A stretch of 64,000 nucleotides of DNA from Torpedo marmorata. Taxonomy: Eukaryota. Every line of letters begins with the position of its first letter. Within the stretch, counting starts at the first letter, position 1. Below, one piece after another: positions 1 to 64,000 of the stretch. The position numbers and the translations under genes were made by a program. The notes under the pieces are model-generated. The model saw only the letters and a list, made by a program, of their open reading frames with translations. It did no database searches and was not told where the DNA came from. Location of the stretch: assembly GCA_977017645.1 (NCBI GenBank), contig OZ360231.1, positions 50,344,001 to 50,408,000 on the forward strand, in the 5' to 3' direction.

Positions 1-1225
1 AATCTTCTTCAACAACATTTTCAAATGCAAAACCTCATCCCTTAAAATGACAGAGGCAGCAAACGTATGGTGCTGAAGAAAAATGTCGTGATGGGCCCAA
101 ATGACTATCGGCCAGTGACTCTGACATCCAACATCATGAAGTGCTGCGAGAGGTTGGTCATACTCATATTAACCGCAGCCTACCAGTGGCCCCATCCAAT
201 TCTCATACCACTGAAACATGTCTGCAGCAGATGCCATTTCCCTAGCCTTACACTCAGCCTTGGAACACCTGGAACAACAAAGACATCTATGTCAGACTAC
301 ATGTTATCAACTACAGCTCTGCTTTCAACACAATAGTACCAAACAAACTAATCCCCAAGCTATGTGCCCTTGGTCTCAACAGCCCTCTCTACATTTCGAT
401 CCTTGACTTTCTATGCTGCAGTTCACAATCATTGAGGATTGGTGACAGCATCTCTACAATCATCCTCAATGTCAGAGCACCACAAGGCTATGTACTTAGT
501 TCCTTACTGTACTCCCAGTGCACCCAAGACTGCATGGACAAACACTGTTCTAACTCAATCTATAAGTTTGTGGATGACACCACCATTGTAGGCAGGACCT
601 CTAACAATGATCAAATGGAGTACATAAGAGAGATAAAGGAACTTATGGCTTGGTGCCAGGGCAACAACCTGTCCCTCAACATCAGCAAGACCAAAGAGTT
701 GGTTATCGACATCTGGAGGAGAGGCAGAGTTCACTCCCCAGCCCAAATCAACAGTGCTGAGACAGAGATATTAGACAGCTTTAGGTTCCTAGGGGTAAAC
801 ATCTCCTGTGGTTTGTCCTGGTCCACCCACATCAATGCAATGGCCAAGAATGTGCACCAGCATCTCTACTCCAGCAGAAGCCTAAGGAAATTCGGCATGT
901 CGGTTGCATCCCTTAACAACTTCTACAAGTGCACCATTGAAAGCATCCTATCAAAGCTGCATCACCTCGTGGTATGGGAACTGCTCCACTCAAAACTGAA
1001 AGAAACTACAGAAGGTTGCAAAAGTGGCTCAGGCCATCGCACGTACACTCCTGCCCTCCATTAACTCCATCTATAACTCCCATTGCCTTGGAAAAGCACC
1101 CAACATATTAAGACTCATCCCATCACAGCTACACTGGTCAGGGTGAAGATTCACTTGTATGAGATCATGCACCATTAGGTTCAAGGCCAATTCCTTTCTT
1201 GTCGTTATCAGCCTCCTGAATTAAC
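1..1225 (+). mobile_element. Degraded Rex1/Babar-type LINE, RT and 3' region
   Basis: Frameshifted ORFs carry NDYRPVTLTSNIMKCCERLV, APQGYVLSSLLYS, YKFVDDTTIVG, LSLNISKTKELVID and FRFLGVNI, typical of Rex1-clade RT. Confidence 0.85.
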
Positions 1226-1263
1226 TCCAAAATAGTAAAATTATGTTGCCTTTGTTCTATATC

Positions 1264-2447
1264 ATAAGACCTAAGACATAGGAGCAGAACTGGGCCATTC
1301 AGCCCATTGAGTCTGCCCCACCATTTAATCATGATCTGATCCATTTTCCTACTCGGCCCCACTGCCCAGCCTTCTCCCCGTAATCCTTGATGCCCAGGCT
1401 AATCTTATCAATCTCTGCCTTAAATACATCCAATGACCTGGCATCCACAAATACCTGTGGCAACAAATTCCACAGATTTACCACCCATTGGCGAAGAAAT
1501 TCCTCCATGTCTTTGTTCTGTGGACATCCTTCAATCCTGAAGTTGTGCCCTCTTGTCCTAGACTCTCCCACCATGGGAAACAACCTTTCTACATCTGTCC
1601 ATGCCTTTCAACATTTGAAATGTTTCAATGAGATGACCCCCTCATTCTCTTAAACTTCAACGAGTACAGGCCAAGAGCTGTCAAACACTCCTCATATGAT
1701 AACCCTTTCATTCCTAGAATCATTCTTGTGAACCTCCTCTGAACCCTCTCCAATGTCAGCACATCCTCTTAAATGAGCCCGAAACTGCTCACACTACTCC
1801 AAGTGAGGACTCAACATCAACATCTTATATTCTATTCCTCTTGAAATGAATGCCAGCATTGCATTTGCCTTCTTCACCACCAACTCAACGTGCAAGTTTA
1901 TCTTCAGGCTATCCTGCACGAGGACTCCCAAGTCCCTTTGCATCTGGGTATTTTCAATGTTCTCCCCATTTAAAAAAATAGTCTGCCCGTTTATTTTTTC
2001 TACCAAAGTGCATGTCCGTACACTTTCCAATATTGTATTTCATTTGCCACTTCTCTGCCCATTCTCATAATCTGGCTAAATCCTTCTGCTGCCTGCCTGT
2101 TTCTTCATCACCTATTTCCGTATCATCTGCCATAAAGCCATTCATTCCATAATCCAAATCATTAATATACAACATAAAAAGAAGCGGCCCCAACATCGAC
2201 CCCTGTGGAACACCACTAGCAACTGGCAACCAACCAGAATATGATCCCTGTATTCCAACTCTCTGCTTCCTGCCAATCAGCCAATGCTCTACCTGCACTA
2301 GTATGTTTTCTTATACCATGGGCTCTTATCTTGTTAAGTAGCCTCATGTGCGGCACCTTGTCAAAGGCCTTCTGAAAATCCAAATACACAACATCCACTT
2401 CATCTCCCTTATCCAGCCTGCTTGTCACTTCTTCAAAGAATTCCAAT
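1264..2447 (-). mobile_element. CR1 LINE fragment (RT to 3' tail), internally deleted
   Basis: EFFEEVT..VDVVYLDFQKAFDKVPH, SGVPQGSMLGPLLFMLYINDLD and QRDLGVLV in broken frames; CR1-type 3' tail (cataagacc/cataggagcag...ggccattcagccc) near 1264. Confidence 0.9.
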
Positions 2448-5047
2448 CAGATCTGTCCTATTGGAATACCAACAGATCTCTCTCTGTAACTCTGCACTTT
2501 TTATTGTACGAAATCTCTACTGGTCTGCTTGAAAAACAACCTCTATCATTGCATCTTGGTACATGTGACAATAAACTTGAACTTACTCCCAAGGCGACAT
2601 TACATACCTTTATTTTTTAATATATTAAAATCCTGGCAGACTCAATTTAACAGGATGATGGAACCACCTTTACCACACAGACTTCAATGATTCATGTAAA
2701 TTCTCTATAGTAGCTGGAATGGATAACAGATGCCAGTCTTGCCAATGACACTCGTATATACGCAAAAACTAACAAATAAAAAAAATAGAAGTTTAAAGGA
2801 TATAAATTTTTCTTTTCCCGATTGATTCAAGTTCAGTATTTTATAAACAAGCTTAATGATTGAGCATTTTTTAACTTACGTATGAATTTCCTTAGGAACA
2901 GATTTAAGTTTTATGCTGTGTTTGCTGTAGAGTTGTGGGACTGCAACTGAAATGTTTGGTCATTTCAATAAAAGCAACTTTTATTTATATTAACTTGATT
3001 TTACCCACAAAATACAAAGATTATGTGTTAAGTACTGAATTATGAGTTCATTAATTCTGAGAAATGTGAAACAAGTTTCTTAATTAAATAACTGCAGTTT
3101 GGAACAAGTTCCTTTAATGCAGTTATACATCCACTTTTAGATTGGCACTAGAGAAGCAGAGAATTTCATTCAAAACAATAGACTGCATATGCAAATATGA
3201 AGAATCTAAGTATACAAACAAACTTTCACCATTTATTTGTTGTTTGCTCACAGTAATTGGGGAGTAAAAACTGAAAACAGATGTTTTGCATAATCTAAGC
3301 GATGGCCTCTCCTCTTCACTCTAACTTCTAATCCTCCATGGATTTTGCTTCCTTGTGTATACAGCATGCTGGCCTAATGAAGGAGGCATCTTTTCTGCAT
3401 GGCAGATAAAGATTATTAGTCTCTGGAGGACCTCTCCACCTTACAGCAGAGACCAGGCTTGAGAGTTCACTGAGAAACAGGGTGGGGGCATTATCCCAGA
3501 CTTGTCAGTTTAGAAAACAATTCCACAACCAGTTCTAGCTTGTTCAGTTTTGTGACTCACACCCAAGTGTAACAGGATATATCTCGGCAAATAAACACAC
3601 TGTCCCCTTCAAGCTGAATTTGATATTTGATTAATGGATTTTCTGTGGAAAATCGCTGCATTTCATGGAAGCATAGCAAAATACAACATTTTTTATGATA
3701 TAATAGCTCTGTGCTGTCCTTGGGAAAGCAGTGGCAAACCTGGCCTATCCCTTTAGGGTGATAACCATTACTTTCCTTCTGCTTTATGGGGAGATAGCAA
3801 AACAAAACAGAGGTCTGTTGCTGAGAAAATGTTACTAGATAAAAATAAACTCTCCCTGTTTCAACAGCATAAGCAGTTTTTTGCCGTCTAAATTTAATGT
3901 CCTGCATTGGCAGTAATTTGTAAAAGCCAAGATTCTTCATCACTCATGAACACTGATGACCGTACGTCCATGTATGGGTCTCTCTTACTGGTTACATATT
4001 ACACTTACCTAACAAGAATCTACAGAGGTTAATCTTAAAAATGTCAATTGATCGAAGATGTGCGCAGGCATTCAGGGGAAGGGCTTCACAACATCATCCA
4101 CTCTTTTGTAAATATATTGCTTCTAGTTTCATCCCAGCTTTCCTTCCAACTATCCTCTACACTCATTCACCAGAGAACATTTTTTCTGTCACTTGAGATG
4201 TGACCACCACCACATTACTTATTGGGTGTAATGGATTAGTATTAAAATCTATATATATGCTGAACTGCAGAATTATAACTAGGGTTAATATAGTTCTTGC
4301 CTCATAATGTGCATTTAATCTAAATGCTTGAGTACCAAAGCAATCAGGATAATATGGTGGCCAGAAATTACATCACTGATTATTATTCAAGGAGAATGGG
4401 ATTTTTGGAATGCATTCTTCAGTGAAGTCTGCCATCTGCCCAGATGTTTTCAACTTTACTCTTAATGCAGTAACAGACACTTTCAAACTAAAAATACAAA
4501 GCAGAAATATCAGTGAATATGGAATAATAAAGAATGATGAAAAGAAGTTATTCTTTCTAACTTGCTTCTGTGACTTGTTGCCAATTATGACATTTGGAAA
4601 TCCAGAACGGCTCATTTCAGATGATGAATGTTAAGTTCAGAACATTAGGGAGACAAAATAGCTATTTGAATTTTTATTTGCACTGCTGAAAACCCTCTGA
4701 AGCAGTGCTGAGACACAGACACTGCCTGTGTCAATGGACTTCCAAGCATGATTCTCTTTTTTAATCCTTGAGTCTGGATTTTTGGCACCATTGCATGTTT
4801 AAGCATGGTAGAGTAGGACTTCTTCCAATTCACCTCACTTTGTGATTATGCACTTTACTGCCAGATTGAATACTATGTGTAAGTTTTTGACTGTGTCAAT
4901 ATCTTTGGTTAAGCATTTAATACATTTGAAGACAAGAAATAGTGTGTTGCTGCAGGATTAAAATCTCTCTTGCAATTTAGTTCCATCGACTTCAATGGAA
5001 TTAAACTTTAGATTTCCCATGGTAAGATATTGCAAATTTAGCATAAG

Positions 5048-5817
5048 GCAAGGAGCTGATTGTGGACTTTAGGAAGGGATAACCAGAGGTCATTGGGGTA
5101 TCAGAGGTAGAGAGGTTGAGCAAATTTAAATTCCTGGGAGTCACTATCTCGGAGGACCTTTCCTGGTCCCAACACACTATTGTCATCGTGAAGAAAGCAT
5201 GTCAACGCCTCTACTTCCTCAGGTGTTTGCGAAAGTTTGGTATGACATCGAAAACCTTGGCAAACTTCTACTGATGCGTAGTGGAAATTGTGCTGCACCA
5301 TGGCTTGGTGTGGGGGCACCAAAACCTCTGAGCAGAAAGTCCTGCAAAAGTTAGTGGGTACAGCCCAATACATCACTGGCAAAATTCTCCCCACGCTCGA
5401 GAAAATTTGCATGGAGCGCTGCCGTTGGAGAGCAGATCCTCACCACCCAGGACATGCTCTGTTCTCGCTGCTGCCATCGGGAAGATGTATTGGTGCCACA
5501 AGACTCCTACCACCAGGTTCAGGAACAGTTGCTTCCACTCCACCATCAGACTCCTAACCAACAAACTCAGAGTCTCATTTAAAGTCCTCTTACTTTGCAC
5601 ATTTTTTATTGCTGTATATTTTTTTTCTGTATTGCACAGTCAGTTGTTTACATTTCTTTCTTTGTTTACATTTCTCTCTTTTGTATACCTATCTTCTCTT
5701 GAGTACAGTTTTTTGCACTACCAATAAGTAGAAATTCTGCCTGGCCTGCAGGAAAAAAGAATCACAGGGTTCTATGTGATGTCATATGTATACTCTGACA
5801 ATAAATCTGAACTTTGA
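5048..5817 (+). mobile_element. Rex1/Babar LINE 3' fragment
   Basis: KELIVDFRK..FKFLGVTISEDLSW..QRLYFLR..DPHHPGHALFSLLPSGR; ends in a caataaatctgaactttgaa tail. Confidence 0.85.
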
Positions 5818-6039
5818 ACACATATGTTTGGGAGAATTTATAGGGGGGTGGTGGGAGTTTGAAGATAGAACATTCATATTCACGCTGTCCAAAATCAGTG
5901 TTTTAGTCCCTAGTGCCCTTGTTTGTCATGCTTCAAGGACATCTGTGGTTTCCAGCATTTGAAGTCAGCTGTATTCCCCCAGCCAAATTGTAAATAAAGG
6001 GAAATACTGTATAGGTGCAGAAGAACAAGCAACAGCACA

Positions 6040-6270
6040 TGGATGACAAGCTCTCCGGGGACACACAAGGGGAATTTCCCCAAGGTGCATGTTTTTCTAC
6101 ACAGAGGGTGTTGGTCATATAGAATAGTGGTAGAGGTGGATATGATTACAGATGTAGAGGAATATTGGCCTAATGTGAGCAGGGGATGAGTGAAGCTCAG
6201 TATCACAGCAGGCATGGATGAGTTAGGCTGAAGGGCTGGTTCTGTGCTGTACCACTCTTTGTCTCTCCAT
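6040..6270 (+). mobile_element. Old CR1 3' remnant
   Basis: tttttctacacagagggtg...ggcatggatgagttaggctgaagggctggttctgtgctgt resembles the CR1 3' end seen elsewhere in the window. Confidence 0.55.
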
Positions 6271-7547
6271 TACTCTTTACAATTAGTTGATTGTTTTTGT
6301 ATTATCACATTATTTCCTTCATAGTTTTGATTTTGTACATTTATTTTATCATGACTTTCACTTCTGTAGACACAGTTTTCATTTGTAGCAAAGGAATGTA
6401 TCAAGTGGGATCTTAATAAATAGGAAATTTGGATGCAAATACAGAATCAACGTAAAATTTGAGTAGAAAAGGGTTGTCTAGGTTGTGTCCTCCTTCTCTA
6501 CTTGCCATAAAGCTGGAAGCAAGGCCTGTTGCAACATGGAGAGGTTGTACAAACAACTATGAATTTTCATATCCACTTTGCTGATAGTTAAGGGTTCCCC
6601 CAGAACAGTGCAGGCAGCCAATATGTTTAATCATGACAAGAGTCAAATAAACATTTGATTGTGAACAAGGCTTTCACTTTATAGTTGCTGCCCACATTTA
6701 TAAGGGTTATTACAGTCATTAGCCATTTTTACAGCGGATAACCCTTAACACCCAGAAGCATTTGCAGTGGTGGGTAACATGCAGCTTGGACTGCGACTGC
6801 AGACTGCTACAGATTGAAAGAATCTCAAGTGCTGCCATGGATTCTAGCAGTGATGCTCAAGATTGCCCCTTGTCCGATATGGTACGGTGTGCAGTACTCA
6901 CAACATGAGACATGCAATAATGCCATCCTAGATTGTGAAAAACCCAGTTGCTCTTTTCACCTGCTGGTTTTTGACAGGAGTGAATGAAATGTAGGCCCTT
7001 CTCCCAGTCCAGAAAGCTGTCTTATGCAACAATGGATGAGAAATAGCGAGATGGTGTGAATATCTCCACATCCAGCCAGATAATAAAGTTAATGTTTCCG
7101 ATTGTCTCAGCAGCACTGGTAATATTATCCCTGCCATTCTCTGAAGCTGCAGTTATGGCTAGAACAGATGGTATATTTTAATTAATAAGCCCTGAGAGAT
7201 CAAAAAACAGAAATTGTTCCACACGGAAACCGAAGTTGTGTTAAAAAATTGCTCTCTAAACATCTGTTAAATATATGATCTCCTGACAAGAGCCCTCTTC
7301 TACCAGTCGCTTATCCTGTTCTAAATTCTCTCTGGTTATTTTTGCAATCATGCCATGTTGCAAATACTACTATTGCACCCAAATCAGACAGCAACTAGTT
7401 TTTTGGAGACTAATTACCTTCAGTACCAATCCAACATTCCCTTATAATTTCTGCAACTGAAAGAGGCAAGTAATTGTAGAAGTGCAGCAACGTAATCAAC
7501 AGACAGCTGCCCTATAAACAGGGTTTATCCTTGTAGGAGGGAGTGAA

Positions 7548-8436
7548 TCACGAAAGTCTGCAGACGCTGTGATTGTAGTAAAAACACACCGAAATGCTGG
7601 AGGAGCTCAGCCGGTCTTGCAGCGCCCATAGGAGATAAAGATATATTGGCGACGTTTTGGGCCTGAGTCCTTTTTTAAGGAATATGCAAAGAATAAGCAA
7701 AAAACAGGAAAGGTCAGAATAGAGACAGTGCTGGTTGGGGGAGGAGTCCAGTCCAACAAAAGGTGTTAATTGGATATGATAAGAGGAGAGGTGAAAATTG
7801 ATTTTAGCTGTGTGAAAGGAGACAGAGGGAAAAGGGAGAGAAACAGAGCTGGGGAAAGGCGACGGGGGAAGAAGTTGGGGGGAGGGGGTTAACAAAAGCC
7901 AGAGAAGTCGATGTTAATGCCATCTGGTGGGAGGGTGCCCAGATGGAAGATGAGGTGCTGTTCCTCCAATGTACGGGTGGTCTCAGTCTGGCAGTGCATG
8001 AGACCATGGACAGACATGTCAGCAAGGGAATGGGACGGGGAATTGAAATAGGTGGCCACTGGGAGATCCACGCTATTGCGGCGGACAGAGCCAAGATGCT
8101 AAACAAAGCAAACTCCCAGACTGCGCACACTCTCTCTGCTACTTCTTCCCCATTGCCTTTCCCCAGCTCGCTCTCTCCCCCTTTTCCCTCTGTCTCCTTT
8201 CACACAGACAAAATCAATTCTCACTGCTCCTCATCATATCCAATTAACACCTTTTTTGGTCTGGATTCCTCCCCCGACCAGCACTGTCTCTATTCTGACC
8301 TTTCCTGTTTTTTGCTTATTCTTTGCTTATTCCTTGAAGAAGGGCTCAGGCCCGAAATGTCGGCAATATATCTTTATCTCCTATGGGCACTGCAAGACCG
8401 GCTGTATTCCTCCAGCATTTCGATGTGTTTTTACTT
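7548..8436 (-). mobile_element. Penelope-like element 3' fragment plus inverted copy of its terminal repeat
   Basis: Minus ORF LPVATYFNSPSHS...RTLEEQHLIFHLGTLPPDGINIDFS is a GIY-YIG C-terminus; about 8130-8436 is an inverted copy of about 7575-7875 (gaaatgctggagga...gggcctgag / gctcaggcccgaaa...cctccagcatttc). Confidence 0.85.
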
Positions 8437-9051
8437 TATCCTTGTAGTAACCCTGGTAGAGGAATCTTACTGCTGATTTTATGCTCTGATGTAGTGCTAT
8501 AGAAAGGGTATCAATTTGATCATAAAGCCTCAAATCATTGTTGCATGTTCAATCTCTTGACATATTTCATATTCTCAATATGCTTTCGCTGTACACTGGC
8601 TAATCATCAACCAATTCAGCAAATAGTGCAACTCACATCACAAATATATATATATGCTCATGCTGCAAGCACCACCTACCCTCCAAAGTAGGAAAGCTTA
8701 TAAAACAGAATGAACCCCTGTTAAAATTAACCGATTAATCTTGGGTAAGAAAACTGTATTCCTTAAAAATTGAGCATTTCTTCACATGCATAATTGTAGA
8801 ATATTTCAAGGGGAAACAGCTGGATTTTATTCTTCTTCATAACATTGAAGGAATATATGATGCTGTCTGCTGTGGTCAAATCCAAATACATTTACCGTCA
8901 GCAATAATGATTTTACATTTTTACAAGTTCTGTACCTAAAAAAAGTTGGCAAGTTAAAATTTACCCCTAACTCAACAACTGCAGAGATTAACAATTCTAA
9001 AGGAGTTATCAACATGCATTACATAAACTCCACTGCTAGTAATGTAATTAC

Positions 9052-9132
9052 CTGTATGGTCCACTTTGGCATCAGTTTCAGGCATTGGATTTGAGGTGAT
9101 GATGGGAGAACTATCTGATGGAGAGTCTGACT
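9052..9132 (-). CDS. Repeat-exon gene, 81-nt phase 1-1 exon (ESDSPSDSSPIITSNPMPETDAKVDHT)
   Basis: ttatttcttgcAG ... acag|GTaatt; 81 nt, no stop; divergent member of the exon family. Confidence 0.7.
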
Positions 9133-9979
9133 CTGCAAGAAATAACAAATCTGGCTGTTAGAAATGCACTTTATAAGAGTATACAATTTCATTGAAAGCC
9201 AAAGATGGGTCAAAATGTGCGTTAGGGGCAAGTTTCAATTCGGAAAAGTGTGTACGTGCAAAAATAGCAAAGCTTTCAGATACAGCAACACATTTAAATA
9301 TCAAGGAAATTTATACATTCTTTGATGATATACAAACAAGATGCAATGAGCAATGCATTTAATCATTGATGTGAACATCATTTGGAATATTCACTTGATG
9401 AAACAATAGTTGAGTTGGATGAAGCATGCATTCGGACAGAAAGGTGCTTCAAATGCAACAAATTAACATAGACTATTTGATATAATGAGCAAAAGTAAAC
9501 TGAAGTTAAAACAAACCAGATAGCAAAGATAGCAAAAGAACATCTTGCACAAATGCAAAACTATGCTACATGCAACATTGAATGGTATAACAGTACAAAG
9601 TTTATATCTGTGTCATAGGTTGGTAATATTTCAGACATTATTCAGTATTTTTGGAAGGTTGATATATGTACCAGATAAAAATAAGCCCAATTATAAGTTA
9701 AACTATTAGAACATATTTTCTCTGCATGAAAATAAAATGTAATACAAAAAACTTCATCCAAATCCCTTCTGGCATCAACTATTCTGTTAATTATTCTGCA
9801 ATTTCAATTTTTACTTCAACAAAAACTGTTTTTTTTTCAGGTAAAGAATAAATGTATTGTAGAAGTGACATGCAAAACATAAAATAAGAATGAAGACTGT
9901 TGAGCAACAAGAGATGATTATGCGATTTTTAACATAACATTAATCATCAAAAATACCATGCTGTTATTTTTGGATATAC

Positions 9980-10069
9980 CTGAGAGATCTTTTTCTTCAG
10001 TGTTACCCAGTTGAGATACTGGGGTTGATTGGAACACATTTGGAGTGTCAGATGAGGAAAGCCCATAGT
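9980..10069 (-). CDS. Repeat-exon gene, 90-nt exon (DYGLSSSDTPNVFQSTPVSQLGNTEEKDLS)
   Basis: tttttgtcctcgacAG ... tcag|GTatat; 90 nt, open, contains the SDTPNVF family motif. Confidence 0.8.
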
Positions 10070-11290
10070 CTGTCGAGGACAAAAACACTAAATGCAACCT
10101 TCGTTCATCTCTCATCAAATGGCATACCTGTCATACCTGTCTCATAGGTTAGTAGAATTAAAAAAGACTAATTGCAAATTTCTTTTGTCTCTCATGCACT
10201 GTCCGTGATAATACATTCTCTGTGATAGGATTTATTTTACAAGTATATTGGATGAGAACACACATGACTTCTGGCAAGACTAAGTGCTAAATTGTTAGTT
10301 CTGTGCTATTAAATATTTCTCATTCAGGAATAATAGCAATTTAAAAAGATGCATTTAGGTAAAAACTATATTTAAATTCTATGAAGTGCACAATATGAAT
10401 CAGATGATCCATTTCACAACAAGCTGAAACACAACATTTCAGGAAATGCATAACGTATTAAACAAAAGGAATAATGCAGGCAAAGGTACAAATCTGCAAA
10501 ATGCATGATAACGCATTTCATGCAAGAACAGCAAAACAGATTCCAAGCAAGATAAAGTGTAATTACAATGCATTCAATATACATTAGTTCAACATATAGA
10601 GTAATATGTAAATAGAATTTGTGACAGAATTTATAGCATGTCATACTCATTAATATCACAAATTTCAACAACATACCTTGAACCTCACAATATTGATTAG
10701 GCAATCTATTTTGCAAGCCTCTAAAGTTCATGTGATACAGTACAGTACACAGGTAACAGGCATAAAGGGAAGCAAGTCCTTTGCAAGCTTTGGAACACAA
10801 TGCAAAGTGATCACGTCATACTTTTCAAACAATGGCAATGGATGGACTCCAATGCAAGATACAGTGTCCAGAGCATTTTGAATCTGTAACCATTTCCACG
10901 GCAAACATGATACAGTGAAAATCCAGCATTGTGTTTACAAGCTAACAGCTGCATAGCTTGCAATCGCTTAAGCTTTTTTAAAAAAATATTGCAGAGTTAA
11001 TATATTCTTCAGTCTCAGTTTGATTGGGTTGCAAACATTCTTCATGCAAATTTTTTATGAAGGCAAGGTGTGTTATTCTACATTGCCTTCCATCTTTATT
11101 TATGGTTGAATGTTCTAATTTCCAGAATTTTCCATCTTAATTTATGATTTAATATTTGCTTGAAGATGTAAAATCACTAAAGATAATGCTATAATTTCTT
11201 AAAATCACATAATAATTTCAGAAAGAAGATAGTCTTAAAATATCAGATCACAATGTCAAGAACGCATTCCAGGAACATGACTGCAAATAC

Positions 11291-11380
11291 CTGCCAAATC
11301 CTTGACCTCTGTGTTATCATGTGCAGATTCGTGGCTTTGACTGAATACATTTGGAGAGCCATGGATTGGCAGTTTATAAT
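11291..11380 (-). CDS. Repeat-exon gene, 90-nt exon (DYKLPIHGSPNVFSQSHESAHDNTEVKDLA)
   Basis: ttttactccttatAG ... gcag|GTattt; 90 nt, open. Confidence 0.8.
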
Positions 11381-12852
11381 CTATAAGGAGTAAAAAGGAA
11401 AACAAGTACACACCTGCATTTCCTCTACATTGGTCTGCAGAACACATAGATATTTGGTCATGGAGGCATCAGAGCTTGGCATTCATATACAAGGAAAATG
11501 TTCGGGATGGGGGAAGAAATGAGATGTAGAGGTGCAGCATAGAGTGAACTTCATAGCTGGATCATTGGTGGATGTGGGAAATACGGTTGGGGTGTAGGGG
11601 GGAATAGGTTGGTGCCATGATGTTGGAGGGGATCAATAGTCAGGGCAAGATAGGAATGGAAGGGGACATTGAAGTTGGCAGGTTTGAGGCCTTGTACTCA
11701 AGGTACTGCTGAGAGAGCAGATCCAGGGTAGTATTTCATGGGAACAGGTGGTGGGGGTAGGTGGAGGATAAATTACCCATCCAGCACTGTGGTGGAAAGA
11801 CCACATTGTCTCAGGGGCTCCTGACAAAGGGTGATTCCAGCATGAAGTTTCAGTTTTCATCCAATGCACCAAAAGGAGTATTGCATGGGTAATTACATCC
11901 TCCTGTGCACCCAAAGTAGAGTTCAGGTCGGGGACATAAAGATAACTCATGCCCAGAAATGCCTGTTCAAATTTCCAGAAAGAAATGAAACAATGTGGAA
12001 ATGGCCATTACAATGTTTTGTTCTAAGGAGAATAAAATCAATTTCTCATTGCTTTGCCTTGAAAAAAATAAGTTGTACAACCACATTTCTATGATTGAGA
12101 CAGGCGGACTGGCCTTTTAAGTTGCTGCAATAACTGGAATCCTGTGGCAATTCCTGCTGTGAGTGAAAAATAAAGCTAATTGTAAAATTATCCACTGTTA
12201 ATAGTAGGGAGGTTCAAAATTCCATCCATCAAACTTATGACAGTTTGGCTACTAAGGACAAAAAGCTTGGAGTTGCCTTAATTTGTTCTGCATTTTATCA
12301 AAATTAAGTTTAACAAACACCAATCTGATCATGTAATGCTTTACATGAGTGTAGTCGTGAAAAGGTGCAAGTTGCAGTCTGTTAAAATATGGTGTTATAT
12401 ATGGAAAAGTAAATCATCTCTACATAATACAAATTGACTGCTCACACTTTTTAGTCAACACAGCTAATATAATTCTTCAGATTTGAAATACATTACTTAA
12501 CCAAATTCCACAAAGAAATATATGAAAAAGACTCCATACAAAAGATATAACCGCATCACAACTTCATAAATACATCAAATCTGGTCTAGCAAAATTTAAT
12601 TTGTGCCAAATACTTAAATACAAAACAAAACCTTTGTTCGCCTTGACTATAATGGAAGTGAAATGCTATGCTCTAGTAATATTCAAAACTTCAAGCATGA
12701 AAATAGTGATTAGCAAATACAGTATAGTTGCATTTCTTACAGTAACAAGTAGATAATGTATTTTCTTGCAAGATGTGGCAAATGAAATGACTGTACTTTT
12801 CAGAACGAGACATGTGACCAGTGAGTGACTCGTATGACAGGCAACCTATTAC

Positions 12853-12942
12853 CTCTGATCTCTTTGTCTTCTTTGTTATCAAATTCAGATCTTGGAGTTG
12901 AACTGAACATACGAGAAGTTTCAGAATTTGTTGCTTTAGGGG
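12853..12942 (-). CDS. Repeat-exon gene, 90-nt exon (APKATNSETSRMFSSTPRSEFDNKEDKEIR)
   Basis: ttttctttgtttcttctAG ... agag|GTaata; 90 nt, open. Confidence 0.75.
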
Positions 12943-13289
12943 CTAGAAGAAACAAAGAAAATTGTTTGCATCTTTACCAATGGACACAGTGTACTATTTT
13001 GATCATCTATTATTGTTTTGTCAATTATAAGTACGGTAAATAAATTAATTGCTCAAAAACTGATTGTAACAAATTTATCCACACAATGATGTATTTGGTT
13101 TAACAAGAAAATAATCTTCATCTTATTCTGTTGCAAGTCATAATCCCAACTAATAATCACAGGAAAAACATAATCTCTGTAAATTTCTGTCAAGAAAAGC
13201 TGTGTCCAACATTTTTCTCAATTTTTCCTACTGCTCATCTCCAACAAGCTTGTGTGACTAACCTACACGCAAAATGAAAAAACTTACTC

Positions 13290-13800
13290 CAGAAACAAGG
13301 TCACCCCAACTTTGGTCAGCAAGCCGGAGTCCACAAACAATGGTTCTGAATGCACATGTTCGGAGGTCCAAATCACTGTTGCCTTATTCATTGTAACATA
13401 CAAGTAAATGGGTCTTACACATTGCATCTGCAAAACAAAGGTCCTCCACCAACCTTCACCATGGTAGAACACGATTCTCTGGCAGTAAGAGTTTATGTAA
13501 AGACCCTGGAAAATACCGACCACTTCCTGCATCTTGAGAGCTACTCTCAATGAAGGCAGACATCAACTATCCCTCAGTACAGCCTTTGGCCACTGAGGAA
13601 AAGTATGTTCAAGGATAAGGACATCAAACCCAGCTCAGGTTCATTGTTGACCAGACAGCAGTAATCCTTTCCCTCCAAAAAGTAGCTGGTGTAAGAGCCA
13701 ACTTCCTCCAACTAAGTGCTTATGCAAAGTGCACAAATCCCACAGTGGCCTCATCAGTCACTCCAAAACACATAGAACTGGAGGTAAAGCAGGTTATCAT
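13290..13800 (+). mobile_element. Highly degraded RTE-clade LINE fragment
   Basis: Broken frames read MGLT..ICKTKVLHQPSP, LENTDHFLHLESY and LRKSMFKDKDIKPSS, resembling the RTE RT C-terminal segment (GLTLN..KTKVL; F.YLGS; AFGRLRKRVF...DI). Confidence 0.6.
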
Positions 13801-15180
13801 CAATCCTGAAGGACTGTCGAAGAAGAAATAGAACAATTTGCCAACTCATCATTCAGTTCTGTTATCATTCATATTCTTGTGATCATGTGAGTTTTTTCTG
13901 CATCTTATGCTAAAAGCTCTGTGCAACTTGAGAGCCTAACATAGAGATGATTTCTGCAAAAGTACATGAATCTCTTGGGGTGAAATGACACTTCAAGGCT
14001 TCAAATCCAGGACAAACGATGGACTTCTTTTCTTTGGCTTTGAGTCAGATGGATCCTGCAGAGCTGAAGGATTCAGCAAGGAACAAGTGAAGTGCTCTTC
14101 TGTGGTGTTGGAGGCTGCTTCCAAGTTTCTGTGAGAAATGTGAATGGAATTTTGAATAATGCAGCCTGTCAGAAAATGATTTTCAGTGAAATATGGATGC
14201 TTAAGTATACCTGAAAGTCAAATTACATTACTTATGTCTCTCCTATGTAATCCCCTAATACTTTGCAAACCAGTAAACTTTGGCCTTTCAAACAATTCGG
14301 TTAAGGATTACATTGACTGACATATCTGAATCTCAAAGAGAGGAAGGTTTGCAGATACCTTGGATGTTAATATACTTTCAAGGTTACCCAAGTCAAAATC
14401 CTCTTGTACTGTATTATCTCATCAATTTGCTGCACATTGAATCAGAGAGCCTGTATGTCTCATTCTCTACCAGCATCCTTCTCTTCATGGACTTCCTCTT
14501 CTCACAGCTATTTAGGTGTGTTAAGCTTGCATGTATCGTATTATATCAAGTTCTTATTCCACATCTTCACTGTATATATATATATATATATATATATAAT
14601 TACAAATACCAATTATAGCCACTCAAATACTGTAGACTGCTAAATCTAAGGATGAATAATGGAATGGGTTTGATTGTCAAAGTAGCCAAATGCAAAAAAG
14701 ACAGCAAGATCTTGCTCTTCAGTAATCATCTTTGTTGACCTAAGTATTCCCAGGTTTGTGGCCGACCACATGGATGGTTGATGACTGGCATGAACTTGCT
14801 GGACCCAAGGGCCTGTTTCCATGATGCATCTCCCTCTTTGACTCCAGGATTCCACCTGCATTGCATGCTGCCAGACCACAGTTGAAGCCAATCACTGTCT
14901 TTGCTTCCTTCATCTTGTGCAGTCACGTTCTTCACCCTATATGTTAGATTCTCCTTTGGATATGGGTTCCAGCTCTCATAGTCAGAGACTGGAGGATATC
15001 TTGTTTTCAGTGCCACTTTCTGTATCTAAAAGCTGTCCACTTTGAGACTTTTCCTGAATACAAAGTAGACATTACTAAATGTAAAAAGATATTGCAAAAT
15101 ATGAAAAAAGATTATATATTAATATTTTCTATATTGTCAAGTAGCAGAATTGGCACTGCATCACGGTTCAACACAAATAC

Positions 15181-15270
15181 CTTTAAATTCTTGGTCCTCC
15201 GTGTCACTATTTTCAGATATAGGAGCTTGACTAAATGCATTAGAAGCATCAGAGTTTGTCAGCTCATGGT
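15181..15270 (-). CDS. Repeat-exon gene, 90-nt exon (DHELTNSDASNAFSQAPISENSDTEDQEFK)
   Basis: gtttttgttgtcccttgcAG ... aaag|GTattt; 90 nt, open. Confidence 0.8.
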
Positions 15271-15409
15271 CTGCAAGGGACAACAAAAACAACCAAATAG
15301 AAACATTATGTTTTTAATGAGAATCACATAAGTACCAATAATTTGCTTTTTCTAGATATTTGCCATGCACCTAGATAATTACAATCTCCAGAATCCAAAA
15401 GCAATAGGA

Positions 15410-16290
15410 CATGCTGTGATGAATGCATTGTAATTGAGCAATGGGATATAGAAAGATTGAGTAATTGTGTGAAAACTTGGCAAATGGAGTTTAATGCAAG
15501 AAGTGCAAGGTCATGCACTTCAGTAAGAGGGATCAAAAGATAGTTCATTATCTAAATTAAGTGAGACTGTAAATGAGTGAAATTCAGAGGGATCTAAGTT
15601 TTTGAGCGCATGAATCACAAAATAACAGCAGACAGGTCCAACAAGTAGTTCAACGGCATTTTGGACTTTACTGTATAGAAGTTGCAATTTAAGAATTGTG
15701 AGGTATTGTTATAATTGCACAGAGTGTTTGTGAGGCTAAACTTGAAATATCATGGAGAGGTTTGGTCATCTTACCTAAAAAAGGAAAAAGTAGCATTGGA
15801 GGCAGTCCAAAGGAGATTCACCAAGCTAATTGCTGGGATGAGACAATTGTCCTATCAAGAGATAGAGACTAGACAATTTGGGTCTGTATTCCATGAAGAA
15901 TGAAGGTGACCTTAGTCAAACATACAAGATCCTAAAGGGTTTAACAGGATAGTTGCTGAGACCTTTCACAGGTTAAAGAGTCAGAAATAAGGGGACATGG
16001 CTGCAAAAGAGGGGATGGTTGTTTAAAATCATGGTGCACAGAGATTTCTTCTCTCAGAGGGTAATGAATCTTTGGAATTCTCTGTCCCCTAGGACAGTGG
16101 AGCATAGATCGATAGATGTATTTACAATGGAAATGGATAAATATCTGAAAAATCAGGGAATTGAGGGTTTTGGGGACCTAACACAAAAGAGCAGCTGAGA
16201 CCAACAGAGATCAGACATGATCATATTGAATGGCATGCAGGCTTGTCGGACCTGATGGTCTATACCTGCGCGCATTTCCTCATAATCTTC
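15410..16290 (+). mobile_element. Old degraded CR1 LINE 3' part
   Basis: WQMEFNARSARSCT, VALEAVQRRFTKLIAGMRQLSYQE and a CR1 3' UTR-like tail (gatcagacatgatcatattgaatggc). Confidence 0.75.
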
Positions 16291-17327
16291 TACTGGCCCA
16301 TCAATATAATTCAGACATGCAACTTCCTTAAATGCAGTGAGATGCACAATATAGTACCCGCAGTTTCATGCAAAATACAATATATTGTTAGCTGGATATA
16401 CTTTACACAAACATGCAGAACAAACAAGTGCTGAGCAACATTTCTGAAACACATGATTAAAGCATCAACTGCTTTGTCACTGTTTAAAATGGAGAAATTG
16501 CTTATAGACAGTATATGATATGGGCTTCTTCAACAATAGGACAGGCTGGCTAGGTGTTATCCATAACTTGAATACATTGAAAGGAGGACCAATGACATCA
16601 ACTGTTTGTCAATGAAGAGTCCTCATTGCAACAGGCCATCAAGGAGCTACCTATGCAAACCCCATTATCCTGCTCTCAGCCTATATATGCCATGGTGCTT
16701 CAAGTATTTCTTAAAATATAATGAGAGTATCTGCTTCCACCCCCTCCCCTGGCAATGTATTCTAGATCTCAATGACCCTCATGTGTTACAGTAAAAACAC
16801 AGAAATGCTGGAGGAACTCAGCAGGTGTCATAGCATCCATAGGAGGTTAAGATATATAACCGACGTTTCGGGGAGAGCAGAAAAAAAACCCATTTAGCAG
16901 TCACTGATCCCACAAAAGGTATCAGCTTATTTTAGATTTGTTTTACTGACTCCTGGTGAGATTCCAGTAATTAAGAACTTGCCACCTGAAGAATATAACT
17001 GACAAATTGTTCTACATGTTCCACTTAGTCTAGCTTTGCTAGACATCAGTGATGTAATGCTATTTTGAACATCAGCTTTATTTGGGAAAACTCGATGGAA
17101 AATTTGACTTTTGACATTACTCTAAAATTAACACATTTATCCAAGTATCAGCGGGTTTTTATTTCTGGTCCAGTCACTTCTTATTCCACTTGTTACAGCT
17201 CTATGCCAGTCTCCCTCTCCCCCACCTGAGTCTTTCTGTCCATCACCCCTCCTCAGTCCACTAATCACTTAATAGCCCCCGTCTTCTCCCTCCCTCTCTT
17301 CTTTATACTGGCCATCTTCCCATCTAT

Positions 17328-17554
17328 GCGTGGCACGGTTAGCGTAACGCTGATACAGCGCCAATGACCGGGACCGGGGTTAGAATCCGACGCTGTCTGT
17401 AAGGAGTTTGTACGTTCTCCCTGTGTCTGCATGGGTTTCCTCCGGGTGCTCCGGTTTCCTCCCACCGTTTAAAATGTACCAGGGTTGTAGGTTAATTGGG
17501 CGACATGGGCTTGTGGGCCGAAAGGGCCTGTTACCGTGCTGTATGTCTAAATTT
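17328..17554 (+). mobile_element. tRNA-derived SINE with CR1-like tail
   Basis: A-box-like tggcacggttagcgta, B-box-like ggttagaatcc, V-SINE-like core gtttgtacgttctccc..tgcatgggtttcctccgggtgctccggtttcctcccac, tail gggccgaaagggcctgttaccgtgctgtatgtctaaattt; homologous to the copies at 21815 and 31036. Confidence 0.85.
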
Positions 17555-19610
17555 CCCTCTCCGCCTTGAAGAAGGGTCCCAGCCTAAAATGTCAACTTTC
17601 CATTTTCCCCCACCACTGAGTTCCTCCAGCAAATTTTCTGCATCCAATGTCTTTCACTTTAGATTTCTGCATCTGTAGTCTCTTGTGTCTCCTGTTACTG
17701 CTGTTTTATGCCAACCAAAAAACTTTGGTCAAGGAAAACCTTTTCGCTGCAACCTTTTGCTCATATTTTACTTCTCTTCATAGCAGGTAACAGGATATTA
17801 CAAAATGGACAGACATTTTGTTTCATTGCCAGTAATATGCCTGCTGAGCAGCAATAAAACAGATTCTCTAAAGGCCTATTCTGTTTTCAATACCATAGAT
17901 TTATTTCAAATTGTTCTTTAATAAGAGAAGCTCCTGAAGTCAGACTTAATCTGCACTTGGAATTCAAGCATTGGACATTTTAAAAAGATGGCCTCCATAA
18001 GATGTCACCAAATAGAGAACACTTTGAGACCCTCCACTTTGCAATGGAGCTCGAATTTCCTGCAAGTGGCAAGCCTGTAGGGATTCAGCGCTGTGCGATA
18101 AAAGTGAAAGCTTACCTCACTGTTAATTTTTAATTGCCAGTTCAATTCTCAACAATGAGGCCTGAATAGTAAGGCATATGTTGGGAGGCAGAAGATGTTT
18201 TTCCAGGTGAAATGGAGAAATCTTTATCAACAAGTTAAACCACATCCTTGCATAGCCAATTCTGAAAACTGTCAGGTTCCGAATGTCACTGAATACATAC
18301 CGTAATTAACCTGGAATTTCCAATGCCATCTCAATGCTAATACTGATTACTGAAATAACGGTTTCCAGCACTGGCATGTCTACTCCTACTCTGCTGCTAT
18401 AGACTGCTCTTGTGCTGCATCAGTAACCTGAGGGAATCCAACAGGGGTGCTGGGAGGCCTGGCTCCTGAGCTTGCGCTGTGTTAAACATGATTAAATTAT
18501 TAAATAAACACATTAAATGAAGAGTAGTTATCAGTTTCTGGGGGAAAAAAGGGATTAAGTAGCTATTTATTTGTTAGTTTCAATGTTTTTATTTTTTCAG
18601 TATGAAAATATCAGAATGAGAAAAATATTGGGGCAGGTGCAGGATTGGTATAAAAGGTGGGCTTTAGTGGTCAGTGCACCCAGTGAGCCAAAGGGCATAT
18701 TGAAAAATTAGAGCCAGAGAATCAACAATATTTTTTTAATTTTTTAAAAAAACTGGTCCCAAATGTTATTGAACATTTGCAAATGTCAAAGCTGTTTTCT
18801 CTGTCTAGTAGAGTGTCTGCCAAGATTCCCCCTATGCTGCCTCAGCCATGCTGAAGAGCTGGGACTCAGGCTTCCAGAGGAAGACGGTACTGAGAGTCTT
18901 GCCAGAACAAATGGTGTGGTTCATCAGCAGTCCCCATTTGTGAGGCAGCAGAAAATCTGCCCCATTAAAAATTAAAAATCCACAAAGTAAAACATTTTAG
19001 AACAAACCATTAAAAATCTTCCACTAAAAATTGTAAATTGTCAATTACCCAGCTTGTTCCCTCACAACCATTTGTTGCCTTGCAAATGAATGGATTTGGT
19101 GTTCAGATGGCAGCTTCGCAGTGTAAGTGCTGGGGAACTGATACTACCTCTCCATTTATTGCTGGACTCTATGATGAATCCAACATTGCAGCACAGAAGC
19201 AATGATGAGCAACTGAAGCAGGGAACTCAAACTAAAAAGCACGAAGGCAAGAAGGAGCCCAGCATTTCTATGAGAGCTTAATTGGCATTTTGCTAAAAAA
19301 ATATGGCCCATTTTCTAGCCAATAAGAATAGGGAAAGCTAATTATTAACTCCTCAAAGGCACAACAAAGGATCAATTCCAACAACATTTACAAAGCCTAA
19401 TGATTATAAGGTGAGAAACAAAGACTGGATGTAACAATATTCCAGCACTGTAAAGACACACTTGAAGGGTGATGCAATGATATAAGCATTCTGTTTGAAT
19501 GCCTGTACACCTAACATTAATACATACAAACATAGCCAAACACAACTTTTACAATTCGTGCAATGTATGACATTGACCAGCAAGTTTATTTTGCAGAAGA
19601 GCAATCAAAA

Positions 19611-19770
19611 GACATAATGTGCTATGGAGTATACCACTTACCCAACACAAGGCATAATGTGCTATGGAGTATACCACTTACCCAACACAAGACATAATGT
19701 GCTATGCAGTATACCACTTACCCAACACAAGGCATAATGTGCTATGGAGTATACCACTTACCCAACACAA
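19611..19770. repeat. Minisatellite, 4 x 40 bp (grcataatgtgctatgsagtataccacttacccaacacaa)
   Basis: Four near-identical head-to-tail units with no spacers. Confidence 0.95.
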
Positions 19771-20124
19771 CTGTCAAAGAAATAAACCAGAGATTATTTT
19801 GGTCTAATAAAATGGTAACTCAGTTTTAATATCACAGACTGTTATCACTTCGGACATGCATTAAAATGCAGACACTATCTCAAAATAGTCAAGTAAATAG
19901 ATGATCACTGATTTATACAAAGCTAAATGTCAATTCACTAGCTTTTATATATTTTCAAGTGTACTGTCTTTTGGATCTCTTTATAATGAATATATATTAG
20001 CAGTAAAAGTTAATTTGCCAAAATAACAGAATTGCAGAATGGGTTATTTAACATATTATCAAACCAATTTTGCTTAACATTATACAGCATCATTACAATT
20101 CACATCATAGTTTACCACAAGTAC

Positions 20125-20214
20125 CTGTGAAAGTCTTGTCCTCTATGTGGTCAAGCTCAGAAACAAGGGTTGGAATGAACACATGAAAAGTGTCAGAGGT
20201 TGGCAGCTTATGGT
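20125..20214 (-). CDS. Repeat-exon gene, 90-nt exon (DHKLPTSDTFHVFIPTLVSELDHIEDKTFT)
   Basis: tttctttgtcatcctttatAG ... acag|GTactt; 90 nt, open. Confidence 0.8.
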
Positions 20215-20439
20215 CTATAAAGGATGACAAAGAAACCAAATACAAATCTTGTATCTTTACCCAGAAAAACAAGTGTCAATACCTGCTTTTTTGTGTGTAA
20301 CATTTAAGACTGCATTTTAATTGGGTCAATGCATTAATTTAAATATAACCAATGAATTGTTAAGAAAAAAGTAATGTTTTAACTCCAAAGACTTAAAATT
20401 GAAGAACCCTGGGTGGAATGTTTGGTATTTTCCATCAAT

Positions 20440-21203
20440 AAAAATGGCAGCACTGCCAGAGCTGCTCTAACGGCAGCACTGCCATTGGTATGGTCCTGGG
20501 AGGGCGGAGTCACAGCGCTGCTTCGAAGGGTACAACTGCCCGGTCCTAAAGCCACGCGGCTCCGTACAGGCATTAAACGGCCTGTTATAGGAGCCGACGG
20601 TGTTTTTCAATCAAAGGCCTGCAACCATGGGTCTGTGCCCAAGATGGCGGCACCTGTGCTTGGCATTGGCCATGAGGAGCTGCGGACTGACCAGAAACAA
20701 GGGGAACACCCCCTCCCCCCATTGGAGAAGGAGAAGCAGAGGAGTTGACCCTGCAGGACGGTGACCCCGGCGGTGGACCAGCGAGGAGCTCAGCGGCTGA
20801 GGGACCCACACAGGTTGCAGGCCACTTGCGGTCGGGGGACCCGCACGGGCTGTGGGCTGCTGGAGACTGGCTCATGGGAACCAGGTATCGGAGCCGGGAT
20901 TTGAGAGGGTGCTGAGGGCAAGAAGGGCTCCCGAAGAGCCTCAGGAGCTGAAGGCTTCCTGATCGTGTCGGAGGTTTGGATCTGGAGCTTGGGTTGCCGA
21001 TAGATGGAACAAGTGTCTGTGTGGCTGCAGAGGCTCCGGAAGCACTAGAGGTGAATCCACGGACACTCAGTGACTCTGAAGAGACTCTCTTTTGCTTCTC
21101 TTTCTCTCGTTCTGTAAGGGGCACCGGGCCACACTAATGGTGACTCTTTGTCTGCCTTATGGCAGACAGAAGGCAATTTCATGACAATAAAGGAATCTTG
21201 AAT
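20440..21203 (+). mobile_element. GC-rich non-coding retroposon-like insert with LINE-type 3' tail
   Basis: Sharp GC/CpG-rich block in AT-rich intron, ending in hairpin tgtctgccttatggcagaca and atgacaataaaggaatcttgaat, like the gacaataaa tails of the Rex1 copies. Confidence 0.55.
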
Positions 21204-21588
21204 TTGGATACACTAATTAATCAATTGCATAGTTTTCAAACAAGTTAGCCTTAATGGTCTTTTATATTTCATGCATTATTTGTCCTTAAGACCTATTGTT
21301 AACAATTCCTCAATATACCATGCACATCAGCTTTGCCACAATTTAAATATTCTGTTGCAGCAGTTTAATTTCATGTGGTCAAATAGAAATGATTACCTGG
21401 CAAACCTCAACCAAAAATTGAAAATAATTCTATAAAAGTTAAATATTAAATAAATGTTCTTAAAGTGTTGGACACACAGCTGATAGAAAAAAAGCATGCA
21501 AAATTCTGAATCATGCAAGAGGTGAATGTGCATAAAATTTTCTCCATTGTCATTATTTACTCTTTAAAGCCTGGTTGTTTTTGAATAC

Positions 21589-21669
21589 CTGTCAGTTTTT
21601 TCTCTCTTGTACTATAAGCATGGGTTGGATCAGACAATTTTGTAGTCTTAATTGTTGAGGGTTCATGGT
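21589..21669 (-). CDS. Repeat-exon gene, 81-nt exon (DHEPSTIKTTKLSDPTHAYSTREKKLT)
   Basis: ttttttttgttatctgttacAG ... acag|GTattc; 81 nt, open, DHE start. Confidence 0.75.
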
Positions 21670-21814
21670 CTGTAACAGATAACAAAAAAAACAACCCTGA
21701 ATGAAATAAACAAAGTGAAAAATGCACAAGTGTGGATATGTGCGTCTGGATGTGTGATTGGCCAGATAGTCTGTTCCTGCTCTGATTTCTTATGTTCTTA
21801 TTCATAAATAAATA

Positions 21815-22126
21815 GGGGTGGCACAGTTGGCGTAGCGGTTAGCACAACGCCTTTACAGCGCCAGCGATCGGGACCGGACCGGGGTTTGAATCCGGCGCTG
21901 TCTGTAAGGAGTTTGTATGTTCTCCCCGTGTCTGCGTGGGTTTTCTCCGGGGGCTCCGGTTTCCTCCTACCGTTCAAAACGTACCGGGGGTGTAGGTTAA
22001 TGGGGTGTAAATTGGGCGGCACGGACTCATGGACAGAAATGGCCTGTTACTGTGCTGTATGTATGTATGTATGTATGTCTAAATTTTAAAATGTTTAAAT
22101 TTAAATTTAAAATAAATTTTAAAAAT
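21815..22126 (+). mobile_element. tRNA-derived SINE with CR1-like tail
   Basis: Same family as the 17328 and 31036 copies; (tatg)n and aaattt tail; flanked by the repeated ttattcataaat (likely TSD). Confidence 0.9.
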
Positions 22127-22459
22127 TTATTCATAAATGTTATTGGCTTTTCCAATTCATAAATGTTATTGGCTTTTCCAAAAGAATAATGCCTCCTCGT
22201 AAAATTCCCTTATTCCATTCAGAACAGAGATTTCATTCCAATTAAGATAATGAAAGAACTTGAGATATTAACTGTGAAATATATTTTTTGTCATAAATGG
22301 AAGGTGACTGAGTCACTGCACAGAAACAGGCCCATTGGTCCAACTTGTCCATGTCAACCATGATACCTATCCATGATAATCCCATTCGCTTGCATTAAAT
22401 CTATAGCCCTCTACACCTTTCCTATCCCAGTACATATCCAAATGCCTTTTAAGTGTTGT

Positions 22460-23660
22460 AGAAATTCGGTGTTTTGCGGCAGCATCATAGTGCAATTAAC
22501 ATTCATATTAACCGTCTAACGACATTACTATAAAAAAAATTATAAACAATAGTGCACGAAAAGTAAGGCAGTGTCTTTGGTTCATTGATTATTCAGGAAT
22601 CTGATGGCAGCGGGGAAGAAGCTGTCCTTGTGCCGTTGAGTGCTCGTCTTTAGGCTCCTGTACCTTTTTCCCGATGGAAGCAGAGTGAAGGGGGCATGGC
22701 CTGGGTGGTGGGGGTCTTTGAGGATAGAGGCTGCTTTTTTAAGACACCGCCTCATGTAGATGTCCTCGATGGAGTGAAGTTTGGTGCCTGTGATGTCACA
22801 GGCCGAGTTAACAACCTTCTGGAGTTTACTCTTGTCCTGGGAGTTGGCGCCTCCAACCAGGCAGTGATGCAACCAGCCAGAATGCTCTCCACGGTACACC
22901 TGTAGAAGTTTACGAGAGTCTTTGGTGACATACCGAATCTCTGCAGACACCTCACAAAGTATAGCCGCTGACAAGCCTTCTTTGTGATTGCATCAATGTG
23001 GATGCTCCAGGACAGATCCTCGGAGATGTTGACACCCAGGAATTTGAAGTTCTTGACCCTCTCCACGACTGAGCCCTCGATGAGGACTGGGTCGTGTTCC
23101 CCTGACTTCCTCCTGAAGTCCACAATCATCTCCTTGGTTTTGCTGACGTTGAGCTCAAGGTTGTTGCCATTACACCATTCAACGAGCTGATCTATCTCCC
23201 TCCTGTACGCTTCCTCATTGCCGTTTGTGATTCTGCCGACAACTGTGGTGTGATTGGCAAACTTGTAGATGGCATTGGAATTGTGCCTGGCCACACAGTC
23301 ATGGGTGTATAACGAGTAGAGCAGTGGACTAAGCACGCATCCTTGGGGTGCGCCTGTCTCTGTCTCTAGCTTCCTCCGGAATTGCCACTTTGCAAAGATG
23401 GCCTTCCGCAGGTCGTGCCTGGACTTTTTGTAAAGATCCCGGTCCCCGGCCTTAAACGCCCTTGTTCTCGTCCTCAGCAGATTGCGAATTCTCTGATTCA
23501 TCCAGGGCTTCTGGTTGGGGAACACCCGGTATTTGCGCCTGGGCACACACTCATCCACGCAGGTCTTGATGAAGTCGGTGACACCTGTTGCATATTCATT
23601 TAGGTCTATGGCTGAGTGCTTGAATATGTTCCAGTCCACCGATTCAAAGCAGTCCTGAAG
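22460..23660 (-). mobile_element. Rex1/Babar LINE, 3' half (split by BEL insertion)
   Basis: LQDCFESVDWNIF..FPNQKPWMN..TGAPQGCVLSPLLYSLYTHDC..YKFANHTTVVG..FKFLGVNISEDLSW..DPHHPGH. Confidence 0.9.
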
Positions 23661-23665
23661 ACGTT

Positions 23666-24296
23666 TGTAAGAGCCGTAGGCTCGTTTAACTTACCGTTGT
23701 TGCGGCGCTCCGATGTCTAGTCGGGCCTTGGAGCGCTCGCGTTGTTCACCAGGCCGTCCTCGGAGCGCTCCGAGGCCACGTCGGGCCTTGGAGCGCTTGA
23801 GTTGTTCTGTGGGCCGTCGTCGGCCCGTTCTTTGATATGCGCATGCGCGGGAGTGCCGACGGGCGCATGCGCAGTATGGAGTGACGTCATTGTGCGCGTG
23901 GGAGGCTGTGAGTTGTAGTATGCGTGGGGTAGGATGCGCAGAGCCATTAGAGAGAGAGAACAAAGAAAGGATAGAGATGTAGGAGGGTGAGTCTGGTCTC
24001 CACATCTTTATTGACCGTTTTATATCGTTTTATAATGTTTTTATAACTTTAACATCATCTACAGTGTTTCATATCGTTTTGGAATTGTTTAAGGAATAAT
24101 TTAAAGGAACTCATCATACATCGTTTACAAGAACTGTTTATATTAAAGTCATTGAAGATTACTGCAAGTCATGTGTGAAAATAAAGGTTTTGAACATATT
24201 GGACTTTGTTAGTAAATTAATTAAAATGCGTCAAAAGCAAGGACCACACTTAGCCTCCAGATGACTATTGGTGGAGCGAAGTCACCGTTACTTATA
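23666..24296 (+). repeat. 5' LTR of BEL/Pao element
   Basis: Matches 28991-29621 with about 5 substitutions by eye; contains aataaa. Confidence 0.95.
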
Positions 24297-24742
24297 GTCA
24301 ATAAAGGGCTGGCTGTTTGGAACAGAAGTTTGAAAGAAAGAAGATAGAAAAAACTCTCTGTGCTTTGGACTGATATAAATTGGTGGCCATTTTGGAGTTG
24401 CCTCGAGTTGGGGGCAGTTTGTAATCCACTTCCATCTGCCATGAATAACAGCCAGAGAGGGATTTAAAGCTTCAAATCTTATAATAAAGTGTCCTATAAA
24501 TACGTTGGAGAAACTATTTTTGGAAAATCAGTGATATTAGTGACGGATGTTGTGGTTGAAACTCGTTTAAGGATTGCAGCACATTACAGTCATTAGAAGT
24601 GGTAGGCATAAGTCTGTGGACTCCTTCTGTGTATCTTTAGCAAGTAAGAACACAGATTGGAATTGCTGCCGCTGGTCCATTGGGGACTGTTGTTTGACTA
24701 GTGTTGTGTATGCTTGAAGGAAAGAGGAACAAGACGAGTAAA

Positions 24743-27700
24743 ATGGCCGCAGCAGCCACTGATACAGCAGCTACTGATATATCAGCAGCTGACGCAGCAA
24801 CCGCTGATGTTGCTGTTGAGGACCAACGTATTGAAGACATGAAGGTTTCAGATATTAAAGAAGAATTGAAGCGACTGAAAAAGGACATAAGTGGAAATAA
24901 AAAGGTTCTTATTGAAAGATTGAAGCAGGCAAAGGATGAAGAGGCAGCTTCATTAGTGGAACAAGAAGATAACTTGGAAATGGCTGAAATTGTGTCAACA
25001 AATGATGAACAATTTGAATTGGATAAAGAGGTAAGTATGAAGACAACATATGAACTGCAGGACGAAATACAAGCAAGTGACAGTGTCTCAAATGCTGAAA
25101 GCAGGAGAAGCAAAAGAAGTTCTGGTTCGAGCTCCAGAGTTTCTCGTATTTCAAGTTCTACATCGTCACGTACAAAGATTGAAGTTGACTTGGCCGCTCT
25201 TCTTGCACAACAAAAAACGCTTAAGGATAAATTTATATTAGAACAAGAAGAGGAACAACTAAGACAAAAGGAGGAGCAGCTAAGACAAAATGAGGAGCAG
25301 CTAAGACAAAATGAGGAGCAGCTAAAGGAGCAGCTAAGACAAGAGGAGGAGCAGCTAAAGGAGCAGCTAAGACAAAAGGAGGAGCAGCTAAGACAAGAGA
25401 AGGAGCAGCTAAGGCAGAGAAAAGAACTGCAGGAGCTGGAAGCAAACATTGCTATTGCCAAGGCAAAAAAGAAAGCAACAGAAGGCTCAATGGTATCTGG
25501 TGCTAGCAGTAAATTATCTAAATTATCTGATAATAAAAGGTCATATTTAAAAAAGGAGTCACAGGAAAAGAAACCAACCAAAAGGATAGATATTTTAGAA
25601 CCAAGGATACAAAACTTACATATACAAGGTCAAACCTTTCAAGAGCATTTTGGTATCGAGTCACATGTACCAATGGTAACATCTGAAAGCAAAGCTGCGG
25701 CTTGGGTCCGATCGAACGAAGTAAATTCTTTGTTATATAAGCCAAGCATCAGAAATATGGAAAAAACTACACCAGTAAGGTTTCCAGATACATTGCATAC
25801 AACACGAGACAGTGAACAGAGCAATGTATTGTCATCCAAGGAAAGACAAAATGAAATTGCTGCATCATTGTTTCAGTTACAGTCTCTCTCTTCTTTACCC
25901 AAGAAAGAGATACAAACTTTTGATGGTGATCCACTTCAATATCAATCATTTATGAGATCTTTCAAACGCAACATTGAAGATAAATGCCAAGATCGTGATG
26001 AATGTCTTTATTATTTGGAAATGTTTACAAAGGGACATCCAAAAGAACTGGTTAAAAGTTGTAAACAAATGTCTTCAGGAAGAGGATTAGACAAAGCTAA
26101 GGATTTATTGGAACAATATTTTGGCAACAAACATCGAATTGCTTTAGCTTATATGGATAAAGCTCTTAAATGGACATCAATAAAACAAAATGATGTAAAG
26201 GCTCTGCAAGAGTTTACTCTGTTTTTAAGAGGATGTTGTAATGCTATGGAAGAAATCGATAATATTCGTGAACTTGAAGTGCATAGTAATATGCGAATCA
26301 TCTTAGAAAAATTACCTTACAAGTTATGGGATAGATGGAGAGATTTGGCTTGTGATTTACAAGTAGATTACCGTCGAAAAACTACCTTAAAGGATTTGGT
26401 AAATTTTCTTGAACGACGGGTGTACGTTGAAACAGATCCACTATATGGAAATGCCAGAGATAATTCAATGGGCAAAGATGTAATGAAGTCTAACACACAG
26501 TCTAGTCCGAAAGTGAAAAGGAGTACATTTGCTACTAATGTGCAAGTTATAAGTAAAGAAAATGACAAAGTAAATAAGGAAAAGGAAAGTTTGCCTAGTG
26601 AAAAGAGTTGTTTGTTCTGTAAAGGTGGACATGCTTTGGAAATGTGTTTACGATTGGAAAAGAAGGAACATAAGGAAAAGATCGCTTTCTTAAAAGAAAA
26701 TGGAATATGCTTTAGCTGTCTGTGTAAAGGGCACATCAGTAAAAACTGCGAGAAGCGAATTAATTGTAACATATGCAATTTGAAACATCCTAGAATTTTG
26801 CATATCCATAACAGAAACAAGGATTTGGAAAAGGAGCAAACAGAAACAAAGGAAACAACAGAAAATAATGTTATAACCTCGGTTCAGACAAGTGGTCTTA
26901 CTGGGGCCGGGGTGAATAACTGCAAACTTTCAATAGTACCTGTACAAGTCAAGGCCAAGAAAGGGGATGCAATAGTAAAAACATATGCATTTCTAGACCC
27001 AGGCAGCACTGCATCTTTTTGCACGGAAGGACTAATGAATAAACTTAATATTCAAGGAAAAAGATCAAGAATTATGTTAAAAACCATGGGACAAGAAAAG
27101 GTTGTTGAAACTAACATTGTTTCAGGCTTAGAGGTTGCTGGATTGGATGACAAAAAATTTTGTGATCTTCCAAGTGTATATACTCAGAAGACTATGCCTG
27201 TCAATGAAGGAAATATTCCTCATCAAAGGGATATTCATCATTTAGCTTATCTGTGGAAGGTTTATTTACCTGAAATTAATTCTGAAATAGAAATGCTGAT
27301 TGGTTCAGATGTGCCAAAGGTTTTGGTACCAAAAGAAGTAATAGAAAGTAAAAGGAATGGACCTTACGCTATCAGAACCATGCTTGGTTGGGCAATCAAT
27401 GGACCAATGGAAAGAAATAATGATTTTGCTCAGGAACAGGTAGCGATAAATATTAATAAAATTTCGGTTGAGAAAGTTGAAGAGTTAAGCGAAGAGCAAA
27501 AAACCGTGAATAAGAAAATCACTTTTGAAGAAAAGAAAACAGATCAATGTGAAAATAAATCAATGGTATTTAAAACAACATTGAAGGAATTAATTTCATC
27601 AGAAATGGATGAAAGTGAAGTATTAGAAGATATTGCAAATAATACTATTGATCATTCATGTGTAATTGAATCAGATACAGGAATAAAACAAGTGACTGAA

Positions 27701-28567
27701 AACAAATCTGAATGTAGATTTTGTAGTTCAGAGATTACAACAGACAAAGCTAATGAAGAAATATTACAATGTGATGTAAAACTGGAAAACACAGAAAATT
27801 GTGCTGATAGAATAAAGAATAATGTGAATGATAATTTAATGCAATTGAATCCAGAAAACAAAATGTTGAAAGGGGAATTGGAAATATTAGATAATCAAGA
27901 AAACAGTAAACAGAAAGATTTAATTGTAAGTAAAACTCGCAAAGTCAGAAAGCGGAAGAAAAGAATAACTGCTGAAGAAATGAATACAGTTATCGAAGAA
28001 AGAGATTCAGCATTATCAAAATGTAAAAGGTTGGAGGAAGAGATTAATGTTTTAAAAGAGAACAAGTTATTGGTTAATAACACAAAACAGTTGACTTTAA
28101 AAACCAATCAAGAATGTAAATTGAATGTTCAACAATTAACAATGCAGAAAGAATGTGATATTGCATTGCAGAAATGTAACAAACAAGATGAAGAAATTAA
28201 AAAATTTCAAGTTTGTCGCGACAGGATTGACAATAGAAATATCAATGTACCATATGATATTTTGACTTCAGATCAAATTATTAATTTCTCGGAAGGAGCT
28301 GAGACTGAATTGAAAGTTGCAAAATTGGATTTAGAATTGCAGGAAAGAGCCATAGAAACCAGAGTGGTTAAACAGACCTGTTTAAAATCGAAAGAATCAG
28401 ATAAATATTCAAATTCTAATTCTAAGAGTTTAAATTCTTCACATGAGAAGTGGAATACTGAAGAAAGGAATAAAGTGAAACGACATGCTGAAGAAGTGCC
28501 TCATGTTAAATTCAAAAGGAAAACTGTATCTATTTTGTCTGAAGAAAATTTGAGGTTTACTGATTGA
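24743..28567 (+). CDS. BEL/Pao SAP-Gag-protease polyprotein fused to MIPOL1-like coiled coil
   Basis: Uninterrupted ORF of about 1274 aa from aaaATGG. SAP-like MKVSDIKEELKRLKKDISGNKKVLIERLKQA; DUF1759-type FDGDPLQYQSFMRSF; CLFCKGGHALEMC / CFSCLCKGHISKNC / CNICNLKHPRILH; protease AFLDPGSTASF...LGWAING; then RITAEEMNTVIEERDSALSKCKRLEEE. Confidence 0.9.
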   Translation: MAAAATDTAATDISAADAATADVAVEDQRIEDMKVSDIKEELKRLKKDISGNKKVLIERLKQAKDEEAASLVEQEDNLEMAEIVSTNDEQFELDKEVSMKTTYELQDEIQASDSVSNAESRRSKRSSGSSSRVSRISSSTSSRTKIEVDLAALLAQQKTLKDKFILEQEEEQLRQKEEQLRQNEEQLRQNEEQLKEQLRQEEEQLKEQLRQKEEQLRQEKEQLRQRKELQELEANIAIAKAKKKATEGSMVSGASSKLSKLSDNKRSYLKKESQEKKPTKRIDILEPRIQNLHIQGQTFQEHFGIESHVPMVTSESKAAAWVRSNEVNSLLYKPSIRNMEKTTPVRFPDTLHTTRDSEQSNVLSSKERQNEIAASLFQLQSLSSLPKKEIQTFDGDPLQYQSFMRSFKRNIEDKCQDRDECLYYLEMFTKGHPKELVKSCKQMSSGRGLDKAKDLLEQYFGNKHRIALAYMDKALKWTSIKQNDVKALQEFTLFLRGCCNAMEEIDNIRELEVHSNMRIILEKLPYKLWDRWRDLACDLQVDYRRKTTLKDLVNFLERRVYVETDPLYGNARDNSMGKDVMKSNTQSSPKVKRSTFATNVQVISKENDKVNKEKESLPSEKSCLFCKGGHALEMCLRLEKKEHKEKIAFLKENGICFSCLCKGHISKNCEKRINCNICNLKHPRILHIHNRNKDLEKEQTETKETTENNVITSVQTSGLTGAGVNNCKLSIVPVQVKAKKGDAIVKTYAFLDPGSTASFCTEGLMNKLNIQGKRSRIMLKTMGQEKVVETNIVSGLEVAGLDDKKFCDLPSVYTQKTMPVNEGNIPHQRDIHHLAYLWKVYLPEINSEIEMLIGSDVPKVLVPKEVIESKRNGPYAIRTMLGWAINGPMERNNDFAQEQVAININKISVEKVEELSEEQKTVNKKITFEEKKTDQCENKSMVFKTTLKELISSEMDESEVLEDIANNTIDHSCVIESDTGIKQVTENKSECRFCSSEITTDKANEEILQCDVKLENTENCADRIKNNVNDNLMQLNPENKMLKGELEILDNQENSKQKDLIVSKTRKVRKRKKRITAEEMNTVIEERDSALSKCKRLEEEINVLKENKLLVNNTKQLTLKTNQECKLNVQQLTMQKECDIALQKCNKQDEEIKKFQVCRDRIDNRNINVPYDILTSDQIINFSEGAETELKVAKLDLELQERAIETRVVKQTCLKSKESDKYSNSNSKSLNSSHEKWNTEERNKVKRHAEEVPHVKFKRKTVSILSEENLRFTD
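25245..25420 (+). repeat. Coding tandem repeat (EEQLRQ/EEQLKEQLRQ)n in Gag N-terminal coiled coil
   Basis: Repeated gaggagcagctaagacaa units of 21 and 33 nt, all in frame. Confidence 0.9.
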
Positions 28568-28604
28568 CATTTTAACTCAGATTTGAAGATAAAAGAACTT
28601 TAAA

Positions 28605-28785
28605 GAGACATTATGATTATTATGGATAATTCAACTTCAAGAAATTCCTGGTTACTTGGAAAAGATTATTGAGACTTTTCAAGACAAAGAGGACTTGTGC
28701 GTCAAGTGCGAATTAAAACTAAGACTGGTTTTCTAAACAGACCTATTAATAAGGTCTGCCTTTTGTTGGAGACAGAGGAACTTTG
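28605..28785 (+). pseudogene. Remnant of BEL integrase C-terminal segment (DUF5641-like)
   Basis: With frameshifts it reads DIMIIMDNSTSRNSWLLGK/IIETFQDK/GLVRQVRIKTKTGFLNRPINKVCLLLE, the typical end of BEL pol. Confidence 0.8.
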
Positions 28786-28990
28786 ATAAATGTGATCTGA
28801 CTTTATTTGTTGTTGTATATTTCACAGGTTACAGACTTTTGTTGAATCAGAGTTATGGTAAACTCTAGATTTATGAAGAAGGAAGAAAGAAGATTTGTAT
28901 TGTTTTGAATATTATGGTTATTGTTATTTATAATTTATAGTGTAATTATTATTCAAGACATTACGTCTAATTATAATAATTAGGGGCCGG

Positions 28991-29621
28991 TGTAAGAGCC
29001 GTAGGCTCATTTAACTTACCGTTGTTGCGGCGCTCCGATGTCTAGTCGGGCCTTGGAGCGCTCGCGTTGTTCACCAGGCCGTCCTCGGAGCGCTCCGAGG
29101 CCACGTCGGGCCTTGGAGCGCTTGCGTTGTTCTGTGGGCCGTCGTCGGCCCGTTCTTTGATATGCGCATGCGCGGGAGTGCCGACGGGCGCATGCGCAGT
29201 ATGGAGTGACGTCATTGTGCGCGTGGGAGGCTGGGAGTTGTAGTATGCGTGGGGTAGGATGCGCAGAGCCATTAGAGAGAGAGAACAAAGAAAGGATAGA
29301 GATGTAGGAGGGTGAGTCTGGTCTCCACATCTTTATTGACCGTTTTATATCGTTTTATAATGTTTTTATAACTTTAACATCATCTACAGTGTTTCATATC
29401 GTTTTGGAATTGTTTAAGGAATAATTTAAAGGAACTCATCATACATCGTTTACAAGAACTGTTTATATTAAAGTCATTGAAGATTACTGCAAGTCATGTG
29501 TGAAAATAAAGGTTTTGAACATATTGGACTTTGTTAGTAAATTAATTAAAACGCGTCAAAAGCAAGGACCACACTTAGCCTCCAGGTGACTATTGGTGGA
29601 GCGAAGTCACCGTTACTTATA
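28991..29621 (+). repeat. 3' LTR of BEL/Pao element
   Basis: Direct repeat of 23666-24296, preceded by ggggccgg. Confidence 0.95.
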
Positions 29622-29626
29622 ACGTT

Positions 29627-30600
29627 CCTCCGCCTCCCTCGACCATACTTTAGCCGTCCTCACCACTGGTGCTGTGGTTTTCAGTCTCTGCTTGTACGCT
29701 GGGAGTAGAAGTACAGCCAGGTGATCAGACTTGCTGAAGTACGGTCGTGGTATGGCTCGGTTTGTGTTCTTCACGGTGGTGTAGCAGTGGTCGAGTGTGT
29801 TGGTTCCCTTGGTCTCACAAGTGATGTGTTGGTGGTAGTTTGTCAGTGACTTCTTCAGATTGACCTGATTGAAGTCTCCCACAATGATCGGGAAGGCATC
29901 AGGATGTGCTGTCTCATGGCTGTTTATCACAGTGCTCAGTCCCTCCAGTGCCAGCCTGACGTTAGCCTGGGGCGGAATGTACACTGCGACCAGGATGATG
30001 GCGGTGAACTCCCTCGGCAGATAGAATGGGCGACACTTGATTGCCAGATGTTCCAGGTCGGGGGAGCAGGACTGGGACATGACCGTCATGTCTGTGCACC
30101 ACGATGAATTGATGATGACACACACGCCGCCTCCCCTGGTTTTTCCAGACGCCGGTGTTCGGTCAGCGCGATGGAGGGTGTAGCCCTTGGGCTATAGCGC
30201 CGTGTCCGGAATGTCCTCGTTTAGCCACGTTTCTGTAAAGCACATCACGCAGCACTCCCTGATGACTCTCTGATGTTGAAGTCTGGCATGGAGTTCATCA
30301 AGTTTGTTCTCCAAGGATTGTACGTTGGCCAGGAGGATAGTAGGGAGCGGAAGCTTCAGGTCCCCGTGTCTCAGCTTGACTTGTAGCCCCCCTCTGCGTC
30401 CACGTGGTCGGGGCTTCTTTACCTGGCCCGTGGGTCCACTGCCGGTAGGTCCCACAGTGTTTAAACGGTCTGTGCGCTGTCCCTTTAAATCCTGCGCGAT
30501 TTGTAAGTGTGCTGAGCGCCTGCTGTCTGTGACTCCCGCGAAGTTTAAATGGCCCGTTCTCTGGCTGTTTAAATGTCCTGCGGTGTTGCTGCTGTACTTA
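29627..30600 (-). mobile_element. Rex1/Babar LINE, 5' half with APE endonuclease
   Basis: RGRRGGLQVKL..LPTILLANVQSLENKLDEL..CFTETWL..VYIPP..GDFNQ..TLDHCY..SDH..WSREAEER, which joins LQDCFESVDW across the BEL insertion. Confidence 0.9.
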
Positions 30601-31035
30601 CTGTGCACAATATTCCAAATGCAACCTAATCAATGTTTTGGCTGCAACATGACTGACCTCTGTCACATCCTGATCACATGTGTGACTATCATCTTCACTA
30701 TCCTTCAAGCCTAATACTGTCCAGTGAATTACTATGGTGCATAAAAGAACCTGAAAGTGGCACAAATTTCCATGAGGAAAAATATTTTTCATTTGCACGA
30801 TGTTGAAAAAAGCCCAGCAGTTTGCTAATTATTTTTTTTCTTTCTATTACAATACATTAATGTACCAACATTGCAGAGTTGACCCTTCAGTGACATCATT
30901 AATAAGAAGCAATGAATTCAAATGTGACCACATATTATTCAATTAAAATCACATTTCAAATGACACCAAACTACTATCTATTGGTCGCAGGTTGAACGCA
31001 GTTTCCAACATTCAGTGAACAGTTTCCAACATTCA

Positions 31036-31294
31036 GGGGCGGCATGGTTAGCGTAGCGGTTAGCGCAACGCTGATAGAGCGCCAGCGATCGGGACTGGGG
31101 TTCGAATCCCGTGCTGTCTGTAAGGAGTTTATACGTTCTCCCCGTGTCTGCGTGGGTTTCCTCCGGGGGCTCCGGTTTCCTTCCACTGTTCAAAACGTAG
31201 CGGGGGTTGTAGGTTAATTGGGTGTTATTGGGTGGCACGGGCTCCTGGGCCGGAAGGGCCTATTACCGCGCTGTATGTCTAAATTTATAAATTT
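31036..31294 (+). mobile_element. tRNA-derived SINE with CR1-like tail
   Basis: ggcggcatggttagcgtagcggttagc...gggttcgaatccc (A and B boxes); same core and tail as the other copies. Confidence 0.9.
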
Positions 31295-31839
31295 AGTGAA
31301 GTGAAAAGAATTGAGTGTGTGCAGTCGAATACATCCAGCAGCCAATACTTTTGCATGGTCAATACCAGTAACCAACATTAACTTTCTTCCTGAATGTTCA
31401 GAACGATTATTTCAGAAATATTCAAAATAATTATAAAAGATTTAGATGGAAATAGACAAGCCATGCAATGTCATTATTTTCATGAAAAACGTGACATTTT
31501 CATTCAACACATCACAACAAATTAGGCATAACAATTTGACAAACATGTTACGGCCAAGCACAGCCTCTAGGTTTCTCAGAGTAGGTGTGCTGCCTAAATA
31601 CGCCAACAAGATAAGTAAAATTTTAAAATTGCCTCATTTCATATCCATTTTGCTAAAATTTACATGCAAGAAAGTGCACTGATCTGTCAAATACATTTTA
31701 GACAGAAGTGAACTGCACAACCATTGAATTATAAGTGTCAAGTGGTATTTTAGAATGTGTTCTAAATCCTTGTCAAATGTCATTTACAGTTGTATTTACA
31801 GATATCCTAAATTCACAAAAGCACAAATATTGCCAAAGT

Positions 31840-31930
31840 ATCTACAATGTCAGGAACTACCATCTTAGTAAGTTTAGATCATGAGATTTCAATGAATATC
31901 CTAGGTCAAGATTAAACTAGGTTGGTTCAA
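31840..31930 (-). pseudogene. Decayed copy of repeat exon
   Basis: Flanks are homologous (gcacaaatattg..aagta / ggaatccagatgcaaaatc) but the donor is mutated (gtatct instead of gtacct) and the acceptor is lost. Confidence 0.5.
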
Positions 31931-32441
31931 GGGGTTAAAATGGAATCCAGATGCAAAATCCTTATCGACTCAGTAAAAGAATCCTTGTGGATCTTGATGA
32001 ACAACTAATTAATTCAATATTATTCCAAATAATTCATGTAAGAGTACACTGATCATTAATGAGTACATGAAGTAACATCATTTCAATTGCATGAAACTTA
32101 ATTATCATTCAATAACCTTCTTAACAAAGCAATCCTAACCAGCAGATAGCACGTTTACATCTAAGCAGTGAACTCAACAAAATATGAACATTAACCCAAC
32201 AAAAATAAGCAAAATACATAAAACACTGGAAATTTGCAATGGTTGCTCATGTCATTTGTGCAGTGTGACAACATTGAATAAGCTGCAAGCAATATGGTGA
32301 ACTGACAATCATAAATGCTTGACACACAAGTGATCCAAACACTCACATCACTGTACAAGCATGACATAGCCTCTGCTGCATATGCCCCATATTTCCACCA
32401 CTTTAACACAAGATCTAAGGCACAGATATTGTTTAAGGTAC

Positions 32442-32582
32442 CTGTAACTTCAGTATCTCTTATCTTAGCATGCTCAGGTTCTGGAATTGGATTGGTCACA
32501 TTAGGAATATCAGTGGCTGGCAGCTCACCGACAGGTATTAAACTGAACACGTTAGCAGCGTCTGAGATTTTCACTCTGCGGT
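32442..32582 (-). CDS. Repeat-exon gene, 141-nt exon (DRRVKISDAANVFSLIPVGELPATDIPNVTNPIPEPEHAKIRDTEVT)
   Basis: ttctttcttatcccttcAG ... acag|GTacct; 141 nt, open. Confidence 0.85.
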
Positions 32583-33164
32583 CTGAAGGGATAAGAAAGA
32601 AGCTGGATACAAAATTCTGTTCATCCCAAGAAGATTACAAGCTGTTTTAATGGATAACATTGAATTACAGGACATTATGGTGTACCAAATTAGCACAATT
32701 TGTCTTATTCTTTCAATATAATTTATATGGATGAAATGAGATGAAAATGATATCATTCTTATAGTACGAACCAATGTGTAAGATAGCATTTTGCCTGATT
32801 AATTCAATATAATAAGCAGTGATACACTAACATACATTGTTCCTGCTACTCAAAGGTATTTCACCATTCAATACACTTTACAGGTGATTGACAAATTATC
32901 AAAGTCAAATAATCCAAAACATATTTTAAATATTGCTTGATTCCAAAATATATCTAGTGAATATTGCAGTTAATCATACTTTGGCACCACACTGGAATTA
33001 GTTGCATGCACTGACTATCAAATGCACTTTACTTATGTGTAACCCAAACACCCATTGGACTACATAGCCTAATTTTCTGTCACATTGGTATCGACCTCAA
33101 TATGTGCATTTCAATTATTCTATTCCTCAGTCCACACTTAAGGCATAAATATGGTCAGCAGCAA

Positions 33165-33300
33165 CCTAACTTTAGCATCTCTATTTTAGAATCTTCAGGT
33201 TTAGGTATGGGATTGCATTTGTAATGTCAGTAGCTGGCATCTTTCAATCTGAAATTATATTGAACATGTGAGGAGTATCACAGGTTGTGATCTCGTGGAT
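33165..33300 (-). pseudogene. Decayed copy of repeat exon
   Basis: Homologous body, but the acceptor reads cccttaaatcc (no AG) and there are small deletions near the donor. Confidence 0.65.
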
Positions 33301-33946
33301 TTAAGGGATAAGAAGGAAACTAGATACAACATTTTAATCTCTCATGAAACAACAATGTTCTTTTGATAATTAAAAATAATTTTGTTTTCCATGACATCAT
33401 TAAACTGTGAAAATGTTTTACTCTTTTTCTTATATATTCAAGTGGAACATAGGTATCAAACTAATCCTATATCCAAACCTGAACAGTCCAAGATAGGGAT
33501 GCTAAGGTTACAGGTGCTGCTGACTGTATTTATGTTAAAAAATTAATTGAATAGTCATCAAAAAATAAATTTCATAAGAGTGGTATAGCAACTTCATGCA
33601 GCCTATTTTTTCTACAATTTCAATGCTAATTATCCCTGAATACCAAATTTCATGACTTGTTCATGACAATAAATTCTGATTCTGATTCTAATTCTGATAA
33701 TCATCACAAAGTCATGACCACAATTGGCTGGCAATCTGCAACCCAGCTTGAAACTCAAGAGAAAAGTACAATGAGAATAAACATAAGCAAACTACATGAC
33801 ATTCCATGAGATATGCAGTGGATTGACTATTCTCTATATATTACATTCTGGCTAATAATATACTTTACACAAACACCAACAAAATACTCTGAATTTTATT
33901 AACTTTAGTACAAATCTCAAAACCAAATGCTCATTGATGTTAGTAC

Positions 33947-34081
33947 CTGCAATTTCAGTATCCCTTAACTTAACATGCTCAGTTTCTGTTATTGGATTGA
34001 TCACATTGGAAGTATCAGTGACTATCAGCTCATGATCTGGCGTTAAAGTAACCACATTAGGCGAATGAAGCACCAAATGGT
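33947..34081 (-). CDS. Repeat-exon gene, 135-nt exon (DHLVLHSPNVVTLTPDHELIVTDTSNVINPITETEHVKLRDTEIA)
   Basis: ctttctaacccttcAG ... gcag|GTacta; 135 nt (6-nt in-frame deletion), open. Confidence 0.85.
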
Positions 34082-34739
34082 CTGAAGGGTTAGAAAGGAA
34101 GCCAGATATTAAATTCTTATTCTCTCAAGGTGGTTACATTTGGAGTTGTATAAATGAGTAATCGAAAATTATTAAATATCATTATTATGTTGCAATATAA
34201 TTAAGCTAACTTTTTAAATAAAATTAAGTTAAATGGAATGAAACATAACCACAAAGGACACAATACTGAAGTATGCATAACGTAATATCTTATTTAACAA
34301 TGTTATTCAAAAAAGTGATAAAGCAACATTCTCCATGCAGCTCTTTTTACTACATACAAACACACATACAAATTTCTCATCCAATAACAAACTTAAAGTG
34401 TTATAGCTATGATAGGTTAATACACTGTTCAATTCTAAATGCAATAAAATAAGGGAGTTAGCTAAATACTTCAACAACAAGCAAAATGTTTTTAATTCCA
34501 GGAGGTCTGCATTAGATTGCATGGATTCATTCATCTAATTTGTCTCTCAACTTGAGGTTATGTACCAACTATCACACTCACTTTACACTCAAGATGAACA
34601 AAGATTTAACTGAAACGTTGTGGGAAAGAAAGATATTACAGAAGAAAACTAATTTTCTGATACTTTACATCAAATCTTATCCTGCACACAAGTATTTCCT
34701 AATCCTCAGTTTACACTCAAAGCAGAAATATTGGTGGAG

Positions 34740-34830
34740 GTTCTCGAGAAGTCAGTTTTTCTTATAGAGAGCTTCTGATTTTGGGAATACTGGACAGGTT
34801 AGGAGTGCCAGAGACTGGCACCTTACAACC
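34740..34830 (-). pseudogene. Decayed short copy of repeat exon
   Basis: ttaggagtgccagagactggcacc core and the ggataagaaag..gccaaata flank remain, but both splice sites are destroyed. Confidence 0.55.
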
Positions 34831-35029
34831 GGAGAGGATAAGAAAGTAGCCAAATAAACATTGTTAAGTCTTTCTTGAAGATAATGCCAGTGTTGTTTTG
34901 AAGGATATAATTGAATCATTGGCCAGTGTTAAACAAGTAAGCATTAAAATGTAACTATGAATTATTACAGAATCATCTAAATGTATTTGTTGATTATTTC
35001 AATTTTAGTCAAAATATCACCTGGTCAAC

Positions 35030-36145
35030 AGCAACACGTACATCCGGCTGCTTTTCATCGATTACAGCTCAGCTTTCAACACCATCATCCTCTCAGTAGT
35101 GGTCAGCAAGCTTCAATACCTGAGCCTCTGCACCTCCCACTGCAAAGGGATCTTTGACTTCCTCATTGGAAGACCACAGTCAGTGCAAATCAGTAACAAC
35201 GTCTTCTCCTCAATGACAATCAACACAGGCGCACCTCAAGGATGCGTGCTTAGGCCACTGCTCTACTCTCTCTACACCCATGACTGTGTGGCCAGGCACA
35301 ATTCAAATGCCATCTACAAATTTACCGATGACACCACGGTTGTTGGTAGAATCACAGATGGCAATGAGGAAGCTGACAGGTGTGAGATAGATCAGCTATT
35401 TGAGTGGTGTCACAACAGCAACCTTGCATTCAACATTAGCAAAACTAAAGAATTGATTGTGGACATCAGGAAGGGGAAACCAGGACAACACAAACCAGTC
35501 TTCATCAAGGGGTCAGCAGTGGAAAGGATAAAGAACTACAAATTTATGGGTGTCTGAAAATCTATCCTGGGGCCATCATGTCGACGCAATCATGACAAAG
35601 GCTCACCAGCAGCAATACTTCGTTAGGAGTTTGAGGAGATTTCATATGTCACCAAAGACTTGCAACTTTCTACACGTGTACCGTGAAGAGCATTCTGTCT
35701 GGTTACATCACCTTCTGGTATGGAGGTGCCAATGCACAGGACAGGAAAGGTCTATGGAGAGTTGTGAACTCGGCCTGCGCCATCATGGGCATCAGTCTTC
35801 ACTCCATTAAGGACATCTACAAGAGGCGGTGCCTCACGAAAGCAGCCTCTGTCAACATGGACCCTCACCACCCAGGCCATGGCCTCTTCTCAGTGCCACC
35901 ATCAGGAAGGAGGTACAGGAGCCTGAAGATGAACACCCAATGGTACAAAAACAGCTTTGTCCCCTCCACCATCAGATTTTTGAATGGACAATGAACCACA
36001 GACACTACCTCACATTTTCTCTTCTTTTGCACTAATTTAGTTATTAAAAAAAAAAGAAATTTATAGTAATTTTTGCACCTGTAATGCTGCCACAAAACAA
36101 CAAATTTCGTGACACATGTTCATGACAATAAATTCTAATTCTGAT
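35030..36145 (+). mobile_element. Rex1/Babar LINE 3' fragment
   Basis: IRLLFIDYSSAFNTI, TGAPQGCVLRPLLYSLYTHDC, YKFTDDTTVVG, DPHHPGH; tail gacaataaattctaattctga. Confidence 0.9.
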
Positions 36146-36519
36146 AAAGCAACTCATCCTCCATATAGAGGCAGTCTTTTCACCATGCCAACATTCTACA
36201 ATAAACTTCTAAACATGATTGGCCAAAACGAGAGCTTTATCAAACAATCTCCAATTCAATGGATAAAGTTCTATTACCAAGTAATTCAAAAGATTTTTTG
36301 TTAATTTCAGGAGATATTCAGTGGATTATTCATTTTGTGCACATTTGCATCAAAGTTGAACAAGTTGCATGCAAGCAATCTTATTAACATGTTATACACA
36401 GTAATCCAATCACTGATTTAACTTGAAAAATATGGCACAACCCTTGTAGAGAATGTTCTAACTCCCTGTCATTTAAATGGAAGCATCAACAATCAAGGCA
36501 CAAATACTGCTCAAAGTAC

Positions 36520-36655
36520 CTGAAATGTCATTATCTATAATCCAAGAACAATCAGGTACTGGCCTTGATTAGATTAGGAATATCAGTGACGAAGAGCAGA
36601 TGGTCTAGCACCAATATGATCATATTTGGAGTGTCAGAGATTGGCACTTTATGGT
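36520..36655 (-). pseudogene. Frameshifted copy of repeat exon with intact AG/GT
   Basis: tgtcttcAG...tcag|GTactt but 136 nt; reads DHKVPISDTPNMIILVLDHLLFVTDIPNLIKAST*. Confidence 0.75.
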
Positions 36656-37131
36656 CTGAAGACACACAAAGGAAGCCCGATACAAAATTCCATTTCTCTT
36701 AATAAGATTACACAATTCACTTTATGATATTGAATTACTGGCTGTAAATTCAGTAGAATTGAATGTATAATAAAATTATACTGAACAGTCTCACTCTGAT
36801 CAGTACTTCTCAACCTCTCAACTATATATTTACACTTAAAAATCATACAAAAATAACATAACAGCGCAACAATATTATTCCCACTAGTTCATATCAATAG
36901 TGGCATGATAAGTTGGTAGATAAATACCCAGCAAAGTTACTAAATACCATGAAATAAGCAGAGATGAGTAAGCTACTTATTTCCAAGAGCTATGCAATGG
37001 ATTGTGCTCTTGATATATATCTGAATGGTTTACATTTATACTCATTTAACTGTAAAAGCAAGACATGTGACCTGATGTTAAATATTCTTTTTCTTAGTTC
37101 ACACCCAAGCCACAAACATTGTCAAATGGAC

Positions 37132-37271
37132 TTGTAACCTTTGATTCCCTGCCCTGAATCTTCAGGAATGGGGATAGGATTGAACACATTGGAAACGTCA
37201 GTGGCTAGTATTTCATAATCTGACATTAAAACAAACATGTTAGGAATGTCGGACGTTTGGTATCTGAAGAT
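37132..37271 (-). pseudogene. Frameshifted copy of repeat exon
   Basis: 140 nt, early frameshift and stop, weak donor (caa|GTcc). Confidence 0.7.
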
Positions 37272-37917
37272 CTGAGAGGTAAGAGGGAAGCCACATCCAA
37301 ATTTTTAAGCTCTCATGAAAATAGTGCCTGTGTTGTTTAGATGACTACAACTATTTTACTGGACATCACTACATTATAGTAATGCGGTCTAACCTGTCAT
37401 TTCACTATATAGATATATTTGAATATATTTAGACTATGAATTATGCAACAAGACAGAGTATCAAACAAATATGTTGAGTAATTAATTCAATGGTATCAAT
37501 TATCATGTTGACTGATTCATTCAACCAATCGTATTCAACAAAAAGGATTCTCATATGTATTATATGCCAAACTCCATGCAATTAGTTTCCTCAATGTCAA
37601 GATTAATTAGTGTTGGGCAATTCTTCTAAAACCATGGCCACAATCAGATGGCATAAAATCTAAAGCCAAGCAGTTAAATAAATGAGAATGGCATGTTGAC
37701 CAAATAGGTCAATCGATGTAAGTATAATGATTAAGATTTCAAGCTCTGTATTGCTCATTTCACATAATTTGTGACACTGAGCAAGTTTTATGCATTTCAA
37801 TGTCTTAACTATGATAAAATGAAATGCAGAGCATAGTAATTCTACAGGTACCCTAAATTTCTTACACCTTAGTACAAAATTCAACACACATGACACATTG
37901 AGGTTTGTCAGAAGTAC

Positions 37918-38058
37918 CTGTAACTTCAGTATCTTTTATATTAGCACGTTCGGGTTCTGGGATTGGATTGATCATATTAGGAGTATCAGTGATTGGCAAC
38001 TCATGGTCTGGCAGTAAAGTGACCACAGCTGGAAAATCTGAGTTTGGCACCTCATCAT
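37918..38058 (-). CDS. Repeat-exon gene, 141-nt exon (DDEVPNSDFPAVVTLLPDHELPITDTPNMINPIPEPERANIKDTEVT)
   Basis: ccttcttatccctttAG ... acag|GTactt; 141 nt, open. Confidence 0.85.
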
Positions 38059-38327
38059 CTAAAGGGATAAGAAGGATGGTAAACAGAAAATTTGTAATCT
38101 CACAAGGAGATAAACATATGTTGTTTAAATGATAATTCTAAATTACTGCAGAAAATGGAATGACATTTGATCATGAATGACAGTTTTCATGCAATATTCA
38201 AATATACATATTGTCTTACTTAATTAATTTAAAGTGTCTGGTATGATATACCACAAGATAATCCATGCCGCTGTATAATTCCCACTTGAGAAATGCAATT
38301 TCTTATACAACAATAACAAAGCAATTC

Positions 38328-40152
38328 TAAAGAAGCAATTAAATATTTGGGAGTTAAAGTAGATACAAAATTGGAAAATTTATATAAATTAAATGATATA
38401 CCTTTATTTCAGAAAATAAAGAAAGATTTGGAAAATTGGAAAGATTTACCTATAACTCTAATGGGAAGAGTGAATTGTATTAAAATGAATATTTTTCCAA
38501 GAGTTCAATATCTTTTTCAATCTATACCTTTTGGTATTCCTCAAAAATTTTTCAAAGATTTAAAAATCATTGTTAGAAAGTTTTTATGGAAAGGAAAATT
38601 AGCAAGGGTAAGTATAGATAAATTAACTTGGGAATACGAAATGGGTGGATTACAGCTTCCCAATTTTCAATATTACTATAAGGCAGCACAATTAAAATTT
38701 ATTAATGAATTTTTTGACTTAACTAAAAATACTGCTTGGATTAATATAGAATTGAGTAATATAGGGGAAAGATATAAGGAAGATATTATTTATAAATGGA
38801 ATTCCAAATTATTATTAATTAAAAAGAAAAAATCACCGATTATTAAACATTTATTGTAAATTTGGACTCAGTTAGATTATGAGATAGGACGAAAAGGATC
38901 AATATCTTTAAATATGCCATTATATCAGAATTTATTGTTACCTTTTCCTATTGATAACCAATTTTTAAAATTATGGTATCAAAAAGGAATTAAGAAGATC
39001 AAAGATTGCTTTGAGGCGGGAAGATTTGTTACTTTTTCTAGGTTGAAAGAAAAATTTGGAATAATGGATAATACGATTTTGGCTTATTATTAGGTTAAAA
39101 GATTTTTAGTTGAGAAATTGGGGAATCAATTAATATCTCCTAGACAAGATGGATTAGAGTTACTAATTACTAATGGAAATGTTAATAAATTTATATCACA
39201 AATGTATAAACTATTTCAGAGAAAGATGCCTAAAGTAGGATTATATAAATCTAGATTAAATTGGGAGTCAGATTTAAATATTAGTATAGATGAACAACAT
39301 TGGAAAGAATTATGTAAATTGAGTATGACTAAAATTATTAATGTTAGATATAGATTAGTACAATATAATTTTTTTCATCAATTATATATAACACCTAAAA
39401 AATTAAAGAAATTTAATCCGGCATTATCAGATATGTGTTTTAGGTGTAAAGATGAAATAGGTTCTTTTGTACACTGTACATGGTCATGTTTAAAAATTCA
39501 AAATTTTTGGTCTAAAGTTAAGGATTTTTTAGATAGAATTTTTAATATTACGATTCCAATGGATCCTATGGTATTTTTATTTGGAGATATTAAAAAAATT
39601 AGTATTAGAAATAGATTGAATATGTATCAAATAGAATTTTTACGAATTGTGTTAGCGATTTCAAAAAAATGTATCGCTATTACTTGGAAATCAGATTTAG
39701 ATTTGAATTTAGATAGACTACATGCAGAATTACGTTCTTGTATACCATTGGAAAAAATTACATATAATTTACGAGATAAATATAATTTCTTTTTGAAAAT
39801 TTGGAGCCCATATATGAGAATTATGGGTATGAATTAATTCTCTAAAAGTTGGTACCGCTGACAAATGTAACCTCCAATATATAAGTAGAGTTAGCTTGTA
39901 ATTGTTTTCTCCTCATTCTAACTCTTAAATTATTATTCAATTCTATTCTTCTTTTTTCTTTTTAACTAATACCTCTTTTTTTCTCTTTCCCTTTTTTTTA
40001 ATTAGAATAGTGTGGGAGGGTTGGGGAGGGAAGGGTGGGAAGGGGGGAGGTAATATATCACATGTATTTTGAATGATATACTATTTTTTATTCATGTATT
40101 TTGTGATTTTAAAAGTTAAATAAAATTATAAAAAAAAACCAAAAAACAAAAA
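38328..40152 (+). mobile_element. 5'-truncated L1/Tx1-clade LINE (ORF2 C-terminal part)
   Basis: IKYLGV..W..LPITLMGRVNCIKMNIFPRVQYLFQ..GGLQLPNFQYYYKAAQL, zinc knuckle CFRCKDEIGSFVHCTWSC, G-rich 3' UTR, polyA; 13-bp TSD aacaaagcaattc (38315-38327 / 40153-40165). Confidence 0.92.
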
Positions 40153-40336
40153 AACAAAGCAATTCCTCTAGAGTCGATTAAATAAGGCCGTTGGCCAAAT
40201 AATGCTGAGGAACAGGTCTTTAGGCCATCATATTCATATTAACTGAATTATATCAATGCCATTTACTAGCATTCGGTCCATAAGCCTTCTATGCCTTAGT
40301 GATTCCGGTGATTAGGAAGTCTAGATACTCTTAAAT

Positions 40337-40711
40337 CAGTGGTTTTCAAACTGCCCCCCTAATCTCACATTCCACCTTAAGCAATCCCTATGCCATAAAT
40401 GCTCTGTGATTAGTAAGGGATTGCTGAAGGTGGTATGTAAGTGGGAAGGGAAAGTTGAGAACCACTGCTCTAGACCCAATTGTTACTGAAATATTTTGCT
40501 TGAGAAAAATTGTCATTGGCCCATTTCCTTTGGAGTTATGAAACCGTGCACATAACGAGTCAATTAGGTACGATTAAAACAGTGGTTTTCAAACTTTTTC
40601 TTCCCATTCACATACCAACTTAAGCAATCCCTTACTAATCACAGAACACTTATGGCATAGGGATTGCTTAAGGTGGAATGTGAGTTTAGGGGGGCAGTTT
40701 GAAAACCACTG
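40337..40711. mobile_element. hAT (Charlie-like) composite MITE
   Basis: TIR cagtggttttcaaact; two ~131-bp units (40337-40467, 40580-40711) in inverted orientation around a 112-bp spacer; imperfect 8-bp TSD tcttaaat/ccctaaat; inserted in an old CR1 remnant. Confidence 0.85.
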
Positions 40712-41471
40712 CCCTAAATGATATGAGAGCACCAGCCTCCACCAATTCATCAGGATGGAAACATTTTCCTTTGATTTTTTTCTAACCCTCTTGTTCCTCC
40801 ACCTTAAACCTATATGCCCTTTAGTTTTAAATGTTTATGATAGAGGGAATAGTTTCTCATGATCCACCTTATCTATGCATCTCATAACTTTGTATACGTT
40901 TATCAAGAGCCTCCTTAGTTTTCTGGAGAGCTGAAGAGGACAGAGAGCCTGTGTCTCATTTGCCTTTTTCACCACCTTATTTACTTGTGCTGCCACCTTT
41001 AGGTACTTCAAGGTCCCCCTCTTCTTCAGTACTCCCTAATGCTTTATCATTCATTGAGTATATCATACCCTTATTAGACCTCTCTAAATACATCACTTCA
41101 AATTATGCTATTAAATTCCATCTATTATTGATCCATCCAATTTACCAGCAAACCAATGTTACCCAAGACTATTCTTCCTCATAAACGTCCTTACTATCAT
41201 CATTTCTTCTCTTAGCTATCAGCTTCTCTTAAGCAAAATATTTATTAATTCAAAAGATGTGCAGAAGATGGCTCTTTTCATTTCACACTTTGCCTCAACA
41301 TTAAACAAGTTACACGAGTTAAGATATATGAGCTCAACACGGATTTAATTGTAAAAGCAGAATTTCTCTCGACTAAATTTCTGGCACTTTAAAGGAAACC
41401 TCAACATGAACTTATAATTATTTACTCTATTCCTCAGTGCACACACAAGACACAAATGTTATTGAAGGTAC

Positions 41472-41597
41472 CTGTAACTTTAATATCTCCTATCTCTTCA
41501 GACTTGGGTGTGGGATTAATGTTATTAGGAATGTCAGTGGCTGGTGGATCAGAGTCTGGGATTAAATTGAACACATCAGAAGTTGACACCTCATGGA
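41472..41597 (-). CDS. Repeat-exon gene, 126-nt exon (VHEVSTSDVFNLIPDSDPPATDIPNNINPTPKSEEIGDIKVT)
   Basis: ttttcttattccttcAG ... acag|GTacct; 126 nt (in-frame deletions), open. Confidence 0.85.
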
Positions 41598-42161
41598 CTG
41601 AAGGAATAAGAAAAAGCCAGACACAAATTTATAATCTCACTTGAAAATGATACGAGTTACTTTGATCTAAATGATTGTACTAATGAATGTTATTACAAAG
41701 CAGCAATGTTGAATAATTAATTGTACTACTCTATTAAAACTGTTCAAGTGAACTTGTTTTTACAGTACCAAACAGAATGGTGTACCTAAATATAAAATGA
41801 TCTATACAAATTCTATAACAGATAAATCATGCAGCTATATTTTTCACTATTAATAATACTTTTTACATCATAATATTCACAAAGATCAATAAAACAACAG
41901 CCATTCCATGCACAGCAATGTTCCTACTACATAAAAGTGATTTGCCATTCAATAAACTGCAACAAAATCGATGTGATTGGTTGATAAATGGTTGAATTCC
42001 ATGCAGGCAGCGTATGGACAATAAATGAACATTTAACAGCATATGTATGGAATATCAGCTACACAATGTCACTTAACAATGAGGAGCTTTGGCACATTGA
42101 TGATGAATGATGAATGATGATGAATAATTTCACTTTCAAGACAAAAATATTGCTATCAGTA

Positions 42162-42296
42162 CAAGTAACTTGGGTTCTGTATCAACAAATTTAGATTTGG
42201 AGACTAGATTAAACACAACACAAATGCCATTACCAGATCATAGCCTGAGCTTAAAGTAAAAAACTTAGAAGAGTCAAAGTTTTGTACCAAATAGTC
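42162..42296 (-). pseudogene. Decayed copy of repeat exon
   Basis: Homologous flanks and body; acceptor AG changed to TG; multiple indels. Confidence 0.6.
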
Positions 42297-42759
42297 AGGG
42301 TAATAAAAGTGAAGCAAGGTACAATTTTTTAAATTCTTATTAATTATTCTCACACAAATCTAGGTTTCCAGCACCAGCATTCCAGATGCCTTCTGCCTTG
42401 GCAAAGTCAGATGCCATGGAGTCTAATGGGATAGCACAAACCTCTGCACATTTTCTAACTGTCAGACAGGGATGTTTATGCACTGAGACCCCAATGGTTG
42501 ATCCGGGCAATAGCCTGGATCGGGAGAAATTAGCTGCCACGTAAAAGATGTTAAGTTTCTTTTTATTGAACGGTCTCAATGTTTATAATTCATTTTTCAT
42601 GTGCGAATTTTTTAAATCTTAAATGTATTTTTAAAATGATATTTTAAACAAGATATTCAGTCAACAACATTTGACACTTTGATATCCAGTAAGCCAAGGC
42701 TTACCAGCTGTCTAATCCATGCTGAGAGTAGTGAGCTGTCAATACGGAGGCACATGTAC

Positions 42760-43283
42760 AGTAGGAGCCAAAATAGGTTCGTTACTTACCTCCATGGCGA
42801 CGTTCCATTGATCCAGCAGGCGTCGGAGAAGTTACGGAGTTTGGTGGGCCGTGCTTAGGCCTATTGACTTCTCTGCGCATGCGCATGCGCAGTGGGTAGG
42901 TGCGCGGTGAATAGGTGAATTGGAGTGCCGGCTGGAGCATGCGCGGTGGGTAGGTGGCTGGAGCATGCGCGGTGGGGCAGCACGCGAATCGGGAAAAAGT
43001 ATTATAAAACATGGCGACGTAGAGGAGGGTGAGTGAGATCGTCATAGTTTTCGTTGACCGTTATTAAAGACCATTATTAAGGAACGTTATCAAGGATCGT
43101 TATCGCGGATCATTCATATTTCTTTAAAGAAGATAGTTAAGTTATTGAAGATTGCTACAAGTCATCGTGTGTTAATAAAGCTTTTGAACCTATTGGACTT
43201 GGTAGTAAATTAATTGAAAAGCGTCACGAACAAGTGTCTCACCTAGCCTACAAGCGACTATTTATTGAATCGAAGTCGCTACA
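42760..43283 (+). mobile_element. Solo LTR of a related BEL/Pao family
   Basis: 5-bp TSD tgtac (42755-42759 / 43284-43288); ends ...ctaca; shares acttacc, gcgcatgcgc, ggagggtgagt, attgaagatt..caagtcat and tattggactt.g.tagtaaattaatt blocks with the 23666 LTR. Confidence 0.85.
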
Positions 43284-43848
43284 TGTACGTTGCACTAGTT
43301 ATGCAAAGACACTGGGCACTAAGCTCTTAGTGAAAGACTGTATCAAACAAACTATGTAGCTCTATGTCCACTGATTTCAGAGTAACAGAAAAATGCCCCT
43401 ATTGTTGATAAATTAATTCAATAATATACAAAGATATTCAGACAAGTATGGCATAATGGCAGACAGGCGATGAGCAACCTTCTTTACAATTCATCAAAGC
43501 TAATTATTACTCAATAAACTTTCCAACAATATTGTCATGAAAGACTGAACAAACACCTCACAGCCAAGTAACCCTTAAACTCAGTGAAATAAGACAATGA
43601 CAAAGCAACCTGACAAAAATAAGCGTGAAGCATAAATTTCATGAAATGTGCAGCAGATTTTCTGTACACTGTGCCACAACATTGAATGAGCTGCATGCAA
43701 GATAGCATGTTGATACATTTTACACACATGCAACCTGAACACTCACTGAACTGGAATTGTGTGGCATAGCATTAAAAGCATGTGCTCTGGACATCTGATG
43801 GTTTAGCACACACCTCAACAGCCAAGATACAAATATTGGCAGAAATAC

Positions 43849-43989
43849 CTGCAACTTCAGTATCTCTTATCTTAGCACGTTCAGTTTCTGGGATTGGATT
43901 GATCACATTAGGAGTACCAGTAATCAGCAGATCATGGTCTGGGATTAAAGCAAGCACTTTAGGAGTGCAAGAAGTTGAAACCACATTGT
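43849..43989 (-). CDS. Repeat-exon gene, 141-nt exon (DNVVSTSCTPKVLALIPDHDLLITGTPNVINPIPETERAKIRDTEVA)
   Basis: ttttttatcccttcAG ... gcag|GTattt; 141 nt, open. Confidence 0.85.
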
Positions 43990-44556
43990 CTGAAGGGATA
44001 AAAAACATACCGTAAGTCTTATTTTTCAATTCTATGTAGATTCTGTAGATTATGTTGAAATTCTAGGCATAATCACAAAGCAGCACAACTGGTCATTTTT
44101 TAGTATAATAAAACTAAATATAAAAAATGTAAACATGAACAATATTTTTCATTCAAATACTAACAGAAATTTATGTATTGCATTACCTCATTAATAATAT
44201 TATTCAGAAAGTGGGATATAACAAAGGATAATCCATGCAACAAGATTGCAAAGAGAAGTTGATAGACTCTTTATTGTCAAACAAGGCCTCTAAATGCCAT
44301 GAAATAAGGAGGCTGCCCAAATAATTCAACCAAGATGCACAAATACTCAGTTCTAGAAAAATAATTAGTGGTGTGATCAGACCCTACAATATGTGCATTT
44401 GATGTGAACATGGCATGTGGACAGTTTATTTTCAAAAGCTTGTTACCCACTAGTAATGAGCACGTAACTTTGTGGCAAAGCACCTTCAGCATGTGGTCTT
44501 TGCCTTTTTAGCTGATACCTCACCATGAATATAATTATTTGCTAAATCAGAAGTAC

Positions 44557-44694
44557 CTGTAACTTCAGTATAGCTTATCCTAGTAGCTTCAGACTTGGGA
44601 TTTGGATCGAACACATTAAGAATTTTTGAGACTGGAAGCTCAAAGTCTGAAATTAAATTTAATACATCAGTGTTAGAGATCATCATGCCATGGA
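44557..44694 (-). CDS. Repeat-exon gene, 138-nt exon (VHGMMISNTDVLNLISDFELPVSKILNVFDPNPKSEATRISYTEVT)
   Basis: catttttaccctcAG ... acag|GTactt; 138 nt, open. Confidence 0.85.
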
Positions 44695-45276
44695 CTGAGG
44701 GTAAAAATGGGAGCCAGATATAACAATTACTATCTAATGAAAACATCTCTATTATTTTGATAGATATCATTGTTGGGAGCACAAGTGGTTGTTTTTCTTT
44801 TCATTGAGAATATTAAACAAAATGTGACACTAGTACTATTTTCATTACAACATTAAATTGTACATGGCACAACTAATACAATATTTCTCCAAATTACTTT
44901 TATAAAGTGATAAATCATGCAAATCATGCAGTAATATATTTTCCACTAATCAAAAGTAATCATCGTTTGAAATATTTTCCCCACAATAGAGCAATGATTT
45001 ACTCTGGACAATTAATTTACACTCAGTCTCCAAATTCCATGAAATAAATGTACTGTCAAAATAACTCCAAGAATAAGTGCACACATTTCAGAAGCTGCAC
45101 AGTATGCTCATTTGATTTGACAAGATAATGTATTTACAAACAAAAATTCTTCACATACAAATAACCTGAACACTTATGTAACAAGAAAATTGTGGCATAG
45201 CATTTACAGATTGTGTCCTAAATTATGTCACTCTAACGAGCAGTTAAATGCCCAAACAAAATATTGTCAGAAGTAC

Positions 45277-45408
45277 CTGCAACTTCTGTATTGCTTATCT
45301 TGGTTTGTTGTGGTTCTGGGATTGGATTGATCACATCAGTAACCAACAGCTCATTGTTTAATGGAAAAGTGAAGACATTAGCAGTGTCCGAGGTTGGCAC
45401 CACGTGGT
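45277..45408 (-). CDS. Repeat-exon gene, 132-nt exon (DHVVPTSDTANVFTFPLNNELLVTDVINPIPEPQQTKISNTEVA)
   Basis: cttccttatcccaagcAG ... gcag|GTactt; 132 nt, open. Confidence 0.82.
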
Positions 45409-45913
45409 CTGCTTGGGATAAGGAAGAAGCCAGGCACAATCTTCTTATTCTTGCATGTTAATAATGCACGTTTTCATTAATGCATTATTTTCTATTACGG
45501 AGCACCATTATTAGTACTGTATATAGCAAAATGCATGACTTCCATTTGTCACTCCACAATCTCTTCATCCCTGCTATCTTTCCGCCAAACCTATTTATTT
45601 ATTTTTCAACTGCTGCAAGGCCTTGACATCTCTCAAAATGTGAACTCTGAATTTCATAAACTATGCACAATAAGAAGTAATAAAGTACAAATAAAAATTA
45701 ATATATTTCAGGGAAATGTGGCTGATGTCTCATTTCCTGTCACGTTATGCAAGTTAGTAAAGTAGTTATTTATTAATTCACAGAGAATCAATCCAAATAG
45801 TGTGGCATCTATAGCATGAAAACTAACCTCCTGTCTATTTGCCAAAAACCTCAACATGCAGATAATTATAATTATTTACTCTGTACTCAAGGCACATATA
45901 TTATCAGAAATAC

Positions 45914-46057
45914 CTGCAACTTCTGTGTCTTCTATTTTAGCAGTGTCAGATTCAGGGAGCATGATTGGGACATTTGAAATGTCAGTGACTGGTACCTTAA
46001 TGTCTGAGATTAAATAGAAGATGTTAAAAGTGACAGAGGTTAGCATCACATGATCAG
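45914..46057 (-). CDS. Repeat-exon gene, 144-nt exon (ADHVMLTSVTFNIFYLISDIKVPVTDISNVPIMLPESDTAKIEDTEVA)
   Basis: The homologous acceptor position is TG, but an AG lies 3 nt upstream (agcacAG); donor gcag|GTattt; open. Confidence 0.65.
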
Positions 46058-46134
46058 CTGTGCTGGTAGGAAGCTAGATATAAAAATTTGAATCATTTAT
46101 GAAAGTTATCCCAATTTCTTAATCAATGCAGTTA

Positions 46135-47425
46135 TAGAGTAATAAAACGTGGAAACAGCCCCTTCGGATCAACCTGCCCACACCGACCAAATTGTCCCAC
46201 CCACACTAGTCCCATCTGCCATCTCTCTCTCTCTCAAGTGCCTGCCTGCTTTTTGCTCATACCTTGACGAAGGGCTCATGCCCAAAACGTTGGTTATATC
46301 CCTTTGCTTCTTATAGACATTACATGACCTGCTGAGTTTTTCCAGCACTTTTTGTCTATTGCACTACAATCACAGCGTCTTCAGACTTTCCTGTTTAACT
46401 GCCTGCATTTGGCCCACTTTCCTCTAAATCCATCTATTCATATCTCTGTCCAGTTTATTTCTTGAACATTGCAATACTACCTGCCTCAACCACCTCCTAC
46501 GGAAGCCCATTCCACACACCCACCATCCTCTGTGTAAAAATGTTACCCCTCAGGTTCCTGTTAAATCTCTCCCCCTTCACCTTAATTCTATGTCCTCTGG
46601 TTATTGATTCCCCTACTCTGGGCAACAGACTCTCTGCATTCACCTGATCTATTCCTTTCATGATTTTGTACACGTCTATGAGATCTCCCCTCATCCTTCT
46701 GCACTCCAAACAATAAAGTCTTAGCCTACTCAACCTTTCCCAAAAGCTCAGGCTCCTGAGCCCTGTCACCATCTTCGTAAATATTCTCTGCACCCTCTCC
46801 AGCACGACAACATATTTCCAATACCCAGTGACCATAATTGAACACAATGCTTCAAATGGGGCCTCATCAACTGCAACAAGACCTCCCAACTTCTATACTC
46901 AATACTCTGATTGATGAAGGCCAATGTGCCAAAAGCCTTTTTAACCACCCTTTTTACCTGTAATGCCACTTCCCAGGAACCATGTATCTATATTCCTAGA
47001 TCCCTCTGCTCTACAATGCTCCCCAGATCCTTACCATTCACCGTGTATCTCCTACCCACGTTAGACCTCCCAAAATGCAACACCTCACATTTCTCTGCAT
47101 TAAATTCCAATCATTCCTCTGCCCACCTGCCTAACCGATCAGGATCCTGCCGCAATCTTTGGCAACCATCTTCATCGTCTACAATACGAGACACTTTAGT
47201 GTCATCCGCAAACTTGCCAATCATGTTTTCATCCAAATCATTGAAACTGCAATGGGCCCCATGGCACACCAGTAGTCATAGACTTCCAGTCTGAAAAACA
47301 ACCTTTCACCATTACCCTCTGCTTTCTACCATATGGCCAATTTTCTATCCATTCAGCTATCTCACCTTGGATTCCATGCGACCTAATCATCTAGAGCAGC
47401 CTACTATGCAAAACCTTATCGAATG
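46135..47425 (-). mobile_element. Degraded CR1 LINE with a nested Penelope-type fragment (about 46222-46400)
   Basis: RVVKKAFGTLAFINQSIEYRSWEV, LERVQRIFTKM..RMRGDLIDVYKIMKGID; the nested piece has gacgaagggctcatgcccaaaacgt and gacctgctgagtttttccagca. Confidence 0.85.
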
Positions 47426-48121
47426 CAGATTTTATACATGATAGAACATTATTGCAAAGTTAAACTTATTACAGTAACACCACAAATAATAACAGATTTT
47501 ATACAATACTAAACTATGCCAATAGTATAATTAATTGAATTAACTAATACAATACATTTCAAAATTAAGGTGCGGCATTACAAGAGACACTGCAACATTA
47601 CTTCCACTATTTAATAACTATTCATCATTCAATAAACCAGAAATGCAGCCATTATAGGTTAACAAGGCACTTTATAGCTCAGCAATCTTTAGCTTTCATG
47701 AAATAGGTTCATATAATCCAACAAGGATGAGCAAAATGCTTGATTGCAGGTCATATGTAGCGCATTTCTCAGTTCACAATATCTGTAGCACAACACTGAA
47801 CAGATTCCATGCATGTTAGGATAGTTCTTTGAGCAAGGACATGCATGGAGCAATGGGAGGAGTGGGAATGGGGAAACAGTGGGGCAGCAGAGCACAGGTT
47901 TGGCCAATCATGAAGAAATATACAATGTGTTTGAGTTTTGCACGCCCTTCCATGCCTCACAATCAACCAATACAAAATGCTTCCAACTGCAAAAGCAGAG
48001 CATATCATATGTAGCATGTGTTCAGACTTTTTCCTCAATTTGCAATAAACCTCAGCAAGCAGTTTAAATGATTTACTCATTCTTTCATTCAAACACCAAT
48101 CACACTCATTATTGGGACTAC

Positions 48122-48265
48122 CTGTAACTTCTGCCTCTCCTATCATCGTAGGGTTAGGTTCTGGGATTGGATTGATCACATTAGGAGTGTCTGTGGCTTG
48201 CAGTTCATAGCCCGACATTAAAGTGAACACTTTAGATGTGTGAGAGGTTGATAACTCAAGGTCAT
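48122..48265 (-). CDS. Repeat-exon gene, 144-nt exon (DDLELSTSHTSKVFTLMSGYELQATDTPNVINPIPEPNPTMIGEAEVT)
   Basis: ccttttgatctttAG (3 nt upstream of the homologous position) ... acag|GTagtc; open. Confidence 0.75.
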
Positions 48266-48734
48266 CTAAAGATCAAAAGGAAGCCAAATTACAAATTTCT
48301 AAATATCTTCTGAAGTACAGCTGAGTCTAAGTATTTTCCTTTATATTTGCAATATTGATCAATATAATTATTCAATACAACCTGGAAGAAAGTCATCAAG
48401 CCCATTGGATTCATAACAGAGCAAGCCCCTCAGTTCCATTCTCCCTCGTATTTCCCCTGCCACACTGCACCGTTCTCTCACACTCCCAAAAACTCTTATT
48501 TGATTCTTCTGCTACTTACTTACACTAGGGTTATCTCCTGTGGTCAACTAACCTACCAGCACATTTTTGAGATGGGTAAAGACATGAGAACATCCAGAGG
48601 TAACACATGTTTTCACAGAGAGAATGTGTTACATGCAGTACTTGATCTGAGGATCAAACCTGTATAGTTGGAGCTGTGGTAGCAGCATTAACTATCCTTA
48701 TTGCAGAATAAAGTAAATTATCTTCTTCTTTTAC

Positions 48735-49180
48735 AGCACAGACACAGGCTCTCCAGTCCAATTCATCCACCTACCAACCCTGCCCAAATGAGCTATTTCC
48801 ATTGCCTGTGCTTGGCCCATATCCCTCCAACTCTTTCCTAGCCATTTACTTTGAATGGAGTAACCGTACCTGCCTCTACTATTTCCTCCAGCAACCATAT
48901 GATCACCAGTTTCTGTGTGGAAGAAGTGCCCCTTTGGTCACTTTAAAAATCATGCCTGTCCATACCTTAATCCTATGCCTTTGAGTTTTAGACTCTCCTA
49001 CCCTGGGGAAAAGCCTGTGACTGTCCCCATGGTCTATGTCCCTTATGATTTTGTATACTTCTATAAAGGTTACCCTCAACTTCCTCCACTCCAAGAAAAA
49101 AGTTCTAGCTTATCCATCCTCTCCTTTTCACTCAAGCCCTGCAGTACCTAATCATCTTCATGAATCTTTTTTGTAACAAT
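48735..49180 (-). mobile_element. CR1 3' remnant
   Basis: EWRKLRVTFIEVYKIIRDID..LFPRVGESKTQRHRIKV; acagcacagacacaggc tail. Confidence 0.75.
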
Positions 49181-49705
49181 GACTTGTGCATCAATAACAT
49201 TTTCCATACAATGTTAAAGAAAAATAATGATCAATTATTTTATTTTTCTTCAAAATATGCTATGTGATATCATTAATGTAATAGACTCTCCATTTTGTAA
49301 TGTTCAAAGACAACATTATTTCAACAAGATACACAACAATATTGCTACAACTTGTTGCTATTCACCATCTAACCAAGAATATTCAAATTGTAGTAAAGAA
49401 GGCAGTAGTTGGGCCCATTTTGACTTATGGTCTGTTGCAAGAAGTATCCAATTATTCTCATTCCCTTTATTTTCTGTGGTACTGAAACTTTTCTCGTTTA
49501 TGTACTTATCCAAATCATTGCTGAAAGTTACTTTTAAAACTGTATTCACCACACCTTCAAACATTATGCTTCAGAGTGTACAACCACATAAGATGAAATT
49601 CTAATTATGTGATACCTGCTTCTTTTGAAAAATATATACTCTGATCTTTGATTCTTGTGCCAGTGAATCCTACCATCTCTTAAATTTCTGCAAGTCATCT
49701 CTATC

Positions 49706-50210
49706 ATTCATGGAATGTGGGCTTTGCAGGCTGAGCTAGCATTTAATTGTCCATGCCTAATTACCTGAGAAAGTGAGAGTGAGTTGCCTTCTTGAACCAC
49801 TGGAGACCTGAAGGTTTGGGCATACCCACTGCTGTTCGGGAGGGAGTTTCCAGGATTATGATTCAGTGATGGTGAAGAAACAATGATATATTTCCAAGTC
49901 AGGATGGATATATGGCTTGGAGGGCAACTTCCAGGTGGTACCTGTGCTTTTGCTGCCCTTGGGTTTTTAATCTGATAGAAGTCCTGGATTTGGAAGATGC
50001 CGTCTAGGAGTCTTGGTGAAGTGCTGCAGTGTATCTTGTAAATGGTATAAGCTGCTGCCGCTGTACATTGGTGGTTGAGTGAGTGAATGATTGTGAATGG
50101 GGTGCCCATCACGCAGGCTGCTATGACCTGTACAGTGTCAAACTTCTTAAATGTTGTTGAAGCTCCACTCATCTAAGCAAATGGAGAGTATTTCATCACA
50201 CTACTGATCT
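49706..50210 (-). mobile_element. Old LINE 3' remnant (CR1/L2-like)
   Basis: Minus frame reads STTFKKFDTVQVIAACVMG...HSLNHQCTAAAAYTIYKIHC, resembling a LINE RT C-terminus. Confidence 0.6.
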
Positions 50211-50570
50211 ATTCCCCAAGTCTCCATCATCCTTCTCAATTGTGGTGCCCACATTTCAAGACAGCAGCACAATGACCAAATAATCTAGCAGATATGTGGA
50301 AATCCATTAATTCCACAAGCAATGCATTGGACTGCTTATTTCATATAATTTGTGCCAAAGCTTTGCATTAGTTTCATGGAAAACACCAAGGTAACAAATA
50401 CATCCCACACATAAACACGAACAAATACACTTCACACAAGGTACCTGAACATTCATTTAACATGTAGAACATGTTAAATCTCTCTCAGCACAAACCTCAA
50501 CATGCACATAATATTTTACACTGCAGCATCCTGGACCTCATACCCAAGGCATAAGTAATGTCAGAGGAAC

Positions 50571-50708
50571 CGGTGACTTCACAAAATATTATCTCAGCAG
50601 GTTCTGGTTTTATAGCTTTAGACACGTATGGGGAGTCAGGCACTGACAGCTTATACTCTGGCTGAAAGGTGACCTCATTACAAGTTTGAGAAGATAATAT
50701 TGTATGGC
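50571..50708 (-). pseudogene. Probable inactivated copy of repeat exon
   Basis: Open 138-nt frame (GHTILSSQTCNEVTFQPEYKLSVPDSPYVSKAIKPEPAEIIFCEVT), but the homologous acceptor is AA and the donor is weak (ccg|GTtcc). Confidence 0.6.
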
Positions 50709-51346
50709 TTGAGGAAATAAAATGTGGCTGGGTATTTTTAATCCCTCTTGAAAATAAATCCCCAAGTTACAATAATGAGTAAACATGCTTTCAATAAATA
50801 TTCCATTTTCATTATAAAATTAAATGAATTCCAACATAAACATAAATTGAGTGCATTATCATAAAACAATCCATAACATTGTGACGCATTAATTCATAAT
50901 AGAAAATGTTTCATTGGAGTGATGTGACAAAAAGCAGTTCATGCAGTAGCACTGCACCATAACCTAAAAGCAATTATAATACAAAAAGCGGTTCTGTAAT
51001 ATAGCTGTAACAAAATGAAAGACAAGTTACAGCCATGCACAATCTATACACTTTATGAGGAAAGGACATTGACCAAAATAATAAAACAGAAATAAGCAAA
51101 ATGCATAAAAGTCTTCATGAATTGCAGTAGATTATTCATGTAATATATAAATGGTGCAATTGGAATGAATGAATTCCATGCAAGACAGTGACTCAACATA
51201 TACAGCTTACACTCAGGCTGACTGAACACTAAACTATAGAAGTGTGGCATGGCATCTGAAGCATGTGTCTCCACTTTCTGGCACTTGAGCAAAAATTTCA
51301 ACATGCAACTATTCCCAGGTTCAGACACAAATATTGTCAAAAATAC

Positions 51347-51487
51347 CTGTATCTTCAGTAACTCGCATTTTAGCTGGTACAGATTCAGTGATCAGACTGA
51401 ACTCATTAGTGGTGTCAATGTCTTGGGGCTTAGAGCCTGAAATTGTTCTGAACATGCTAGGAGTATCAGTGGTCGGCTCCATGTGGC
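51347..51487 (-). CDS. Repeat-exon gene, 141-nt exon (GHMEPTTDTPSMFRTISGSKPQDIDTTNEFSLITESVPAKMRVTEDT)
   Basis: ttctttctcatccctcAG ... acag|GTattt; 141 nt, open. Confidence 0.85.
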
Positions 51488-52130
51488 CTGAGGGATGAGA
51501 AAGAAGCCAGACACAAAATTCTTAAACTCTCATTAAAATAATTCCTGTGTTATTTTAATTAATGATATTTGATTCAGCTATGTCATTAGAATGAAGTGGA
51601 GTAAAACAATTGGGATTCCTGCATTATTAAAGCAAATGTATTCAAGTGTAACCATACAGTGCTCTCCATAATGTTTGGGACAGACATTTCTTTTCCTTTC
51701 TTTTCCCCTGTGCTCCACAGTTTTAAATTTGTAATCAAACAATTCACCTGTGATTAAAGTGCACAGTTCAGATTTCATTAAAGGGTATTTGTGTATATTT
51801 TGGTTTGACCATGTATAAATTACAGCACCTTTTATACATGGTCCCCTCATTTCAGGGCACCATAATATTTGGGACACAGAAATGATATGAACATTAAAGT
51901 AGTCATGTTCAGTACTTTGTTGCATATCCCTTGCATGTAATGACTGCTTGAAGTCTGTGATTCATGGACCTCACCAGATGCTGAGTATCTTCTCTGGTGA
52001 TGCTCTGCCAGGCCTCTTCTGCAGCCATCTTCAGCTCCTGCTTGTTTCGGAGGCTTGTCCCCTTGTTTTCTCTTCAGAATATGGAAGGCATGCTCAATTG
52101 GATATAGATTGGGTGACTGACTTAGCCATT

Positions 52131-54807
52131 AGAACCATAGAACCATAGAAAACTACAGCACAGAAACAGGACCCTTCGGCCCTTCTAGTCTGTGCCAAAC
52201 CATTTTTTTGCCTAGTCCCATTGACCTGCATCCAGTCCAAAGCCCTCCATACCTCTCCCATCCATGTACCTGCCCAAATTCTTCTGAAATGTTAAAATTG
52301 AGCTCGCATTCACTACCTCAGCTGGCAGCTCGTTCCACACTTCCAGCACTCTCTGTGTGAAGAAATTCCCCCTCATGTTCCCCCTAAACCTTTCCCCTTT
52401 CACTCTTAACCCATGTCCTCTGGTTTGTATCTCACCTACCCTCGGTGGAAAAAGCCTATCTACATTTACTCTGTCTATCCCCCTCATAATTTTAAATACC
52501 TCTACCAAATCTCCCCTCATTCTTCAAAGCTCCAGGGGATAAAGTCCTAACCTGATTAACCTTTCCCTGTAACTCAGTTCCTGAAGTCCAGGCAACATCC
52601 TAGTAAATCTTCTCTGCACTCTTTCTATCTTATTGATATCTTTCCTGTAGTTAGGTGACCAAAACTGCACACAATACTCCAAATTTGGCCTCACGAATGT
52701 CTTATACAACTTTACCATAACATCCCAACTCCTATACTCAATACTTTGATTTATGAAGGCCAATATGCCAAAAGCTCTCTTTACAACCCTATCCACCTGT
52801 GACACCACTTTCAGGGAATTATGTATCTGTATTCCCAGGTCCCTCTGTTCTACCGCACTCCTCAGTGCCCTACCATTCATCGTGTATGTCCTTTCTTGGT
52901 TAGTCCTTCCAAAATGCAACACCTCACACTTGTCTGCATTAAATTCCATCTGCCATTTCTCAGCCCACTTTTCCAGCTGGTCCAGATCCCTCTGCAAGTT
53001 TTGAAAACCTTCTTCGCTGTCCACAACGCCTCCAATCTTAGTGTCATCTGCAAACTTGCTGATCCAATTTACCACAGTATCATCCAGATCATTGATATAG
53101 ATGACAAACAACAATGGTCCCAGCACTGATCCCTGAGGCACACCACTAGTCACAGGCCTCCAGTCTGAGAAGCAATCATCCACCACTACTCTCTGGCTTC
53201 TCCCGTCCAGCCATTGTCGAATCCAGTTTACTACTTCACCATGAATACCTAGCATCTGATCCTTCCTGACTAACCTCTCATGTGGGACCTTGTCAAAGGC
53301 CTTACTGAAGCCTATGTAAACAACATCCACAGCCTTTCCTTCATCAACTTTCCTGGTAACCTCCTCGAAAAACTCTACAAGATTGGTTAAACATGACCTA
53401 CCACGCACAAAGCCATGTTGACTATCCCTAATCAGTTTCTGGCTATCCAAATAATTGTATATCCGATCTCTTGGAACACCTTCCAATAATTACCTACCAC
53501 TGACGTGAGGCTCACCGGCCTATAATTTCCAGGGTTACTTTTGGAGCCTTTTTTAAACAAAGGAACAACGTGAGCTACCCTCCAATCCTCCGGCACCACA
53601 CCTGTGGCTAGGGATATTTTAAATATTTCTGCCAGAGCCCCTGCAATTTCTACACTCGCCTCCCTCAAGGTCCAAGGGAATATCTTGTCAGGGCCTGGAG
53701 ATTTATCCACCCTTATTTGCTTTAAGACAGCAAGCACTTTAATCTGTATAGGTTCCATGACCTCACTGCTTGTTTTCCTTACGTCCCACGACTCTGTGCC
53801 TTTGTCCTCTTTCCATTATTTTTATTGAGTTTTATATACTGGTATATATACTGCTCATACATAAGTAACAACAAGAATATATATCCAACAAAGTAATATA
53901 TATTAACAAATGGCTGTAAACAACCTATGAAAGAGACAAAAAAAAAAGAAAAAAACTACTCTAATAATCTAACCCCTCCCTTGTGAAGTTATGATTAAAC
54001 ATATATGTTCCACTAATGTATGAAAGTAAAAGCAACCAAACCATAAAATGGGATCCAATAATCTTATAAATTCTGATAATAATTAAGGAAAGGACCCCAT
54101 AAATTTAGAAAATTAAGGTTCATTTCATTAGTAGAGCATCTGATTTTTTCCAGAGTCAAGCATGCCATCTCATCAGATAACCATTGAGTATGTGTAGGAG
54201 GGACAGCATCCTTCCATCTCATAAGTATAGCTCTTCTGGCAATAAGGAGAGCAAAGGCAACTACATGGGATTGTATGTGACTGTTTCCTGAGTGAATAAT
54301 GATGAAAAGAAACCATTTAACATCTCCTCCATCTCTTTTGGCTCCATACAAAGCCGACCACTCTGATCTTCAAGGGGACCAATTTTGTCCCTTACTATCC
54401 TTTTGCTCTTAATATACCTGTAGAAACCCTTAGGATTTTCCTTCACATTGTCTGCCAAATAAATCTCATGTCTTTTTTTTAGCCTTCCTGATTTCTTTCT
54501 TGAGGTTTTTCTTGCATTTTTCATACTCCTCAAGTACCTCATTTGCTCCATGTTGCCTATACCTGTTATACACCTCTCTCTTCTTCTGAACCAGATCCCC
54601 AATATCCCTCGAAAACCAAGATTCCCTATGCCTGCTAACCTTGCCTTTAATCCTGACAGGAACATACAAACACTGTACTCTCAAAATTTCACCTTTGAAG
54701 GTCCTCCACTAACTTACCCTGCACATCCTTGCCTGAAAACAACTTATTCCAATCCACGTATTCTAGATCCTTTCTCATTTCCCCAAAATTAGCCTTTCTC
54801 CAATTTA
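52131..54807 (-). mobile_element. Relatively young CR1 LINE (5'-truncated) nested in Tc1
   Basis: KSPGPD..NYRPVSLTSVVG..QHGFVRGRSCLTNL..SGVPQGSVLGPLLFVIYINDLD..SKFADDTK; (agaaccat)n 3' tail at 52131. Confidence 0.95.
53808..54285 (-). mobile_element. Short L1/Tx1 3' fragment nested in CR1
   Basis: AFALLIARRAILMRWKDAVPPTHTQWLSDEMACLTLEKIR..FLNLWGPFL; the CR1 sequence resumes on both sides. Confidence 0.85.
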
Positions 54808-56354
54808 GGTAGTATGCTTTGGATCTCAGGCAGTTCCTTTACTCCTCCACACTTTGCTTTTGCTATCACTCTGATACAGGTTCATCTTGGTCTCATCTGT
54901 CCGCAAGATCTTTTTCCAGATTTCTGCAGGCTCTTTTAAATATTTCTTAGCAAACTGTAATCTGGTTATCCTGTTTCTGTGGCTGACTAGTGGCTGGCAT
55001 CTTGCAGTGTAGCCTCTGTATTTCTGTTCATGAAGTCTTCTGCGGACAGTAGTCATTGACTCGTCCATACCTGCCTCCTGATGAGTGTTTTTGATCTGTT
55101 GGACAGGCATTTGGGGATTTGTCTTCATTATGATGAGAATTCTTCTGTCATCAGCAGTGGAGGTCTTCCTTGGCCTACCAGCTCCTTTGCGATTACTGAG
55201 CAAACCAGTACGCTCTTTCTACTTAATGATGTTCCAAACAGTAGATTTTGGTAATCCTAAGGTTTGGGTGATGTCTCTTACTGTTTTATTCTTGTTTTTC
55301 AGCCTCATAATGGTTTCTTTGACTTTCATTGGCACAACTCTGGTCCTCAGGTTGAAAAATGGCAACTACAGACTAAAGGTGATCAAAAGCTTCGAAGCAA
55401 GACTAGGTCTCTTATACCTGCACCAATGAAGCAATTAAACATACCTGAGTAATCACAAACACCTATGAAGCCAAATGTCCCAAACATTATGGTGCCCTGA
55501 AATGGGGTACTATGTGTAAAAAGTGCTGAAATTTCTACATGGTCAAACCAAAATGTATACAAATACCCTTGAATAAAATCTGGAATGTGCACTTTAATTA
55601 CACGTGAATTGCTTGATCACAAATTTAAAACTGCGGAGCACAGGGGCAAATTAAGGAAAAAAATGTGTCTTTGACTCAAACACTATGGAGGGCACTGTAT
55701 ATTGTGAAATAGCAATACTTTTATTGTTGAACAATGAATACCACAATACATTAAGTTAATTCAACACATCTCAAAACGCATCAAATATGAGTGCTTTGAC
55801 AACACATAGTCCATGCAGCAACATTGTTTCACTGCATCAAAGCTGATTATTATTCAATATACTTTACAACAATAAAACCATCATGAGCTGTCAAACACCA
55901 AACAGCCAAGCAATAATCAAAATCAACAAGTCAGCACACTAACAAACGAATCCAACAAAGAAAAGCAAATGGACAAATCCAGAAGTGGATTGCTCCTGTT
56001 ATATATGCGATGAAATAACATTAAATGAATTGCACCAGGGATTCACACAGATTAACAAATGCACCATAAGCTCAATTAATTCATTCATTTAAATGAACAT
56101 TTCATAGGTCTAGAAATTTATTCACTTTGGATCTGACACTAAACAAAATTCATTAATGTAAGTCACAAAGCGTCATAAGTGGCTGAAAGGCCCATACCCT
56201 TGAATGAAAACAACAAGAAGGCTGTGGCTGCGTGGATGGCGGTTGTTGGGAGCAGTAGATGGTTGATTGGACAATTGTGGTTTGGGAGAAGGGTCCGAAG
56301 GAATTAAAAGGTTGGCAGGCAGAGGTAGATGTTGAATTGGGGCAGGAGAGAGAA

Positions 56355-56385
<31 letters not shown>

Positions 56386-56659
56386 AAGAGGTTTCGTACA
56401 GGAACAGGTATCTAGGGACCAAATGAGGAGCTCAGGGAAAGTGTAGAAATCTGACTAGGGCATACGGATGGGGTGGTATTTGAAAGTTCATTCAAGAATT
56501 TGGGCTGGAGAGTTGGGTCCAATTAAGTCCTGGCTGTGTTGGCATTCAGTGATCCAAAGGCTGTCTTTGGTTGCGGAGTAGGGGCTGGGTGGTGGTGGGG
56601 GGGTAAAGTGAAAGTGAGTGGGGTTGGCAGTAACTGACTGAAGCAAGCTAGTACCGAAC

Positions 56660-57170
56660 TAAATACACAAAAGTGCTGGACAAACTCAGCAAGTCACACA
56701 GCTTTCTTTACGCAGCAAAGATAAAGATACATAACCAACATTTCGGGCTTGAGCCCTTCGTAAAGGTATGAGCAAAAAGCAGGCAGGTGCCTGAATCAAA
56801 TAGTGGGGGAGGGGCAGGGGGAGGAGCACAGGCCCACAGGCAAGATGTCATAGGTGGATATGGGTGGGAGTGCAGGAGAGAAAAAAGCTGGGAAGTGATA
56901 GCAGAAGGGGATAGCTCTCTAAATGGAGAGGGAAGGGTTAGGGAGAGCTGAAGGAAAGGAGACAGTGGAATAGGTAAAGAGAGAGATAGACAGGGGACGG
57001 CCCTAATGGAAACTGGAGAAGTCGATGTTAATGCCATCTGGTTGGAGAGTGCCCAGACGAAATTTTAGGTGCTGTTCCTCCAATTTGCGGGTGGCCTCGG
57101 TTTGGCAGTGCATGAGGCAATGAACAGACATGTCGGCGTGGGAGTGGAGCGCGGAACTGAAATAGTTGGC
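56660..57170 (-). mobile_element. Penelope-like element 3' fragment
   Basis: Homologous to 7548-8098 (gtcgatgttaatgccatctgg..gtgcccagacg..gctgttcctccaat; gctggacaaactcagc; ttcgggcttgagcccttc). Confidence 0.85.
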
Positions 57171-57416
57171 TAGTCTGCCCAAGGACAGGTACGTGTTGGA
57201 AAAGCATGAACCAAACTGTGCTTTAAATGGGCATTGTACAGGAATGATGATGGAAACAGCGTCATCTACACAAGTTCAAATCACAACTGGAAATTGCTGG
57301 TCAAATTCCACTCAAGACACAACTGACTTTCATGCAACTGAATTTCTTTGCCAAAGTGACGGTTTTCAATTTAGCACACATACCAATAGCCTAAATACAA
57401 ACACAGTCAGGAATAC

Positions 57417-57556
57417 CCGTAACATCAGTTTCCCTTGTGCAAGCTTGTTCAGATTGGTTGTTTGGTTTGCACATGTTTCGAGAGTCAGAGAGCAGGAACT
57501 TATGGCCTGACAGTTAAGAATCCATTTTAGGCTTTTGAGAGGTTAGCACCGCATGG
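57417..57556 (-). pseudogene. Decayed copy of repeat exon
   Basis: Donor retained; acceptor region deleted; in-frame TAA. Confidence 0.7.
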
Positions 57557-58101
57557 GAAAATAAGAAGGAAGCTGGATGCAAAATTCTTAGGTTCACATG
57601 AAAATAACCCCCAAGTTGCACTGATGAATACACTTCTATTACTGGACAAAATTAGAATGTAAGAATGTGTAGGATAAGTATTCTTTTTTTTCATTGTAGT
57701 AAAATTTAATGTATTCAATGGCAAATACAGGTTATGCATGGTTTCATTTACAGACAAATAAACTTATTATTCCGGAGGGTTCAGATTAAAGTGCTAACAA
57801 GTGGACAGTCCATGCAACAACTCTATAAAAGCCAATTATTATCCAACTTTTAGAGCAAATTAATTGTGACAGGTTGATAGTTCACAGTAAAGCACATTCT
57901 TTGAATGTCCAACAAAAGGAAACATTATGTTTAAATTCCTATTAATAAAACATTATATCAACTGCACAAGCATGGTGTGATGTGGCATGGGATTTACGGC
58001 ATGCGTCTGACCTCTATTACTTTTACACAAACCTCAACATGCAACTGTTATTTACTTCATCCTAGAGTTCACAGAGAAGACATGAACATCATTAGAAGTA
58101 C

Positions 58102-58242
58102 CTGCAATGTCAGTAACTCGTATGTTAGCTGGCTCTGATTCTGGAACCATTTTGGATAAATTAGGAGGTTTGGTGGCTTGTGGTTTATAGCCAGAGATTA
58201 ATCTGAACAGGTTAGGAGTATTAGAGGATGGCATCGTATTGA
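58102..58242 (-). CDS. Repeat-exon gene, 141-nt exon (VNTMPSSNTPNLFRLISGYKPQATKPPNLSKMVPESEPANIRVTDIA)
   Basis: tttttcttatcccctcAG ... gcag|GTactt; 141 nt, open. Confidence 0.85.
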
Positions 58243-58863
58243 CTGAGGGGATAAGAAAAAAGGCAGATACAAACATTTTGATTAAAACAGTCACAGAAAT
58301 GTTTTGATGAATACACTTCATTTACTGTTGTGATGATTATTGTGTTACATCACATCATTACAATGCTGTGATGTAACATATTTACCCTTATTATTTAAAT
58401 ATAATAGCTTTAAATAGATTCAGGTGCAACCATGAACTGCACAGCTAGTTATACTTTTCTTATAACACTAAAATATACAAAACACGTTTACTAATTAGTT
58501 CAATATTATTCAAAATGGTTCATATAAAAGTATTGTGACAACAAGCAATCCATGTAGAAATGTTTCCATCGCATCAAGTCTGATGAATATATAACAATCT
58601 TCACAATTTTATCCATAATAGGCTGACACTGTAGAGACAAGTAACTTCTCTAAAGTGAGGACATTGTGCTGATCTTGTAAATTATTCTGTCCACGCATAA
58701 ATTCTACGGAAAATGCAGTGGATTGCTCATTTCACAAAATATGTTGGACACCAAATCCAAACTGTCAAATTTCTCCGACAGAACAATAACATGAACATCC
58801 AGTTAAATGCAAAAAATCTTAGCATTATTTCCCAATTTTCTCACAATTCAGCACGTCAACAAT

Positions 58864-58990
58864 CTAAAACTTCAATGTCTCTTATCCTGATGAATTTAAA
58901 TTGTGCATTTGTATTGAACTTAAATGGAGGGTCAGACAACGGCAGCTTACAGCCTGCTTATATGAGGAGTGTGAGAGATTGAAATCAGGA
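58864..58990 (-). pseudogene. Decayed copy of repeat exon
   Basis: aacttcaatgtctcttatc..ggcagcttacagcctg..aggagtgtgagagattg body without splice sites. Confidence 0.55.
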
Positions 58991-59504
58991 GATTTTTAAA
59001 AGGTCAGAAGCAAAAGTTTTCATCTCTCACGAAATAATGCAGAAGTAGCACTGATGAATTACTGGACATCATTAAAATTGTCAAAATAAAGATTAATCTG
59101 AAGCTCTGAACCTACACAGATGTTTCCAAATCTGTTGAGTACTTTCAGAATATTTTCTTTTTTATATCATTACAATGTCATAGTGCTGGAGGATGCATTT
59201 TGTTTTTTATTATAAATTTAAATAGCTTCCCATCTACTCATAACTTTGTGTTTAATGAGGTAGAACATGAAGAACACAATGCATAAGTCCAAAACATAGG
59301 CAATGAACTGCTTATTTCATAAAATTATGTCAATATACTAAACATGCTGCATGGAAGATCCATACAAGATACTGTACCAACTAACCAACTAAACCTCTCA
59401 CAAAAGTAACTCTCATTAACTCTAAATATGAAATAAATCTTCTGCAACATATTTCCTCATTTTCTCTCAATTTAGTACCAAGGAAGAAACATCAGCAGAA
59501 GTAC

Positions 59505-59627
59505 CTGTAACTTTAGGACGTTCAGATTGTGTGACTGGATTGAACATGCATGAAGAATCAGGGGCTGGCAGCTTAGAGCCTGACATTAAAGTAATCACTT
59601 TAGGAGTGCGAAAGGTTGACATATCAT
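59505..59627 (-). CDS. Repeat-exon gene, 123-nt exon (DDMSTFRTPKVITLMSGSKLPAPDSSCMFNPVTQSERPKVT)
   Basis: cacccccaccccAG ... acag|GTactt; 123 nt (in-frame deletions), open. Confidence 0.78.
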
Positions 59628-59749
59628 CTGGGGTGGGGGTGCAGTAAGAAGAAATCAAGAGACAAAATTCATAATCTCTCATGGAGGTAATACAACTAAG
59701 TGACATTGAGGAATTCAATTGCATTAATGGACATCATTAGAATGTATTA

Positions 59750-59995
59750 AAAACACCGAAATGCTGGAGGAACTTAACTGGTCTTTTCAGCATCTATAGG
59801 AGACGTTTCGGGCCTGAGCCCTTCTTCAAGGAAAAATCAGAAAAGGCAGAAGCAGGATATATCAGAAAGTCTCAGAATTCAAACAAGGGGGGAGGAATCC
59901 AGACCAACAAAAGGTGTTAATTGGATGTGATAAGGGACTAGGTAGAATTTATCATGTCTGTGCGAAAGGAGACAGGGAATGGAGACAACGGAAAA
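59750..59995 (-). mobile_element. Penelope terminal-repeat fragment
   Basis: aaaacaccgaaatgctggaggaac..gacgtttcgggcctgagcccttcttcaagg..ccaacaaaaggtgttaattggat, matching about 7580-7800. Confidence 0.75.
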
Positions 59996-60379
59996 AAAAA
60001 GTTTCACTCTCATTATTAGAATGTATAGCTGTTATACAAAAAATCTTCCTTTTTCATTACAGTCACAAAAAGGGGCTCTCAATGCAAACATAAATTACGC
60101 AATACTTATTTTCAAATAATACAAACAATTCATAATACAAATTAACACAAGTTAGTGATAAATTATTCAAAATAATTCCAAATATTATGTAAAAGCCAAT
60201 TATAACCCACAATCACTGCTTAAATTGTCTTTGATTTATCAAATGGATTCAATGGTTCATCAAAAACACTTTATAGTCAAGACAACCAACATTTATGTTA
60301 TTTGGCACGAATCTGAATATGCAAGTATTATTTATTTGAACCCCAAGTTACAAACAAAACAGAAAAATTGTCAAAGAAT

Positions 60380-60515
60380 ATGTAACTTTTGTAAATAGAA
60401 TGGTAATTGGTTCTAGAACTGGTTTGAACATTTTAGGAGTGTCAGTGGCTTGCTGTTTATAGCCTGGGATTAACAATTTGCAAACTGGGAGTGAGAAAGA
60501 TTGGCTTCTCGTGGC
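60380..60515 (-). pseudogene. Decayed copy of repeat exon
   Basis: Body ttaggagtgtcagtggcttg..tagcctgggatta is retained; donor lost, pyrimidine tract deleted. Confidence 0.65.
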
Positions 60516-60835
60516 CTGAATTATACAAAATTCTTAATCTTTCATTAAAATACAACAATGGACACTCCACAAAGCATCAATGTTTCCATCAGATCAAAGT
60601 TAATTATCACTCAATAAGCTTTCAAACAATATAGCCATAATTGGCCAACCAAGCAGTCTACAAGTTCTATGAAATAAGAACATTCACCAAATAACCCAAC
60701 AGATACAATCAAAGCCATAAATTTCAGGAGATATGCAGTGAATTGTTCATTTTATAAAATTGTATCAAGTCACATAATTAAAACATACAATTATTGCAAA
60801 TCACAACACCACGATACAAGCATTATCACAAATAC

Positions 60836-60976
60836 CTGTAGTGTCAGTCTCTCTTATCTTAGCAGATTCCAGTTCTGGTATTGGATAGATCACATTAGGC
60901 ATGTCAGTAACTGGAAATTCATGGTCTGCCATTAAAGTGAACACATTATTAATGTCATAGGTTGGTACCTCATAGT
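60836..60976 (-). CDS. Repeat-exon gene, 141-nt exon (DYEVPTYDINNVFTLMADHEFPVTDMPNVIYPIPELESAKIRETDTT)
   Basis: cattcttatctcctcAG ... acag|GTattt; 141 nt, open. Confidence 0.85.
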
Positions 60977-61194
60977 CTGAGGAGATAAGAATGATATAAC
61001 ATTCTTAATCTCATATAAATACACAAATTCTCTTGATTACAACTGAATACTAAAGCAACATATCAAATGTGCGAAGATGAACTCATTCTTTGATTCTGAT
61101 TAAATGGAATGAAATGTAATCATCAATAATAGTTTTCAACCAATGAACTTTGCATAAAATAGTGTTAACTGAGCAATATTGTTAAACAACATGC

Positions 61195-61640
61195 TAAGTC
61201 ACTTCCGACATCTCAGAAAGTCAAGGCACCGATGTACCTTCTTCATGGTTGCCTCGATGTGCTGGCTCCAGGAGAGGTCCTCCAATATATGGACTCCCAG
61301 AAACTTGAAGGTACAAACCCTCTCCCCCTCTGTCCCATCAGTGCAGACAGCTGTGGTTCCTCCCCCTCCCCCTCCCCCCCCCTCCTTCCTCATATCCACA
61401 ATAAGATCCTTGGCCTTGTTGATACTGAGAGCAAGATTGTTGTTCTGGCTCCACCCAACCAGATTCTCCATCTCCATCCAATATTCTGACTCATCAGTTC
61501 CTTTTATTTGGCCTACAACGGTGGTGTTGAGCAAATTTACTGATTGCATTGGAGCCAAGCTTGGCTACGTAATCATGATTGTATAGGGAATACAGCAGGG
61601 AGTAAGCACGCAGCCTTGATGTGCCCCTGTGTTGATGGTC
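61195..61640 (-). mobile_element. Rex1/Babar LINE fragment
   Basis: TGAHQGCVL, TTVVGQI..NNLALSINKAKDLIVD..FKFLGVHILEDLSW. Confidence 0.8.
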
Positions 61641-61734
61641 AGCGCGGAGTAATTAATGAAGTATTATTTAAAAGTATTAACACAAAAGCAATTTGAAAAT
61701 GAACTCTCCAAGAAACAACAAAACATTCATTTAA

Positions 61735-62910
61735 CCAAGGTGTTTCAGAGCACCCATGTGGGATCTGCTCCCATGGCGAGGCTTTCCATTCCAGGACATC
61801 CAAGGTGTCCTCCTTCTCCAGTAAATGTGGCTTCCCCTCCATTGCTATCAATGTAGCCCTCACGCACATCTCCTCCATTTCCAGAACATCTGCCCTGCTC
61901 CATCCCCCACCCCCCCCCCCATTACAGGGAGAGGGTACCACATTTCCTCACCTACCACTCCAATAGCCACCATTATTCTCCACAATTTCTGTCATCCACA
62001 TCAGGATCTCAGCACTAGATACATCTTCCCCTCCCCTCCCCTTTCCACTTTCTGTAGGGATCACTCTCTCCAAGACTCCCTTGACTACTCTTCCTTTCCT
62101 ACTAATCATCAACCCCAACCTCGGCACCTATCCCTGTGACTGCACCAAGTGCTACACCTGCACCTACACCACCATTCAGGGCCTCAACACAGTCCTCCTA
62201 AGTGAGGCAACATTTCACCTGTGAATCTGTAGGGGTCATTTACTGCATCCGTTACTGTGAGGCCTCCTCTACATCGGGGACGCAGGACGCAGATTGGGGT
62301 TCATTTTGTTAAGCACCTTCGCTGTGTCGGCTGAAACAGCAAGTATCTCTCAGTTGCCAGCTTCTTCAATTCCACCTCCTCTTCCCACACTGACATGTCT
62401 GTCCATGGCCTTATGTATTGCCAGGTTGAGGCCATACGTAAATTGGATGAACAACACCTTATATTCCATCTTGGCAGTCTCCATCCAGACAGCATCAAAT
62501 AGACTTCCAATTTAAAGTAACCCCCTCTCCCCCATTTGCTCACTTTTGTTGTCTCTCTGACCCCATTCCTCCTTCTCTTTTCCTTTCCTGGTGCTCTCTA
62601 CTTGCCAATCACCCACACCTCCCTTCCTCCAGCTCCCCTCCTTTATCTTTCTTCCTCCGATTGGAGTGCATCTTTCTCAGCCATCTGACCCTTCCTCCTC
62701 TCACCTCTTAGCTTCTTTTCCCCCCCATTTCTTCCCTCTACCACCTCTATTCACCGATCACCTGCCAGCCCGTACTCCTCCCCTCCCTCCACCTTTTTAT
62801 TCAGGTTTCTGTCCATTTCTTGCTATTCCTGATGAAGATTTTCATCCTGAAACATTGACTATCTATTGTGTTCCATGGATGCTGCTTGTTCCTCCAGTAT
62901 TTTGTGTGTT
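61735..62910 (+). mobile_element. Degraded Penelope-like element (RT thumb to GIY-YIG and 3' repeat)
   Basis: gggatctgctcc..ttccattccaggacatcc, HIFPSPPLS.F.RD.SL.DSL-like segment, FTCES.GVIYCI, LYIG, EQHLIFHLGSLHPD; pyrimidine-rich tail. Confidence 0.8.
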
Positions 62911-64000
62911 GATCTATGTGACCTAACGATCCACATAAATCTGAACATGCATTTTTAACTATGTCCATTCCTGAGTTTACACCAGGAATGTACCTCCTGT
63001 ATTACTTTCAAATATTGTGATCATACTGGACACATTGAGTCCCTAAGTCTCCACATTATGAGAAGAAAGCCATATAAAATTTCTAAATTCTTGCGCAAAT
63101 AATCCCTATTATGTTTTTATGAACATAAATGTATTGTTGGGCATCATTGGTCTTAGTCTTTCACCATTAGAACATTCAATACATTTAGATGTACCCATGA
63201 ATTGTTTGCCTATTACAATATTAAATCATACACATTATATGTCACTAAATTAAATTATTCAAATGATTCTTGCAGCAACATTGCTTATTAAGACTCACGA
63301 AACTTCACAAAAAAACCTTGAAGAGTAACAACAATTTATAGCTAAACAGCCAGTTGATGAAATATTGACCAACAAAACTAAGCACATTTACTTGCAGTTG
63401 ATTGCTCAAGTATTACCCAACATTTCCACTAAAATGTAGCAGTTCTGACTGGAACTACGGAACCATTAATCTCAGAAATTTCAGGCCCACTGTGCAGTGT
63501 TAGGAATGTGGAAATCCTTATCTTAAGAGCTACAGAGTCAAAGAGAGATACAGCAAGAAAACAAGGCCCTTCTTCCCACCAGGTCCACTCCAACTGTTAT
63601 CCATCCTTTTACGTTAATCCCATATTAGTCCCATTGTTATTCGTCCCACATACCTATCATCTTGCCCCAGATTATACCACTCAACTACACACATGGCCAG
63701 TTAATCAAGCTGTGGGACGTGCTGGGAAACTGACACAGCAATCACGTGTTCATAGGGAGAACATGCAAACTCCGGACAGACATCATGTAAGATCATGACT
63801 GAATCCAGGATCTGTGAAACAGCAGCTCTACTAGCTGAACTCGCCACATATCTTCGACAACAATGATCATTACTGTAATCTAGATTGTGCTCCATCGTTC
63901 TGGAATGAAGTGGTGAAACCCAAAATTCCGCAGTTTCTCAGATGTTAAACTGAGAAAATTAAACCTGATGAATTTACACCAAATTAGACCAGTTGATGGA

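Follow-up and report, generated by a model that had tools for sequence, protein, structure and literature searches.

The 20 homologous minus-strand segments in the window, the 64,000-nucleotide stretch of Torpedo marmorata DNA that we analyzed, very probably form the central block of the ABI3BP (TARSH) orthologue, in which tandem-duplicated, frame-preserving exons encode an acidic Ser/Thr/Pro-rich spacer that is predicted to be unfolded and likely varies in length through the skipping of exons, singly or in runs. The exons and their phase, their position between an N-terminal FN3 region and a C-terminal FN3 plus TARSH_C, the single open frame and the orthology are all seen in the data. The array belongs to the orthologue of a known gene, and these exons are already predicted in RefSeq for related rays; such a layout has been described for the human gene and is predicted in sharks as well as rays. 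The earlier note, which described a hidden gene for no known protein, is therefore partly supported: its symmetric exons stand, and the gene is not new.

The exon array and its gene

The window holds exactly 20 intact repeat segments of 81-144 nt, between 9052 and 60976 on the minus strand. All have an AG acceptor and a GT donor, with AG|GT in 20/20; the exons are phase 1-1 throughout, their lengths are all divisible by 3, and spliced together (2,346 nt) they encode 781 aa with no stop and two Cys. As a chance control, plus-strand intervals of the form AG..AG|GT, 81-144 nt long and with a pyrimidine tract, were both 3n and open in 10 of 175 cases (5.7%). The 781-aa sequence is rich in T (11.9%), P (10.2%), S (9.2%), D (9.0%) and E (8.1%) and carries a net charge of -77. 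The count of ‘at least 20’ given earlier held for the intact copies but missed 10 further homologous units in the same interval, all decayed, and the array runs beyond 64000, with exons at 64677 and 65840 and then ten more stalk exons as far as 100760. The introns are homologous between units, as had been claimed (repeat families D9, D14 and D15; alignment); the four intron motifs quoted with that claim are consensus-like and written as plus-strand text, with 0, 3, 1 and 1 exact copies, the others being mismatched. A unit of about 600-800 bp was likewise borne out: spacings free of an inserted element span 461-888 nt, and 14 of these 16 lie at 616-787 nt. About half of the region is repetitive. 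The features are given below in window coordinates, with percent identity to the relatives named.

9052..60976, minus strand: 3’ two-thirds of the abi3bp repeated-exon stalk (profile, tblastn, gene model)
60836..60976, minus strand: stalk exon, 141 nt, internal in-frame AG; 76% to Rhinoraja, 74% to Hemitrygon
59505..59627, minus strand: stalk exon, 123 nt; 68% to two skates
58102..58242, minus strand: stalk exon, 141 nt; 93% to Narcine, missing in Narcine isoform X6
51347..51487, minus strand: stalk exon, 141 nt; 91% to Narcine
48122..48265, minus strand: stalk exon, 144 nt; one copy here against 11-16 in skates
45914..46003, minus strand: stalk exon, 90 nt when spliced at the internal acceptor (144-nt form from 46057 also open); 83% to Rhinoraja
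45277..45408, minus strand: stalk exon, 132 nt; 86% to Narcine
44557..44694, minus strand: stalk exon, 138 nt; 53% to Hemitrygon and Mobula across its full length, only the 3’ part in relatives’ models
43849..43989, minus strand: stalk exon, 141 nt; 85% to Narcine
41472..41597, minus strand: stalk exon, 126 nt; 88% to Narcine
37918..38058, minus strand: stalk exon, 141 nt; 87% to Narcine
33947..34081, minus strand: stalk exon, 135 nt; 64% to Narcine, two copies in Hemitrygon
32442..32582, minus strand: stalk exon, 141 nt; 83% to Narcine, one copy here against 3-4 in stingray and manta
21589..21669, minus strand: stalk exon, 81 nt; 81% to Narcine
20125..20214, minus strand: stalk exon, 90 nt; 83% to two skates
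15181..15270, minus strand: stalk exon, 90 nt; 97% to Narcine, first exon past the long skip in Narcine X2 and X5
12853..12942, minus strand: stalk exon, 90 nt; 83% to Narcine
11291..11380, minus strand: stalk exon, 90 nt; 79% to Narcine
9980..10069, minus strand: stalk exon, 90 nt; 90% to Narcine, missing in Narcine isoform X4
9052..9132, minus strand: stalk exon, 81 nt; 81% to Narcine, counterpart missing in Hemitrygon X5 and X11
60350..60521, minus strand: decayed unit; frameshift, donor gone
58867..59030, minus strand: decayed unit; donor and first acceptor gone
57383..57599, minus strand: decayed unit; stop, first acceptor gone; 90-nt short form 57506-57417 open, with no clear counterpart in relatives
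50533..50721, minus strand: decayed unit; frame open, weak donor, first acceptor gone; closest match to an exon that skate, stingray and manta models contain
42128..42329, minus strand: decayed unit; frameshift, degraded donor, acceptor gone
37096..37316, minus strand: decayed unit; frameshifts, degraded donor
36485..36701, minus strand: decayed unit; both splice sites kept, yet 136 nt with stops; the sole exception to the rule linking splice sites and frame
34710..34862, minus strand: decayed unit; donor and acceptors gone
33129..33344, minus strand: decayed unit; stops, acceptor gone
31818..31972, minus strand: decayed unit; both sites gone, deletions

The whole gene occupies G000:C43:50275273-50579614 on the minus strand of the contig that contains the window. 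Its start codon lies 171.6 kb past the right end of the window, in keeping with the earlier placement of the 5’ end beyond 64000, and its stop codon 68.7 kb past the left end. The model has 53 exons over 304 kb, 40 of them phase-1/1 exons in succession, and one open frame of ~1,840 aa whose first stop is the terminal codon. TARSH_C (PF21731) was found above cut-off on three exons (C43:50275285-50285588) in frame with the array, and the two FN3 (Pfam fn3) stretches of full-length relatives map to exons 5’ and 3’ of it at 83-100%. By tblastn, all parts of the relatives’ proteins fall in order on the minus strand. The N-terminal 215 aa and the C-terminal 280 aa are 91% and 95% identical to Narcine, and the C-terminus is 66% identical to alligator.

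A comparison with sharks and rays, suggested earlier, gave the name of the gene. With the exon peptide profile, 18/18 matches were shark or ray proteins with TARSH_C and FN3, the best being Narcine at 87%. The full HMMER search with the repeat profile also gave 18 matches, 12 of which were cartilaginous-fish ABI3BP or fragments fitting its exons; the six others, weak (E 8.8e-6 or higher) and to unrelated repetitive proteins, were set aside as composition noise. When a relative’s C-terminal region was searched, the best 120 of 3,517 matches were mostly named target of Nesh-SH3/abi3bp, with one ‘FNDC1-like’ at 91%. Several of the relatives’ RefSeq models are named ‘mucin-2’, ‘FNDC1-like’ or ‘uncharacterized’, and the sequences of two of these entries, the ‘mucin-2’ of skate and the ‘FNDC1-like’ of horn shark, identify them as abi3bp.

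A second TARSH_C locus, on C11, shares FN3 and the TARSH_C-type end but is separate; we take it to be FNDC1, the paralogue of ABI3BP. Over the three C-terminal exons it is 55-66% identical to coelacanth and alligator ABI3BP, as opposed to 67-79% for the C43 gene, and it is 50-61% identical to Hemitrygon ABI3BP, against 80-100%. These values place the C43 gene closer to ABI3BP than to FNDC1, as far as sequence identity can tell. In human, the neighbors of ABI3BP are IMPG2 and TFG. On the same strand, 230 kb upstream, a 665-codon mucin-like frame ends in the start of a SEA domain (25.6 bits, cut-off 26.4), for which neither PDB nor Atlas gave a name; a PB1 search returned six matches, none on C43.

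Hydropathy revealed a sole hydrophobic stretch at residues 1-24, with 19-residue hydrophobic windows beginning only at residues 1-6, and no membrane segment in the mapped gene. The protein is probably secreted with a putative N-terminal leader, which agrees with the extracellular, mucin-like protein proposed earlier. CD44 variant exons, CD45 A/B/C and titin PEVK are cases in which symmetric exons adjust how long a low-complexity stalk is. The likeness to CD44 and CD45 drawn earlier survives as an analogy between unrelated genes, but the ABI3BP gene here has no membrane anchor. CD44, CD45, titin, a true mucin gene and FNDC1 were each rejected as the identity of the array gene.

Counterparts, birth and decay of units

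The RefSeq ABI3BP models of rays and sharks (Narcine bancroftii XP_069744745-50; Hemitrygon akajei abi3bpa XP_072901275 onward; Stegostoma, Cetorhinus and skates) represent the same gene with the same repeat, and the exon order is common among rays; the models are computed, with isoform numbers reaching X23-X30. Every one of the 20 window exons has a counterpart in predicted ray proteins with the order kept (53-97% identity); 15 are 64-97% identical to Narcine and five lack a counterpart in the Narcine models. For the exon at 65840, no match in six ray proteins exceeds 34%. Unbroken runs of 12-27 repeat units occur in the longest models of Hemitrygon, Mobula, skates and sharks, and the copy number of one unit varies from 1 to 16 across species. 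A unit that has decayed here (50533..50721 is its best match) is in use elsewhere, and single exons expand or decay lineage by lineage. Phase 1-1 exon-plus-intron units can be duplicated, skipped or lost with the frame intact, which accounts for the gains and losses between lineages.

An improbable alternative, yet the strongest that we considered, is that the same gene carries most array exons as nearly neutral passengers, that its abundant product leaves the block out, and that stalk length drifts by duplication and decay without regulated function. The 10 decayed units lying among the exons, the variable copy number and the skipping of most of the block in Narcine X2 and X5 are consistent with such drift, as is a dN/dS of 0.59-0.72 between paralogues, a value from short sequences that indicates weak constraint. 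However, frame and splice sites are kept together: among the 24 long-type units, 14/15 that keep both splice sites have an open frame of 3n length, compared to 1/9 of those that do not (Fisher p 1e-4). Exon identity among intact units (0.64) also exceeds that of the flanking introns (0.54, 0.46), whereas in decayed units it does not (0.52; introns 0.60, 0.54), and most units keep their order and identity across electric rays, stingrays and skates. The drift account can be partly true, with weak selection on length and none on exact number.

Splicing of the stalk

The preferred reading, skipping of exons singly or in runs, draws on relatives’ isoforms. All 19 shorter Hemitrygon isoforms, 4/4 in Mobula and 3/3 in Cetorhinus differ from the longest isoform purely by deletions, in exon-sized or multi-exon blocks; Narcine X5 lacks 27 successive stalk exons. 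Deletions of 17 aa at an internal splice site occur in Hemitrygon X2 and Stegostoma X8, and six of eight Stegostoma isoforms have a 2-aa insertion alongside a deletion. Ten Hemiscyllium comparisons were not pure deletions; these alignments had slipped between repeats and were left out. The RefSeq isoforms are computed models, in which skips between near-identical repeats may be artefacts of read mapping. From these models, cassette and block skipping would yield products of ~850 to ~1,840 residues, and a second in-frame acceptor within long exons may add a finer step of 17 residues. An internal in-frame AG is present in 10/14 long exons, and the long exons may have arisen when a 90-nt exon doubled its first 51 nt, which would create that second acceptor. 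The length-tunable stalk of the earlier note is thus probable, whereas its mutually exclusive option was not seen among the relatives’ RefSeq isoforms compared.

Mutually exclusive splicing, with one or a few array exons per transcript, is very unlikely. It would fit tandem homologous exons alike in length and the cluster of 10 mutually exclusive exons predicted in human ABI3BP, in a passage of PMC5740500 that also describes variation of the cluster among mammals. At the level of models, however, the long runs of units within single proteins argue against it, and shorter isoforms are deletions rather than swaps. The introns, at least 505 nt long in the gene model, are too long for steric exclusion, and double inclusion of 3n exons carries no frame penalty.

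Slightly less likely still is a separate transcript that starts inside the array and encodes a protein without the leader or the N-terminal FN3. Four of the six Narcine models, those that hold the array, begin within it, and both N-terminally complete ones skip most of it, so that the closest relative has no model of a full-length product. But in Hemitrygon, Mobula, three skates and four sharks there are full-length models that include the array together with both ends, and the Narcine start lacks a leader, for which a truncated model is the simpler explanation.

There is next to no chance that a dispersed transposon or satellite, the possibility raised earlier, or a new gene accounts for the units: despite the half-repetitive region and homologous introns, all eight genome-wide DNA matches listed (a lower bound) fall in the window, DNA profiles gave no hit below E 1e-4 beyond 65.9 kb in 400 kb of flanks, weaker minus-strand matches (E < 0.02) land on other abi3bp exons, and the peptides, under coding constraint, match named ABI3BP proteins exon by exon (profile and tblastn), which refutes all three.

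Comparison with bony vertebrates and possible role

ABI3BP of human and other bony vertebrates is described, in the available parts of PMC9239745, PMC13518942 and PMC6426741, as a secreted matrix protein with two FN3 domains and a long, alternatively spliced disordered middle, the longest human isoform having 1,786 aa; the first two describe cassette splicing of this human region. Its matrix location and integrin-beta1-linked activity are mammalian data (PMC6426741, in part). The repeat profile had no match in 13 non-mammalian bony-vertebrate orthologues, whose stalks carry +0.9 to +9.6 charges per 100 aa, compared to -3.5 to -10.3 in 13 sequences from cartilaginous fishes. Lineage specificity, suggested earlier, applies to the repeat sequence and exon set and not to the gene itself, which is vertebrate ABI3BP. 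The intron after the first coding exon here is GT-AG, with a GT and not a GC donor (a GC donor is present at window coordinate 102128), in contrast to the GC-AG first intron conserved in 11 bony vertebrates (PMC7242645, in the part available); this is a conserved trait and not a definition of the family.

In the literature searched, we found no report of a repeat apparently confined to cartilaginous fishes, of acidic as opposed to basic bony-vertebrate stalks or of exon expansion and decay by lineage; tandem exon duplication with abi3bp led only to the mutually exclusive splicing paper (PMC5740500, seen in part), and the electric organ with abi3bp to nothing. The only cartilaginous-fish mention found is from nurse shark spleen, where abi3bp is named as a marker of vascular cells.

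The middle of the protein is low in complexity and predicted to be disordered. AlphaFold2 gave residues 1-600 of Narcine X1 no secondary structure (pLDDT 25-38) and folded FN3 at 650-745, with TARSH_C pLDDT also low, so that low confidence is no proof of disorder. A single repeat showed no structure when its fold was predicted (pTM 0.14), and two repeat units matched no Pfam family. Its S+T (21%) and P (10%) contents are compatible with mucin-type O-glycosylation; judged from composition, the stalk may be O-glycosylated and may serve as an extended spacer keeping two matrix- or cell-binding ends apart. It is conceivable, though doubtful, that the cartilaginous-fish stalk grew from a 90-nt exon, was inverted in charge to become strongly acidic, and came to be regulated in length in two ways, by whole-exon skipping and by the 17-residue step via the acceptor from internal doubling. 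Tissues would then opt for either a short basic-ended linker or a ~1,000-residue polyanion, possibly binding calcium or spacing fibrils in unmineralised and tessellated cartilage.

With intact copies beside decayed ones, a single array displays both the birth and death of exons. Skates, stingrays and sharks have amplified different single exons, and the charge of the stalk is reversed relative to bony vertebrates. The skate ‘mucin-2’ and horn shark ‘FNDC1-like’ database names would be corrected to abi3bp. Splicing of the ABI3BP middle region shifts in osteoarthritic human cartilage and as stromal cells differentiate (parts of PMC9239745 and PMC13518942), and since this region has no known function, an acidic version in a lineage with a cartilage skeleton offers a natural comparison.

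The stalk exons and their gene

By boundary fitting, we delimited exactly 20 intact minus-strand exons between 9052 and 60976, 81-144 nt in length, and all 20 had AG/GT splice sites and phase 1-1, as the earlier note had proposed. Summed, the exons (2,346 nt) encode 781 residues with no stops, two Cys and a net charge of -77, in agreement with the predicted product of about 800 stop-free, nearly Cys-free residues. On the plus strand, examined as a control, 10 of 175 comparable intervals were divisible by three and open. Repeat finding and a DNA profile both recovered the proposed exon-plus-intron unit family on the minus strand; where no element was inserted, the measured spacing (461-888 nt) covered a wider range than the ~600-800 bp suggested. 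The count of at least 20 copies held for intact exons but had overlooked 10 decayed units scattered among them. At least eight genome-wide DNA matches of one unit were found, all within the window, ruling out a dispersed element; the dispersed transposon or satellite considered in the earlier note was not borne out. Other features within the array were the following.

19609-19770: tandem repeat of a 40-nt unit (4.1 copies), immediately 3' of the minus-strand exon at 20214
23666-29290, plus strand: 5.6-kb element within the 10.8-kb intron of the array, lying between 300-nt direct repeats of 99% identity and containing a 1,289-codon frame (24698-28564) that matches SAP and DUF1759; likely a young LTR retrotransposon
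36520-36655, minus strand: unit with an intact acceptor and a CAG|GT donor, yet 136 nt long and with stops; its inclusion would terminate the reading frame, and the unit may therefore be silenced or serve as a poison exon

The earlier note regarded the array as part of a hidden gene whose product could not be assigned. The array is real and its nature was guessed well, but the gene is a known one. A profile of exon peptides, built from 19 of the 20 exons and run against longer proteins (8,000 candidates scored), returned 18 proteins, all from sharks or rays and all with the C-terminal TARSH_C domain and fibronectin type III (FN3) domains; the best match was Narcine bancroftii's 'target of Nesh-SH3-like' protein (87% to the first query). 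We examined 200 kb on either side of the window by tblastn, and every part of the shark and ray proteins was placed in order on the minus strand: the first coding exon, the N-terminal FN3 region, short Lys/Pro-rich exons, 10 acidic Ser/Thr exons, the array, FN3 and TARSH_C. The first coding exon lies 171.6 kb beyond the window, confirming that the 5' end is past 64000, and the suggested extension in that direction mapped the N-terminal FN3 region and a hydrophobic N-terminus, the single hydrophobic stretch of the protein. TARSH_C ends 68.7 kb past the left edge. Joined together, the 53 homology-defined exons give a single reading frame that stays open until its terminal codon, and 40 exons in succession are phase 1/1; the predicted protein is 1,840 aa, with exon 2 taken to end at its GT donor. 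Identity to Narcine is 91% at the N-terminal end and 95% at the C-terminal end. The array is the stalk of abi3bp, a gene with a variable middle already described for humans and modelled for other rays.

Compared with the present gene, another TARSH_C locus, on a different contig (C11:116055900-116089400, minus strand), is less similar to coelacanth and alligator ABI3BP; it is probably the paralogue FNDC1. Over the C-terminal 299 aa, Hemitrygon abi3bpa shares 91% identity with two database proteins that seem misnamed, 'mucin-2' of the little skate and 'fibronectin type III domain-containing protein 1-like' of the horn shark. Upstream of abi3bp by 230 kb is a 665-codon Ser/Thr-rich frame ending in a SEA domain start (50809590-50811587 of the same contig, minus strand), an arrangement also found in IMPG2. 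Elsewhere, contig C54 (34105786-34260548 and 34490954-34612131) carries dozens of near-identical SEA-domain exon pairs about 3.6-4.2 kb apart, either one large gene of tandem SEA repeats or an array of genes.

Function of the exons and nature of the stalk

We compared 24 long-type units, one of them just outside the window. Those with both splice sites were divisible by three and stop-free in 14 of 15 cases, versus 1 of 9 with one site lost (Fisher p 1e-4). Exon identity among intact units was 0.64, against 0.54 and 0.46 in the flanking introns; decayed units gave 0.52 against 0.60 and 0.54, with no exon excess. For each of the 20 window exons, one or more of six ray proteins contained a counterpart (53-97% identity, order kept). 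The coupling of splice sites to frame, the excess of exon over intron identity and the 20 counterparts argue that the array exons are functional; all three sequence-level tests say yes. Paralogue dN/dS (0.59-0.72) points to weak constraint. Four database protein fragments run past skate exons into the intron at the same donor positions.

AlphaFold2 gave no structure for a single repeat; in Narcine X1, residues 1-600 were unstructured and the FN3 domain folded. TARSH_C was also of low confidence, so the predicted disorder is taken as supporting only. By charge, the protein is basic up to residue 400; of the 11 100-residue blocks spanning 401-1500, 10 are acidic. The stalk is most likely an extended, O-glycosylated spacer that lies between a matrix protein's two binding ends, where we infer both the O-glycosylation and the role.

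Stalk length and splicing

The isoforms compared were computed RefSeq models of relatives, in which skips among near-identical repeats may be mapping artefacts. All shorter models were pure deletions of the longest in Hemitrygon (19/19), Mobula birostris (4/4) and Cetorhinus (3/3); Stegostoma had similar deletions, but six of eight isoforms also had a 2-aa insertion, and 10 Hemiscyllium comparisons were unreadable and left out. The modelled deletions covered 23-47 aa where one exon was removed and up to 374 aa where a block was, and by inspection their ends coincided with exon starts. Narcine model X5 is without 27 consecutive stalk exons, and X2 without 26 of those 27. A GC donor closes a 69-nt stalk exon at window coordinate 102128, where the 27-exon jump of X5 starts.

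In the long exons, the opening 51 nt of a 90-nt exon occur twice, and this doubling places an in-frame AG inside 10 of the 14. Models Hemitrygon X2 and Stegostoma X8 have 17-aa deletions at the internal-AG position, and for two units only the short form is present in ray models. Splicing of the array as mutually exclusive exons would instead select one of several exons, and one report predicts 10 such exons as a cluster in human ABI3BP that mouse and rat have lost (PMC5740500). However, the relatives' shorter models were deletions of the longest, with no sign of one-of-N choice among those compared. Stalk length is thus likely to be varied, on these models, by skipping of exons or blocks together with a 17-aa step at the internal acceptor.

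Turnover of the array and its significance

The unit at 48265 is present once in Torpedo marmorata versus 11-16 times in three skates, and stingray and manta carry 3-4 copies of the unit at 32582. An exon used in skate, stingray and manta models finds its best match, by a narrow margin, in the decayed unit at 50.7 kb. Shark units had no one-to-one correspondence. All 13 cartilaginous-fish sequences scored with the repeat profile, chimaera weakly, and none of 13 bony-vertebrate orthologues did; searching 1.84 billion proteins by full HMMER yielded 12 matches from cartilaginous fish and six weak, unrelated ones. Stalk net charge per 100 aa was -3.5 to -10.3 in cartilaginous fish, whereas it was +0.9 to +9.6 in bony vertebrates, a set without mammals in which three values include the N-terminal domain. 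The suggestion of a lineage-specific protein therefore stands for the repeat but not for the gene, an ABI3BP orthologue, and common ancestry with bony-vertebrate repeats could be masked by fast divergence.

In the published sources, ABI3BP counts as a matrix protein whose function is poorly defined (PMC6426741), with a longest human isoform of 1,786 aa and an exon cassette for the disordered part that shifts inclusion in osteoarthritic human cartilage (PMC9239745); in stromal cells, splicing partly removes the disordered region (PMC13518942). The sole paper found on abi3bp and cartilaginous fish employs the gene as a cell marker (PMC10529500). The literature searched yielded no mention of the acidic lineage-confined repeat, the internal acceptor or the exon turnover, which merit a comparative note.

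Follow-up and report, generated by a model that had tools for sequence, protein, structure and literature searches.

A BEL/Pao element family of Torpedo marmorata with spliced BRCA1, MIPOL1 and Elongin A sequence in place of pol, and a MIPOL1 piece most likely copied from a circular RNA

The window analyzed here, a stretch of 64,000 nucleotides of Torpedo marmorata DNA (assembly GCA_977017645.1, contig OZ360231.1, positions 50,344,001 to 50,408,000 of the forward strand), contains a BEL/Pao LTR retrotransposon in which pol has given way to spliced sequence from three genes of the host (BRCA1, MIPOL1, and Elongin A), in frame with gag-protease. The MIPOL1 exons within this cargo are in a permuted order, joined at a back-splice-type junction, and the simplest reading of their sequence is that a circular RNA was most likely the template of this piece. 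Taken as a whole, we hold it to be rather probable that the sequence from BRCA1, MIPOL1, and Elongin A in place of pol was likely acquired by template switching, that the MIPOL1 piece likely came from a circular RNA (circRNA), and that the cargo likely serves as open-frame filler. For the more far-reaching proposition, that a circRNA was reverse-transcribed inside an LTR particle and joined there between BRCA1 and Elongin A sequence, and that it became a permanent part of one of the most abundant mobile families of the genome, whose success depends on translation of its cargo, we consider the case for and against to be evenly balanced.

The element is 5,956 bp long, occupies positions 23666-29621 of the window (Table 1), and is placed in BEL/Pao by its paired LTRs with a 5-bp target-site duplication, its BEL-type gag, and its close pol-bearing kin. 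The single open reading frame, initially annotated as 1274 aa, has that length from the ATG at 24743 and a length of 1285 aa from the ATG at 24710, ending at 28567 in either case. A Pfam scan of this ORF returned only SAP (residues 41-74), DUF1759 (BEL gag, residues 404-545, E 2.7e-6), and a weak aspartyl protease (near residues 757-812, E 0.18), and the Cys-His motifs of zinc knuckles were visible in the sequence. As the initial annotation had stated, no reverse transcriptase (RT), RNase H, or integrase follows the protease; none was detected in the ORF by Pfam and the YxDD motif is absent from it, so the element was filed as a non-autonomous BEL/Pao derivative. The integrase remnant (DUF5641) that lies past the stop scored E 1.3e-4, slightly below the curated cut-off. 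That the element has moved since the capture, another of the original claims, is borne out by its target-site duplication, its nearly identical LTRs, and the many thousands of copies described below. Repeated units were also present elsewhere in the window, at 32-61 kb.

Table 1. Coordinates of the element and its parts within the 64,000-nucleotide window
Feature	Position	Strand	Remarks
5' target-site duplication ACGTT	23661..23665	+	same letters as 29622-29626
5' LTR, 631 bp, TG...TA termini	23666..24296	+	626/631 identical to 3' LTR
Single ORF	24710..28567	+	SAP, gag, zinc knuckles and protease, followed by cargo of host origin
BEL/Pao gag-protease	24710..27498	+	pol-bearing relatives ~90% identical in DNA; dN/dS 0.28-0.31
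BRCA1-derived piece	27495..27923	+	remnants of two host exons
Spliced MIPOL1 sequence: 3' part of exon E, then F and G	27916..28221	+	82-88% DNA identity to host exons on G000:C40
Back-splice-type junction, MIPOL1 exon G end to earlier exon A start	28221..28222	+	
First 74 nt of MIPOL1 exon A, then the 3' part of exon B	28222..28375	+	81-nt in-frame deletion between
Elongin A-derived piece	28366..28579	+	remnants of two host exons; contains ORF stop 28565-28567
BEL integrase C-terminus remnant (DUF5641)	28605..28790	+	past ORF stop, frameshifted; 89-94% to pol-bearing relatives
Purine-rich tract, likely PPT	28980..28990	+	precedes 3' LTR; present in 19/20 young copies
3' LTR, 631 bp	28991..29621	+	
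3' target-site duplication ACGTT	29622..29626	+	

The initial annotation held that host MIPOL1 coding sequence had replaced pol. MIPOL1 is indeed present, as one of three captured genes. A protein search with the MIPOL1 region gave 34 matches at E<=0.001 among 495 candidates, all of them with the MIPOL1 Pfam pair PF27918/PF27921, and the best was the MIPOL1 of a ray, Narcine (67% identity, E 3.8e-29); the top ESM Atlas matches were concordant with this identity, and the peptide quoted in support of it lies in the window's ORF. Generic coiled-coil similarity as an explanation of the match was ruled out by DNA matches at the level of single exons. The extent first given to MIPOL1, 27930-28215, proved too short: its sequence spans 27916-28375 and is flanked by BRCA1 and Elongin A sequence.

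The piece 5' of MIPOL1 matched skate BRCA1 (66%, E 6.9e-57), and a search of 1.84 billion proteins with the BRCA1 piece returned four matches, the top three of which were named as BRCA1 clusters. The window's own copy of this piece has 47% amino acid identity to skate BRCA1 196-350 (E 1e-33) and 71% and 78% DNA identity to host exons on G000:C61. The piece 3' of MIPOL1 was recognized as Elongin A by the domain PF06881 in an older copy, L101 (E 6.7e-16), and by a ray Elongin A as its top protein match; in the window it has 80% and 82% DNA identity to host exons on G000:C41. Older copies of the element contain four exon pieces of BRCA1 and five of Elongin A, in each case spliced and in linear order, mostly with 90-98% DNA identity to the host exons, and the host BRCA1, MIPOL1, and Elongin A genes were all located in the same genome. 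The founder cargo was approximately 2 kb in length. At the switch points between sequences there are apparent short overlaps, as read by eye, of which the best (~6 nt) is at the MIPOL1-Elongin A switch; there, by the same reading, 8 extra nt come after the overlap of 6 nt and bring Elongin A into frame.

The genome was also searched for integrase, which gave 98 scored matches, and ten of these were fetched at length. Three of the ten proved to be full-length elements with pol; the two LTRs of each are 97-98% identical, their gag-protease sequences are about 90% identical to that of the window, and a relative at this level of identity in gag-protease carries PF05380 (E 4.9e-47) and DUF5641. No working helper was found among the three full-length relatives, all of which are broken; for the greater part of their length, their LTRs show 74-83% similarity to those of the window's element. 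The cargo matched none of the ten pol-bearing relatives. The candidate explanation that it is an ancestral part of autonomous BEL elements, named at the outset as an outcome that would speak against capture, was rejected, since nine of the ten match the element before the first switch point and then continue into pol. Synonymous divergence from the older subfamily was 0.85 in gag, 0.50 in protease, and 0.27 in the cargo, and the 3' end of the young copies is nearer to the pol-bearing relatives, a combination that would fit repeated exchange with helpers.

Selection was assessed by counting dN/dS per codon between older and window-type (young) copies. The values were 0.31 (0.19-0.49) for gag and 0.28 (0.19-0.41) for the zinc knuckles and protease. 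For the cargo dN/dS was 0.72 (0.49-1.11), and for the MIPOL1 part against the host exons 0.93, so that this check, one of those proposed in the initial annotation, revealed no clear constraint on the captured part; the neutral baseline, taken from private decay in old copies, was 0.52-0.93 in the well-sampled regions. Substitutions in the cargo were chiefly G>A, C>T, and C>A, and in a neutral simulation with the observed spectrum 11.5 stops were predicted over 331 codons of the cargo and the probability of none was 0.0001, whereas the window's cargo contains zero. The whole cargo was open in 18 of 20 window-type copies. Among 20 loci selected by exon E, at least 184 codons were open downstream of that exon in 12, and more than 1,000 codons upstream of it in five.

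Changes in length kept the frame. The modal differences between older copies and the window were 285, 24, 120, 81, 201, and 111 nt, all multiples of three; the 24-nt change was found in six of 17 copies, and eight showed a different value that is also in frame (-63). The founder junctions were likewise all in frame, with 63 nt in 10/22 copies (57 in one, and 11 not found), 36 nt in 21/22, and 45 nt in 19/22. It is the open frame, rather than MIPOL1 function, that looks to be under selection. Acutely transforming retroviruses carry gag-onc fusions in which pol is replaced by host coding sequence, and they are helper-dependent. The present element is like them in that host sequence is fused to gag in frame and pol is lost, and unlike them in that the window's element has no env ORF and its host fragments drift near neutrally, with no selected active domain. 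The analogy with retroviral oncogene capture, drawn in the initial annotation, is therefore weak, since the cargo is near-neutral and yet free of stops.

An alternative that accepts the circRNA capture is that the cargo acts as a protein, in which the MIPOL1 coiled coil and an acidic stretch of BRCA1 would serve the particle or host partners in an oncogene-like manner. We consider this unlikely. All three pieces are in the sense direction and in their native frames, exons E-F-G are without deletion anywhere in the window's lineage, and the cargo variants of young copies had pN/pS values of 0.33-0.82 (0.51 in E-F-G), based on small counts; these values leave room for a weak protein constraint and count against pure filler, and the openness of nearly all window-type copies throughout the cargo may be read in the same way. 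Against a protein role, the cargo dN/dS overlaps the neutral baseline and that of MIPOL1 against host exons is 0.93, the PF06881 domain of the older copies has been lost from the window's ORF, neither RING nor BRCT is in the BRCA1 piece, and the MIPOL1 piece is both permuted and partial.

The alignment to MIPOL1 had originally been described as colinear, but the second half of the piece comes from earlier exons, giving the order E-F-G then A-B, and a genome search with the ray MIPOL1 produced paired matches of the same kind, with residues 437-553 followed directly by residues 295-385. The host MIPOL1 locus, for which 340 kb were tiled on G000:C40, is colinear and contains each exon once and in normal order, with exons about 200 kb apart; at the protein level its short exons share 86-96% identity with the MIPOL1 of Narcine, and C and H were each matched once in the whole genome. 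Host exons A-G have AG/GT borders and total 780 nt, a whole number of codons. In the older subfamily the piece begins with the last 124 nt of E, continues through F, G, A, and B, and ends with approximately 18 nt of C, at 93-98% DNA identity to the host exons. In these older copies E/F, F/G, A/B, and B/C are four ordinary splice junctions, all exact, and a segment spanning spliced host exon junctions is what the initial annotation had anticipated. The G/A joint is equally exact, the last base before the donor of G meeting the first base after the acceptor of A, and in the window the joint (28221/28222) is mutated with its register kept.

The offset at the G/A joint was zero in 79 of 80 loci, many of them selected by junction-spanning sequence. 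Because this set had been partly selected across the junction, 20 further loci were drawn by an exon-E 18-mer that lies off the junction, and the offset was zero in 19 of them, the remaining one having a deletion. Exons X, H, and D and the rest of C had no match in 201 non-host loci. The piece therefore shows the sequence features of a circRNA-derived retrocopy, namely an exact reversed junction, no outside exons, and a host gene without duplication, the last as judged in this assembly only. The host segment was thus spliced, in frame with gag-protease, and carried by a non-autonomous element, as first proposed, while the permutation of exon order at an exact back-splice junction indicates that its template was not simply a linear mRNA. 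The exactness of that joint, together with the finding of nothing from outside the 780-nt circle, makes a circRNA the most likely template. A mouse circ-Mipol1 has been reported (PMC9888537), in passages that give no exon coordinates for it.

It is quite unlikely that the permuted piece came instead from a linear RNA, whether through an ancestral tandem duplication of A-G, trans-splicing, or an RT jump that happened to land on exon borders. Each of these three routes could yield the G/A joint, and in the linear mRNA the end of G and the start of A share about 3 nt (AG plus C), so that a template jump is conceivable, though improbable: of the backward jumps that a shared 3-mer would permit, 28,985 in all, only 28 run from an exon end to an earlier exon start, and a random jump would meet such borders about once in 1,000. 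A duplication is at odds with host exons that are single across the 340 kb and with the one genome match each of C and H, and the lack of any sequence from outside A-G in the 201 loci and a captured length below one lap of the circle also speak against a linear template.

A count of genomic copies, likewise among the checks proposed initially, revealed a very large family. The exon-E 18-mer from the cargo had 17,415 exact matches in the genome (host exon included), a 21-mer across the window's form of the junction had 2,413, and a 24-mer across the host-like form had 164, with zero matches for the reversed control in each case. All 150 scored matches in a genome search with the window peptide were 100% identical. 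LTR pairs were resolved in 17 of 20 window-type copies, with a median identity of 99.7% and an exact target-site duplication in 14 of the 17; for older loci, plausible LTR pairs were found in 11 of 30, with identities of 78-94%. Junction sequences were graded from host-like to window-like, and LTR identity rose toward the window end of the series. If most of the 18-mer matches were near full length, the family would amount to approximately 100 Mb, or 1.7% of the 6.2-Gb genome.

A protein tree of E-F-G (26 rows) placed all 19 element rows with the ray MIPOL1 against six other hosts with support of 100/99, and the 12 mid and young rows clustered together (100/100), their long branch arising among the older copies. 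Holding the seven host rows together was not rejected (p-AU 0.08), so it is the introns and splice junctions, and not the tree, that support the direction of transfer. Contigs from three other coded runs covered the whole cargo region (30/30 bins) and those of a fourth covered 24/30, and one of the other-run contigs had a host-like variant of the junction, so that the family is probably not confined to this sample. No RNA run was listed as containing the stretch, and since the RNA status of these contigs is a guess, they speak neither for nor against transcription. The proposal, which comes from maize gene-capture work, that such cargo is camouflage, shielding the element from small-RNA silencing or making silencing costly to host BRCA1, MIPOL1, and Elongin A, is very improbable here: the three genes are plausible germ-line transcripts and the family is highly abundant, but its commonest subfamilies are the most diverged from the host (71-88% identity) and have lost the most cargo, host-like copies are scarce by the junction counts above, and the purging of stop codons would be left unexplained.

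If, as we prefer, the MIPOL1 piece came from a circRNA by template switching, the host RNAs would have been co-packaged in a germ-line particle, in which the reverse transcriptase would have left the element near the integrase end and copied part of an Elongin A RNA. From there it would have moved onto the MIPOL1 circle at a point roughly 18 nt inside exon C, gone on to copy B and A, and passed the back-splice junction into G, F, and E, covering some 590 of the 780 nt, less than one lap, before copying part of a BRCA1 RNA and returning to the element just before the RT region. Capture in a single round and capture in several would both be compatible with these steps. The product would have encoded its own Gag-protease, with RT and integrase supplied in trans by pol-bearing relatives, and gag-protease, the 3' end, and the LTRs would since have been exchanged with such relatives. 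Later subfamilies lost about 820 nt of the cargo region, always in frame. RNAs that are translated to near their natural stop escape nonsense-mediated decay. Stops may have been purged from the cargo because translation to near the natural pol stop keeps the RNA stable through such an escape, or keeps it packaged, and this is the step of the scheme that we hold least firmly.

Gene capture by elements of this type has precedent. Tan et al. 2016 (PMC5131818) describe a two-gene capture by the fly Pao element BATUMI and a capture by the mosquito element BEL18_AG, so that the initial remark that no such case had been described holds only narrowly, and they report LTR-mediated retrocopies in zebrafish, chicken, mouse, and human, including a four-gene 'Super' retrocopy in mouse. 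As in the cases presented there, internal ORFs have been replaced in our element by partial, spliced host RNA from several genes in the sense direction, and the product was later re-mobilised as a non-autonomous element. Those cases are polymorphic or recent, whereas here there are successive subfamilies, the many thousands of marker matches given above, and a frame that stays open through about 20% divergence. The maize element Bs1, by the account in the same paper, contains partial exonic sequence from three unlinked host genes and is present in one to five copies; it is likewise a three-gene LTR element with switch points common to all copies, but only two of its pieces are in frame, while here all three are and the family is a vertebrate BEL/Pao. 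That account of Bs1 mentions no back-splice junction, and the main text of the paper does not contain the word 'circ'.

The other ingredient, the genomic copy of a circRNA, was described by Dong et al. 2016 (PMC4897178), who defined circRNA-derived pseudogenes by a reversed exon-exon junction and called their mechanism mysterious. Their mouse circRFWD2 has 33 high-confidence copies with flanks enriched in LTR sequence and no poly(A) tail. The copies of circRFWD2 and the element in the window are alike in having an exon-exon junction in reversed order. They differ in that the LTR link of circRFWD2, as described there, is an enrichment of the flanks, whereas the junction reported here is inside a complete LTR element with target-site duplications, and in that it sits between two other captured RNAs, in frame, in thousands of copies. 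No report was found of a circRNA-derived copy and an LTR capture joined in one element, or of capture on such a scale, and no description of the element family was found in the literature searched, a scope outside which lay most subscription journals, Repbase, and Dfam. A search with the whole ORF for annotated chimeric proteins elsewhere gave one match (bird MIPOL1-like) among 4,576 candidates, which does not imply absence. Each ingredient has a precedent; what appears to be new is that they are combined in one element, on this scale, and with constraint on the frame only.

These results have implications for how circRNAs return to genomes. The re-entry of circRNAs without a poly(A) tail is a process whose mechanism was left open in the description of circRFWD2 (PMC4897178), and the element family points to an answer. 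If the proposed origin is true, it would provide a direct mechanism for circRNA retroposition together with a dated fossil of a specific germ-line circRNA, and it predicts co-packaging of circRNAs in LTR particles and the presence of further permuted retrocopies inside LTR elements. Host coding fragments retained because of their open frame, with residues that drift, would also offer a natural test of whether RNA stability in retrotransposons depends on translation. More practically, distortions of gene annotation, of retrocopy counts, and of read mapping will result from thousands of fragments that resemble BRCA1, MIPOL1, and Elongin A. In a preprint (bioRxiv 10.64898/2026.06.26.734816), MIPOL1 ranks with SUDS3, SDF2L1, SLU7, and ZNF276 among the genes most often retrocopied in cartilaginous fishes; its single mention there belongs to a model based on expression in the germ line and selective retention, in a passage that includes no LTR carrier, exon permutation, BRCA1, or Elongin A. 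This excess of MIPOL1 retrocopies is plausibly the element family described here, whose fragments may account for the ranking of MIPOL1 in that 2026 survey.

Comparison of the captured MIPOL1 segment with the host gene revealed that host exon F is one codon longer than its counterparts in the Narcine protein and in the captured copy, and that exon B contains changes present in the host only. From these sequence differences, we concluded that the capture of MIPOL1 likely predates the host-only changes in the two exons. Four copies of the BEL/Pao family were also found within the introns of the host MIPOL1 gene.

Within the element itself, the gag region contained a 21/12-nt tandem repeat encoding a Glu/Gln-rich coiled-coil run, and ORF length differed between copies. 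The LTRs ended in TG...TA instead of the usual TG...CA, as they likewise did in the young copies anchored. The element was nested in an older fragment that resembles a LINE; the sequence to its left is RT-like and that to its right endonuclease-like. Elsewhere in the window lay at least nine dispersed units of ~190 nt, with a mutual identity of 61-73% and a frame that was open in all four of those translated; these look like tandemly repeated exons of some host gene.

Locations of the features described, in the window and elsewhere in the assembly
Feature	Location	Strand
Element	window 23666-29621	
Gag tandem repeat	window 25230-25438	
LTR termini, TG...TA	window 24296 and 29621	
Presumed LINE-like fragment	window 22752-23501 and 29613-30089	minus
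~190-nt units	window 32300-61000	minus
Host MIPOL1 exon F	G000:C40, 64463599-64463492	
Family copies in host MIPOL1 introns	G000:C40:64340000-64496000	
Evenly spaced marker matches	G000:C1:1498301-1518174	
405-bp repeat within cargo	G000:C42:9563886-9564965	
Distinct LTR element	L108:5292-9266	minus

Among the copies elsewhere in the genome, five matches to the marker, an 18-mer from exon E of the cargo, were spaced at exactly 4,964 bp on contig C1, which suggests a tandem array of the element. On contig C42, a 405-bp tandem repeat within the cargo placed several G|A junctions (the back-splice-type joins of MIPOL1) in a single copy; because exons C and D are absent there, the repeat more probably arose by a secondary duplication than by additional laps of a MIPOL1 circle. 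At the sampled locus L177 (G000:C1027), and for the matches on contigs C2005 and C2476, only the Elongin A part and the 3' end of the older element were matched, and these copies are possibly a separate amplified derivative. Directly upstream of an older copy, at the sampled locus L108, lay a distinct LTR element that carries RT, RNase H and integrase; its 260-bp repeats were 100% identical.

SUDS3, SDF2L1, SLU7 and ZNF276 are named with MIPOL1 among the top retrocopied genes of cartilaginous fishes in section 6 of a recent preprint (bioRxiv 10.64898/2026.06.26.734816), and these four genes may be the cargo of other mobile families.
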